A stretch of DNA of 63,984 bases, filler included, from Basidioascus undulatus (taxonomy: Eukaryota), in NCBI GenBank assembly GCA_000826855.1. It is 10 parts of 10 records of this genome, joined end to end, with 100 filler letters (N's around TTAATTAATTAA, not from the genome) between each part and the next. Parts side by side here need not be neighbours in the genome. Positions count along the whole stretch, not along the records: positions 1 to 22,768 come from JTLS01000286.1; positions 22,869 to 25,093 come from JTLS01002865.1; positions 25,194 to 27,417 come from JTLS01002866.1; positions 27,518 to 29,739 come from JTLS01002867.1; positions 29,840 to 32,006 come from JTLS01002868.1; positions 32,107 to 54,872 come from JTLS01000287.1; positions 54,973 to 57,193 come from JTLS01002869.1; positions 57,294 to 59,514 come from JTLS01002870.1; 2 more parts are not named here. One strand, 5' to 3'. The notes under the pieces are model-generated. The model saw only the letters and a list, made by a program, of their open reading frames with translations. It was not told where the DNA came from and did no database searches. Every line of letters starts with the position of its first letter. The stretch's first letter is position 1. The translations under genes and the position numbers were made by a program. Shown one piece after another: positions 1 to 63,984 of the stretch.

Positions 1-916
1 GAGCCCGCCGAGACCGCCGCCGAGTCTGTGCCCGAGCCGACGCATGCCGATGAGGCACACGCCCACGAGGCACCCGCCGACGAAGCGCACCCCGATGCAG
101 CGCACGCTGACGAAGCGCCTGCGGACGACTCGCGTCCTTCAGAAGCGCCTGTGGACTCGCCGACGGAGTCAGATGTCGCTGCTGTCGACGACACGGCGCG
201 GCCGGCGGAGGAAGAGTCCGCGGAGGTCGCCTTTGCAGAGGTGGCCGAGACAGCGCCGGAGGCGGCGGGCGAAGCGGAAGCCGACCGCTCCACATCCGCC
301 ACTGTACTGGGCGACGATGACAAGTGGGATGAGACGGAGCCGTATGAAGAAGGTGCGCATATGGTCTTGTTCCGCTTCACGAGGCTGTCGATGTTGATCG
401 AGCTGTTTACGCAGATATTTATGCTGAAGCTGGTGAGGTGGATGGCGAGTACGAGGAGCCTCAAGACCCCTCTGCAGGTACGTCCGGTCGCTGCCCAGGA
501 CGTGGGACCGTTTCGCTGACGCGTTCATTGCCTCTCTGCAGCTGGTTATGCCAATGGCCTGGTCGACGTTCAGACGTCCGAGCAAGTGTCTGGACAAGCT
601 GGTGAGTTCAGGTCTTCGTCGCTCCTGGCAGGGTATAGGGGCTGACAGTTATCGCGCTCAGACATCGGTCTCGTCCAAGGTCACGCGCAAGACGGTCCCG
701 AGTCCGCAGCGGAGCAGCCGCGCGTCGGCGCAGACGAGCCTAAGCCGGTCCCTTCGCTCGTCACGTCCAAGCGCTCTTTTGACGACATCGCCGAGCTATC
801 TGAGAGCAACCCGGTCGAGATCGGTGAGTCTCGCGAATTGCAATCTGGTCCGGCGAGCGCCCTGATTGACTAGTGGTTTCTCCTTAGCTGAAAGCAAGCG
901 CATCAAGGTCGAGTGA
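1..916 (+). CDS. 3' part of an acidic, low-complexity (Glu/Ala/Asp-rich) probable nuclear protein
   Basis: Five exons splice in frame over four GT-AG introns (donors after about 352, 477, 601 and 823) and end ...KRSFDDIAELSESNPVEI/AESKRIKVE* (TGA 914-916), which resembles a bipartite NLS. The 5' end lies outside the window. Confidence 0.7.
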
Positions 917-1714
917 AGCTGCGCGCGCTTCCGACACCGGCCTTTTTTCCGTTTCGCATCATCCCTCTGCCTGTTCTCCCTCCTTCTCTTTCCATCCGCA
1001 CCCGGCCAACACTTCGAACGCCGCGATACCCGACCCACGCGCGACCCGTGCCCGCGCGCGTTCGCGCGTTCGCACGTGCCTCGCTCTCTGAAACCCTCCC
1101 CCAACCCTCTCCTCTCCTCGCCAACGACTTCATTTCGCTGCGTTCCTCCTCCCAAGTCCGACTGACCTTCTCGCTTGGTGTTCCCGACCGCCTTCAAGGC
1201 CGCCGCCTTTAGCTCCGCAAGATTCCTCCGCAAGCGCACAGGTCTAAGTTGTTTCCGCCTTCTCTACGTGACCACCTTTTGTTGCCCATCGTCTTTCTCC
1301 GTTCATCTCCTTTCCACTTTACTGCTTGGCATCCGTTATGACCGCCTCCGCATCTTCACCCCGCTTCGTTTCTCCTTTTTTGGTTGCAGTTGGGCTTCGT
1401 GGGCTTTCGCTTTGTGACTTTGTCGTCGTTGTGCTTGGGGTTTCTGCCGTTTCTTTTGTAGTTTGCCAATCATGTACAGTAACTAACACTCGCATGTTTT
1501 GTTTACATCACCGCCCGATTGCGCCACTCTGTCGAGCTGAAGTTGGCTGAACCGGCTCAACCACACAAGGCATGCGCAACAGCGAATGGACATCTTGGAC
1601 ATTGTTCGAGAGCTTTCGGTCATACTTTTACATTGAACATTGCGTTACGAGGAGGTACAGAGAACATAATATGGACTTGGTGGCGACATGTCCGTCGGCA
1701 ACGAGAGCCAGCGC

Positions 1715-2292
<578 letters not shown>

Positions 2293-3308
2293 GTTGTGCT
2301 TTAGTTTGTGTTTGGATGGGGTGGATAGGGTGGATGGAGCGAGAGATGTGCGACGATGAGCGGTCGCGACGGTGGTGAGAGTGGTGGATGGAGGATGGAG
2401 GGAGAGCAGCGAGGCGCGACGCGATTCCCGATATTGGGACTTCACTACCTAACCTTAGCCAGCGTGACCAAGTGTGGTTGTGGTGAGGGGTTCTTTTTTC
2501 TGTTGCATCGTTTCTTATTTGGTTTTAAACAGGTAATAAAGGAAATGAACCGCGCAATAAACAGCGTTGCCTGCGCAACACTTACCGGGGACGTCCTTGA
2601 ATGTGGCCCGCAGTTCGCGGCGCAGGCCGTCGCGAACGACATTGATCACACAATCAACATGCATGTGGCCAGGTCCTCCTCGCGAAGGCGGGGGTTGGTG
2701 ATCTTGGGACCGTATTATCTCTTTTCTCACGCCAAGCCAGCTACAGTCGAAGTATTCCCCGGGGTTGATCCATAAAGTAGCTAATGGAGGAATAAACTTG
2801 TTTAAAGAAAACTAGCGCCAAGATTGTGCTTCGCTCGTTCCACATCGCAGTTTATGCCGTTGGACAGGTCCAGTGTCGCCGGGCTCACCTGCCGGCACCC
2901 CAGTCTTCTGAGATCATGCCAGCGTCAATTCAGGGCAAGATAAAGTCCACTTATAAACATTTGATCTCGAAATTTAAAATTGTAGAAGATGCTTCAGCCC
3001 TCGCTTATCTCGTCCTTCATGCAACAGCAGTGCGAGCGGGCCGCGCCTGAACCAACCTGAACAGCAGCTGGTTGGTGGGTCTGCTGAGCGCTGTGGGTAT
3101 TGTTTTTCGATCATCGTATCGAGTACTCGCGCAGTCCCATGTGTACCGAAGGTTATTCCGCCCCCCCCCTTCCTTCGGCGTGCAAGATCCGGGCTGCATG
3201 GGGTGAATCAACCATCTGCCTGGCATTTCCCTTGCCGAGCCCTTACTTCCTCCGTCCCAGCCACCCTCCCCACAGCGTTCCACCTTTGTTCTTTGCAAAT
3301 CCATAAGC

Positions 3309-4200
3309 ATGTCCAACCCGAACCTGACCCACTCCGTTTTCACGCTCCGGCAGAAGCTTGCTTGGCTGCCGGACCCCTTGTCCTCTCGCTCGAATAGGGC
3401 ACGCACTTCCTAGACCTGCGCGTTGCGGCCGAGGGGCCCAAGAATGGCACAATCGACTGGAGCATGGCTGGTGTACGGCAGATATTGGATGGTTCCACAG
3501 CAGGTGAGTAGGCTGACGCCAAGCACGTCTCTTGAGATGCTTTCATTTCCTTCTGAAGTTCGAGCGCTGGAAACGTCTTCCTTGACTTCTTACAGAGTCT
3601 ACCAAGCTTTAGCTTCCACAGCATCATCAACGCGCGCGCGCTTGCCGAGGGGATCCACCCCGAGCTCCCGTCGTCGCTCATCAACCCCGAAGAGTCCGCG
3701 TCAGACCTGGCAGGAACGACCCAGGATGACGTGACCGTCAGGGACCTGAGGGACCTGCCGAACGGCGACCACTTCCTAGAGGCGGGGCGGATGCCAATGC
3801 CAAAACCGGACTCTGCAACGGACCCGCAGACGTACGTGCTCTTCGAGGAGACGTACCGCAAGCTGTGCGCGCCGGCAGAGTCTCAGTCCTCCTCGAGTCC
3901 GTAGGTGGCGACGGCCCCCGCAAGGCGTACGTGGGGATTATCGACCGCTGGTCGCTCGGGTTGATGGACGACGGGGAGGGCGACAGTACCTCGCGTGGAG
4001 GGACAACCTTGCCGAGAACGATGGTACTTGGACCGAGAAGTACCGCTTTGGCGGTGAGCGCGCCAGGTTTCTCGTCCCGCGCATTCCAGACGACATCCCC
4101 GGGGGCTGGGACGTGGGCGCTCTCGTTCAGCATGGGGAGGGGAAGTGAGTCGTCCGCACGAACCAGACGGTGGCTCGAAGGTGGAAACGGAAGGGTTGAG
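3309..4200 (+). pseudogene. HRI1: HRI1-family pseudogene
   Basis: HRI1-like blocks lie in different frames: KLAWLPDP / LVLSLE*GTHFLDLRV..IDWSMAG / SFHSIINAR..DLPNGDHFLEAGRMP..FEETYRKL / VSVLLES..KAYVGIIDRWSLGLM / YLAWRD..GALVQHGEGK*VVR. In-frame stops at 3395 and 4146, plus several frameshifts. Confidence 0.72.
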
Positions 4201-4601
4201 CGCTGTTATCAATTTCATATTGGCTTGCGGTTCCTTGGCTCGCTGGAAGGTGTCTGTGCTGTTGCTATCTCAACGTTTGGCTTGTATGAACGGGAGTCTG
4301 TTGTGCGGATTGTTGAAACGCTGCTCACTCTGTGCAGCTGTCAACTGCTTGATCTGACATTGACGTCGCTATCTGGCCCGAGTGACACCTTCCCTGCAAC
4401 GTCTCATGGGCGACTAACTACTTGACCGATCGGCGTGGTGAGGATATCTCACAAATTCAAAAGTTACTATAGAAGGAAAGTAAACTGACCAAAGGGAGAA
4501 GGAAAGGGACGACTACACTCAGATCGACTGCTTGTCTTTCTGCCACCACCGCACTTCGCCACGCTTGCGCTTGGCTTCGTATCATCCGCCTCCTGAACGC
4601 C

Positions 4602-6833
4602 ATGATCTCACGCACCCCTAGCCTAGAAGCGGACTCGGACTCCTCAGATGTCCCCGAGCTCATTCACCCGAGTCGTCGTCGCTCGGCTTCCCACTCGCGC
4701 TCTGCGGCCGTCGCCTCCTCGCTCTCCTGCTCGTCCCAGCACGAACGACGCACCCATCGCCTTGAGCGCTCCCCGAGCGCAGAGATCGAAGTTCCTGAGA
4801 TGTATGAAGAGGGGTTGGACTTTGACTTGGACAACGTGCTGGAGGGAAAGTTCAACGGGCGCCGCGAGGCGGACCTCTCGGAAGATGACGACGAAGGGTG
4901 GGTGGACGGCGAAGATGATGAGTTCCTCAAGTTGGAGGGTGAAGAAGACCCCGACAACGAGCGGTGTGTTCAATCTTCCTCCCACCCCTAACTCAGCTCA
5001 ACAACTCCCCGCGCATATATGCAGGCAGCAGCTCATCCTCGCTCTCGAGGGCCTCGCCCTGAGCTTCATCCAGCAACTCGCGCACACGCTCGAGTCCGCG
5101 CCAACGGACGGCGAAAACGACGACGAGCCGGTCGCGGTAGTCATCGAGCTTGTGAACCGCAAGGACGGCGGTGGATGGAGGAGGGTGCGGTACCCCCGTA
5201 AGGGCGATGGTGGAACGCGGGCGCTGGGTCAGGCCGCAGGCATTCGTCGAGGGGGAGGGAAGAGTTGAAACTGATGTATGAGGGGATGGTACACCGTTCA
5301 GGGTGTCTCTTACGGGTCGTCGATATCGTGCATGAGGCTCTCGTGGACGGGATCGTCCTCACAAAGCGGTGCGTTCGCTGCTCTGCTCGACCATTCACAG
5401 CTGTCCTCTGATGCGCCTCCGAGGCCTTGGAACAGGGACATATATTATAGGCAGCCCGAACTTTTTGTTTCGCAGAAGACTGTAGACAATGTGAGCTTCT
5501 TCGGAGCAGACGCAGCCGCCGGAGGGGCTTGACGCGCCTGAACAGATCATCGAGGACCTTGCCGCAACGTTCGGAGTTCGGAGGGCCGCGCTCAACGTGG
5601 TAATATATTATTTCACACCCCACCGCTATCGTATCCACTCAGCGTTGATTGATTGGCCACATGCACAGCGCGCAGCCGCGAAGGGCCTCTTCAGCGGCTC
5701 CGGCCTTCAAATAACGCTCGCGTCGGGAGACGTTCTGCAAGGAAGCGACGCCCAGGTTTGTCTTGTCTTCTCTCGGTCCTCTATCCCGAGGATCTACCCA
5801 GACTGACAGTTGTCACGAGCAGGGTACATCTATCCCGTCTCTCGAAGACGTCGCGCTCATTGAAGTGGTGCGTGCGCTCCAAGGACTTCTGTTTCTCCAG
5901 CCTCGCTCAGCTTTCGTTGCAGGAAGACGACATCGCTTGGGTGCTCGTCATCGAGAAGGAAGCTGTCGCGCAGACGCTTTGGTCGCAGGGGTTTACGTTC
6001 CACGAGACAATCGGCCGGGGAATCGTGCTCACGGTCCGTTCATGCGCACAAGCGCCTTCGCTTTGAACGCGAAGGAGTGCTCACTACTCGGAAATGTCAC
6101 GTAGGGAAAAGGTTACCCAGATGTATCAACACGCGAACTCCTGCGCGCATTAGCCGATGAGCTCCCTCCCGAGTAACGCTTTTCAGCCTCGTCTTCCAGC
6201 CACCCATGGCTTTCCATTTCCCTGCTCACCCAGCATCCACGTCAGTATTCCCTTCCTCGCTCTCGTAGACTGCGACCCGCACGGGCTCGAGATCTTCTCG
6301 ACGTACCAGCGCGGCAGCTCTGGGTCGGGGCATGAAGCCGCTCGGCTGGCGGTGCCCCGTCTGACATGGATCGGGCTGAAAAGCAGCGATTGGGATTCGT
6401 GCGTTCCCAATCCCAAGCTCTTCCTTTGTCTGTGGCCCAGCCGACGCCCTGGTGAAATGGGACAGGCTCGACCTCGACGACGACCAGCTTATCCCGCTCA
6501 CGGTCCTCGACCACAAAAAGGCGACGTCCATGCTCGCGCGCTCCGACGTCGTGGAATCATGGAAGCGCGTCCTTTCTTCTATTTTCTTCTCCATACACTC
6601 CTTTCTTTTTCACCTCCTTTTGCATCTCGCTCAAGCATGACTGACTGGCGAGCACGGAGTCTGTCTTTATCCATCCTAACAGGCGCGAGCTGCAGATCAT
6701 GCTGCACACCAACTCCAAAGCCGAAATCCAGCTCCTTCAGCAACACAACAGCAGCAGCGCTGCCGCGGGTTCGACGAGCGCAGACTTGCTCGTCGACTAC
6801 CTCGTGCGGAAGATCAGTCCTAGATTGGCTTGA
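4602..6833 (+). CDS. SPO11: Meiotic double-strand-break transesterase Spo11 (Topo VIA family)
   Basis: Multi-exon and in frame. Motifs: TKRDIYYRQPELF (catalytic Tyr region), AAKGLF, VLVIEKEAV, GKGYPDVSTR, LVDCDPHGLEI (Toprim DxD), KAEIQ. TGA at 6831-6833. Confidence 0.95.
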
Positions 6834-7681
6834 GGAGGTCGCGCATTGCCTTTTCTTCTTTGGGTTTCGGCCCTCCTTTGTCCCCCCCTTTTCTCTCTTT
6901 TCTTTCCGCTTTCTCTGCATTCTTCGTACTTGGAGACGCAGCGCCAGCCTCTGTGAACATGCATTCACAGTCGAAGCTATGACTCCGAGCAAACATGTGC
7001 GTGTGCGCTTTTGCGTCCGCAGTGAAACGGCTTGCTGGCGCACTGGCGCTTGACTTTGCATGCCCCTGTGCCATAAGAACCGCGAGAGAGTTGGGGATGA
7101 CAGCTCATAGAGGCAAGACAGGACCAGGAAGCCCGGAAGAGCTCGAGCTCATACTGAAGGCGTCGTTGCATCTCGACGAGACGAAAGACAGCCACGAGCA
7201 TGAAGCCGCTTCTGGTTTGGGACGTGCGGGAAGATGTACATGAACCAACGATATGTCGCTTCTGAGGCGATATAAATATCAACGTAGCGGCAGCCGCAAA
7301 CGTCAATTACTTAGCATTTTCATGCCACTCGAAAGCAGATGAACCGTCATGCAGTTCCGGTCTGCGATCGAAATGGAATAGTGTCGAGACAAACTTGCAG
7401 CCCGGGCGGCGGAAGTAAGGCAGCAGCCACTTTTCGATAAGGTTCTATGAGTGAAGCTGTATGAAAAGGGGTGGGTTGAGTGAATTGGTAACTGAGCACA
7501 GCAAGACTGAGCCAACAGCGCCCGCCAGGGGTCGACGTCACGATGTGCAAATGGGGTATCGATGCGAGCGTGCGGTGGGTGATAAAAGTACAGATGAGGA
7601 CGAGAATATCAGGGCGGGACAGGGTTGCAGGAGTGAGGATTATGCGTGAACGAGTGATGAGGCCGGTACAGGTTGAAGACG

Positions 7682-8406
7682 TTAGTCGAGCCGCTCGAGG
7701 TACTCGAGGCGGTTAAGCACGACGTTTTTGGACGTCTCTTCGATCTCCCCCGCCAGGAACACTTCGTCGAGGATCGCGTAGACCTGGATTGAGGGTTAAG
7801 ACGTACGTGAATACGCGGAGAAGCAAAGAACGGGGGAGGGGACAACCGCGAGTCGGTCAATACGTGTTATAAGACTTGAGATAGTGATGGTAGAGTTTAC
7901 CTTGTAGAAGTTGAAGACGAGATCGAGTTCGCAGACGTTGGAGAAGAACGAGTCTGCGCGGTGGGAAGCGGAATTAGATGGCCGAAGCCGAGGCGCCGTA
8001 GGTGGTATTGTGGCATTATGGAAAGCCCGACCGGCCCAACAACATATAAGTGGTTCCATCACTCACCAAGCACCTCCACAAATAGGTGAATAGCCTCCAA
8101 ATACGCCAGCTCGTTATCATTCGCGTCTACGCAGACGCAGAAGAACAGGCCGGCATAGCGGCGATAGACGATCTTGTAGTTGCGGAACTCCACGAAATTG
8201 GACTGATATTTCTGATCCCGCGGTGCAATCAGGCGGTGCACCTCGCCTCGGAGCCGGACCTGTGCGGGGAGAGGATGAGGGGGAAGACGCGAGGGGAGAT
8301 GGGAGAGATGTGGGCGCACCTTCTCCTCGTCGTCAAACGGCACGTACCACTTGGACAGGCGCGTCTTGCCTTGCCGGTTCTGCACGAGGATGAACTTGAT
8401 CGCCAT
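7682..8406 (-). CDS. APS2: AP-2 adaptor complex sigma subunit
   Basis: [21 protein letters not shown]...[12 protein letters not shown]...[64 protein letters not shown]. Confidence 0.96.
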
Positions 8407-11400
8407 GCTGTCTCGGTCGAGCGGAAAATGCGATGATCGGAGAGGACAATGTGGATGAGAGCTGAGAGCGAGCGTGGTTCGGCACTCGGAAGCGCACTGA
8501 CGCTACGCGCACAACCGTGGTCAGCCCGTGGACTCGAATACACACTCAAGTCTCCGTGAGTCTCCCAGTTGAACAGCCTCTTCTGTCGCGCCAGCATGCA
8601 TGGATCGTGGAATCACATCTGAAAAATGTGGGTATTCGGTGAATATCGATTCGGGTTTTATAATCATGTGCCGGCGCTTCGGCAAAATTTCAGGCGAAGT
8701 TGGCATCGCCACTCCGGCACAGCAGCCTTGCTACTCGCCTTCATTACGCTGAATAATCCCAAATGCCAGAGCGACATACGGAAATTTGAAAGCCTGTTTT
8801 GGCTAGACTTCTTTGGAAAGCCTGAACGTTCGACGGACGTGAGCGCCTTCATTCCAAAACACTGAAATGCCACGGCTTGCATACTGTCACTGGCGTTCAG
8901 CAACAGCGGTACAGCTATACAGCTTACCTGTATTCTCCCATGCTCACTTCTCATATTCTATAACTAGCAGGAAATATCCAGGAAACCGGTATAAGAGCCT
9001 TGCACTGGGATGATTTGCCCAACATCTGATTCGGTGCGGCTGATGCAGTGAGTTCCAGCCTCAAGCTCGAGTACACAGGCTATTTCCAAAGAGTGCCCGG
9101 TTACAAAGGCCCAAAAATGAAATACCAGTAATGTCCTTCCGGTCTCATGACTGTGAGATCAGGAACCCGTGTAGCAGCCACTGAAGTTCAGTTGACGCGT
9201 TCTGTCGACTCTGTCGCCTGATAGGGTTCTGGCAGTCTAAACTCTTATATAATAGTCCTACGCCAGCCAAGGAACAATAGCCCCACACGATCCGACAGCT
9301 GAAAGTCGCTCAAACGCAGTACAGGTTTGACTGTGGCGGACTGTGAATCGCTCCCGCCAACTCCCACAGCCGACGCCTCTTTGGCTTGCTGTCTTCACAG
9401 TCAGGTACGACTCTGGTTGTCTGAAAGTCGTCCTGACAAAGCGCCAGCGAGCTGAGTGCAAGTGCATTCTTGGGTACAGCTCTCCGCCGTACCTCGCGTG
9501 CACATTACTGGCAATGAGAAGCAGCTGCAGGCCGGCGCGCACAGGGTCACCCAGCAATCTAGTATCCTTTCTTCTGCGGTTCAATAGAAGAAGCAGTAAG
9601 AATCGGTAAATCTACTTAGCAAGTTGAGAAAACATTGCTGGGTAGTACTTCAATGCAAGCTTTAAAAATATTACAGAACAGAGCAGCTGAGTCATGACAA
9701 GAGACCACGCATAGCACCCCGCTGCCTGACACGACAGCGCCTGACAGTTATAGGCTCCTCTCTCGTTTAGATCTCCCAAAAAATACTATTGGTAATTAGA
9801 ATGTCAATTCACTTAAATAATCATTGAGAATGTTGTATGAGCCTTCCACAGCAGTCGATGGGAGAAAGAGCGACGAGAGGGACGAGAGCGTGATCCACCT
9901 GGGACAAGTCGACTCCCAAGATCTGTCTCAAACGTTGAGGGTTATATCTTGTATTTCCTCGGGTTTGGAAATACCGACGTTCTTTCACGCTGGCCAGTGG
10001 GTCGGGCATCGTCGACGACTGATGGAAGACGACCGTGAACTCCGGGGAGGCTGGAGGAAGAAGAGGCAGCGAGGCAGCAGCCAGTCCCGTTTCTCAGAGA
10101 CATCGGCATCAACAAAATTGATGAAGCTTCCTGTAAAATTTTGATTTGGACCGGCCCATGCTCGGCTGCTTGTTTGCGGTGGTCACAGGTAGACGGGCTG
10201 GCGGGTCCGCCTCGGGCATGCTTTGGTCGGACACGGATCCGCCCTCAGTGCCGCCGGGTACTTGCACGCCTGTGCTCTGTCCTTTCTGATGTTCAAAAAG
10301 ACTCTGTTTTTCAGACTACATTCACTTTCTCTGTACACAGACCCACCAATTGTGCGAGCGCATCTCTAGCAAACTGCTACTAGTATCGAGCCAAAGCAAG
10401 CGCACAAGCGACAGCGCCGTATCCGGACAACATGCGGTCCCCCGCCAGACAAAGACCCGGTCAGACCGTCGGAGGGTAATTAGGCACGTCTTGAAAAGTT
10501 TCAGGCACGTCTAGCCTGTTGTTCTGTCGTCAGGACATGCTTGAAAAGGTGCACCCACTTCCGGAGACCGAAGTGCCAGCTCTGCAGGCAAGTGCAAAAG
10601 AGCAGCATGTGTTTCAGGTACCCACGCACGAAAGATCCGCGTTGTCTGTCGAGTTCACGTCCGCCTTTGAGCAATCCACATGTGGTCGTTACCGTCAGCT
10701 GTCGGAAGAGACGTCTGAAAACCCTTTTGCGAGCCATATTTGCGGGCGAGAAGACAAGGATGAAAGGCCGAGGGAGTGGCGGCGAGTGGGCCGTGGTCGA
10801 TCCGTGCGCGACGCGTCCTTTGTCTTTATTAATGAAGACACGCGACTTTTCTCACGCTTGGTTGAGCATCTACCCTCCGAGTGAGCCGCTCCTCATGCGG
10901 CTCTGGCACAGTTTGCGCTCGCCTCCTCTTCTTGTCCTCTTAAGGACTGCTCCCAGGCGTGCTCCTGCTCTCTTCCTCCTTGCCCTCCCTCCTCATACCC
11001 CATACACACCCGCTTAGGCCGGGCTGCTACGACCTTTGTTTATCTCATCGACGACGCGACGCAGCATCATTTGCATTCTCCTCACGCATCCCCGGGGATC
11101 TGGACATCCTCGCACGCTTCTCTTCTATAATTCCACCCGCATCTCTCCCCTAGTGGAGCAGCACCCGCGCACGCGCACGAGTACGAGCACACGAGCACGA
11201 GCACTTCCTCGACGTTGAACGCCGTCCATCCATCCATCCATCCATCCGCACGACGCTCTTGCAGGACCGAGAGCACCCGCACTGCACGCCTCCCCACCCA
11301 CACTCTCGCGAACACCCGCATAAATCCCCACCGTAAGCCTCTATTCTACACATCTCGCCGCCCATTTCCAGGTGCTGAAAAACTGACGTTGGTCTTCAAC

Positions 11401-11415
11401 CCCGCCAGCCAAACG

Positions 11416-12264
11416 ATGGACCCGCAATCCGCCCTGCCCATCTTCACCTCGTACCTCCTCCCCCGCCTCTCCTCCTCCTGGCACCCGTCCTCCCCACTCA
11501 CGGGCTCCGCTCACCGCGCCCTCACCCCGCGCGACCCGCTCCTCCTCCGCGCTCTCGCCGACGCCGGGCCCTTCACCCTCAAGCACGGCGAGTGGGTCCT
11601 CTGGGCCGACCCCGGGTGCGTGAGCGTGCGCGAGGGCCGCGGACGAATCCGCGTCCTCTGGGGCGAGCTGCCCGAGTCCGTCGCGGCGGCGGCGGAGGAG
11701 GAGGAGGAGGAGGAGGAAGATGAGGACGAGGCGTGGATCCTCTCCCCCTCCTCCGCGAGCCCCCCCATCACCATTGCGCCGACATCTCCGCGTGCGCCTC
11801 CGCCAGGCCCGGCATTCTGGACCTCGCCGCAGCGCTCGCGTGCGATTCCGATCGTGCGGCCGACCGCCTCGAGCGCGATCGCGACGCAGTCCTCCCTCGC
11901 GCTTATCTCCCTCCTCAACTCCTCCCTCCATCCCGCGGCGTCCGCGGCGCCCGCGCGCAACACCCCCTCCCCCACGCCCTCCACGTCGTCCTCCCACTCT
12001 TGGACGTCCGGCAGCTCGTCCACGACGGCCCCCAGCAGTGTCTCGTCCAGCGCGTCCTCCGCGACGCGCAAGCAGCGCACGGTGCTCTACGAGCACGGGA
12101 ACGTCATGGTCCGCGGCGGGGGGGTTATGCTCGGCGCGAGCGCCGCTGCCTCCGGCGCGCCCCCCACGAGCCCCAAGCGCAGCAGGGGGCGCAGGCGCCG
12201 CGGGCAGGGCAGCGCCGGCGCGGGGGCGGGTACTAGGACGCCCGTGCCCGGGATGATGTTCTGA
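11416..12264 (+). CDS. BTG/Tob (anti-proliferative) domain protein with a Ser/Pro-rich tail
   Basis: LSSSWHPSSPLTGSAHRAL..DPLLLRAL..EWVLWADPGCVSVREG resembles the BTG box A/B pattern (HWxPxxPxxGSxxR; LWxDPxxVS). C-terminal GNVMVRGGGVMLG. An acceptor at about 11408 suggests an upstream exon. Confidence 0.65.
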   Translation: MDPQSALPIFTSYLLPRLSSSWHPSSPLTGSAHRALTPRDPLLLRALADAGPFTLKHGEWVLWADPGCVSVREGRGRIRVLWGELPESVAAAAEEEEEEEEDEDEAWILSPSSASPPITIAPTSPRAPPPGPAFWTSPQRSRAIPIVRPTASSAIATQSSLALISLLNSSLHPAASAAPARNTPSPTPSTSSSHSWTSGSSSTTAPSSVSSSASSATRKQRTVLYEHGNVMVRGGGVMLGASAAASGAPPTSPKRSRGRRRRGQGSAGAGAGTRTPVPGMMF

Positions 12265-13846
12265 GGGCTAAGTCCTCGTCGGACATTTCGCTTCTTCTTC
12301 TTCTTCCTCCTGCCTGGTTGCTCGTTGCATCGTAATCCTCCCCTCCTCATCTATTCATTAATGGACACTTCCCTCTGCCTCTTTGTCCCCCTATGCCCCC
12401 TCCTCCCCACTCACCTATGTCCTATGCCCACCACCGCCCAACGGACGCTATCCCCTTCTCCCTTCTCCTAAATACTTCTCAAATCATACCAAATCATACC
12501 CCTTCCAACCCATTCAAGTATATCCCTTCACCCATTCACACTGCGTGCCCCCTTCGCACATACCCACGTTGCACGCCGGTCTGTCGCATACTTCACAACA
12601 CCACACACTGCATACTACGATCTTTGGTTTTTTCCTTCTCGAGCTTCTTCTTTGCTTGGCTGGCTTGTCGTGCGCGGAATTGATACATTTCTGCTACTTG
12701 TCGTCTACTACCCCCCTGTTTGCCGGAGTGCGGAGCGGTGTGTGGAATGAGCCCGGAGATGGTTTGGTGGAACTTGGTGGGACCGTTGCTCCTTCGAGAA
12801 GGATACTGTCGAGATGGAAGCACTGCAGAGTAATAGTTTCTTTGGCCACGCCGACACGATGTCTTCGTCACTCGGCAGTCCAGCGCGCTGGCAGGCATGG
12901 CACAACTGCAGGTGAGGTCCCCCAATCCCACATTGATCCCACATGTACACTGACAAGCCATATGCAGATATGTATGCACCGAGAGGCTTTCGCCGCTGCA
13001 GTTACATGAGGATCTTGGAGTTCACGATACCTATTGTCCATTCAGCGAAGTGCAAAAGCTCGCAGTGCTTACAGATTACAGATTGCTGATTACAGATTGC
13101 TGGCAGTCGTCTACAGCGCGCCAGTGTGCCTTCGTGCGGGACGTATCTGGAAGCCGGTGTTCAGTTCAACGATCAAGCCTGGTAGCGAGCCTGGTGGGTG
13201 GTTGTGGGACTGAGTCACTGAGGCCCCTGAGGGGAGTACTACTTGGAACTTTTCTGAAAAGTAGTGTCTTTCACCTATATGTCTTCGCGATCCACTCTCG
13301 GCCGTCGAGGTGCGCGCAACTGCCAGTCGGTAAAACGCAAGTCATAGATTCCCCACACTGATGAGCCATGCGCGGAGGGGACTTTTAACGGCTGAAGGAG
13401 GCTCGTGAAGCTCATTATGATGTCCAACCGGACAAGTGCGAGGCAATGCTGCGGTCAGTGCCGACGATACGCCTTCAGGACCTTTCTCACTTTAGTGTCG
13501 ACCGAGGCCGGCCGTGACACAACCGGGCCCATAGAATACGTTTTGCATCTTTACTCATAATGCCTGCTGTCGCTCGCAACCCTCTCATTCATCACATTTA
13601 GTGGATGTAGCGCCGCGACCATTCTCGTTGTCGTCAACTCGTCCGCTTCTTGCGACGCAAACCAGGTCCCTCCGGCGGTCTAGCTGGAAATATAAACCGC
13701 TCTCTATCCGCCTGCGCTCGACTTTCTCCCATATCCAACCCATATCCATTGCATCCCCTGGTCCGCACGTCTTTACCAGATCCGCCCACTTCCCAAACCC
13801 CCCACGTACCTCCCACCCTCACTCTCCCGCACCACCACCCCCCGCC

Positions 13847-14860
13847 ATGCAGCTCTCGCGCGTGCTCCTCGCGACTGCCGCCCTCTTCAACTGCTCCGCC
13901 TGCGCTGCCTGCCGCCCTCTTCAACTGCTCCGCCTGCGCTGCCCGGGCCTCTCAGCCGCTCGCGGTGCACAGGAGGCAGGATGCCAACCCGGTCGGTTCG
14001 ATCGTCAAGGACCGCCAGGGTCTCACGAGCACGTCCGGAGACATCCAGCAACACGCAGCGGGGACACCGCTTGGTTTGTCGTCCTCTCCTCTGCGTTCCT
14101 GCTTGCCTCTTCATTCATCACACTAACGAGTTCAGTCTTCCTTCCCCGCCAGAAAACGTCTTCACTCAAGCGCCGGTGCGTGCATCTTCCTGAGCGGCTG
14201 GGCTCGCCCTCCTGAAAGAGCCAATTGATACACTGACGAGTTTCTCATCCCCTCTCCTCAGCAACTGCCAAAGGCCTTACCGACCTCGCCTATTCCCTCG
14301 ATATCGCCACGAACAACATCCAGCCCAGATGCCACCCTCGTACTGGCTACTCTCCAGACATGCGTTCCTGCCTTTTTCTGCTCGCCAGACGCTCGCTCGC
14401 TGTCGGGTTGACCACTGTCCATCTTCAGTACGTCCGCGTTTTGCAGACGTTGTTCTCGACCATCGATGGCAAGTACGGCCTGCTTGCCCAGTTCGGCGAG
14501 CCTTTCGTGGATCCGTCCTGCTCAGGCTCTCCTTCTCCCTGGTCCTCATTTAATCATCCCTCCTGTCTTCCAGGTCCCATCTGCGCCGTCCTTACCAAAC
14601 TCCAGGACTCGATCAACGTGAGCCTCTGATCTCTCGATCGACAAACACTGCTTTTCCTTCAGAGCTGACGCCGCCCTCCGCCTGGAACGCCACACATGCC
14701 GCACCGACTCTGCAGTGTTACGGCCCGGTCCTCATCGGTCTTGTGCCCAAGCGGCGGCGGGAGCGCAGGATGAGAAGTATGAGAAGTCCAAGTTCGATAA
14801 GGCCGTCGCCCGTAACGTGGTTGAGCTTCCAAATCGATATAGATTAAATCCTGAAGCACG
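13847..14860 (+). pseudogene. Secreted UVI-1-like helical protein, frameshifted
   Basis: TATAAA at 13691, signal peptide MQLSRVLLATAALF and a Kex2-like RR-Q site. Later exons read YVRVLQTLFSTIDGKYGLLAQFG / GPICAVLTKLQDSIN / YGPVLIGLVP. A 34-bp tandem duplication (13875-13942) shifts the frame in exon 1. Confidence 0.55.
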
Positions 14861-15852
14861 AGTTAATTTACATCCAGTGCTACATCCGTGTCTGCATACA
14901 TCGGGCACCCCGCCCAAGCCTGGTCAAGGATTGGGAAGCTGCGGCATTGCGCCGCCTCCTCTGCGTAGCGGATTGCCCTTGTTGCGAGGTTGCCGCGACC
15001 GCAAAATCCAATCAACGGGTTCAAGTGAGCTTAGCTGTGCAGGTTGAGCCGACGAACCCGAGCCCTAAAGTCACTTGTTTGCACACTCTTTCCGCTGTCT
15101 AGCAACCGCGACCACTGCCCAACGTGCCTCCACAACTGTTTGATCAGGAGCCTCATTCCCAATCCTGATCAATGTTCTCAAAACTTGCCATAATTTGATT
15201 CTCTTAGTTGACATTCAGCGCTGAGTCAGCTCGACTGCAACAGAAGGAAAATTTTCAGGGGTCGCGAAGCTACGCTGGGAAAATTCGTACTTTTATATGT
15301 CTTCGGCCCACCCATTGCATTTTGAAACAATCACATAGTGGTAGGACTTCACCCCTCAAGGCTTGGGTATCCATAGCTAAAAGCTCACCCGCATGAGAGT
15401 CAGGTCAAGTTGAGGTCCACAAACAATAATAAAAGACTTGAGCCCACTGCGTGGTGCGTCGAGGATCATCTTCCAAGGAGCAAGCATGCAAATATTTCAG
15501 AGAGGAAGAAGTTCGGTATAATCATACGTTGAAAGCGGGTGTGCTCACAACATCGTAATCCGAGCAGTTTCAAACCCCACTGTACCCCCGAATGTCGTCG
15601 AATGTACTCTGTTTCCTCCAGCTCCTGTAGCTCATAGCTGCTACCGTTAATATGGTAGTAAATTAGTCATTATGGACCATGATAATCCCCCAATGCGGTC
15701 TAAATGGGCGTATGACAACGATTGGCACCTCGGTACTCGGCGACACGCCGTAACCTTTTCGGACCTCCGTTCAGTTGCCAAAGGCGCCCCATCCCATTGC
15801 CTTTTGCCTTGGAGCATCCATATTTTTTTGGATCCCAAAAGACCCCCCCAAC

Positions 15853-16640
15853 ATGTCGCCGTTGATTCGCCTCCCCACTGACATCTGGGTACGGTCCTCT
15901 TCAAAGCATGCAACTGCTCCGGCTCTGACACCCCTCCGCACTCGGCCTTCCAGCCCGAGATTGCAATCTACCTCTGCCCCAAAGACCTGCGCTAGCTCGC
16001 CGTCGTCAGTTCCCTCACGCGCGAAGCTGCGCAAGCCGTTATCTTCTCGTTAGTCAACGTCGAGGATGTGAGAAATGCGTCCTTTCTCCAGCTCCAACAG
16101 TAGCTCACAAATACGTTGCCACATTCTTAGCTGTCCGAGCTCCACTCGTCCCTTGCTCCAGCCTCTCCTGTACCGATCGCCTGGCGTCTTATATCCGCAA
16201 CGTGCGGATCGTTCTTATGCCATTCGCTTAAGGAGAGCCGACTACTCCTGAGGAGCTGCGCGCGGCGGAGGGATTGAGCTGCACACACTCATCTCGAACG
16301 AGACGCTCAACAAGCAGCTCGGCGACATTATAGGACGGCTGACGGGGTTACAGGAGTTTGAGGTGGGCTTCGCTTCGAATCCATGCTCCGGAAGGGGGTA
16401 TCAGCTACTACCACGCGGAGCCTTGTGGCTACGAAGTTTTCCTGCCCGTTTCACCCTTTAAAGCCGCCTTCAACCGCCTCGGCAGCCTTTCGCGCCTGAC
16501 GAAACTGAAGCTTCATCAAGGTTCCTTCTACTGAGGCGCTCGAGTTGCAGAAGCTAAAGCACTTAAGCCACGCCGTACTTCGGGCCGAGTACAGCTCTTT
16601 CCAATCGCGCTCTGGCTCGTTTCGTTCTGGCGAACAATGT
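15853..16640 (+). pseudogene. F-box protein pseudogene
   Basis: After removing a GTACGG..TTCCAG intron: MSPLIRLPTDIW/PEIAIYLCPKDLR*LAVVSSLTREAAQAVIF, an F-box consensus with an in-frame TAG at 15993. Further stops downstream; the 3' boundary is approximate. Confidence 0.65.
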
Positions 16641-16678
16641 CGTTCTTCAACCCACATCCGCGACAAATCCTCACCCGC

Positions 16679-18788
16679 TCATTGACCCTCCCGATGCTCG
16701 CGCACGATCCGGAACACCTCCTGGGACGAGCGCACATTCTCCGCTATGATTGCCTCGAACGCGCCGAGCAGCGCAGCGTGCTTCTGTTGCAGGGTCGCGT
16801 ACGTCCTGGCGTCGACGACGGAGTTGCCGGCTTCTCGCGGCTCTGGCGCAGCGGGCAGGCCCTCTTGCTGTTCTCTTGAGGGATCTCGCTGTTCGACCGA
16901 GCCCCTTCGCGTCATATGGGCTGAAGGAACCTCGACCTCCTCCGCCTCATCCTCCCCGCTGCTCCCCACCTCAGCCCGAAGCGCCGCGAGCCACCCGCCG
17001 GGGTCGTCAATTCTTGACGGCGCGAGATGGTCCTCGTCTGGGTCGTCTGACGCCAGAGACGACGCGGAAAACGGACGATACGGGCGCGAGGGCGGCGGCG
17101 GGGATGGGGGTGGCTCTGCGTCTGCGTCGGGCTCTGCGTCCACGTCAGGCTGCAGCAGCGCTGCGCGCAGCATGTCGATTTCGTGTTGCATCGAGGTGCA
17201 CTGCGCTTGCGAGTGCGCGAGGGCGGCGTTGAGACTGCGCTCAACATGCCATAAGCTGAAGCATCAAACGGGAAGGGGAATGGGGCAGGCGGCGCACGAA
17301 GAGACTGCGGCGTTGGCGTGTTGGATGGCGGGCAGCTCGGTGGGGTCGGTGTCGGACGGCGTTGGGCGGATGGAAGAGGGCGGAGAAGAGGTGAATTCGT
17401 GAGGTGTTGAGCGGGCCTGCAACGGCGCCGAAAATGCGTGAGCTCAGGTTCGGGGGTACGAGGCTGAGAAGAAGAGGGCGGCGCACCTCGAAAGGCGACG
17501 GGGAAGGTGAGCGGGAGAAGGAGATGAGGGAGACGTCTGCGAGAGGGTCTGGGGGAGGGTGCGCGGAGGGCGAGGATCGCGTGAGGCGCGGTGAGGAGCG
17601 CGGGGCGTGGTGGGCGCTTGGGGCGGAATGTGATGCGGGAGGAGGAGGCTGGCGCTGCTGTCGTGGGGTTGACGTGCAGTGGTGGGAGCGAGGGAAAGAC
17701 TGTGCATCGTCCCACTACAGTCAGAAGACCAGTCCCCACAAACATGCAGGTCCGCCATGAGCTTTACATGTATCCGCGAGCTCGGTGTCCGAGGCCCTGC
17801 GTCCTGCAACGTCTCGCCAAAGAGTCAGTATTCGAGTGGGCACGCAGGCAACAGGACGCAGAGAAGACGCACGTCGTCCAGCGACCTGTCGGCCACGCGG
17901 CTCTCGAGCCAGCTCACATCTGCGCTCCGGCTAGGGTCCGTCTTGGACGGGGACAGCCCGCGCAGAGGCCGGGGCGAGACGATGTGCTGCGTGTCGTCTG
18001 CGCGTGGTGAGGGAGATCGGGCGGACAGCGCGTGCAGGCGCGCTTCGAGGTGCCGGATCTGGATGCGTGCATGGCGGAGGCAGGTCAGAGGGTGAGCAAG
18101 AATGCGATGCGGGGAGAGGAGGTCGGGCGGCCGGGGACGGGGAAGACGCACCCGCCGCAGCAACACCCGCTCGCGCTCTTCCCACTCCGCCTCCGTCCGC
18201 GATGCAAGGCGCGAGAGCTGGCGGAGCAGCGACGGCGCGTCGAGGTTGAGGGATGCGTTCGGATCGGGAGCCGGGGCTGCGTTGGAGGTTCGTTGTGGGG
18301 CGCGGCGCGGAGAGGCTGCGTGCCTTCGTGCTTTAGGATTGGTGTGCCGAGGGGGTTTGATATTGATGGGGCACTTACAGAGCGGACCGGATAGCGTAAT
18401 ACTCTGGTTCGCTACGAAGCTCGTCTCCCCATCTTCAGCCAGCCTGTACCCTTCCCCATTGCATGCCCCACCCCACCAGAACCAGTATCAGCATCAGGAC
18501 CAGGACCAGGACCAGCGTCTTCTTGCCCTTCCGTCCACTTCCTCTGTTCCCTGAATCCTTCCTGAAACCAAGCTCACCTGACCTCTGCAGCAGTGCCTCC
18601 CGCAGCGCGTCCCTCTCCCTCTCGCACGCCGCGCAGCGCGCCTCGGCCCACGCGAGCTTCGCCTCGAGCTCCCCGCGCGTGGAGAGGAGCGCGTCCCGCT
18701 CGGATGCGAGCTGCTCGTTGTCGTCCTGGAGCGCTTCAAGCGTCGAGAAGATCGCGGTCAGCTTGGTGGATGGGAGCGAGTCGGCCAT
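16679..18788 (-). CDS. Multi-exon coiled-coil protein of unknown function
   Basis: MADSLPSTKLTAIFSTLEALQDDNEQLASERDALL.. heptads, then exons LDAPSLLRQLSRLASRTEAEWEERE, HARIQIRHLEARLHAL and ..LQQKHAALLGAFEAIIAENVRSSQEVFRIVREHREGQ*. GC3-biased, with canonical splice sites. Confidence 0.65.
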
Positions 18789-19215
18789 GCGGCGCGGTTC
18801 GAGGGGGAGTATGTAGTCAGTTAGGTGCGGAGGTGCGGAGGCGTTCACGGCGCGAGAGCTGCAGGAGATTTCAGGCTTGATGGATAAGCTGTCTAGCTTT
18901 AAGGATACGAGGGAGCCGCCATGCGGCAGAGGTAAGGATAATGGGTTGATGGGAGCAAAGGGACGAGGGAGAAGGGAGCAGGAGAGAAGGGAGCAGGAGC
19001 CGGGGGGCAGGAGCGGCTGTTGAGGCAATTTCCAGCCCTCCCTCCGCTGCCGTGCGTCTTCTTGCATCCCAGGACCCACTCGGCAAATCAAGCATGCAAG
19101 CGCCACGGATATTCACAGTGATCTATATTGTAGCACTAGACCAAACATGCAACAGACAGACGGACGAAAGCCAAACAAAAGACGGCGGAAACGGTCAGGG
19201 CCCCTCCCTGATCGC

Positions 19216-21124
19216 TTAGACGCGCGAGCCGTAGACGTCCGCGCGGCCGACGCCAGCCTGCCCCTTGCGGACGTTGGCTGGTGGGGGAGGGGGGAGGAGG
19301 GGTCAGCGTGGGGTGCACGTGTGAGGGAGGGAGATTGGGAGGCGGAGGAGTGGGGAAGGGTGAATGGGGCAAGGGGGGAAGAATTGGAGTAGTTACGCAC
19401 CCTCACCCCACTTCTTGAGGCGGATGGACTCGATGGCGATGAAGCCGGTGGTGTCGGTGGGCTGGAAGCCGCCGAGCTCGTCCATGGACGCGGCCTGCTC
19501 GTCGTAGAGGCCCTCGTCGGATTTGCGGCCCTCAACAACGACGTTGCCCTTGTAGAGCTTGAGCTTGACAACACCGTTGACGGTGCGCTGGGAGGCGGGG
19601 ATCGCGCTCGTAACAAACTCGCGCTCGGGGGAGAAGAAGTAGCCGTTGTAGAGGATGTTGCTGAGCTGGGGGGTGACGAACTGGTCCCGGAGTGCACGGA
19701 CGTTGCGGTCGAGCGTGAGGCCCTCGAGGTCCATGTGCGCGACGCGGAGGATCGTCGCGCCGGGGGACTCGTAGCACCCGCGCGACTTGAGGCCGATAAA
19801 CCGGTTCTCGACAATGTCGATCCGCCCGATGCCGTGCGCGCGCGCGAGCGCGTTCAGCGTCAGGAAGACGTCAACCGCGTCCGTGTGCGACTTGCCCGTG
19901 GAGCCGACGGTCACCTTCGTCGGCAGGCCCTTCGTGAACTCGATCGTGATCCGCTCGGGTGTCTCGGGCGCCTGCTCCGGCGCGGTCGTGAGCTTCCACA
20001 TGTCCGCAGGGGGGGTCGTGTTGGGGTCCTCGAGGATGCCGGCCTCGTAGGAGATGTGGAACAGGTTCTCGTCTGCCCATCCGTCGCCAAGAGGTCAGCA
20101 AGAAGCTGGAGCGAAGAATTGATTGTCACTGGCCACGCACCAGTCGACCACGGCTTGGCAGCGGTCTGAGCGACGGGAATGCCCTTCTCCGCCGCGTAGG
20201 CGAGGAGCGCAGAGCGGCCGGGGAAGCGGTCGTAGAACTCTGCAATCCAGAGAGTGAGGATCCCGTGAGCCCAACGCTCTGAAGCGCCACTCATCAAGCG
20301 AAAACGCACCAGGCAGACGCCACGGAGCGATGACCTTGATGTCGGGCTTGAGGCCGTAGAAGGCGAGCTCGAAGCGGACCTGGTCGTTGCCCTTGCCGGT
20401 GCAGCCGTGGGAGACGAAGCTATGCGAGAGACACTTTGTTCAGAGCTGGCTCCAGGGAGGAACGGGAGCGGAGGGAGCGGAGGGAACAGAGGTGCTTACT
20501 CGCAGCCCTCACGCTCGGCGACAGAGATCATGCCGCGGGCGATGACTGGGCGGGCGAGGGAAGTGCCGAGGAGGTAGACGCCCTCGTAGATGCAGTTGGC
20601 TTGGACGGCGGGGTAGATGAGCTCCTCGACGAACTCGCGGCGGAGGTCCTGGAGCACACAAGCAAACGAACACTGAGTTAGCCCAGGTCTGCTCTGCCAG
20701 CCCACAGCGAAGAGGGACGCACCTCGAGGTAGAACGCCTTGGCGCCGACCTTGAGCGCCTTCTGGCGGGCAGCCTCAAAGTCCTCCTCCTGGCCTGTTTC
20801 CCCACACACCACCGAATGAGCTCTCCAGCCCCAGTCCCCCCCGCTCGTTTCCCGCTTCGGCCCACCCGCCCGAAAAGAAGAGGACACGCACCGACGTCGG
20901 CCATGAAGGCGAGAACCTCGTAGCCCTGGTCGATGAGCCATGCGAGAATGCAGGAGGTGTCTGTGGAGAGAGCAGTGGCGGAGAGGGAGAGAGAGAGGAA
21001 GAGGGAAGGCACGAGTCGTGTGAGTTTTGCAAAAGAGGAAGGAAAAGACACAGGCAGGGGACGGACCGAGACCGCCCGAGTAGGCGAGGAGGACGCGGCC
21101 CTTGGGTGCAGCGGTGGCGGACAT
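19216..21124 (-). CDS. ARG1: Argininosuccinate synthase
   Basis: [56 protein letters not shown]; last exon [20 protein letters not shown]. Confidence 0.98.
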
Positions 21125-21225
21125 GTTATGTCTTTTGTGGGTGGGTGCTGTGAGGGGGAACAGCGAACGTGGGGTGGGGGGTGGTTCTGACTAGCTATCA
21201 TCTGGGGATGGGATGGACGACGCAC

Positions 21226-22670
21226 TAGTCCCCGGCGCAGCGAAGCTCGGCTTGCCATACGCATCCGCCGTCGGGCCGTAGGACGAGAAGGACGCGAGGA
21301 GCCCGCCCTGCGGGTCGGGCGTCGTCGAGGGCGCGTAGACGAAGGTCACTGTTGCGTTGGGGTTCGCGAGTAGCTGTTCCATTCACCCCAGCACGTTGTT
21401 GTCAGTTTGCTGGAATGTGAGTAAGAAGAGGAGAGGTAGAGGGGGAGAATAGTGGAGAAAACAACGCACATACGCCCCATCCGCCCCCGAAATCATCGCT
21501 GCATGAATGCCTGCAACGTCCGTGATCGGGCCAAGGTCGTTCGCCGTATCAACGATGAGCACGACATCTGCGCCCTTCGCCTATCCATCCCCCCATGACA
21601 GCCATCCCCACATCGTCAGCCTGCTCTCCCCCTGCCTCTCGCTCTCGCTCTCCTTCTCGCCCCTCCTCTCCTTCTCTCTTCGCGGAGGACGAAGCGCACC
21701 TTCGCATTATTAATCTTCTGCGCAATCAGACATCCTCCCCGCCTGATCACAACCGCGTACCCCCCAAGCGCAGGGGTCGACTCGGGCAGGGGGTTGCACG
21801 CGTCCGTGGTAGACGTGCCGGACGGGTCGGTGAAGAAGAGCGGGAGCGTTGCGTTCACGTCGGGCCAGGCGGCGTAGGTGTAGTAGGTCTGCTCGGGGAG
21901 CAAAGTGTTAGGAGAGGGAGGGGGAGAAAGAGGTGGGGGAGGGAGAGGGTGGACGGAGAGGGGAAGGGACAATGGGGACGCACGATCGGACCATAGCCAG
22001 TCGAGACAGTGAAGGAGCTGTATCCGCTGGTGAAGAGCCTTCAAATCATTTCCCCCCAGCAATCAGCCTTCTCTTCTCCCCAAGAAGAAAATTGTGAGGG
22101 AAAGGGGAAAGCGACACACGAGTTCACGCTCCCGACTGCGTCCACGCCGATCCCCCCCGCGGGGCTGTTGGCGTAGAACATGCCCTCCTGGCCGTAGTTC
22201 CCCGCGGCGGTGGCGACGACCTTGCCGAGCGCGCGGATGCGGGAAGCGACCACATCTGGGGGGGGGGAATGGAGGCGTGATTTCAGCGTCGGCTTTCAGA
22301 GAGCATGGCGGAAGGGGAAGGGGAAGGGGGAATAAGTAAAGAAGAGGAGGAAGGGAAGAGAGGAAGGGGCGGGTAGGGGAGTAGGCGAGGGAGAGTCGGC
22401 GAAAGGAGGAATGAGGAGGCAGGACGGCGGGGGCAGGAGGAGGAAGAGAGGGAAGGAATGGGAATGGGAAGGACGGGGGAGAGGGAGGAGCACGCACCCG
22501 CCAGCGAAGTAGTCCACCCGTCTGGGCCGCCGAGTGAGAGCTGCAAGGGTTTGAGTGGTCAGAACCAGTTGGTCATTGCGAAGAAAAGAGAGAGGGAGCG
22601 AAGAAAGCGCACATTGATCACGTCCGCCCCATCCTGATATGCCTTGACAATGCCCATCGCGACCACTATC
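21226..22670 (-). CDS. Subtilisin-like S8 protease with a PA domain; fragment (5' end at a contig gap, 3' end truncated before the catalytic Ser)
   Basis: KAYQDGADVIN/LSLGG, VVATAAGNYG (oxyanion Asn), PA domain DACNPLP..VVIRRGGC, ASFSSYGPT..KPSFAAPG. No GTSMA motif follows. Confidence 0.85.
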
Positions 22671-22768
22671 CCATCCCCCTGATCAGCCTCCGCATCCTCC
22701 ATCCCCATCCCATCCCCTCCCAGCCACACCCCTGTTGCCACCCTTCCAGAACTTTCCGTCTCTTTCCA

Positions 22769-22868
22769 NNNNNNNNNNNNNNNNNNNNNNNNNNNNNNNN
22801 NNNNNNNNNNNNTTAATTAATTAANNNNNNNNNNNNNNNNNNNNNNNNNNNNNNNNNNNNNNNNNNNN
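22769..22868. other. Artificial 100-nt contig linker N-TTAATTAATTAA-N (also at 25094, 27418, 29740, 32007, 54873, 57194, 59515 and 61835)
   Basis: Nine 100-nt spacers carrying stops in all six frames; genes are cut off at them. Confidence 0.98.
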
Positions 22869-25093
22869 GTCCCAACGAATCCCCAAGCTCACCGTCAGCG
22901 CCGCCTTCGTCTTCCCACCTCCCCAACCTATCCCCCAATCCCCGCCTTGTACTTTCCCGAAATTGTTCATTCAACAAACGCGTCATCCTGTCCCGCACCG
23001 CACCGTCATCACCGCACCTCCTTCCCTTCCTTTGCGCTCCCCTGAGCTGGGAGTCACGGCACGCACCTGCAAATAAGCCAAGAGCGGCCTAACTTGACGA
23101 GCGCGGGCTTGTCCAGGTGCTGGTGTTGGGGGGAGGGGGGGGTGGGGTTCAGATTGTGGGGAAAGTGGAAGGGAGGATAAAGGGGCAGGGGAGAAAGTTA
23201 GTCAAGGATGGGACGGGAGGGAAGGGAGGGGAAGAGAGAGGAACGACGCACGTAGATGTGCCGATCGATCCCCGATGCAAACAGGTCGGCGTGTAGCTGC
23301 AGCGCGTTGGCGGGCGAGTGGGCGGGCTCGCGCAGCGCGGATTCGCAGAGGTCGTTGGTTAGGGTGAATACTGCGGTCTGTGCGAGCGGAGCGAGCGGCA
23401 GCATCAGCGTCAGGGCCGGTGTTCTCGGGGTGTGTGATTGATAGTATGGGAGAGGGGAGAGCGTAGAGTGCGGCTCGGGGAGAGGGAGAGGGAAGCAGGG
23501 CATCGTGGAAAAGGGAAGGCGGAAGGGCAGGAGTGGGAGAGAGGCGGAGGTGAGGAGAGGAAGACGCACCAAGTACCCGATCGCCTCGTACTCCACGCCG
23601 GCGGTCATTCCCCCCGGGACGCGGAAGCGCAGACGCTGGACGGCGGACACGTCGACGTCGGCGTGAGACCAGATGCCGTTGGATTTGTGGCCGAAGCACC
23701 TGGGCACCATCGCGTTCAGCACTACCCCGAGAAGGAAGCCAGACGGAATCTAGGGAAGCCGGAAAGGGGGAGGAAGGAAGAGGGAAGCGAGGGAAGGCGG
23801 AGAGAAGCCAGAGAAGGCAGGGAGAGAATGCAGTGAAAGAAGGCAGGGAGAGAAGCCAGACGCACCAGAAAAAGTCCCTCTCGATCTCATAGCACTCGTT
23901 GAGCAGCATCTTGAACACCCTCGGCTTCTTCGCCACCCTAATAAAATCATGCACCTTCTCCGCCTCCTCATCCCGCGGATTGAGCAACAAGGCCCGCACG
24001 AGCTGAGCGGCCGTGTCATGCGGCAGCGGCGGCGGGGCGGGGGAGGTGGAGTAGAGCTCGAGCGGCGCGGTGAGGAGCTCGATGAGCAGCTGGCGGGTCG
24101 AGAGGGAGCCAGGCTTCTTGTCGGTGTAGAGGAGCGCGACGAGCGGGGCGAACGGGCGTGGGGAGGAGGAGAGGAGGGCGGACTTGCCGATCTGTGTGGG
24201 GAGGGAGGGGTTGAGTAGGCGGGGGAGGGAAGTAGGGAGACGGGACGGACGTCGGTTGTTGTGAGGCCTTTGAAGCACCGCAGCAGCTCGTGAAGGAGCT
24301 GGTCGTCGTGCTGCTCCTCCCTGTGTCCCATCCTTCACATCAGCCGCCGCCTGCCATAGAGGGAGGGCGCAGAAAGAGCTGGGTTGCCAACGCACCTCCA
24401 CTCGACCCCCAGAATCTCCTCCAACCGTTCAAGCAGTCCCTCATACCCCCCGCAACCCAAAAAATCCGCCAACCACCCGACGCTCTCCGCGCGGATCAAG
24501 CTCCGGAGCTTCTTCACCCTCTCAACGTCCATCGTGGTGCTCTTCTCGCGCGCGAGCATCGCAGCAAACGCGACTGGCGAGTCCGCCCCCGACTTTTTGG
24601 GGTTCGGGAGCTCGCTCGTGGGCCGGACGCGGGGGGCGGGCGCGGAGGAGGGGGGTTCGAAAGGGGAGGAGAAGGACGAGGAGCGCGCGCGGGACTTGTG
24701 CAGGACGTAGGGTGAGGGCGTGTGCCTCGAGGGGGTGGTGGATGAAGGAGGGAGACGCGTCTGGCTCTCGGACGCGCGGAGGATGTTGAGCTTCTTGGAG
24801 TGGTCCATCGACCTCAGCTGCGAGCGCACGCCGTGCGGGATGTCGCGCTCCTCCTGTCCCACACCCACCACCTTGTGAGCCCGCGGAGATGGCGAGGGCA
24901 GGGGAAGGGGCAAGGGGAGGACAAACCAGCATGTCCTCGAACGCCCGCTCGAAGAGCTGGCATTCGATTCCCCCGCGCTTCTCCTCCGCGGGAGGGGGCG
25001 TCCAGCTCCGCCTGTTTTCTTTCCCGGCTTTCTGCTGCCCCTTTCCGCAACCCCGAGCTCCGCTTGCATTTCATTAACGGTGAGCACGGGGGA
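22869..25093 (-). CDS. Formin-type GTPase-binding domain (Drf_GBD) protein, Rid1-like; partial
   Basis: MDVERVKKLRSLIRAESVGWLADFLGCGGYEGLLERLEEILGVEWR/EEQHDDQLLHELLRCFKGLTTTD..KKPGSLSTRQLLIELL..VPGGMTAGVEYEAIGYL. Confidence 0.8.
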
Positions 25094-25193
25094 NNNNNNN
25101 NNNNNNNNNNNNNNNNNNNNNNNNNNNNNNNNNNNNNTTAATTAATTAANNNNNNNNNNNNNNNNNNNNNNNNNNNNNNNNNNNNNNNNNNNN

Positions 25194-25270
25194 GGCCGGG
25201 AATTGAACCCGGGTCGCCCGCGGTCAGGTTGAATGACAAGCGGATATACTAGCCACTATACTACCAAAGA
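25194..25270 (-). tRNA. tRNA-Asp(GTC) with an 11-nt intron; 3' acceptor strand cut by the gap
   Basis: Minus strand: TCTTTGG TAGTATAGTGGCTAGTATA TCCGC TTGTCA [TTCAACCTGAC] C GCGGG CGAC CCGGG TTCAATT CCCGG CC. The anticodon and T stems pair. Confidence 0.92.
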
Positions 25271-25319
25271 AGCTAATCTTAATGCCTGCCAAAACCTTAT
25301 GATGGCATCTCTCCCATCC

Positions 25320-26221
25320 TCAGCGCCTGAGTGCGGTACTCGCTGCGCCGAGCACGAGGCTGAAGGGAAAGCTGGATAGGGAGGAGAAACATGCCCAGAG
25401 CGATAGTTGAGAGGAGACGGAGAAGAGAAGCGCGGCGCTGAGGCGAGGGGAGGAGGTGGGCAGTTTCCGATGCGGCAGCAGCGGCACGCTCGGTGTGTTC
25501 ATGTCATTAGCTTATTTTGAGGTCAGGATCGTTAGCACGGGACAACACTCGGAGAGCGCACCCCTCTCTTCGTCTTACTCTCGCTGCTCGTGTCCGAATC
25601 AGAGTCCGAGTCAATCCGAGTCTTCGGGCGCAGCCATGACGCCCCTCCAAATAGCATATGCCACGGCCTCCACATAGACCGCAAAAACGCCTACGAACTC
25701 CCCTCTAACCTGGCGGCTGGCGAGCTGGCCCGTCCAAGCGAGTACTGCAACGGCGAAGCAGAGCGCAAGAAGAGTAGTGTACGCCCTGAGGCTGCGTTCT
25801 TGGTCGGGGGAGGGTTCAAATTCTGAGGAGGGCAGGAGCCCGATCGAGAATGAACCGAAGATGTTGCTACGCAGGATCCACGGATGTTACCCCCTGCGAG
25901 GCGGGCGTGACCATGCGCGAGGGCGGCGATGACCACCGCGGGCTGGCAGCGCAGAGAGGAGCACATCAGCGTGGCGGCTCAAAGTCCTGGACATGTCGCG
26001 TGTGATATGTCCGAACCTCCTCCCATTCTGCCCATTCTGCTCCGGCGGTCAGCAGCCCCACGAGCACGGCTGGCACGCGAAGCTGGGTCGCGAGCGACGG
26101 CGGTGGAGTCGACGAAGATATCTGCGCCGCGCTCGAGGATCAAGAGCGCAGCGACGAAGATGAGCCGCGCGGATGCACCACGCGCAATAGGTGAGTGGAT
26201 ATCGTCTAGGAGTGGTATCAT
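25320..26221 (-). pseudogene. Cation/Ca2+ (Na_Ca_ex family) exchanger pseudogene
   Basis: IFVAALLILERGADIFVDSTAVAR / VVIAALAHGHARLAGGNIRGSC / NIFGSFSIGLL..FAVYVEAVAYAIWRGVMAAPEDSD*. Alpha-repeat-like GNxxGS..N motif, broken by frameshifts and stops; the second half is missing. Confidence 0.65.
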
Positions 26222-26607
26222 GCGAAGTGAAGAGGTGAAAGAGGAAGGTGAGAGGGACGGGGGGAGTGCAGCTGCAAAGGCGCTTTCGGGACTGGGCCAG
26301 TTTCTTTCGCTTTTAGACCGGGTTAAATATCCTTTGGGCGACAAACCACACTTAGGCACGGTCTGTCCGAAATAGGAAAAAGGCGTAGATGAGGCGAAAA
26401 ATGCCTTGTAAGCGTACGAGGCAGACAGTGGTTAGCGGAAAACCCATGTTTGGCGCGGCCAACAAGAATGCAGTCAGGTGACGGAATTTTACCCTAGCTT
26501 GGAGTCTTGCCTTCCTTCGTTCCTTCCCCATTCCTCTTTCCCCCTTGCCACCTTTTTCTCCTTATCACATACCCCTCGGTCTCTGCCACAGCCGCCACGC
26601 CGCCACT

Positions 26608-27360
26608 ATGTCCCGCCGCGATGACCCCGCCGACGTCAACCCGATGCGCCTCTTCGTCCGGCACGTCCCCATAAACGCCCACCTGCCGGAGGGGTATCGG
26701 TCCCCCATCGACTTCCTGCGCGACTGCTTTCAGCCTTTCGGGAAAATGTGCGTCTCTCGTAACCTTTCAGGAGGTTCTGTTGCCGTTGACTGAGGTGAGT
26801 GGGGTGGTGCCCACAGCACCGATATCTGCATTCCGACCGGCAAGCGCGGCATAGGCGAGCGCAGCGTATTCGCGTTCGTTTCCTTCGAGAGCGCCTTCGC
26901 GGCCTCCGAGGCACAGCGGGAGATGAACGACGCGCCCTTCCGCGGCGTGCGCATGCACGTCTCGCTGGCGATGCGCGGCGGGCGGGACGGCACCGCGGGG
27001 CGGGCCGAGTTTGACCGTCCCTTCCGGGGCGACGAGGACGGCTGGGGCCGGGACCGGCGGCGGAGACGGAGCCTCTCGCCCGAACCGCGTCGCCTGCTGC
27101 AATCGCGCTCGCACTCGCGATCGCGGTCGCCCCCGCCCAGGGACGAGGCCGCCCGGTGGAAGAGGCGGGCGGAGGATGCGGAGCGCGACTTGGTGGACGC
27201 GAAGCGGGAGGTGGACGCGCTGAGGCTGGAGCTGGAGCGGGCGAAGGGCGAGACGGACGCGCTGCAGAAGGTCGTGGATAAGCTCTCGGGGGGCGCGCCG
27301 GGGGGTTCGGCGAGGGGTCGCTCTGCCAGTCCCGGCGATACACCGAGTCCTAGGCGGTAG
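26608..27360 (+). CDS. RRM protein with an RS-like segment and a C-terminal coiled coil
   Basis: RLFVRHVP (RNP2), FAFVSFES (RNP1), RRRRRSLSP..RSHSRSRSPPP, then heptads EDAERDLVDAKREVDALRLELERAKGE. One intron at about 26749-26815. Confidence 0.8.
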
Positions 27361-27517
27361 TGAGCTGGCGGGGTGGGGTGGGGGTGGGTGGTGCGTGCCT
27401 ACGGAGCGTTGCCACAGNNNNNNNNNNNNNNNNNNNNNNNNNNNNNNNNNNNNNNNNNNNNTTAATTAATTAANNNNNNNNNNNNNNNNNNNNNNNNNNN
27501 NNNNNNNNNNNNNNNNN

Positions 27518-27984
27518 AGGGGGAGGTTGGGCGGGCGCGATGTGAGCTCGGGAGAGAGGTTGGAGGACTCGAGCCCGATTAGTTTGGGCAGGGAGGGCCC
27601 GAAGATGTCGAGGTCGAGAATGCCCACGCGCGGGCGGGGGATGGAAGGCGGGGGGTTATGCAGAAGTGACAAGGCCAGGTTCACTGTTCCAATCCCCATC
27701 ACCCAAGCACCACCATGTCAGCTCCCTCAATTCCGCCTCTGCGAACCGAACCCCTCCCACTCACCAGCGACCGTGCTCTTACCCACCCCGCCCTTGCCAC
27801 TCGCCACAGCCAGCACCTTCCCCACATACGGTATCCGCCGCTTTTGCGGGGGTCCGCGACCCATGGGGGAGGGCGGCCCGCGCTTGGGCAGGCCGAGCGG
27901 GTTCTCGTGCGAGTGCTGGAGGGCGGAGGTGCGCAGGGAGCGGCGGAGCAATGTGGTGGGGGAGGGGAGACGGAGAGGTGGCAT
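27518..27984 (-). CDS. IND1: Mitochondrial Fe-S protein Ind1/NUBPL (Mrp/NBP35 family), N-terminal part
   Basis: Arg-rich presequence, HENPLGLP, VLAVASGKGGVGKSTVA/VNLAL, VGILDLDIFGPSLPKL. Confidence 0.9.
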
Positions 27985-28405
27985 GGTGGCAGTGGGTATG
28001 GGGTGGTTGGGTGATGGAGGAGCGGGATGGAGGGAGAAGAAGGAACGAGCAAGCAAGCGAGAAGGGAAGACAGGTTGAGGGAGCCGTGGGAATTTCAGTT
28101 AAGCGGGCTAATGGCGCTCCTTTACTGGCCTGCTTTGATAGCGAGCAGGGAGCCCAGAACCGAAAATACATTCATACTTTTCTGTATTCTGTATTCCATA
28201 TCTACCTGAAAGAATACAAATGGAAGAGCAAAGGCCCACAAGGTCACTGGGTCGTGAATTTTCCTTTCTCATGGAGGCGATGAAGCGACGCGTCGCGCAC
28301 GCGCATTTCCCGGCGCGATCGGCACCCGCCATCGTGCGTTGCTCTTCGTCCTCTTACCACCAATTGCTACATTCACATCCCAACATTCTCCATACCTCCA
28401 ATACC

Positions 28406-29278
28406 ATGCCCGCACGACGCTCCACGCGCTCTGCCGGCACCGCGTCCGCCCGCCCAACGCGCAAGCGGCAGCGTACAGCGGCGGTGAAGGCTGGGGACGA
28501 GAGCAGCGAGATCGAGACGGAGAGTGATGATGCCGACTTTGAGCAGAGCGGGGAGGAGGAGAGCGAGGAGTGCGTTCTCACCTTCCCCTTCCCTTTCGAC
28601 TGTCCTCCTTCCTCCTCATCAGCTGCGGGGGGATTGATTTGTGGACGGGGGCAGGCTGGACTCGGAAGACTTGGATGGGGACAGCGAGGAGGAGGGCGCG
28701 GGTGGGAAGCGGAAGCGCGCTGGGAGTGCGAAGGGCACGCAGAAGGGCAAGGGTAAGGGCACGCCCAAGTCGAACGGCAAGAAGAAGAATAAGGCGGACG
28801 ACGAGCTCACCGCGTCCTCATCTTCCTCCGACGAGGACGAGGACGGATCAGCGGGTGCGTCCACAGGCAAAGCGCCTAAAGCGCCCAAAGCGTTCCAAGG
28901 TACCTCTTACCTCTTGCTGTTCCATTTTCGACATCCCCAGAAAACTGACTTGCCGTCGTGTCGGCCCCAGCCCCGCCCGGCCAGGTCTCCCAAGCGACGC
29001 TCGACTTTCTCGCGTGCCTTACCCACCCGCTTGGGAACGACCGCGACTGGCTCGGGCGAAACGATGGCGTGTATAGGACTGCGCTGAAGGTGCGCCTGTA
29101 CCTTCGCGTCGGGGTACTGCTTCCGATGCGCGACACTGATGGGAGGGCGATGTTGGCTGAGGACACAGGAATGGAACGCTTTCGTGGACGCTGTGCGTTC
29201 CTTTCCCCATGCCTTCCCCGCTCCAATCGTCCGAGCTCACAAACCTTACCCCGGCAGCTCGTCCCCAAAGCAATGGAG
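28406..29278 (+). CDS. DUF2461-family protein, N-terminal part (acidic/basic region plus the start of the domain)
   Basis: APPGQVSQATLDFLACLTHPLGNDRDWLGRNDGVYRTALK/EWNAFVDA/LVPKAME. The expected RIYRDIRFS..KTPYK block does not follow. Confidence 0.7.
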
Positions 29279-30259
29279 GTACTTCTTCCCTTCCTTCCCT
29301 TCCCTCTCCCCATCCCTCACGTCCCCACCCCGCTCAACGCAAGCCCCTCCCCGGCTTGCCCCTTCCCTCTCCCCTCCTCGCTTCCCCCTCCCCGGCCCTC
29401 TCCACCCGACTGAACCTCCTCCCCTTTCCAAACCAAACAGGCACCAAAGCCGTCCGCGCCGGCTCGCTCCCCATCTTCCCCTCCTCGCGCGCGGGAAAGG
29501 CGCTCGTGGCGCACTCGCTCCTCGACGGCGAGCTCCAGCCGGGCGAGGGCCACGCGCGCCCCGCGCAGGGCACGAGCGAGCACGACGCGCTGCTGAGTCG
29601 GAGTCTGGACGCGAATGGGAATGGGAAGGCTGAGGGTGGAGGTGGGAAGAGGGTGACTTATGGGAGTCCGGAGGCGCAGGTTCAAGGGGAGGAACTGAGG
29701 GGGGTTGCGGAGCTTGTTTGGGAGGGGAGGTGTGGAGGCNNNNNNNNNNNNNNNNNNNNNNNNNNNNNNNNNNNNNNNNNNNNTTAATTAATTAANNNNN
29801 NNNNNNNNNNNNNNNNNNNNNNNNNNNNNNNNNNNNNNNCGGGGTGGGGAGAGCGTATGAATCTGTGCGCCTGGAGGCGGGCGGGTACTCGCGGCGAGGG
29901 CCGAAGAGCAGACACCTGCATGAGCGACGAGTTGGAGGTACAAGGAAAGAGCGAGCCAGGGAAGGCTGGCCTTCAAAGAAGACAGTCTCATGAACGCGCC
30001 TTCTCGCGCCTCCACACTAAAAAGACTTTCATCCAACCTGCAACGCGACACTTTTGCACTCTCAAGACCATCTGAGTTTACCGCAGACATCACGCAGACG
30101 TCCAGACGGGCAGGCAGAAAGACGCGGCACAGAAAATAATGCAGACAGCCAGTCTACGCAGGCAGGAGAAAACGACACGAGAAACGAAAGTACACCACCC
30201 GCCCACATCCCACATCCAGCTCCATACAAGTCAAGTTTCTACAACACACCCCGCCCTCC

Positions 30260-31916
30260 TCAAGCCGCCGCCGCCGCCGCGGGCTCCGCCGCCTCCGCGC
30301 CGTTCTCCACGGGCGCCGCCTGCGCGGGCGCGGGCGCCTCGACCTCGGCCTCGCGCACGGCGGTCTGCTTGAGCATGTCGAGGATGGACGCGATCGACTC
30401 CTTCCACTGGCCCAGGCGGTCCTCGAGCGCCTGCCACTCCTCCGCGCCGAACATGCGGTGCGCGGCGCGGTGCACCCGGAACGAGCGCGCCGTTTGGGAG
30501 AGCTTGCCCGAGACCAGGCCGGCGCGGATGACTGAACGACAGGACGCATTCGGATCAGAAATTAATGAAGAGAAGATCGGAGGTGACTGTGGGGGAGGGA
30601 TGGATGGCTTACCATCGATCACCCAGGACTCGACAGCGGACTCCTCGACCTTGATGGTGGAGGCGATGTCGGCGTAGCGGAGGTCCTGGCCGACGTTCTT
30701 GCAGCAAAGGGTGGTGAGGGTGAGGAGGCGGATTTTGCGAGACAGCTTGTCGCCGTCGAGGTCTGGCGTGCCGCCCACCGAGATCAGCCACCTGCCCGGC
30801 CACCTGCTCGACCGACAACGACCATCTCTCTTGGCTCTCCCATATCCAGCGAGACGAGCGGAATAAGGAAACAGACGCACTCAGCTGACCGAGCACAGCG
30901 CCGTTGTCCTTCGCCCACGCCTCGTACTCCTCCAGACCGCCATCCAGGAAAATCTTGAGCAGCGCGAACGCGGCCTCGTCCTTCGCGGCGCGAACAGCCT
31001 CGAGCTTGAGCAGGGGCTCAAAGTCGAACACGGTCGGCTGGCGGAGAGCGGCGGCGATGGCAGAGGCAGCGTCGGACTTGTCGGCGGACGGGGCGGCGGC
31101 GAGGTACTTGAGGAGGTAGGTGTAGCTTCGGGCGCTGCAAGACCGGCGCACATCCACGATGAGCTTCCAGGCAGAAATCGGGTTGACATGAGGGGAGGAC
31201 GCACGGCTTGCCGGACTTGTCGAAGATATCCGAAACGGTCTTGAGGAAGCGCGCCTTCTCCTCGGCGGGGACGTCCCATTCCGCGAGCCACTTGTCCACC
31301 GTCGCCTCGTTCGCCGCGACCGCCTCGGTCTCCTCCGTCTGTGCCGCCTGCTCGAGGATGGTCGTGTAGACGGAGAGGCGGAGGGGGGAGGTCTTGTGCA
31401 GGGCGTTGAAGACGTTGGTGAGGCTGGACGAAGAAACCTCCCGCACACATGAGCAGGACGGAGACGGTGGGGCAAGAGGGGAGGGGGATGGGACGGACAT
31501 GCGGAGTTTCAGGGAGGCGCGCTCTGGGGAGGCGTCGGAGGAGACCTTTGAGACGAGCTGGTTCAACCGCGTCCGGCCGGCGTCGGTGTCGACGGGGAAG
31601 CTAGCGACCAAGAGGGAGACGAGGAGGTTGAAGAAGCCCTCGATCTCTGGCGACCCGGCGCCCCACCCATCATCCTCATAAGCACCAAGCGTACCCAAAC
31701 ACAGCGAACTCCCGTACGGCAGACTCACCGAGCGGCGATCCAATACCCAGCCCGTCAACATCCTCCAGCACGCGGTCGAGCACCTCTGCCTTCTTCCCCG
31801 CGTCCGCGGGCGCCTGGCTCTCCTGCGCCACGACGCTCTTCTGGTACGCCTCGAGGAAGGGCGCGCGGTCGGACTCGGGCTTTGACCGGGAGATGAACGT
31901 CACGGCCTCCTGGATC
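30260..31916 (-). CDS. EIF3M: Translation initiation factor eIF3 subunit M (PCI domain); 5' end at the gap
   Basis: EIEGFFNLL, LTNVFNAL..LRLSVY, PTVFDFEPLL, KIRLLTLTTL..YADIASTIKVEESAVESWVID/VIRAGLVSGKLSQ..FGAEEWQALEDRLGQWK. Confidence 0.9.
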
Positions 31917-32106
31917 TGTGGCGGGTGAAGGAAGAAAACGCAGGTCGGTCAGGGCTGCGGGGGAGGGGGTGGAGCCACGACGACAAGAACAAAGACAAGG
32001 GCGACTNNNNNNNNNNNNNNNNNNNNNNNNNNNNNNNNNNNNNNNNNNNNTTAATTAATTAANNNNNNNNNNNNNNNNNNNNNNNNNNNNNNNNNNNNNN
32101 NNNNNN

Positions 32107-33294
32107 GGGGGCGGGCCGGACAGGGAGGGAGTCGAAGACGAGCAGAGGGAAAGAAGTATCAACGCTCGAGGCCAAAGCACCGTCGGCCCGACGCCGAGCC
32201 CGTGCATCTCACCCACGACAGGTGGAATGCGGACGACTGCCCAGCCGTCGTCCGCCCAGCCCGTGCCACAGCCGTGGCCAGCGATCGCCGCGCTCCATTC
32301 CGCCTCCGCCGTGCCGGTGTTCCCGTCCCACGGCTTAACCCACACAGCGCGCTCGCCGTGCGGGAGAAGGCGCAGTTCCAAGCCTTCGCGGAGAGCGAGA
32401 TGCGTCGGTGGAGGCGTCGTGTGCGGGCTCGCACGACGGGGGAGAGCGGCGAAGGGCAGCGGTGTGGGACGAGGGGAGATGAGCAGTAGGTGAGGAAGCA
32501 GAGTCAGATCGAGAACGACATGGAGGAGTGGTCTGGAACAGAAAAAGGCAGTCTCAGCGTGGAGCGTAATCCAAGAGGAGAGAAGACCCTACCTCGGTTT
32601 GCCAGACCCCCAGGCCTCGAGACCAGGCACGTCCGGTTCGGGCGGCATGAGAACCAAACCGTCCTCGAGACGTCGTATAGTACCGTTCGAACGATTTGCG
32701 ATTAAGTCGAGAAGGCGTTCGCGCAAAGCAGCGATAAAGTGGGCGTGGGGTTCGCGGAGGTGCGGGTCCGGCACGACTTGGGAAGGGGAGGGATAGAGCT
32801 TGGCGGGGTTGAAGGATTCGGCTGGCGCGCCTACAATTTGTGTAATGAAGTGTAAGTCTCCACCCAATTGATCCTGCAGCCTCCAAAAGAGCGGAGGACG
32901 TACCATGGAGACCCTCGAGCTCGAGGCTGTCCAGATGGCTTTCCTGTCCGACCTCGAACGCCCACAGCTCCACCTCCAGCCCTTTCGCCTGCTCTCCCTC
33001 GCGCTCTTTTCCCTTGGCAGTAGGCCTGTTGCCGGCCTTCAGGCGAACCTTCGCCAGCGCGGCGCCGAGGTCGGCCCAACCAGACCGCCCCACATCGCCC
33101 GCGAGCTTCGCGCGCGCGCGCTCGATGGCGTCCGGGGCACCGTGGAGGACGCGCCAGTGGATACGCGCGTCGGGCGGGAGGCTGATGGTGGTGATGGATA
33201 GGACGGAGGACAGCTCTGGCGTATATGCCGGTGCGACCGGGATCGACGCCGGCTGCTGCTGAGGCGGCGGCCCTGGGCGAGGGCGGGTGGCCAT
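32107..33294 (-). CDS. MED13: Mediator subunit Med13 (Ssn2/Srb9), N-terminal part
   Basis: DAIERARAKL, ELWAFEV, HAHFIAALRERLLDLI..RRLEDGLVL, LLLISPRPTPLPF, LRLLPHGE, VLWPRAL resemble the basidiomycete Med13 N-terminus as recalled. Cut at the gap. Confidence 0.6.
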
Positions 33295-34949
33295 GGACGG
33301 CAGCGGGGCGAAGGTCGCGATCAAGTGCGGCGGCTCCCGCGCTCCCGCCTACGAAAATCAAGGGGATATTGTGATAGAACGTGTAGGGTCCAGGGTGAGC
33401 GATACCCAAGCGGGCCTCGCAGGGGGTGTTGGCGGCGATTGTATAAGAGCGAATGGTGAAGGGAAGCGGAAGGGGTGCTTCGCTTCGAGCACTCGTCCGA
33501 GGAGCTGTTGCCTTGCGGGCCGCTGCCAAAGCTATGCGCTGACAGCCCCGGTGTGGGGGACTCGCCCACGCGACGCAGTCTTGCGATCACATCCAAAGAC
33601 ATTTTCAATGAGGTTTACTTCAAAGATATACGATTTAGCTCTTCTGTCCAAAGCAGCTCATAGCTGTTGCGGTGGCGTCTCCCCGACTCGAGGGAGCTTT
33701 GGTTGACACTGGCAGGTGTCAGTCTCAGTAATACTGTATTGCGCCGCGGTGGATTGCCAACACAACCAGGTCGCGCATCGACCACTTGCCACGTACCAGG
33801 CACGGCAGTGCTTCCAGGTCAACTTGAGCAACACAAAGCACAATGCAGCTCTCTGAGGAGGTGTGCCAAGTGTTACCCACACAGCGGCTGGTGGCTCTCA
33901 CAGGCTATCCAATCAACGTCTTCGGGTCAGCTTGCCTTTGCATGGCTCTCAGGGCAGTGAAACTCCTCTGACAATGTCGAAAACCCTTTCCGTTTATCAT
34001 GGATGCCTGGAGGGGATCTCAGGTTGTTGCAGTCTTCCGTTCTCTGATGCTTGAACGGACAATTGCTCCCCTGCGAGAGAGGCTTGGCAACTTGACATGG
34101 TAAGTGGATGGGTTCGCACATAAATTCTCCCGTTTTTGCTTTTTATTCTCTCGAAAACTGTGGAGGTCGTGAAGTGCAGTAAATAAACATGCCAGACGAC
34201 CTCGCGTAAAGGACCACTGCAACCATGAGAAGTCTTCGCTGAGATCCCACACTCCTGAAACTTGTTGTTCAACCGGGAAAACTACACTGGGTCTCTTTGT
34301 TAGATCCCCCATGCGCCGGTCACAAGGCAGCTCGGCGGTTGCTGATGTGAAGTGTTGCAGTGGCCGCGCCATCTGGTCTGTTAGTGTTACTTTCCAACTG
34401 CCAGCTACAGAAGGGCGACGATATGAGTAGCTTGAGTGCACTGTGTTGCAGAGCACGGGAAGCGTACAGAGCGAGTGGCTCAGTTCGCTGCAACCTTGGA
34501 TGCATACGCGGCGTACCGGTCGAGCAACGAGAGTATCAGCCCCTCGTCTAGCCAGATTATATTTCCAACATATCATAAATTCGAATGCTTCAGGTTTGAA
34601 GCTGAGTCTTCGCCGGTGTACTTAGAGTCTTTCTTTCTGTCACCCGAGTCTGGACGATGTCGACCGGCAAACGTCTCCATCGGACTCGACAACCACCAAA
34701 CTCGACAATAGCTTCATGCGGCCTCAAAATTTCTAAGAAACAACTTCGCTTCTAAATAGGAAACCTCACCAAACCGGCCTTCACGCGCGACCCACCACGT
34801 CCTCAGCCGCTCTCTCCGGATGCATTCCCTGCATTGCTAGTGGGCCAACGAAAAGATGCTTCAGCTGACCTCGCTTGGTCATGAAAAATCAGACGTGATC
34901 CCCACCAGCGAGCAGCCAGGTCCGTCCTAATCGAAGGTGAGCATGCACG

Positions 34950-37330
34950 ATCAGTTGAACTTACAACTCTGCGGTTCGCGCCCAGTCCTTCTCTGCGAGC
35001 GCACGCCGCCAGCCGTGCAGCGAGACCTGGCCGGCCCTCGTCCAGCCCAAGCTGGAGGAATACAGCATACTTTGAGAGCTGGCGGGTTGTATTGGGAAGG
35101 ACAGCAGACGTACGTCAACGACAAATCAAGTTTCCCATAGTCGAACTTCGGCGAGACGAACTGCGTGAGGTGCTCGACGATGTCCGCTGCGGCTGCAGTG
35201 CACTTCGCGGCCTGAGTCTGGGAAAGTCTCGGAATGCAAATAGTGAAGGAGAAGGGGAAGCCTTCCCAGTCGCCCATCAGCAAGCTGCAGTGCAGTCTGG
35301 GAACATCCAGGCTCGCACCAGTACAAGATGCTCACTGCTGTGAAGCGCCGAGGCCCGTCATACGGCCACTCCCACTCCTCGACATGCTGAGCCGTCCTGA
35401 TGCGCTCCGGAAGAGATGCCCTAAAGGCCGCGACGAGCTCGTCAAGCCTCGAACTCGCGGCTCGTGCGGATGCGCCACAGACGGGAGGCATCGTCGACGT
35501 CGTCGTCGTCGGGAGGAGCGTCGTGCAGGTGCGTGAACCGAGCTGCAAGCGAGAGAGCTTGCAGAGCCTGATGAACGAGTCCCAGGTGGGAGGGTGCGAG
35601 GTGAAGGCGTCGTCGTCTTGCAGGGACTGGCTTGCAGGTGGCTCGACAAGCGACTGGATTGGCGCAGCGGGAGACGGTGACAGAGACTGCGCTAGAAAGG
35701 TCAGACGTGAAGTTGAAGGGAAACCTCAAGACTACTGGATTTTAATATGAACCGTAGACCCGGGTACCCATAATACCGAAGTGATCTCCACGTCTGCGAG
35801 CAATACGGGCCACCGACAGAGCACGCTGCCAGCACGGCTGCGAGCGAGGTCCATCAGCGATGATCAGGTAACAGTCCGGCTGAAGAGCTAAGCATTCCTC
35901 GTACTCTCAGTTGTACGGAATCCGAATGCAGCGAGCGCCACAGCTTGATCTTGCGCCGAGGTTGGTACGTTGTTTCTGTTCACGGTGCGTGGTAAAGCGC
36001 CCCACCGGGACATGCTTGGGCTCAGGCGTCTCCGACCGACCGCGACCTGCCAGAAGATTAGCGGCGTCCAGTCGATGGTAGCCGTGAGCCACGGTGAGCC
36101 GAAGACCTGTGGGTGAAAATATATGCAGCGCTCCGGTCGTCCTTTGGCTGAGGAAGCGCGTACCAGCCCCGTTGAGAGACTACGCAGTCGCCAACTCGTT
36201 CCGTCCATAGCAGTTGTACTAGATAGAACGATTAGCATCTACCCACAGCATTCAAGCATGTCTTGAGCGCTGACGCACGCAGAGCACGTCCAAGGGCTTC
36301 TTTCCCTTTCGCTGCGCATCGTCCAAAAGCGGGAGAGCTTGAGCATGGAACGTCACCTCGCAGGCTTTGAGAGAGCCGTCCAGAGGGCTCGTGCTACGCA
36401 AGTGTAGATAGCGAGGAGCAGGCAGGGATGCCGGCCATCGGGGTGCTCGAGACGAAGTGCGAGCGAGGCCCGCAGAGTTGGCGGGTGGAAGATGTTGCTC
36501 AGATAGCGCGAGAAGAAGATGTCGATTCTGCTCAAGCTAGAAATCGAGTGGAATAGGAGATTGGGCATCGTACGGGATGAAAGACGCACAAGGACTGCGC
36601 CATATCAGGCGGAACCTCGGGCTGGTACGTTCCAAGCTCGAAAGTGCCGGGATGCGGAGTGAGCGCGCTGAAAGCCCAGAGAAGCGCTGAGCCCTGCAAG
36701 TTACTGTAGGCCCTGTAGTTCTTTAGCACTATAAAACATGCATGCCGCTCCTAAGCAGCGCACTATCTCAAGTCCTCCGACAAGCCGCCCCGATTGAAGC
36801 GAACAGAGACAACGCCCACGAATTTGGATCGTAGAATGGCAGTCCCGAACATTTTAAATCATGAGCACGTCTTCTTTCCTCTTGTTTGATCCAAGTACCT
36901 ACCATCAGCGTCGAGCGCAGGAGGCTCTGCCCACCGTCGATGAACGGAAGAATCAGCGGATTGGCCCACACTTGGGGTCCACGAAGCGTGCTCACGGTCG
37001 TTATCCGTGTCGGCCCCCAGAGTGACTCGTTCAAGCTCCCTTTCCAGCTCGGCTGAAATGGACGAGCAGTTCCAGTCTTCAAGGCCCCAGGTACGGTGGG
37101 AATAGGCTAGTCGCACCGATCTGCCTGAGAAACTGCGTCCGCTTCGTACCCTTCGTGCTTCCCCAAATGCAGACTCTTCCCGCCCTGGTGCATAGACGCA
37201 CGCGGGCTTCGAGCCTTCGCACTTCTGTTGCTTCTGCACGTCAGCCTTTCATAGAGCGTCCCATGAACCGCACGAACCACTAGTCAACGATAATGTTGTC
37301 AATTCTGAACGGCAAGAGGCTGCCTGCCCG
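34950..37330 (-). pseudogene. Zn(II)2Cys6 fungal transcription factor pseudogene
   Basis: Collinear remnants: GQAASCRS/KQQKCEGSKPACVY (zinc cluster with missing Cys), IDIFFSR..LRASLAL..HPCLLLAIY, IFWQV, WDSFIRLCKL, LDELVAAFRASLP, KCTAAAADIVEHL..FDYGKLD. Many stops and frameshifts; boundaries approximate. Confidence 0.65.
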
Positions 37331-37782
37331 TTTGTCAACAAGGCGGGAGGTTTTGAACAAAGAGATTCTCCGCCAGACGTACGCGTCTATGCGCTGCTTA
37401 CACATTGGTAGGTTGAAATTGAAAAGGCTCATAGAATCTCGAAGTTGATACCTTGAATGAGTCGCCGATATCCAGAAATCACGCTCAGCGCCGGATTCGA
37501 AGGTCCTGGCTCTGGCACCCGCTGAGGCAATCCTCCGCACCGGCCTTACGTCAGTCCGAGGGGTTACACCTTCCCAGCCTGGTCGACTTAAAACCCTAAC
37601 GGTCGCGACAGGAAGCCTCAGGCAAGCTGAACTGACCCCTCTGAACGATGCCTGTGGTAACACCAACCCTTGCACCAGCTGTCGATGCACAAACGAGGAA
37701 AGCATTCCTCAAGGTCTTCTTTTGGTATCATTCGTCAACCCTTTATTCAACATTCAACGGCGTTCGCCCGCTCCACCACCGT

Positions 37783-38292
37783 CTACTGGGACGCCTCGCC
37801 GCCCTCCTTGTAGCCGTGCTCTGCAGGCATGCCTCAATGTCAGCCCATGATTCTTTCCAACCCACGTGTAGGAATAGACGCACCAAACTCCCATTCGAGC
37901 TCGCGGTTCGCAGACGAGTTCTCGGAGAAGTACTTGTTCTTGGCGTCCTCGACGGAGTGCTCACCGCCGTAGCCAGCGAGGAAGCCGGCGCTGGGTTGCG
38001 GGAAAGGGTGAGATGCGGCCCGGTGGGCGAGGATGGTATGGAACGGAGCGTACCGGTAGATCTCGAGGTCGAGCTGGGGGTTGCCGTTCTGCTGCCAGTA
38101 GGCGACGTGGGCTGTGCGAACGATGGGCATTTGTGCATGAGCATGTAATGTTCCGTGGGGGGGCAATCAACGATGCTCCACCCGCGCTCCCCCCGTCTTC
38201 TCTGCCAACACCACAAGCGAACACTCACCGTCCTTGGACGCGTTGAACTTCTCGACGCGGCGGTCGAACCACTCCTGGTTGCGCTCAGACAT
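37783..38292 (-). CDS. Small (about 88 aa) protein resembling the C-terminal domain of YBR056W-like GH5 proteins
   Basis: Four coding exons splice to MSERNQEWFDRRVEKFNASKD/AHVAYWQQNGNPQLDLEIYR/AGFLAGYGGEHSVEDAKNKYFSENSSANRELEWEF/EHGYKEGGEASQ*. 5'UTR intron, TATAAA at about 38480, strong GC3 bias. Confidence 0.75.
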
Positions 38293-40273
38293 GATCTGGA
38301 GGAGGCAAGCAGAACAGAAGACGGTCAGTCACTTACTCGTCGCACGAGGTAGCGAGCTAGAGAGGACTCACGCTAGATTGGGAAGTGTGGGTGAGAGTGG
38401 GAAGTGTGGGTGAGAGTGGGAAGGGTTGGTGCAGATGGTGATGGTGGGAGACCAGGCCATGCTGGCTGCGGGAAGGTCCTTTATATGTGCGCTGGCAACG
38501 TGTGCAGCCGGCTATGAAGGTGCCGTCATCGCAGGAGGCCCAAGACGAGGTCCGAAGGGTCCGCGCTCGTCAGCCGTGTTGGCTGATGGCGAGACTCGCG
38601 CCTCGTGGGGCTAGCGGTCAATTGCGGAATAGTCGAGAGCCGGTCCTCTCAAGGCCGTGCATTTCCAGTCCCAGAACATGTTGAATTGAAGTTTGCGGGT
38701 ACATCTATCGTGGACTGTTGGTGATGCTCGGCAGGCAGACGGCGGGCGAAGACAGCAAGCGCGAAGGGAGCGAGCGCGAAGACACGAGATCGGATACGTC
38801 ATACGGTACTCCATGAGTAAGACAACTTGCGAATGAGTGTTGGCAAAGGAAGGTCGATGTAGTATTGAAGACCGGGATTCACCGGTGAATGCCACCACAA
38901 AGTCGAAATACTAAACTTAGCACAGACCCCAAAAAGTCTTTATGGCAATTTGAAGCGAGCGCATGTAACGTTTCCGATGCAGCCAACACCGCTTTGCGGC
39001 GCACTGTCATTCAACGTGCACTGGTCTGGAAGGGGCGGCGGTTTCTGGATCATAATATGGGAAATTGCGTCGGTCTCCCGAACTGTCCCTTTGCGGCCGT
39101 TCCAGCCGATGAGACGAGCAAGGCAGAGAGAATGTAGACCCAAGTGCTCCCGATGTTCAAGAACTTCAAGTTACAGCCTGCTGCGGTCATGCTGCACGCT
39201 TGTGCGGTGGGTGCATGCCCTCATATACTGACCTGCTTGGACTCCTTTACTTTTTCTTCTTTTATTTATTTTACATCGGTGCACCCGAGGCAACTAGCTT
39301 GTGATATCTCCCTCCTCTCCCCAGTTAAGAGATCGACTCCTGGCTGCATGCGCAGGCAGGGTCTGTTGGAGAGGTGTCTCTATGTCAGGTGTGCGAGTCT
39401 TGAGAATAACCCTAATAAACACTAGGACAAAGGTGTCGCAGTCTTGGATGAAAGGAGAGGGTAGAGATTTGCCGTTTGCGCGATCACAGCAAACCGTGAG
39501 AGGTTGTGTATCGCTTCTGGCGAGCTTTCAGCTGCAATAATTTTTACCGAGTGGCTGTAATGGTTTGTTGAATGAAGGTAGGTTTAGATTTTCATAAATA
39601 TTTTCTCGACTTCCTCCAACTGTCACTGGGGGGATGACGGCGAGTTTGTCAATGCGTCGTTCCACGTTCAACTCATTGCAGCGAACTCCCCGCTGCCTAT
39701 AGTTCAAAAGGCACAGAGGACTTCCATTCATTGGACACGTGGCACTCTCATTGGGGATCAGGCAACCCAGGCCGGTGTGTCCGAGGTTGGGGAGTTCACT
39801 TCTGACGCCGTTGCTGCACGAACCACGACTTGATCACGGGACTGGTGCTTGCATCTTGCCCATATATCCCCTTCTTAAAAGTATAACATTGCATTCACAA
39901 CGCGGCATTGGGTGTCAAGAACGATAAGTTTTCCGATGAGCTTGAGGTAGTTACGGAACCCCCCAACAGTCGTTGGTGGATTGGCTTTACTGTCCAATTT
40001 CACCTAGGCCATGATGACTTGCTTCAAAAATGTCTGACAAGCAGACAATATGGTACAGTTCCTATGAGGCTCAAAGCGGTAAGGGATGAAAAATAGGGGC
40101 TTGAAAGCTCTTCAAAGCTTTGCATAGGAAGTCTCCACGGTGTCGCCGTGGGCCAACCGCGGCAGTCAGTCAGCCTGGACTTCGCGCTTACCGTCGCGAT
40201 CCGCCTGCACGCTCACCTTCGTTGTCAAGCGGCCGCTTTCCGCCTCTTTCCCTATCCCTTCGTTTCATCTTTA

Positions 40274-42718
40274 ATGTCCGCGTACGTACAATGTGGTCAT
40301 ATTGTTTGGCTACCTGTCTACCCGGAGCGCTGGGGCGGTTACGGCAGTTGCGCTGAGACCGGTTCCTTGTCGTTCCAGACCCATCTTTGCACAGGAGGCT
40401 CAGGAGGAGCGAGGGGAGAACGCCCGGTTATCGACGTTCGTAGGGGCCACGGCACTGGCCGACCTGGTGCGTTGTTCTTGTTTTTCTCAGATTACCCGAG
40501 TCAAGTTTGACGCCGGCCCACGCACACCCCGACGCCCACCGTCTTCCGCAGGTCAAGTCGACGCTCGGGCCGAAGGGGATGAACAAGATCCTCCAGTCCG
40601 GGCAGGACGGCTCGATCACGGTCACCAACGACGGCGCGACTATCCTCAAGTCTGTCCCGCTCGACAACCCCGCCGCCAAGATCCTCGTCAACATCTCCAA
40701 GGTCCAGGACGACGAGGTCGGCGACGGCACCACCTCTGTCACCGTCCTCGCGGGCGAGCTTCTGCGCGAGGCCGAGCGCCTCGTCGCGCAGAAGATCCAC
40801 CCGCAGACCATCATTGAGGGGTACCGCATCGCCAGCAAGGCGGCGCTTGCTGCGCTCGAGTCGGCGGCGGTTGACCACGGGTGCGTGTTGAGATTGCCCT
40901 TGGGAAAAGGAGGCAGGCTTTGAAGAGTCAGAGGATGTGGGAGATCGATTCTGACGGGGAGTGATTGCTCGGGCGTTGGTACACAGCTCGGACCCCACCA
41001 TCTTCCGCGAGGACCTCCTCAACATCGCCCGCACCACCCTCTCCTCCAAGGTCCTCGCGCAGGACAAGACCTACTTTGCCAACCTTGCCGTTGATGCCGT
41101 CCTTCGCCTGAAGGTCCGTCTTTTTAGCTGCTGTGTCATTTGAAGCCTTGTCTAACGCAGGCTGGGCCGGGCAGGGGAGCACGAATCTCGAGAACATCCA
41201 GATCATCAAAAAGGTCGGCGGGAAGCTTACGGATTCGTACCTCGACGAGGGTGAGTCGAGATCTACCTTCGCTTCGTGATCGGATCTGACATATAGCGAT
41301 TACAGGCTTCATTCTGGACAAGAAGATCAGCACCAACTGCCCGAAGCGGTTGGAGAAGGCTAAGATCCTCATTGCCAACACTTGTGCGTCTTCTCTTCCC
41401 TCAATCGGGTAGGATGCGACTTGCAAAGCTGAAACGTCGGGATGCAAAAGCCATGGACACGGACAAGATAAAGATCTTCGGCGCGCGGGTCAAGGTGGAC
41501 AGCACGAGCAAGCTGGCAGAGCTTGAGCGGGCAGAGCGGGTTCGTGGATTCCTGTCACCATCTCCTGCATCCGACCGCAGCCTCTGCTGACACAGGCGAC
41601 TTTTTGGCGTGCCCGGCTTATAGGAGAAGATGAAGGCGAAGGTTGCCAAGATCAAGGCGCACGGGATCAACTGCTTTGTCAACCGCCAGCTCGTCTACAA
41701 CTACCCCGAGTCGCTCTTCGCCGAGGCCGGCATTATGTGCATCGAGCACGCCGACTTCGAGGGCGTCGAGCGCCTCGCGCTCGTCACCGGCGGTGAGATC
41801 ACGAGCTCGTTCGAGCGCCCGGACCTCGTCAAGCTCGGGCAGTGCGACACCATCGAGGAGGTCATGATTGGTGAGGACAAGGTGAGTTGTGTCGCAACTT
41901 GCAGGCTGGATTCTCGTCGATCAAGCGAGTCGGAGATAATCGCTGACGGTCGTCTTTCTCTTTTGTAGCTCATCAAGTTCTCGGGCGTTGCGGCCGGCGA
42001 GGCATGCACGGTTGTCCTCCGCGGCGCGACGACGCAGATGATCGACGAGGCCGAGCGCTCGCTGCACGACGCGCTCTCGGTCCTCTCGCAGACGGTCAAG
42101 GAGACGCGCGTCGTCCTCGGCGGTGGCTGCGCCGAGACGCTCATGGCTAAGGCCGTCGATGAGGAGGCGCGCAAGACGGCGGGGAAGAAGGCCCTCGCGG
42201 CGGAGGCGTTCTCTCGGGCGCTGCTGCAGGTGCGTTGGCGCTTTGCTGACTCCCTTTATTCACTGCGTGACTGAATGTGCTTCGGTTGAACAACAGATCC
42301 CGACTACCCTGGCGGACAATGCGGGTTACGATTCGGCGGAGCTGGTGGCGAAGCTGCGGGCGGCGCACTACGAGGGCAAGAGCGACTACGGGTTGGGTGC
42401 GTCGTTGTTATTGTTCTGCCCCATCAGGACCCACCAGGCCAAACTGATCGTATTGTGTCCGACCGACCAGACATGTACCGCGGCGACGTCGCGTCCATGC
42501 GCGAGCTTGGCGTCACGGAGTCGTACAAGCTCAAGCGGCAGGTCGTCACCTCCGCGAGCGAGGCGAGTGAGATGCTCTTGCGGGTGGACACGTGCGTTTC
42601 CTTCTCCCTTCCATCTGAAGCTTGTATTGTGTCTCCTTGCAAGGATGTCTTGTTGACCGGACTCCATGTCGCACACAGGATTCTGCGGGCGGCGCCGCGG
42701 AAGCGGGAAGGGCAATGA
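40274..42718 (+). CDS. CCT2: T-complex protein 1 subunit beta
   Basis: [74 protein letters not shown]. Confidence 0.98.
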
Positions 42719-43291
42719 GCGGGTTTGGAAGAGGATGGGTTGAGGCTGAGAAAGGTCTGGCGATGTAGACGCGATAAGATTAAGGTTATCGCATCTCGAA
42801 GCCGCCATGCCTGCCTTGGATCACTGGAGGATGTCCCAGACAGACCCGAGGGGTGGGCATGTCATAGGGGAAGTCCACATTGCGCTCCTCTGGCTGGGTT
42901 AAGGACTGGATGGGATCATTCAGTTGCCTTCTGGGATACTCTGGAAAAGTGCATCGTTGTATGAAAGACTGCGGAGGGAAGGGGGGGGAGGCGGCACGTC
43001 TGGCGAGGAAGAACCCGCTGCACCCCGGATTTCGTTGCTTGGCTGCTAGAATACTATAGGTCTTTTGAACTTGGTGGAAAAACTGCAAAACCTACCATGC
43101 AGAGTCTCGTTTTTGTCATTTTCGTGCAGCAGGTATCAGTCGAAGTGCTTGCAATTCTGGAGGCAGTGCGCAGCGCCAAACAATCTGCCATGAGAGATGA
43201 CGCGTCGTCCTCACTCGCAGAGAACGCTCTTGCCCATAACCACCACATCGATCCCACTCGCACCACCTTCCTTTGACTCTACTCTCTCAGC

Positions 43292-44354
43292 ATGGTGCTT
43301 GAAGCAACAGTTATTCTGTTCGCGCAATTTCAATACCCGGTGGAGCTTCCTAGGCTCACATTCGTCCGGTTGCCAGCCTCGACAACTCCGAGTTCATGCG
43401 GAACGGTGACCTCCTGCCGACGCGCTTCCTCGCGCAGGCGGACGCTGTCGGTCTGTTGGCGGAGACCAAGACGAGCATGAACCCGGAGAACACCGTCGGA
43501 CTCATGACTATCGCCGGCAAAGGGTGCGTGGCCCAGCAGGCACTACGGTGGGATTTGGCCAAGAAGGCGGAGCGAATGGCTGATCGGTGGGGTTTGGGCG
43601 GTGGCTGCAGGCCGGAGGTGCTCGTAACAGCTACTCAGGATGGTGGGAAGATCTTGTCGTGCCTGCACGAGGTCAAGATCTCCGGGGAGACGGATCTTGT
43701 CCATGGTATCCAGGTTGCTCAGGTGCGTATCGTCCTCTTGGCCCCCTCCGCCTCCGCCACTGACGCGCTCATCCCACACACCCAATCGTATAAGCTCGCA
43801 CTCAAGCATCGGCAAAACAAGAACCAGCGGCAGCGCATCGTTGCGTTCATCGGCTCGCCGCTGAAGGAAGACGAGAAGACGCTCGTGCGCCTCGGCAAGA
43901 AACTCAAGAAGAACAACGTCTCGGTTGACGTCGTCAGCTTCGGCGAGTCGGAGGACAACGAGGACCGCTTGAGCAAGTTCGTGGATGCTGTTGGTGGGGG
44001 AGACAACAAGTGCGTGGTGGTTGCTCTTCTCGACTGGGCTGTGGCACGGCGTGATGTGAAGCTGATGAAGGCTGATGGGCGATGCTTGTCCGGCAAAGCA
44101 GCCACCTCCTCAGCGTCCCCTCTGGCCCTCACATCCTCCTCTCCGATGCCATCATGAACTCGGCTATCCTGCACGGGGAGGGCTTCGGCGCGGCGGAGGG
44201 CGGCGCGGGCGAAGGCGGCGCAGGTGCCGGCCCGAGCCAGTACGAGTTTGGTGTGGACCCGCAGATGGACGTGCGCGACAAGCGCGCGGTCCAGGAGAGG
44301 ATGTGGAGGTGCTGGGGCGGCGTCTTGGGGTGGGCGAGGGCGGCGCAGGTCTGA
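43292..44354 (+). CDS. RPN10: 26S proteasome subunit Rpn10 (vWA domain intact; UIM absent and replaced by an unrelated tail)
   Basis: MVLEATVIL/LDNSEFMRNGD..NPENTVGLMT..LALKHRQNKNQRQRIVAFIGSP..SHLLSVPSGP..YEFGVDPQMD, then VRDKRAVQERMWRCWGGVLGWARAAQV*. Confidence 0.9.
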
Positions 44355-44902
44355 AGGGTATGAGAAGGGGGAGGAGGGAAGGGAGGGGGAATATAACTTA
44401 TGGGACGGTGTGTGGTAGAAGAACGAAGGTGGAATCGAGTTGAAGCGACCATGTCTCACTCGTGTGTGCTTCGTTTCCTTACTCCTTTGGAGAACTATGT
44501 CTACTGGGTCAGAATATAAACAACGCTGTGGGTCACTGTCATTCCAGACTGTCGGCTGCTCGCTGAGTACAGGAGAGTCCGAGTCAGTGCGCTTGAGGTG
44601 GCGGGCCCGGCGGTCGCTTGCCTCGCTCTCTACTGCTTGTTCTTGAAGACTTAGCTTCTCTCCACATTCGTGGGCTGCATTGCATGGATAGCATATCTGA
44701 GTATCGCCATATATGCGACCAGATTGAAATTTGTGGTTATCTTGAGCGCGACTGCAGTTATGGTCACGCTGGGTAGAGAAGACGTTTCATGAGGAGCCCT
44801 CACACCTTTCTCTACCGCTACGTCCTATACCTCCTCAACCTCCCGGTCTTCTCCTTTCCAGCGCAGCGAACCGTCTAATGTCGGCGCCTCTATGTAAAAC
44901 AG

Positions 44903-45636
44903 ATTCGGGAGTGCGCAAATTGTAGGAAGACGGACGTGCGCTTCTTGAAATGTGCATGCAGTGCGTTAAATTGTCCTCGCATTCCGCACCGCTGACCAGT
45001 TATTAACGCTCAAATCCGCAGAAGCTGCTGAATGTTGCGTGCGTCTGTTGCGACCGTTGCATCTGGACGCCGTGCATCCCCTCCAGCTGATTCACCGGTT
45101 GCTGGCCCCCTTTCCAGGACACCCAATGCCAGCGCGCCCACCGGTCCGCACACAAGGCCCACTGCCAGCAGATGCGCCGGAATATGCAGACCAGTCCCAA
45201 ACCGTCGCGCGGGGCGCCGCTCAGCGCGCTCGAGCTGATGAACGAGACCCAGCGGTGGCAGGACATGTTCCGGCCACTCCTGACGAAGGTCGCCATCTGC
45301 GCTCGATCTTGGGAACCCCGAGCCCGCGCGTCGCGCGTGAACGAACGGCTGTGGTTCAGCATCGCGGTCCGCCGACGACCGGACGCGCGCCTTCCGCTCG
45401 AACGCAGGTTCGTCGTCGACACGGAGGGGATCAACATCTTCACAGGCGTGGATTTGGAGCTGGTGAATCCTGAGATGACCGACGTCACGCGGCGCGAGAG
45501 GGAACGAGTTGTGGCATGTGGGGCGGGCGGAGGATTGCGTGCCACAGTGCGACGGTGCGCGGTGGCGGTTTCGCTGGAGCATTGTCGTTCGACAGTCCTG
45601 CCCAGAGGCTACCATCTCACGGCAAAAAATCTATAG
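44903..45636 (+). CDS. MYND-type zinc-finger protein with a degenerate finger (possibly decaying); start codon not located
   Basis: Three exons splice to IRECANCRKTDVRFLKCAC/KAAECC/DTQCQRAHRSAHKAHCQQMRR.., and the frame stays open to 45636. Confidence 0.55.
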
Positions 45637-47436
45637 CCTCTCGTGGTCTGCCCAGGAAGCGGCCGGACACTATTGCCCTACGGCGGCATTGAGAGGTCTT
45701 GCGGGCGCTTGCGATAGACAGTGCGGTGCATACAATGGGGCAGGCAGTGACTCGTGGTGATTTCTCTCGACAATCCTACCCACACAATGCTTATACACCT
45801 TCCAGGAGTAATTACTAACTGGGGCAGTAGTCAAGTGGTGAGTGTTGAATTATGTGTTGCCGTTTCGAGGACGGAGCATGTGGACCGCAGCTGGCGCTTG
45901 ATTATCCTGATCCCGCGTTGCACCAGTAGACGAGAAATCTTCTGATACCACCTGCATGGCCGGGTATCTCGGTTTGGTAAAGGTTGAATGTGCGGAAATT
46001 CGCGAGGTTGGCCGTTTGGACGACTGGAAGCGGTGGGGACGTCGTGGGGCTTATCGGGGATCAAGTCCGAGGCCTGGGTGTATGTTGAATAACGTAATGA
46101 AGTTTAAAAGGCAGGTATAGTAGACTGCGGAAGGCGTTCTGGCGCGAGTTCCAATGTGGAAGCGATTGGGGCAGGGAGGAAGGGGTCAAGGGTGGGTGCG
46201 ATGTTGAGTCCACTGGCGTTTGGCTGCACATCGCGCTTCCTGGGATATCGACATTCACAAGCAAGAAGCTCTTCAAAAGTATCCAATTCACTTAAAACTG
46301 GTATGTACTTGTCATAGGAGAGGCTTTGGGCTGATAATACTTGCAGTGCACTTCGTCCAAAACACGTCGGCGCCACGGTGCGCTGAGTAGTTGGGCTCGT
46401 CAAACCTTTCGAGGGTCAACCCGACTCAGTGGGGTTTTGAGAATGCGGAACTGGCTTTCCGTGAGATAGGCATTGCCGGAGCGGGTGTCGGCCGTACCAC
46501 CCATCCTACTGCCCGGGGCTCCAGACAGTTTCCGTGCCAATTTGGATGGTCAATTGAGCTTACACTGCCTGATGTGTTGGCACAGATATCCACTCAAGGC
46601 CTGTCAGTTACCTATTCATCCCAGCAACGCGACGGGTGCACGACCTGTTGGAAGTTCATGCTGGTTCACAATTCACCGATCTGCTTGACGCGGGTGATCC
46701 TCCACTCTTCATGATTAGAAGGCTACAAACTTGGTAGTTGCATGGTCTTTCCGATATTTATGGCGTCCCGGTGTGCGTCCCGTCTGTGCTCCTGTCGTTC
46801 TTGTTCGCAGGGACCGCTCGTCGGACCTAAGGCCCGTCTAGGAGCACTCATATCACAGCCAATGGTACTTCTGTTTAATACATATGCTGGTCAAATGCAT
46901 AGAATGGATCAAAGGGATCGGAATAGAAATTAAGAGGAGCTCCAGCTTGTCCAGGATAGCGATGCCAATTGCCACCGCTACTAGACATAATCGGTAAGAC
47001 TTAATTGAAAGTGATTTACGTCTCTTTCTAGGCGCACATCAGATGCATGTCGCAAGCATATCGGGCGGTTGCGCGTTTGGTTGAGCGGAATTGGGCCCAG
47101 CGCATCCAAGCCCCCGACCTCAAAATCTGGACCTCTTGTTGTCACTTCGTGCCGCCTATCGTTTTGATTGAAGGTTTATTTTTTAATTATACATTTTCCG
47201 AACAAATGCAGCGAAACGAGGATGACATATCGCCGCGAACAGCGAACGAGACAACTGCTGGAGCATCCTCAGCTCAGACACGTTAAACAAATAATCGTTC
47301 CAGAACACGAAGAAGTACATGACGACATTACAAAGGCGTGACTATAAGACAAAGAATACTTTTACCCAGAAAGACCTCTACACACAAGCACGGACAAACG
47401 AATGGATGGGTTCTAAGGAAGGCAACTGCGCACGTC

Positions 47437-50400
47437 CTACTTCTCCTCGTAATCGGAGTTGCTGCGCGTCGGCGAGAACTCCTCCGGCTGATTGATGAGC
47501 TTGATCGCGGCCGCGATGGCCTCGTCCAGGTCGGAGTGGAACGAGCGGTCGGTTGACAGGAGGAGGAGGAACTTGCTGGGAGCGGAGCCAGAGGGAAGCG
47601 CCTCGATGTCCTGCTCGACGCCCTTGTTCGCGACGTCGCTCGCGTACGGACCGGCAGAGGCGACGGAGAAGAGCTGCTTCGCGATCGCGTCCGCCTTTCC
47701 GAAACCAACACTACGGGGAAAATATGGTATCAGGTCTCTGCGCTCAAGTAAGGCGTGAGGCAAAGAAGAAGACACACGCAACGAGAGCGCGCTTGATCCA
47801 CGGGTCGCGGAGGTTTGCAAAGTGGAACTGTACACGCTCGGGGGCTGCCCAACGGTCGAGCTGATCGCGCACGTCGACGAGGACCTGGGTGGACGTGACA
47901 TCGACGTGGTTCACGCCAGCGAAGTCAAAGATGACGGCCTTGAGCGTGGGGCGGTTGTCGTTAGCGATGTCCTCCGCAGACGCGGGCGTCGGCTGTTCAG
48001 GCGCTCATTCAGCCTTGGCGCTCATATTTCTCAGAGGAATAACCGGCAGTACGTACGTCGTTCCACGGCCTGTCACCGACATAACCACTGACGGGGGCGC
48101 CCTTCTTGGTAATGCGCTTGACCTCCTCGACAACCTGGTCGGTGTAGTGGTTTGCGTTGGGGCTGTAGGAGGAGTATCAGCTCAGGTTCGAGACGGTTAA
48201 ATTCCAGCTTAGATGGACGCACTAGACGAAGGACTCGGTGAAGCGGTAGATGAGGATGCCGGGCGCCGGAGGCGGGACTTCGACAGCAGGGTTGCTGCCG
48301 TCCTCGTGCTGGAGCGGGAGCCAAATGTTGCGTGCCTCCCGGCCATCGACGGTCTGGACGCGGATACGGCCGAGGAACTCGCCATGCGCCTTAGCGATGC
48401 GCCACAGCAGGACCGCAGCAGACACGATGACCGTGCAGCTGGGGAAACGGGACCGGCGGGTGAGTTTCGCTGTATCAAACGCGCGATTTGTAATTTTCAA
48501 CGTACTAGATGCCGATCTCGATGGTGGAGAAGACGATGATGATGACGCCCCCGAAGAAGATGATGGCGTCGAGAGGGCTGACGCGCCAGAAGCCGTACAA
48601 CTGCGCAGGCGGCAGGATGAGGTCGCCAACCTGCAGCAGCACGTCAGCACCTGCACCTGGAACCGAAGGACTAGGTACTTACCGCATGGATGATGACGGC
48701 CGCAAGAGCTGCGTTAGAGATGTAGAAGAAGACGGCAGGGAGAGCGCTGGGTTCATGGCAGTGCTAGATCAGCATGGGCCGGAAGAGGACGGCGTGAAGG
48801 AGCCAGAATGACTAGATGGCGAGCAGGATGACAATTCCGGTGATCACACCGGCGAAAGGCGTACGGACGCCAGCCTTGGACTTGATCGCGGTGCGGCTGA
48901 ACGAGCCAGTCGCGGGGTCTGAAGAAATCATGCGACAGTGAGCACCAGCCGCCAATGCTCCTGCGGGAATGGAAAACGCACAGGCTCCAAAGAAAGGCCC
49001 GAGGAGGTTCGTGATACCGATAGCGATGAGCTCCTGCGACGGATCGATCGTGTAACCGTTAATGCGACCGAAGGACTTGGAGATGGCGATGTGTTCAATG
49101 AGCAGCACAATGACCGAAACCTGCGAGGGAAGGCACGGTCAGCGACCATACGAAGCTCGCTCAACGGGAACATGAAAGACTCACAGGAATGTGGCCAGCG
49201 TATGCGCTGATGATCTCCTTGTCCATGCGCGGGACTCCCATGTGCTTGAAGCCACGGGGGACGTCCTTGATGACAGAGAAAATCGGCTCGGGCTGGCCGT
49301 GCTTCTCGCCGCGGTGGTGGCGGTTGACGAGCCACGAGATGAGCTGTATCGTGGTCTCGTGAGCAATGGTCCCAAGAGGAAACGGTAAAAAAAAAAAGTA
49401 AACGCACGGTGTAGAGAAGGATGACAAACACGGTGCGGAGCGTGTTGGCGAAGAAGAAGATACGCTGGCGGTTGGGGTAGCGCTTGGCTAGAGTGTTGCA
49501 GCCCCACCGAACGAAGTAGAGGAGGAAGAGTGCAGTGAGGCCGACAGCAGCGTTGATGTCGCTCCATCCGACTATAAACACGGTCAGCTTAATACTCCCA
49601 GAAAGAGGAAATGACATGAAACGCACGGTACTTGAGGGTGTTAATGATAACCTTGTACGTCGCCCCGCGGGTGCTGAAGCCCTGGCGCTTGTTGCCAAGC
49701 AGGGTGCCGACCTGGCCAGCGGCGATGTTGATCGCAGAACCGGTCATGAACGACGCGATGGCGGGGAGAGAAATGAAGTCGACAATCCATCCGAGGCGGG
49801 CCAGCCCGAAAGCCGTGACGATGCCGCCACAAATGACTGCACCAACGACATTAGGAAAGTCCCCGACTACGAGCAAACGGAAACTTACCTGCTACGGAAG
49901 AAGCGATTTCCTCCCTGGTGGCTTCCGGAAACTTGTCATGGACTTGCACAACGATTTCTCCGACAAGAGTCGACAAAACTGCGACGGGGCCGATGGTGAT
50001 ACTGTGTAGAGAAGAATATGATTAGACGGGTGGAGAGGACCGCAGAAGGCAACTAGGCAGTTGACGCACTCCTTGGACGTAGCGAAGAACCAGTAGATGA
50101 TGACGCCGACGAAAGACGAGTAGAGGCCGAACTCGGCGGGGAGGTTCGCGAGTTTAGAATAAGCCATGCCTGAGAATGCAAGACAGTAAGTACGGTCGAG
50201 ACGAAGCATACCAATGTAGACCCGAAAACGCACCCTGCGGGACGACGACCGCTCCAACCGTGATCCCGGCGACCAAGTCTCCAATCAACCATTGCTTGTT
50301 GTAGCGGAAGATCCATTGCAGGCTGAAATATGGAATGTTAGTTTGTATTGGGTCAAGCAAATTGCGATGGGCACGAACAATGGGAAAAGGTTGTAGACGT

Positions 50401-50733
50401 AGGTCACAACGCCGCGACGCGTCGGCCAGACACTTTTCCACCACCCGACCTGTACGAGTAGTGGGCTGTATCGTGAGACAATTCCAATTCGTGGTGCTGA
50501 GCTGTCAGGTGCGTACGAAAGTCGGCTCCGGCTCGATGTACGGTTCGGCGACCTGGTGAACCCAAATGAAGTCCAGTCACGGTACTCGATACCATTCAAG
50601 CATTGAAATCATGGTTCACAGTGGATGCAATGCTCTCGCTACGGGTAACGCGGTCCCCCTCGTCCTCCGGAAGATGGTGCTCAATGCCGAGCGCGTGCCC
50701 GACCTGCTGCCCGACGCGATCCCAGTTGACCAT
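47437..50733 (-). CDS. SulP/SLC26 sulfate permease with a STAS domain
   Basis: WLIGDLVAGITVGAVVVPQ/GMAYSKLANLPAEFGLYSSFVG, LLIEHIAISKSFGRING, PATGSFSRTAIKSKAGVRTP, GILIYRFTES, IFDFAGVNHVDVTST. Confidence 0.95.
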
Positions 50734-53700
50734 CGTGCGAGTGACGTGGAGGACGGTAAGGGAGGGAGGAGAGAGAGGTACGGTAAGGGAGGAAGGAGAG
50801 AGAGGTGCGGAACAGTCGATCGAGATCCGCAAGCCGGTTTATAAAGGATACGAGCAGAGCGAGACGGAGGGACGAAAAGTGAGCACGACACCGATGTGAG
50901 AAGCTGTCGCTTAAAAGTGGCGCAATGGCTGCTTCTCGAGCCTGAGGGGCCACAGAACTGACAGCGGAATCATGCGGTCCGATACTCCCTGTTTAGAGAA
51001 GAACACAGCCAAGGTTGCAGCGACGATGACGAGCAACGATGCGGCGAAGGCGTGCTCGCACGCTGCCGCGCTTCCTACCGGCGCACTCCGCTCTCTCCGA
51101 TCCTTTTCTCGATCGTTACTCAACGTTACTTCTGAACAAGGCACTAGCGGGATCAGACTGCAGACCTGATGATGCATGGCGGTCTTCTTCTCATCTTGTC
51201 CTGGGCTTGTGCATCATGGGTGTTCCTTGGGTGTGCCTGGCGAAGGAAGAACAAAGATGTGTCACATTCGCGCGCAGTTATCGCTTATTTTCGCGAGAAG
51301 CACATGGGCCGCACTTCCAGCCTGTACTTGCATATGCAAACAACGCCTATGAAAATGCTCTGATTTCAATCAGCAACTTCCTGCACAGCCGGCGGTCAAG
51401 CGCAGCAGCGGGACCAATGCGCGACGATGGTGTGCTCGTGCAACCGTGCATCTGGCGCTGTCTTGTCGCCTTGAGAGTCGAGCATGTGCCTTGTTGTACC
51501 GAAGCCTTAAAGTCGGCTTCAAATATAAAGAAGATCTCGCTTGCGCCATGTTGACATTTATGCGAAGTTCTGCAGTTCCCCGCGGGACGCCCCGGGCCGT
51601 CCAGGCCAGGGCTCAAAATGTACAGCGACAGAAGGGCGTTCAACCCTGTTCTCGCCTTTTCAGACTGTTGCGGTCCAGAACCTGTCACCAACTAAATCTA
51701 ACAGCATATTCTAGGGTGCTGTTATGATCAACACGGAGCCAAGAACATTAGGATACGGACATCGGTCGGCTGCGAGGTGGAGTACGCAAGTCGCGAGACA
51801 GTCAGCGAAAAACTGTCGAACGTGATGTCACTCAGGCTGGATGAAATTGATCGACAGACCGGCGCAGAGCGGCGTTGTACGAAGCGATTAGGCGGGACAT
51901 GGCCAATGGGAATCAGGATTCAATTAGGCGAGAGCACAAGGGTATATTAGCTGTCTACGGAACAGAAGTGAGCATCTATGGGAGGATCCGAAGTCGTAGC
52001 GCGATGCGATGTGAAAACGGTCAAGGAAGACAACCGTGCCGGATGATCGTTTCCGTGCGGTGTGGACAGCAATAGCGGTTGTCGCGAGTTCGCTATCACC
52101 GAAAGGCCAGGACTGGCCATGCTTGAAGCTGACCAAGTTCTGTCAGAATGATTGTATGCTTTACAGGAAAAGTCCGGGTGCAGCATAAAAGGACGCATCA
52201 TGGAGATGTGACTTGCACAGACAGTGCCCAGGGATTTGAAGTCGGACTGTGGGCAACGAAAAACAACAACGGAGCTCATCCACGGTCTTGCGGTTGTCCC
52301 CGGAAGCTCCCAGTTTTTCCTCCACACCGCCGGGTCGGTCTTGCGCGGATCGCTCGGCCGTCACTGATAATGCCGGTGCCCCTGTCAGCGTGCCGCCGGC
52401 GCCCGAGGTATGTGTATGCCTGGGACCCCACGTGAAAATCAGTCAGCATGAAACCGCCATGCTTCTCCGAGCCCCTTGCGCAAACATCCGAGGCCTTGCA
52501 AGCCAAACACAATTCTCATGAAGCAAAGCTAAGCTTCACAAAAATGGCTGCATCGCGTATGGCCGGAAATGGGTGTCTGCAAAGCACTACTGAAGCGCAA
52601 TAATCGAGCCTCGACTCGACGCCCAGGCTATATTTGGAGGTTAGCTTGCTTCAACCTGCTGTTGGTCTATTACCGACCAGGCCGGGTGTCGTACGCCCGT
52701 TACCGCACATGCTCAAGTTCAAAAAAAAAGCGCGACTCGCGCGGTGCGCGCGGAAGACAACTTGCGACGCGTATCGCGCCGTCGCCCGTCGAGCTGTGCA
52801 GGTTTTCATGTGCTCGCGGTCCCTGCGGTGTACCAGCGTAGATGCCCTTGAAACGAGAACAGCCGGTCAGAGCTATGCAGTTTGTTGGGGGCTGTTGGGC
52901 TCCGGCTGGGGATGTCGCCGTGTTGGGCGGTGAAGATGTTGCCTACATCGGCTGATTCGAGGCGAAGACTACTGCCCGGCGCCGAAGGCCGCCGTGGACA
53001 TGTAACACTGTCGCGTCACCGCGGCCGCAAAATGCTGTGCCGTGTAATGGGTGTACTCTCAGCATGTTGAACGCTGGCAACGTAGCGTTCGATGCGGCAA
53101 GCATGTGAGAACGCCGCGGTTGTACAGTATCGTCAAAGGACTACACCGTGTAAGCGGAATCAATCCCGACCGATATGCAAATGTGGAACCCATACCCGGA
53201 TCGAGGGATGGCTGTCAGCAGACAAACGATTGAAGGATTGCATTACTGAACGTTGTGTTGGGGATCGGTGTGGAGGTTGCTTGCCTATCATTGCGTCTCC
53301 AATGGCCTACCTTCCGTTTGCTCAGTTAAATCAATGCTCCCACAGTGTTAATTCCGCCAAGTGAATCTCTACATCTTTCTCGTCCCTTCGTCTCCTGCGT
53401 TTGAAAGCAAACCACGTCCAGGGCCTGCCAGGCACACTGCGGCAACTTCTCGCGAACCGGCGGCGTTTCCGCGCTGACAATTGTCTCCGCGAGCTGGTCC
53501 CTCACGTTGACGGCCGCCACACGCCATGGATCACCCCACCTTGATCCGAGGCCGCCGAGCGAGTCCTCGGCTCTCCTCCACCACAAGATTGCTTGGTAAA
53601 ATGATGATGACTCGATAGTGAAAATTAAGTATCCGGCGTTTGTCTTCCGAGGTGGCACGACGCTCGCACGTCGGCGGTCTCGGCAGTGCCTGCACCGATG

Positions 53701-53995
53701 CCCGCCGCGCGTCCGTTCGGCCTGCATCATCGTCGCCGCGTCCGAGGCACGCAGCAGATCTTCGAGAGTCAGCCTTGACTGACTGATCAGACTTTCGCCC
53801 TCTCAACCCTCAACCACCACCATCTCCTTCGCCGAGTCATCCTCGTGTCGGGACGGCATATATATTCTCGGGACCCAGCACAAGCAGCAGCAGCTCCGAC
53901 GCCCACCTCCTCATCTGTACCGGCACAGCATTTCCACCGCCCTTGCTCGCTGCACCCATCTCCCTCTCTACCTACCCACCTCAACCTCATCAGCC

Positions 53996-54872
53996 ATGGT
54001 CGCCCCCTCACCAGTCGCCGCCAGCACCTCTCACGTCGCGCCACCGCGCGCGAGCAAGCCGCGCGTGGCCAAGCGCTCGTCGGGCGAGGCGTCTTCCTCA
54101 GCCCGCTATGCCGCTGCGAAGACGTTCGCCACGGGCTGCGCGGCGTTCGTCACCTCGTTGTTCGAGTGCCCGCCCCCAGTCGCAACGGCGACCAAGCCCG
54201 CGATCCCTCTGAACGAGTTCATCGCATACGCACTGTGAGTATTCGCTTTTAGCCATCTGGGAGGGTATCGCAGTCTCGCTGACGGGCTCCACTCGGACAG
54301 CTACCGCACTCGCCTCGACGAGTCCGTGGCGCTCTCCGCCCTCATCCTCCTCCAGCGCCTGAAGGCGCGGTATCCCCAAGCGCGCGGCTCTTCCGGACAC
54401 CGCCTGTGGCTCGCAGCAATCATGCTCGCCAACAAGATGGCAAACGATGACAGGCGAGTTTCCCTTCCTCGCTCTGCTGGGATGACTGCAGGCGGTGCAC
54501 AGACCATTCTGACTGACTTTTCCTCTTCTTTTATTAACAGCTTTACCAACGCCAGCTGGCACATTGCCTCGCAGCAGCTTTTCAGCCAGCGCGAAGTGAA
54601 CGCAGTCGAGCGCGAGCTCTTTGGGTGCGTCACTCTCTTGCCCCTGAACCTTTCCCTTCCAAAACGCATAACTGACTCTTCGATCCCCGTTTGCCCCCGT
54701 TTGCCCCCGTTTGCCCCCGTTTGCCCAACAGGTACCTGGAATATGACACCAACGTGACCGGCGAGGAGATCGAGCGCTTCGCCGCGAGCTTCGCTCTCTG
54801 GCGTCAGGCAGCGCTCACTCCGCCACCTGCTCCCGTCGCCCCCTCCCTCTTCTCCTCCTCCCCCTCCTCGCC
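53996..54872 (+). CDS. Pho85-type (Pcl-like) cyclin; 3' end at the gap
   Basis: PLNEFIAYAL/YRTRLDESVALSALILLQRLKARYPQARGSSGHRLWLAAIMLANKMANDD/SFTNASWHIASQQLFSQREVNAVERELFG/YLEYD. Confidence 0.88.
54685..54724 (+). repeat. Intronic tandem repeat (CCCCGTTTGC)x4
   Basis: Directly visible in cyclin intron 3. Confidence 0.9.
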
Positions 54873-55025
54873 NNNNNNNNNNNNNNNNNNNNNNNNNNNN
54901 NNNNNNNNNNNNNNNNTTAATTAATTAANNNNNNNNNNNNNNNNNNNNNNNNNNNNNNNNNNNNNNNNNNNNAATAAGGATTGCAATGCAGCTTGAATGG
55001 GAATGTGTAAGAGAGAGGACGCACG

Positions 55026-55233
55026 TCTCAACTAGGACTCCCAGCTCCTTCCACGCATGGCCGATCAAGCGCTCGAGGAGAAAGGACAGGGGGACCATCG
55101 AAGACTTGACCTCGGGCAGGAGGCCCATGTCTGCCTCTTCTACAGTCCCCACCCTCTCCGCTCCCGACTGCATCTTGCCCTTGCCAGGGGAGGGGTGGCG
55201 GCCGTTGGCGATGGCGGTGGTAGGGGCCGGCAT
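55026..55233 (-). CDS. MED14: Mediator subunit Med14 (Rgr1), first exon
   Basis: LLPEVKSSMVPLSFLLERLIGHAWKELGVLVET, followed by a GTGCGT donor and the contig gap. Confidence 0.65.
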
Positions 55234-55643
55234 GGATGAGGACGGGCAGGGGCGCGGTCAGGAGGGAGTCCGGGGCTGATGGGCCGCCATATACTGGGCG
55301 GGGAAGGTAGAGTGCCGTGTGCGCGATGGAATGGCGTATAATGAAGGTAAAAGGAGAAGACAGCGGTGTGCTCTGGAAATCGACTGCAGTCGAGCGAGTT
55401 GAGCAATTTAATATCCTATTGTAGGAGGACAAGGGCAAGACGCGCCTGGCGCACGGACAGCAAGTGAGCAATGTCGCGCCTGCAGCCCGAGTCTGAGATC
55501 CTTGTCCTCCTGCCCGCCCCTCCCACATACAAGCGGGTTAATAGCAGCTTCAGGCTGTATTAATTCATTCATCTTCACAAGCGACGAGGCTAGGTCTACG
55601 GCGCTCACGACCATCTTACGAGTGCGGTACTCGACTCGACGCG

Positions 55644-57193
55644 ATGGCCCTCCTCCGCCTCTTCCGCTCCCGCCGCGGCGACTCGTCCTCCCCCTCCTCT
55701 CCGCCCCCGCTCGTGCTCGACCTCAAGGCCGCAGCGGCGATGGTGCGCGGAAAGAAGTCCCGCAAGCAGCTGCAGCACGCGCGCGAGAACGAGCAGCCCA
55801 AGCCGCTGCTGCCGGAGCTCAAGGGGCTCGAGTTTGGCGAGGAGGCGAAGGAGAATGGGAAGGACGACGAGGGCGAGGGCGAGGGTGAGGCGCTCAAGGG
55901 AAGGGGTCTGGAGGAGCTGGAAAAGGAGCGGGTGATGCTGGACCAAGCGCAGGAAAAGGAGCTCGTCGAGCTATGCGTCCAGCAGCTCATGGAACGCGGT
56001 GCGTCTTCTCCCCACCCCATCTCCCCCCGACATGCTGAACGCCTTACCCTTGGTTGTTTCCAGGCCTCGACACCCTCGGCCTCCTCCGCCCATACCGCAT
56101 CTCCTCCTCCCGCGCCGCGCAGGCAAACCTCCTCCACCTGTTCCTCGCCCCGCACGCGCCCGAGACGCACCTCTCGCTCTCCTTCGAGGCCCCCGCGCCC
56201 GGGCCTGTCCGCCTCCGCCGCGAGCTCGCCTGGGCAGACGTGCACGATGTGGGCGAGCTCCTGCGCTGGGCACTGGCGCACGCGGGACAGCCCCTCGAGG
56301 CCAAGGCGAAGGAGGAGGTCCTTAACCTCGTGTCGTGCGTGCTCTGTTTCCGATTCGGGCGAAAGGGAACTACCACTGAGGGCTTCTCCACCCAAGACAG
56401 GTCGGTGGCAGCCCACTCGGAGCATAATGCCATGTCCGGCATCCGCCTCGCGCGCTCGCTCGGGTACAGCGTCCTCGGCTCCCGCCCGTCCTCGTCCTCC
56501 TTCACCGACGTCTACTCGACCTGGTGCACCGCCGCCGACGCCTTCCAGGACTCATTCCTCGCCTTCCTCTCCACCCAGTCAGGCCTCCCCTCACCCTCCT
56601 CCCCTCCTCCCTCACTAACCCCTCCCCATCCCCCCACAGAGCGCAGTCCCAGCGCCTGCCCGTGCGCCTCTCAGAGCTCCTCGCGCACCCGCCCGCACCC
56701 AGGCAACTCCCGCTCCTCGTCGTCGAGCTCGACCTCCACTACAGCACGCCCGCAGTCCGCCCAGCGCCGCACGACCCGCTCGCGCTCTTCGCGCGCGCGG
56801 TCGGCGCAGACGTGCCCGTCACCGAGGGCGGCGAGTGGGACGCGTGGACGCGCGTCAAGGCTGCGGGGGTGGAGGGCGCGATTGACGAAGAGTGGCGCCG
56901 CATCTGCGGGCTCGTCTTCCCCCCCTCGTCGGCGGATGACGCTGCGACGGCGGAAGAGGACGAGGAGCTCCTCTCCCCCGCGTCCCTCTACCCGCCCAAG
57001 AGGGTCCACAGCCGCCGGCGCTCCTCGTCCTTCGGGAACCTCGCCCCCTCCCCCGCCTCGCCGCGCTCGTTCGGCTCGCCCAACTTCGGCGCGTCCATGC
57101 CCGCGCTTGCGCCCGTCGGGGAGGGCGACGACGCCGATGCCAACGCCGACGCCAACGCCAACGGCGGCGGGGACGAGTGGGCGGGCTTCTCCA
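55644..57193 (+). CDS. Msb1/Mug8 (DUF1708, RhoGAP-like) domain protein; 3' end at the gap
   Basis: KELVELCVQQLMERG/LDTLGLLRPYR, DVHDVGELLRWAL, SVAAHSEHNAMSGIRLARSLG, VYSTWCTAADAFQDSFLAFL, LPVRLSELL. Confidence 0.7.
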
Positions 57194-57293
57194 NNNNNNN
57201 NNNNNNNNNNNNNNNNNNNNNNNNNNNNNNNNNNNNNTTAATTAATTAANNNNNNNNNNNNNNNNNNNNNNNNNNNNNNNNNNNNNNNNNNNN

Positions 57294-58062
57294 GGAGACA
57301 GCAGGGGCGGGCGCGGGCGCGGGCGCCAGGATAGATGGTGGTGGTGGGATGAAAGACTCCGGCTCGAGCGGCGGAGTAGGTGAGGGTGTGGATATCCGCG
57401 GTGGGGGTGCTGATTCTGCATCGAGCCGGGTTGATCGGACGGAAGCTAAGCCACGCGGGAAGGAAGCAAGCAAGCGAGAAGACCACTCACCGTCCGGCAC
57501 ATGGAATCCGATGAGCCTCGGACTCGACCCGCCCATGCAGCGCCGGTACGTGCGCACGACCTCGTGCAAGAAGAAGACCTGCTCGCCTGCGCGGTCGGTC
57601 GTCCAGCGGTAGGTCTTGCCGAGGGTGATGTTGAAGCATGTCGGCTGCTCGGTGAACAGCAGTGTGAGCGTCGGGGGAGGGAGTGATGAGGGGGATTCGG
57701 ATATACGCACAGTGAGGACTTCTAGTGCACGCAGGTCGTGCAAGTTCCATGACTTTCCGATGGAGAAAGTACCGTTGCTGTTGCGCTTGGACTTGTGGAT
57801 CCTCGCCCTCCCGCCCGCCTTCGCTGTGTCCCCCCGGCTCTCACTCCTCAGCCGCCTCGCCTTCCATCCTGCTGATTCCATATAGCTACTCACACGCCAG
57901 AAGGATATATCGCGGCTTGGGCTCAGCAGGCGCGCCCGACGAGGACACCTGGTCCTCGAGCACCTTGATGTGGGTGATGTACGTCTCGTCCCCGCTCGCC
58001 GGGAAGCACGACGCGATGATCGCCTGTGACGTCGCTCCGTCGGGAGGCGTAGGTGTCGCCAT
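57294..58062 (-). CDS. SEC3: Exocyst subunit Sec3, N-terminal PIP2-binding PH domain; partial
   Basis: ETYITHIKVLED..KPRYILLA/..RIHKSKRNSNGTFSIGKSWNLHDLRALE/..FNITLGKTYRWTT. Confidence 0.9.
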
Positions 58063-58659
58063 TGTCGACCAATAACGCCCGTAAAAGAAGAGAAGGGCGG
58101 GATGGGCTAAGAGTCGCTGCGATGGTGAGCGAAGGGTGAGCCATAGGGAGCAGCCAGGGCGCGGCGGTGACGCGCCGCCGGCGCCGCACTCCGCGGACGT
58201 GCCGGACGTCGACTGTGATACGAGTTTCAATGGCGAGGATGCATCGGCCAACAACACTCAAACTGACGCCTTAGGTGTCGCTTAGGAGTAAAAACATCAT
58301 GCTCCCATTTGGAATGCATTCATTGAAGGTCGATCATGTATGACACCCAAAGCTTCAGGAGGCTCGACTGCGCTCTGGATGCTGAACTTCAATGAACTTC
58401 CAATCCAGCTTGCTGTAAGCAGGTACTCTTGCCTTACTGTAACATGCGCAACAGCCACGGGTGTTACAGTGGACACTCAAAGCTTCAGCATTCGATTGCA
58501 ACTCTACAGGCATGCTGCCATTCATCCATTGAGGGCACCCAGCTCACCTACCGGACATGTTGGGCGAGCCTCGCACGCAAGCATGGCAGCGACACGCTGT
58601 GAGAGCTTCCCACTGTCGGGACGGGGAGGGACGTTTGTGTACTGGGGCAAGGAGAGGAT

Positions 58660-58955
58660 TCGGGGAGGGGGGAAGAACGGCTCTAGCGGTGGAGCAGTGT
58701 GGGCGTAAGAATCCACGATGGGGAATCGAATCGGGATCAAGTCGAGTGAACGGTACAGTAGATGAGCAAAGCTCAGCGTGTCGGGCTTTCTCGCGGGTAG
58801 AGCAAGAGAGAACCTGCACGGATTCAGGTCTTCTCTCCAGATTCTGTTGAAGCACCTGTACGTGCGCACAACCTCACGCAGAAGGTCTGCTCACCCCCGC
58901 GGTCTTTCGTCCACCGGTTCATCTTGCCTAGCGTATTGTTGAAGTACGTCGGCTG
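58660..58955 (-). pseudogene. Diverged partial duplicate of SEC3 exons 3-4
   Basis: QPTYFNNTLGKMNRWTKDRGGEQTF versus SEC3 QPTCFNITLGKTYRWTTDRAGEQVF. Nucleotide similarity continues through GAGGTTGTGCGCACGTAC and CCACCGCTAGAGCCG; frameshifted. Confidence 0.8.
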
Positions 58956-61561
58956 CGTGGAGAAACCCCAAGCAAGGAGAGAGCAGCGAGGCAACGTCGA
59001 AGCATGAGAGGCAATGCATGCGCGCGACAACCCCTCACTTCAGTCCTCGTCGGTCTCGTAGGTGTCCGAATCATAATGATCTGCTCGCTTGAGCATGAGG
59101 GGGTAGTAGTAGGAAAATTGTGCCAGCGCATCATTCCGCGTCGACGCTTGTCGAGTGGACACCAGATTGACGATGGAATGTGACAAAAGCTCTGGTAAAA
59201 GTACGCCAAAGTATCCATAGCGAGAAGTCCAATTCCACAGACCTCGTGGGAATCCACTTGAAGTAGAACGAAGGACGCGGAATACGCATGGTGGGCCAAG
59301 GGTGGGCTGACCATCGGCCCGAGCCGACATAATGGATTAAAGATTTTTTCAAAAAAGGGTGGGCTGACTCTGCTGCCCTGAAACATGAGTGGCTTCAAGG
59401 GTATGCTTTTCAGAGTTCCCCGTGTAAGTGCATCAAACAAGATTCTACACATAGCGGCACTTAAAACAGACCAAACGAGGACAGGACAACTCTGCAACAT
59501 GCATCCCGCAGTGCNNNNNNNNNNNNNNNNNNNNNNNNNNNNNNNNNNNNNNNNNNNNTTAATTAATTAANNNNNNNNNNNNNNNNNNNNNNNNNNNNNN
59601 NNNNNNNNNNNNNNCATCCCATCCATCCCATCTTCTCCCATCCACACACACACTCTGCGTTCTTGGGCGCTCCGCTTTATGATATTCTAGTACCAGGTCG
59701 CAATCGTCGTCGTACCCTCATTGTTCTTTTTGGGTCAGCATGATCATCTTACAAACCACCACCCCCTCTCCCACACCCCTCCATGGCGATCTTGATATCA
59801 TGACTCCGATTATCCACTCGCAAATCCTACATTCCACATCCACCTAGGTCTATGATGGACTCGTTAATGCACAGTGTTGCTTGAACGCTGGGATGAGTGG
59901 GTCAGGTCGGGTTGCAGGGTGCGAGTGAAGCTGATTTGAATGCTGTCTTTGCTGTTATGTGCGTTATCAATCGTGATGCTTCTCGCTGCAGATTTTATTC
60001 TAGATATGAGCGTCCGCAAGAAAGGTGTTTTAAGCACCCAGTTTCTGTGGGGGACACGGGACATCGCATTTTTGGTCTCAGTGTCCGTTGCGCAGGCACA
60101 GCCTTTAACTGGTCGCCTGCTCGTCGCCAGGAGCAATAGGTGGTTGTCGAGATCACGAAGAAAATGAAGGACTACATTTCTGGGCTCCCCCTTTTTGCCT
60201 TGACGTGGAAAGCCCTCTCGCGCCATGACCGCCAATGTCGGCGACCGCAGTGGAGGGAAGCTTGGTGATGGCGGAGATCTGAGCGGGAGGTGAGAGGCTG
60301 CCGTGTTTGATATGTGCTTTCAGTATTGAATTGCTTCTTGTGTGAATGGAAGTCTTCTCTCATGTCTGAAGGCAGTGTCAGGGTGCAGTGTAACGAGGTT
60401 GAAGTGTAGTGTGAGAGGAAGAGGTCGTGTGACTGCGGGTCTGTGACGCCACTTCGTTCCCCGTCTCCTGCTGTACAGTCGTCGAATGCATTAATTCAGT
60501 TTGATCTAAATGTGTTGATGTATGTCGCTGTGGGAGGCAAAGAAAGACCATCCAGCTTTTTTGAGATGTCCAGTCGAGAAAGGCGTTGTCGTTTCGACGT
60601 GGTTTCGGTGCGCGCCAGAGGATCGAAAGCTGACCCCGCACTCGACGTCGACCGCCGCCGCCGCTCGGTCGTCACGGTCATCCCCAGCGCGCGCTCTGCG
60701 TCTAATCTACGCCCACAGCTGCGTTATCAGGGCCCCAGCGTGTCCCAGAGCGCTCCTCTTCCTCTCGCCATCACCATCGCTGGCCATACCCCCGCGCGTT
60801 CCCCAAACACGGACACGGTGAGTCGCACCTCCAACCCGTCGGCACGGCTCGTCACGTTTGCTTTTCCCTCTCGCTCTGGGTTTGAGTTGGAGTTTGGGAG
60901 ATGTTTGAGGGCGGCCCACAAACACACATACCACCGTCATCTCCCATCATGCGCCCCCCGCCGGCCGCCATGAACGCCATCGCCGTTCCAGAGGCAAGGG
61001 ATGCTGGCTCTCGTCGCCAAGATTGGACCCGCTTTGGCACCGCGGTGGGACCGGCCCGAGGGATTCGGCTGCGCTCTTTCTCTGCTTTTGGGAAGAGGCA
61101 TACGGCGGGCTGGGTCCTGAGGGCTCTGCGATCAGGCGCGGTCAGGCTTCGCGGTGCCCAGGGCCTGCGTCGCTCGTTCTCCTCTCGTCCGACGTTCCTC
61201 GCTGCCTCTTCCCTTGCGGGCCGTGCCACCGATCCCGAAACGCCGAGCGCTCTGAGCTTGAGCGTTTATGCTAACGCGGACAGCTTCACGCGCTCGGAGA
61301 GTATCAGCACGCTGACGTACCGCACACATTTGATCTCGTTCTTCCCTCCCTTCAGCGCACCCCCAACCGAACGTTGCGCTCCCCTCCCTTGTTCCTCCCC
61401 CCGTGCACGCGACCTTCTTGTCCACCCCACCCTCCTCAGCCCCAAACTCTCCCCTGTGTTCCTCCTCCTCCCCACTCTTCCCCACATACGCCCCACACAC
61501 CCGCACACGACACCTACTCACATACGCACACCCACGCCGCACACGCACTCGCATACGCCAG

Positions 61562-61834
61562 CCGACTCTCCGGAGAGAGATCGGGCAGCAGCAGAAGCAC
61601 TAGAAGCCGGGATGGCTACGACGCTCTTCTGCCGAGCGCCCCCAGCGCCCGCCGACTCGTCCGACGACGACGACGCCGGCGGGGGCGGGGGCGGGGGCGC
61701 GCACGCGTTCCAGCAGCGGCTCGGGCGGACAGGCACCGCGGGCGAGGACGACCCGTCGTCCTTCGTCGTCTCGCAGCTGACGACGCGCAGCAACGTCGCG
61801 CTCTCGCGCCTCGGCCCGACCCTCCTCCCGCCCC
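61562..61834 (+). CDS. Exon of an unidentified protein, cut by the gap
   Basis: GC3-rich open frame after a CCAG acceptor: MATTLFCRAPP..GTAGEDDPSSFVVSQLTTRSNVALSRLGPTLLPP. Confidence 0.45.
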
Positions 61835-61934
61835 NNNNNNNNNNNNNNNNNNNNNNNNNNNNNNNNNNNNNNNNNNNNTTAATTAATTAANNNNNNNNNN
61901 NNNNNNNNNNNNNNNNNNNNNNNNNNNNNNNNNN

Positions 61935-63984
61935 CTTTCCTTCATCTCGCCTTGTCCCCTCCGCCGCTCCTCCTCCCCGCCCGCCCTTTTCTTTTTTTTC
62001 TCTTTTTCGCGTCTCTTTCTGTCTTCGACGCCGCGGCGCTGCCGATCACCCCCCTACACACCGTCGCCGTCGGCCCCATTCGCGCGCTCGCGTCCCCGTC
62101 TGCACCGTCCCGGATGGCCGCCGCGATACCCCCCTCTCTCCCTGTGCCGACACCGCCCCCCGGCCTCGCAAACCGCTCTCCAGCGCGACGACGTGCTCCC
62201 CCACCCCCGTCATCCGCTCGGCGCAGGCGGGACCCGCGGGCAGACGAGGAGGGCGCGAGGCGGTATGGGGTTGAGCGCCGCCAGTCCTATGGCGCTGGTG
62301 GAGGGCCGGATCAGGAGGGCTGTGAGTCGGACCCCTTCTTCCACACATTTTCCTTCCAAAGCGTCCTGTGCGAGATTATGGTGGATTGAAGCAAGGGGGA
62401 TGGACGGTGGATGCTGAGGTTGCTCGGGCTCTCGCCCTGGACGGAGTCGGTCGATGTCCGTAGACTCGGTCGGGGCTGAAGGCTCCTCGCCGTCCCTGCC
62501 CGGTGATCGGCAGAGCTTCTTCGCGCGGACAGCGCCGTTCCTTCTGTTTTACATTCACGGGGACGCGTAGCTGTGGGCGTTACACATTTTGAACGCGCGC
62601 CGACTACATTAGGGTTTCGACTCGCATCACGATGAGATGCACCCCTGCACTCTCCTATCCTCTCCTATCCTCTCCTCTCCCTGCTGGCGGCGCGTTTGCA
62701 TGGTGATGGCGCTCATCCTTCTTGCGTCATCTCAATTGGGCGGTTTTGTTTCGGCTACATCTCCCGCCTGAATCAGGTCGGAGAGGCGAACCTCCGCACC
62801 GCACACATCGGCCATCGCCCCTTACCATTGAACATCAGCTGAATCTCCTCTCCGCACATTGACAGACCCTTCCTGTGACAACGTCGGCAACGAGGTCCTG
62901 TCATGTTTCCCGAACGGTACGACGTCCATCACCCAGGGCGACTACTCAAAGTTCATCTGGAATCGGAACTATCCCACTTTGTGCGTCATCTCCTTCACCC
63001 GGATGCCCCTTCCCCCCTGTGCCTTTTGCACGCCGTTGATTTGCACCTCCTCCAGCATCGGCGTCGGCTCGGTCGACATCTACCTCTTCAGCGCGGACAC
63101 CGAGAGGGAGCTGGGCCGGTGGACCGGCGTGCCGAACGAGCGCGGCACGCAGGCGATCCAGGCCAGCGAGGACTGGTGGTCGCCCACCGACTCTAGCTGG
63201 GGCCCGTGGGCCAACGTTGCCCCGGACGAGTGGGAGTCCACGACGCGCAACTGGCCGCTGTACTTCGTCATCGTTCCGAACGGGCAGGCTTTGACGGGCG
63301 GCGAGACGCATCAGTCGACCTTTACCGCTGTTCGTGAGTCTCCTTCCGTTCTTCGGCGTGGGTCAGATTCCAGCGGGGCGATCGTGCTGACAGGCTGTCG
63401 GGTCATCATTTGCAGAGACGGCTCCCCTCTCCTCCCTTGTCTCTCAATCCACCGCATCCTTCGCTTCCACCTCCGCCGCAGCGTCCGCCACCTCCGCCGC
63501 GTCTCTCTCCTCCGCATCCATCCTCTCGTCCGAATCCGTCGCATCTCTGTCATCCGAATCTCGCTTCTCGGAAGCCGCGACCACCTCCTTCCTCACCACA
63601 ACCGACCCGTCCGGGCGGACGTTCACCACCGGCATACGCAGCACGCCCACCTCTCTTCAGTCCGACGACGGCGACTCGAGCTTCCCTGGCTGGGCCATCG
63701 CCGTTATCGTCGTCCTCGGCGTCCTCGCGCTGATAGGCCTCGCAGGCGCCGCGTACCTCATCATGCGCAAAATCCGCAAAGACCGCGAGGCCGCCCTCGC
63801 CGAGGCCGAAGCCGACGGCAGCGTCGGCAGCCGCTCGCCTATGATGGCTGAGTACCCGGGCGGCGGCGGCGGCGGAGGCCTCGCACCATCTTCCGCAGCA
63901 GCGGCCGGCGCTGGCGGTGCCGCGGCTGGCTTCGCCGCCAGCGGTGCACTCGCCCGCCAACGGTCCGGAACGCCCCACCACGAC
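61935..63984 (+). CDS. Type I membrane protein with a Ser/Thr-rich stalk (Mid2-like cell-surface sensor architecture); partial
   Basis: Hydrophobic signal-like FLFFLFFASLSVFDAAALP; extracellular domain SCFPNGTTSITQGDYSKFIWNRNYP..LYFVIVP; S/T/A-rich stalk; TM FPGWAIAVIVVLGVLALIGLAGAAYLI followed by RKIRK. Confidence 0.75.

Follow-up and report, generated by a model that had tools for sequence, protein, structure and literature searches.

Fungal genome erosion is commonly linked to parasitism or to transposon blooms. In a window of 63,984 nt of Basidioascus undulatus (10 contigs joined by spacers, from a genome assembly of 32 Mb in 2,992 contigs), decayed accessory genes lie between intact housekeeping genes. 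This raises the questions whether the decay is real, whether it reaches beyond the window, and whether it reflects the host dependence that the original prediction proposed.

Decayed and intact genes in the window

All seven predicted loci, six intron-bearing relics with stops or frameshifts and a degenerate MYND gene, were located, on four contigs of the window (1, 3, 6 and 8; Table 1). Among their proposed names, HRI1-like, Na/Ca exchanger and SEC3 copy stood. The F-box label is weakly supported (Pfam F-box E=0.042, below the cut-off), and the UVI-1, Zn2Cys6 and MYND labels are putative. The six control genes spliced cleanly, as had been claimed, and their models were without lesions.

Table 1. 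Coordinates of relics, control genes and the assembly misjoin in the window
Feature	Position	Strand	Remarks
Histone H4	1715..2292	-	control without lesions
HRI1-like unitary pseudogene (provisional)	3309..4148	+	1 intron (3504-3595), 4 frameshifts, 1 stop
SPO11	4602..6833	+	control; open frame of 485-489 aa once spliced
APS2	7682..8406	-	control without lesions
Broken secreted-protein gene ('UVI-1-like' label putative)	13847..14840 (3' end approximate)	+	signal-peptide-like start
F-box-like relic (label weakly supported)	15853..16530 (3' end approximate)	+	TAG at 15993, more stops after
ARG1	19396..21125	-	control without lesions
Na/Ca-exchanger-family (PF01699) unitary pseudogene (provisional)	25574..26221	-	3 frameshifts
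Small-family relic ('Zn2Cys6' label putative)	34961..36000 (5' end approximate)	-	degenerate motif
CCT2	40274..42718	+	control; 11 introns from spliced X3 contigs; 524-aa open frame
RPN10, 5' part, intact	43292..44258	+	truncation apparently from misjoin alone
Assembly misjoin	44255..44261	.	RPN10 5' part joined to unrelated locus, which makes contig 6 chimeric
Degenerate MYND-like gene (motif by eye)	44890..45633	+	C/H pattern spread over three exons
SulP transporter	47437..50733	-	control without lesions; paralog on C125
Parent SEC3, 5' part	57294..58062	-	frame open, cut by contig end
Partial intron-bearing local SEC3 duplicate, decayed	58619..58955	-	75% over 278 aligned nt

The HRI1-like relic was identical to the intact homolog P0004 at 100 of 225 positions and to P0007 at 112 of 248 (both Pfam PF16815). 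The four frameshifts were called against P0004 and the stop, a TAG at 3395, against P0007. We searched the genome itself by protein query, the family search being silent even for controls, and found no second HRI1-like copy, as all seven candidates were the relic itself. The Na/Ca exchanger relic was identical to the intact homolog P0009 (PF01699) at 103 of 202 positions, and its frame shifts close to 26092, 25866 and 25613; one more call, at about 25979, lies within an intron that is read through in P0009. The own-genome search found no other exchanger copy (three matches to itself, one match at E=0.55). Judged from their lesions relative to intact homologs and from these searches, the two genes are provisionally unitary pseudogenes. 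The absence of another copy is provisional because the assembly is fragmented, with at least one misjoin, and because the search can overlook paralogs: it missed a known paralog on C530 and returned one GH5 match although stretch L070 holds a GH5-like model.

The SEC3 copy aligned to the adjoining SEC3 across exon, intron and exon, with a 4-nt gap. Its retained introns and intact parent are those of a duplicated (non-processed) pseudogene. The relic at 13847, with the putative UVI-1-like label, has its frame shifted by a 34-nt tandem duplication at 13875/13909; Pfam and sequence searches with it gave no similarity to UVI-1 proteins. Atlas searches with this piece and with the HRI1 exon gave no usable match. 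The 'Zn2Cys6' relic has two paralogs, one on C530 and one in stretch L072, both lesion-bearing; it had no Pfam match, and no six-cysteine cluster was found upstream of the two paralogs. Single exons of the MYND-like gene gave no zf-MYND Pfam match. Exon-wise Pfam searches of 239 stop-free ORFs from relic and intergenic regions returned the domain of the true SEC3 and a handful of matches below threshold, and were too insensitive to recover any relic. A further candidate gene was seen at 33850-34400.

Reliability of the lesions

Contigs from two DNA runs (X1 and X2) had no other letters and no gaps relative to the window over 32131-44224 and 44255-52000, a letter-for-letter match at contig level that covers two relics. 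Over 3001-12900, which includes the HRI1-like relic, the share of sampled words held was 1.00 and 0.99 in the contigs of X1 and X2. Both runs are possibly the source of the assembly itself, so that these matches are a check on the assembly rather than on independent strains. A third run (X3), which yields spliced contigs, covered none of the Zn-like relic and little of the MYND-like gene, a gap in cover that is not evidential. Past the misjoin, the RPN10 frame carries on in all three runs; RPN10 was thereby ruled out as a broken core gene.

That the lesions are artefacts of sequencing or assembly is very unlikely. The assembly is fragmented, has one proven misjoin in the window and holds a contig with bacterial 16S, and two of the lesion models, an SNF2-like gene and a pinin gene, each hang on a single predicted in-frame TAG. 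Against error stand the agreement of two runs across two relics and, as the original prediction had argued, the sparing of all six control genes. Moreover, the relics carry several lesions per gene, with multi-base indels and one large internal deletion. It is scarcely credible that recoding, RNA editing or atypical splicing keeps the loci functional. TAG accounts for several of the in-frame stops, and Fusarium graminearum is described as restoring premature stops by editing (PMC12311193). However, the lesions are mostly frameshifts, duplications and deletions, and the stops are a mixture of TAG, TAA and TGA at varied residues.

Pseudogene load across the genome

We sampled 80 stretches (765 kb) with a self-trained splice model and manual curation, which was not blind. 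Among 52 lesion-bearing models of >=200 nt, 27 were judged credible, 9 false and 16 uncertain by hand. The credible models represent 26 loci in 26 of the 80 stretches, in line with the expectation that decay reaches beyond the window. With the 215 models of >=240 nt that had no lesion as the reference, they amount to a floor of ~12 relics per 100 lesion-free models, or, by extrapolation, ~1,100 relics in the genome (34 per Mb x 32 Mb). Pfam matched eight of these loci, and for one (PRP43) an alignment to its intact parent was made; all 26 were judged on the assembled sequence.

No gene models arose by chance from 300 kb of simulated non-coding DNA. Of genes decayed by 2-10% the model recovered 63-74%, and recovery fell to 42% at 15% decay and to 9% at 20%, which implies an undercount; under the same rule it caught one of the seven window relics, and in strict mode it made four of them look intact. 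In core genes (XRN1, THO2-like, RPL38) it made false calls where the tails are of low complexity. The model was seeded with the CCT2 introns, and as an independent check it recovered all three introns of the gene at 37783-38292.

The affected genes were mainly accessory, as proposed, but they were not confined to regulatory, secreted and transport functions. Relics outside the window include a GH18-LysM gene and beta-carbonic anhydrases. No second copy was found for either of the two relics tested that have an intact homolog outside the genome (HRI1-like and Na/Ca exchanger), whereas many relics, among them SEC3, PRP43 and beta-carbonic anhydrase, have intact parents or paralogs.

Coding DNA made up 36% of the sampled stretches. 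In contrast, three metagenome loci that fitted the model were 63-65% coding, with lesions in 1 of 15 models, a very small comparator in which two of the three loci are apparently one organism. These three came from 20 long loci tried among 80 metagenome CCT2 loci; no close relative was found among the 80, the best CCT2 exon match being 86%. Class-level placement failed: the best five of 4,212 candidates for an eIF3m exon were Agaricomycetes (55-59%), and the HRI1-like matches were Microbotryomycetes (45-51%).

PRP43, Argonaute and the mode of decay

The second PRP43 matched its intact parent at 467 of 607 amino acids, with 141 of 246 four-fold sites differing and two frameshifts, and has kept its introns, as in a duplicated pseudogene. 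On this sequence comparison it is an ancient paralog, recently broken and newly reported here. The Argonaute match on contig C2459 (about 408 codons) carries one stop and two frameshifts. Both Piwi candidates fall in this same broken gene, in a search that may miss copies; provisionally, the sole Argonaute match found is thus a relic, also newly reported here. A PDB search with an exon of this relic gave chance matches alone.

No transposon Pfam match was obtained among the 239 ORFs from relic and intergenic regions of the window, in line with the original observation. In the genome, however, 21 RVT_1 matches were found on 17 contigs, including one reverse transcriptase frame of 1,509 aa. The assembly is repeat-poor: blastn among the sample, the window and two additional loci gave 14 cross-hits. 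A search with 39.5 kb of the window brought up no repeated transposon debris; other copies, among the best five of six candidates each, were those of H4, SulP, CCT and the Zn-family, and one 62-nt match. In three parent/copy pairs, C>T changes at CpG versus elsewhere were 10/66 vs 12/115, 4/54 vs 8/134 and 40/403 vs 73/731. RIP or methyl-CpG-driven decay was rejected, as these pairs show no strong CpG excess.

Nutrient pathways

A shrunken plant-cell-wall enzyme set is a mark of host-dependent genome reduction. AA9 gave 25 matches on 16 contigs, and all six examined were intact. An insensitive search for other cell-wall enzymes gave no GH7 match (with an uninformative control), one GH5 match and one weak GH28 model. 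In the ~3 kb covered of C2645 and of C1223, the models of nitrate and nitrite reductase were free of lesions, as were those of sulfite reductase and sulfite oxidase on C2026 and C1099 (parts seen). The model of THI4 (thiamine thiazole synthase) on C1445 was complete and lesion-free, and ARG1, TRP1 and a HIS4-like gene were intact.

Discussion

The hemiascomycete yeasts that have been surveyed are mostly free-living. In the parts of the survey consulted, their pseudogenes amount to 0.7-3.6% of CDS and are mostly subtelomeric (PMC2876123). As here, they are non-processed relics of duplicated and single-copy genes with a bias to environment-related and unknown functions, but the load in B. undulatus is dispersed and has a floor of ~12 per 100, by different methods (PMC2876123). 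The report on F. graminearum counts 436 pseudogenes against about 17,000 loci, together with 18 cases of loss of function, compared with an extrapolated floor of ~1,100 here; it likewise describes relics that homology can detect in non-coding DNA, some of them unitary, without RIP as the cause (PMC12311193). Cryptococcus deuterogattii is a basidiomycete with established RNAi loss, in which, according to the portions seen, 210 orthogroups are missing, 119 genes are shortened and full-length transposons are gone (PMC4778953, PMC8022950). Argonaute was lost or broken in both fungi alongside transcription factor, F-box, SET-domain and enzyme genes, but here the Argonaute relic alone is shown and the long reverse transcriptase frame persists (PMC4778953, PMC8022950). 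Cladosporium fulvum and Dothistroma septosporum, as far as the source was available, also have broken secreted, CAZyme and metabolic genes that record a past lifestyle; they are plant pathogens, one of them repeat-rich, unlike the repeat-poor genome studied here (PMC3510045).

Two biological alternatives can be weighed against this background. Erosion after a move to host dependence (as a symbiont, lichenicolous or mycoparasitic), perhaps too recent for core pathways to be lost, seems quite improbable. It would fit the secreted, transport and regulatory genes and the GH18-LysM gene among the relics, the missing GH7 match, and the finding, in the part of the report seen, that lifestyle and host track pseudogenisation in two Dothideomycete pathogens (PMC3510045). 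Yet the obligate biotroph Pneumocystis, while it too lost dispensable functions, lost nitrate, nitrite and sulfite reductases and thiazole synthase, and the sections consulted term thiamine loss a hallmark of biotrophy (PMC4159005). All of these genes are lesion-free here in the parts seen, as is sulfite oxidase, and the AA9 family is large and, where examined, intact. Furthermore, at 32 Mb the genome has not shrunk, and several relics, such as the SEC3 copy at 75% identity, are old. The predicted host dependence thus found no support, and a bias towards environment-related and unknown genes is also reported for free-living yeasts (PMC2876123). Ordinary birth-and-death of genes is a stronger contender, although we consider it rather unlikely. 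All 30-Mb intron-rich basidiomycetes would then carry such relics, uncounted because gene finders bridge the lesions with invented introns, as our own model did in strict mode. Many relics come from high-turnover families (F-box, MYND, P450, transcription factors) or have intact parents, and we found no basidiomycete benchmark in the literature; the available benchmarks are ascomycetes surveyed by homology methods. Birth-and-death sits less well with the single-copy losses, the broken sole Argonaute match and the recent breakage of an ancient PRP43 paralog, or with the metagenome loci, few as they are. If other basidiomycetes equal this load under the same method, the finding is ordinary.

On balance, we think that the relics are true non-processed pseudogenes and that their genome-wide elevated load reflects relaxed selection in a metabolically self-sufficient fungus, probably a saprotroph. 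The decay has the look of drift in such a fungus, not of a move towards parasitism. Three sources contribute to the load: outright loss of single-copy accessory genes (HRI1-like, Na/Ca exchanger and probably Argonaute), recent breakage of old paralogs that had long worked (the second PRP43, extra carbonic anhydrases), and partial duplication nearby that probably never gave a working gene (SEC3, an ABC-transporter tail). Decay proceeds by ordinary stops and small indels, without a RIP-like signature. We infer that selection on weakly useful genes was relaxed and that dead DNA is deleted slowly. The likeliest drivers would be a small effective population size, as under clonality or inbreeding, or a niche that has narrowed, rather than host feeding, and the loss of RNA silencing would probably be a casualty of the process rather than its cause.

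If this reading is true, a genome that has few repeats and whose nutrient pathways are complete would exceed the dead-gene numbers of published surveys of fungi at least several-fold. Relaxed selection would then be separable from host dependence, which would allow a direct test of drift combined with a weak deletion bias. Gene counts, for this genome as for similar ones, may also be off where gene finders bridge relics with false introns. The broken Argonaute is a candidate independent loss of RNAi, and genes that decayed with it could flag silencing components, as in Cryptococcus.

A bolder version, which we hold to be doubtful, is a phylogenetically isolated basidiomycete, complete in its metabolism, that accumulates pseudogenes in the style of bacterial endosymbionts, but without a host and with few transposons. 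Silencing (Argonaute, perhaps with Clr2, an SNF2-type remodeller and the second PRP43) would be lost concurrently, and a fifth or more of the loci would be dead. Such a genome would show erosion by drift caught midway in a eukaryote, and its intron-bearing relics, in their thousands, would preserve the gene set of the ancestor, including members of the lost silencing network.

Decayed genes in the window

All seven loci named as relics in the original prediction were found in the window. The HRI1-like relic, with one intron, four frameshifts and one stop, was identical to intact Pfam HRI1 homologs at 100/225 and 112/248 residues in a splice- and frameshift-aware alignment. The Na/Ca exchanger relic, with three true frameshifts, matched a PF01699 protein at 103/202 residues. 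A search for intact paralogs had been proposed; intact-protein queries of the whole assembly for these two genes returned only the relics, plus one match at E = 0.55. The SEC3 piece is an exon-intron-exon duplicate, 75% identical, ~0.6 kb upstream of its parent. A 34-nt duplication shifts the frame of the secreted-protein relic, and the F-box relic has stops in frame. The 'Zn2Cys6' relic belongs to a small family, of which both other members seen also carry lesions.

The labels HRI1, exchanger and SEC3 were borne out. The F-box match to Pfam stayed below threshold, label searches gave no confirming match for UVI-1, the Zn2Cys6 label derives solely from a degenerate motif, and the MYND label from a motif recognised by eye. 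The six control genes (H4, SPO11, APS2, ARG1, CCT2, SulP) all give open frames, as predicted.

Features located in the window (plain numbers), in contigs (C) or in fetched stretches (L) of the assembly
Feature	Position	Strand	Observation
HRI1-like relic	3309-4148		
tRNA-like sequence	25194-25271	-	Start of contig 3; by eye
Exchanger relic	26221-25574	-	Contig 3
Protein-like frame	33850-34400	+	Single-copy; possibly a further relic
Protein-like frame	36255-36536	-	As preceding; the two lie upstream of/beside the Zn-like relic
Intact 88-aa gene	37783-38292	-	Three coding introns, one upstream intron (X3 spliced contig)
Misjoin	44255-44261		Contig 6; cuts RPN10
Secreted-protein model	L003:1449-2647 (C125)		Four frameshifts; adjoins SulP paralog
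SNF2/FUN30-like model	L042:1779		One in-frame TAG; recent loss or error
Pinin model	L085:8609		One in-frame TAG; recent loss or error
Clr2 fragment	L058:6599-7345		One frameshift
Second PRP43/DHX15	L060:5077-8815 (C2564)		Two frameshifts
Argonaute relic	C2459:2688-4543 (L204:780-2635)	+	Sole Argonaute/Piwi match found in the assembly
Reverse-transcriptase match	C413:2529-3011		Within 1,509-aa open frame; retroelement possibly intact
SSU rRNA match	C2990:14323-15365 (L007)		Low-scoring, in fragments; possibly a decayed rDNA copy
Bacterial 16S rRNA	C952 (L006)		Presumably gammaproteobacterial; contaminant or associated bacterium
Nitrite-reductase match	C1223:10579-10818	+	
Nitrite-reductase match	C1223:35107-35346	-	Score equals preceding; inverted duplication or assembly artefact
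Low-CpG stretch	L022 (C315)		CpG observed/expected 0.69, lowest of 80 stretches; internal repeats; possibly methylated repeat DNA

Assembly and authenticity of the lesions

The assembly comprises 32.1 Mb in 2,992 contigs, with ~59% GC and many introns. No close relative of this basidiomycete was found in the collections searched. The top matches of an eIF3m exon were Agaricomycetes at 55-59% (best 5 of 4,212 candidates), the homologs of the HRI1-like relic were Microbotryomycetes at 45-51%, and the best of 80 metagenome loci for CCT2 was 86% identical over one conserved exon.

Structural errors exist in the assembly, which favours the view that the lesions are errors too. Comparison with contigs of the sequencing runs revealed the misjoin in contig 6. 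Past the junction, DNA run X1 and run X3 carry the next conserved residues of RPN10, and a contig of DNA run X2 likewise extends beyond; this 3' continuation is absent from the assembly. Hence, RPN10 is intact and its truncation reflects the misjoin. However, X1 and X2 contigs matched 32131-44224 and 44255-52000 with zero other letters and zero gaps, letter for letter across the Zn-like and MYND relics. In 3001-12900, X1 and X2 contained 1.00 and 0.99 of sampled words. The suggested check of lesions by reads thus supported the Zn-like and MYND relics at contig level. Since X1 and X2 may be the source of the assembly, this match excludes errors introduced during assembly at these loci, but says nothing on whether the lesions are peculiar to the strain. 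We regard error as a very unlikely explanation.

Relic load across the genome

Beyond the window, we sampled 80 stretches at even spacing, 764,625 bp in total. They were poor in repeats (14 blastn cross-hits), and RVT_1 gave 21 matches on 17 contigs of the assembly. Genes were modelled with a self-trained splice HMM tolerating stops and frameshifts, which recovered 3/3 unseeded introns shown by spliced contigs and produced 0 models on 300 kb of simulated non-coding DNA. By this HMM, the sample was 36% coding and 14.5% intron.

Among models of at least 240 nt, 215 were lesion-free and 51 had an internal lesion. Unblinded hand curation, on assembly sequence alone, sorted 52 lesion models of at least 200 nt into three groups: 27 were credible, representing 26 loci spread over 26 of the 80 stretches, 16 were uncertain and 9 were false, most of the latter arising from low-complexity tails of core genes or from core-gene ends extended too far. 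Among the credible relics, Pfam identified P450, GST, GH18-LysM, copper amine oxidase, MYND, Clr2 and DUF6699; others we take to be carbonic anhydrase, epimerase, F-box/LRR and cupin genes. Relic density was 34 per Mb, or ~1,100 extrapolated genome-wide and 12 for every 100 lesion-free models. These are lower bounds, because simulated sensitivity was 63-74% when decay was 2-10%, falling to 42% at 15% decay and to 9% at 20%, and the sampling rule caught only 1/7 of the window relics.

Origins of the relics

The relics are real, dispersed over the genome and of three origins: single-copy losses, local partial duplicates (within L015, L021, L036, L083, L091 and other stretches, and SEC3) and old paralogs. 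The second PRP43/DHX15 shares 467/607 aa with a lesion-free gene on C2738 (L105). The pair differs by 0.185, 0.122 and 0.47 at the three codon positions, with 141/246 four-fold sites changed. This pattern, set against two frameshifts, points to long purifying selection followed by recent loss; judged from its sequence, the gene is an ancient paralog, near-saturated at synonymous sites. Four beta-carbonic anhydrase loci were seen: an intact one, two bearing lesions and a fourth that runs off the end of its contig. Three parent/copy pairs showed no strong excess of CpG-biased C>T, so RIP-like decay is not indicated as a source.

Lifestyle and causes of decay

The original prediction attributed the relics to erosion in a host-dependent fungus. 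Dispersed relics were confirmed, whereas host dependence failed direct tests: in the parts seen, no lesion interrupts the models of THI4, of the nitrate and nitrite reductases, or of sulfite reductase and oxidase. In contrast, these thiamine, nitrogen and sulfur genes are reported lost in Pneumocystis; Schizosaccharomyces shares the losses affecting nitrogen and sulfur, which are thus not exclusive to parasites (PMC4159005). ARG1, TRP1 and HIS4-like genes are intact. AA9 gave 25 matches on 16 contigs, and 6/6 examined were complete, with a signal-like start and N-terminal His. GH7 was not found in the assembly and GH28 gave one weak model; this argues against a simple saprotroph, though negatives of this search are unreliable. 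That host dependence drives the decay is improbable, though a recent or facultative host association is conceivable.

We somewhat favour the view that selection has relaxed and that dead DNA is deleted slowly, under drift or in a niche that has narrowed. The main rival, that this load is normal for basidiomycetes of this kind and merely uncounted, seems unlikely yet carries real weight. Literature searches found no basidiomycete benchmark of pseudogene rates. By other methods, eight yeasts have pseudogenes amounting to 0.7-3.6% of their CDS (PMC2876123), against ~12 per 100 lesion-free models here, and F. graminearum has 436 for ~17,000 loci (PMC12311193). Recoding of the relic loci has a negligible chance of being correct. 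Neither pseudogenisation nor RNAi loss is a new kind of change; what would set this genome apart, pending a same-method comparison, is the extent of decay with neither a host nor a transposon bloom.

Possible loss of silencing genes

A Piwi search of the assembly scored two candidates, both within one gene. This Argonaute relic (~408 codons, ten introns) is interrupted by a TAA in frame within its first exon and by two frameshifts, and its N-terminal part passes straight into PIWI. It is presumably short of normal length, with the PAZ/MID region missing. As the relic was detected despite its ten introns, an intact Argonaute would probably have been found if present, making this locus a candidate RNAi loss. 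C. deuterogattii and U. maydis are known to have lost RNAi together with other genes (PMC4778953, PMC8022950). The fragment of the silencing factor Clr2 may belong with the Argonaute loss.
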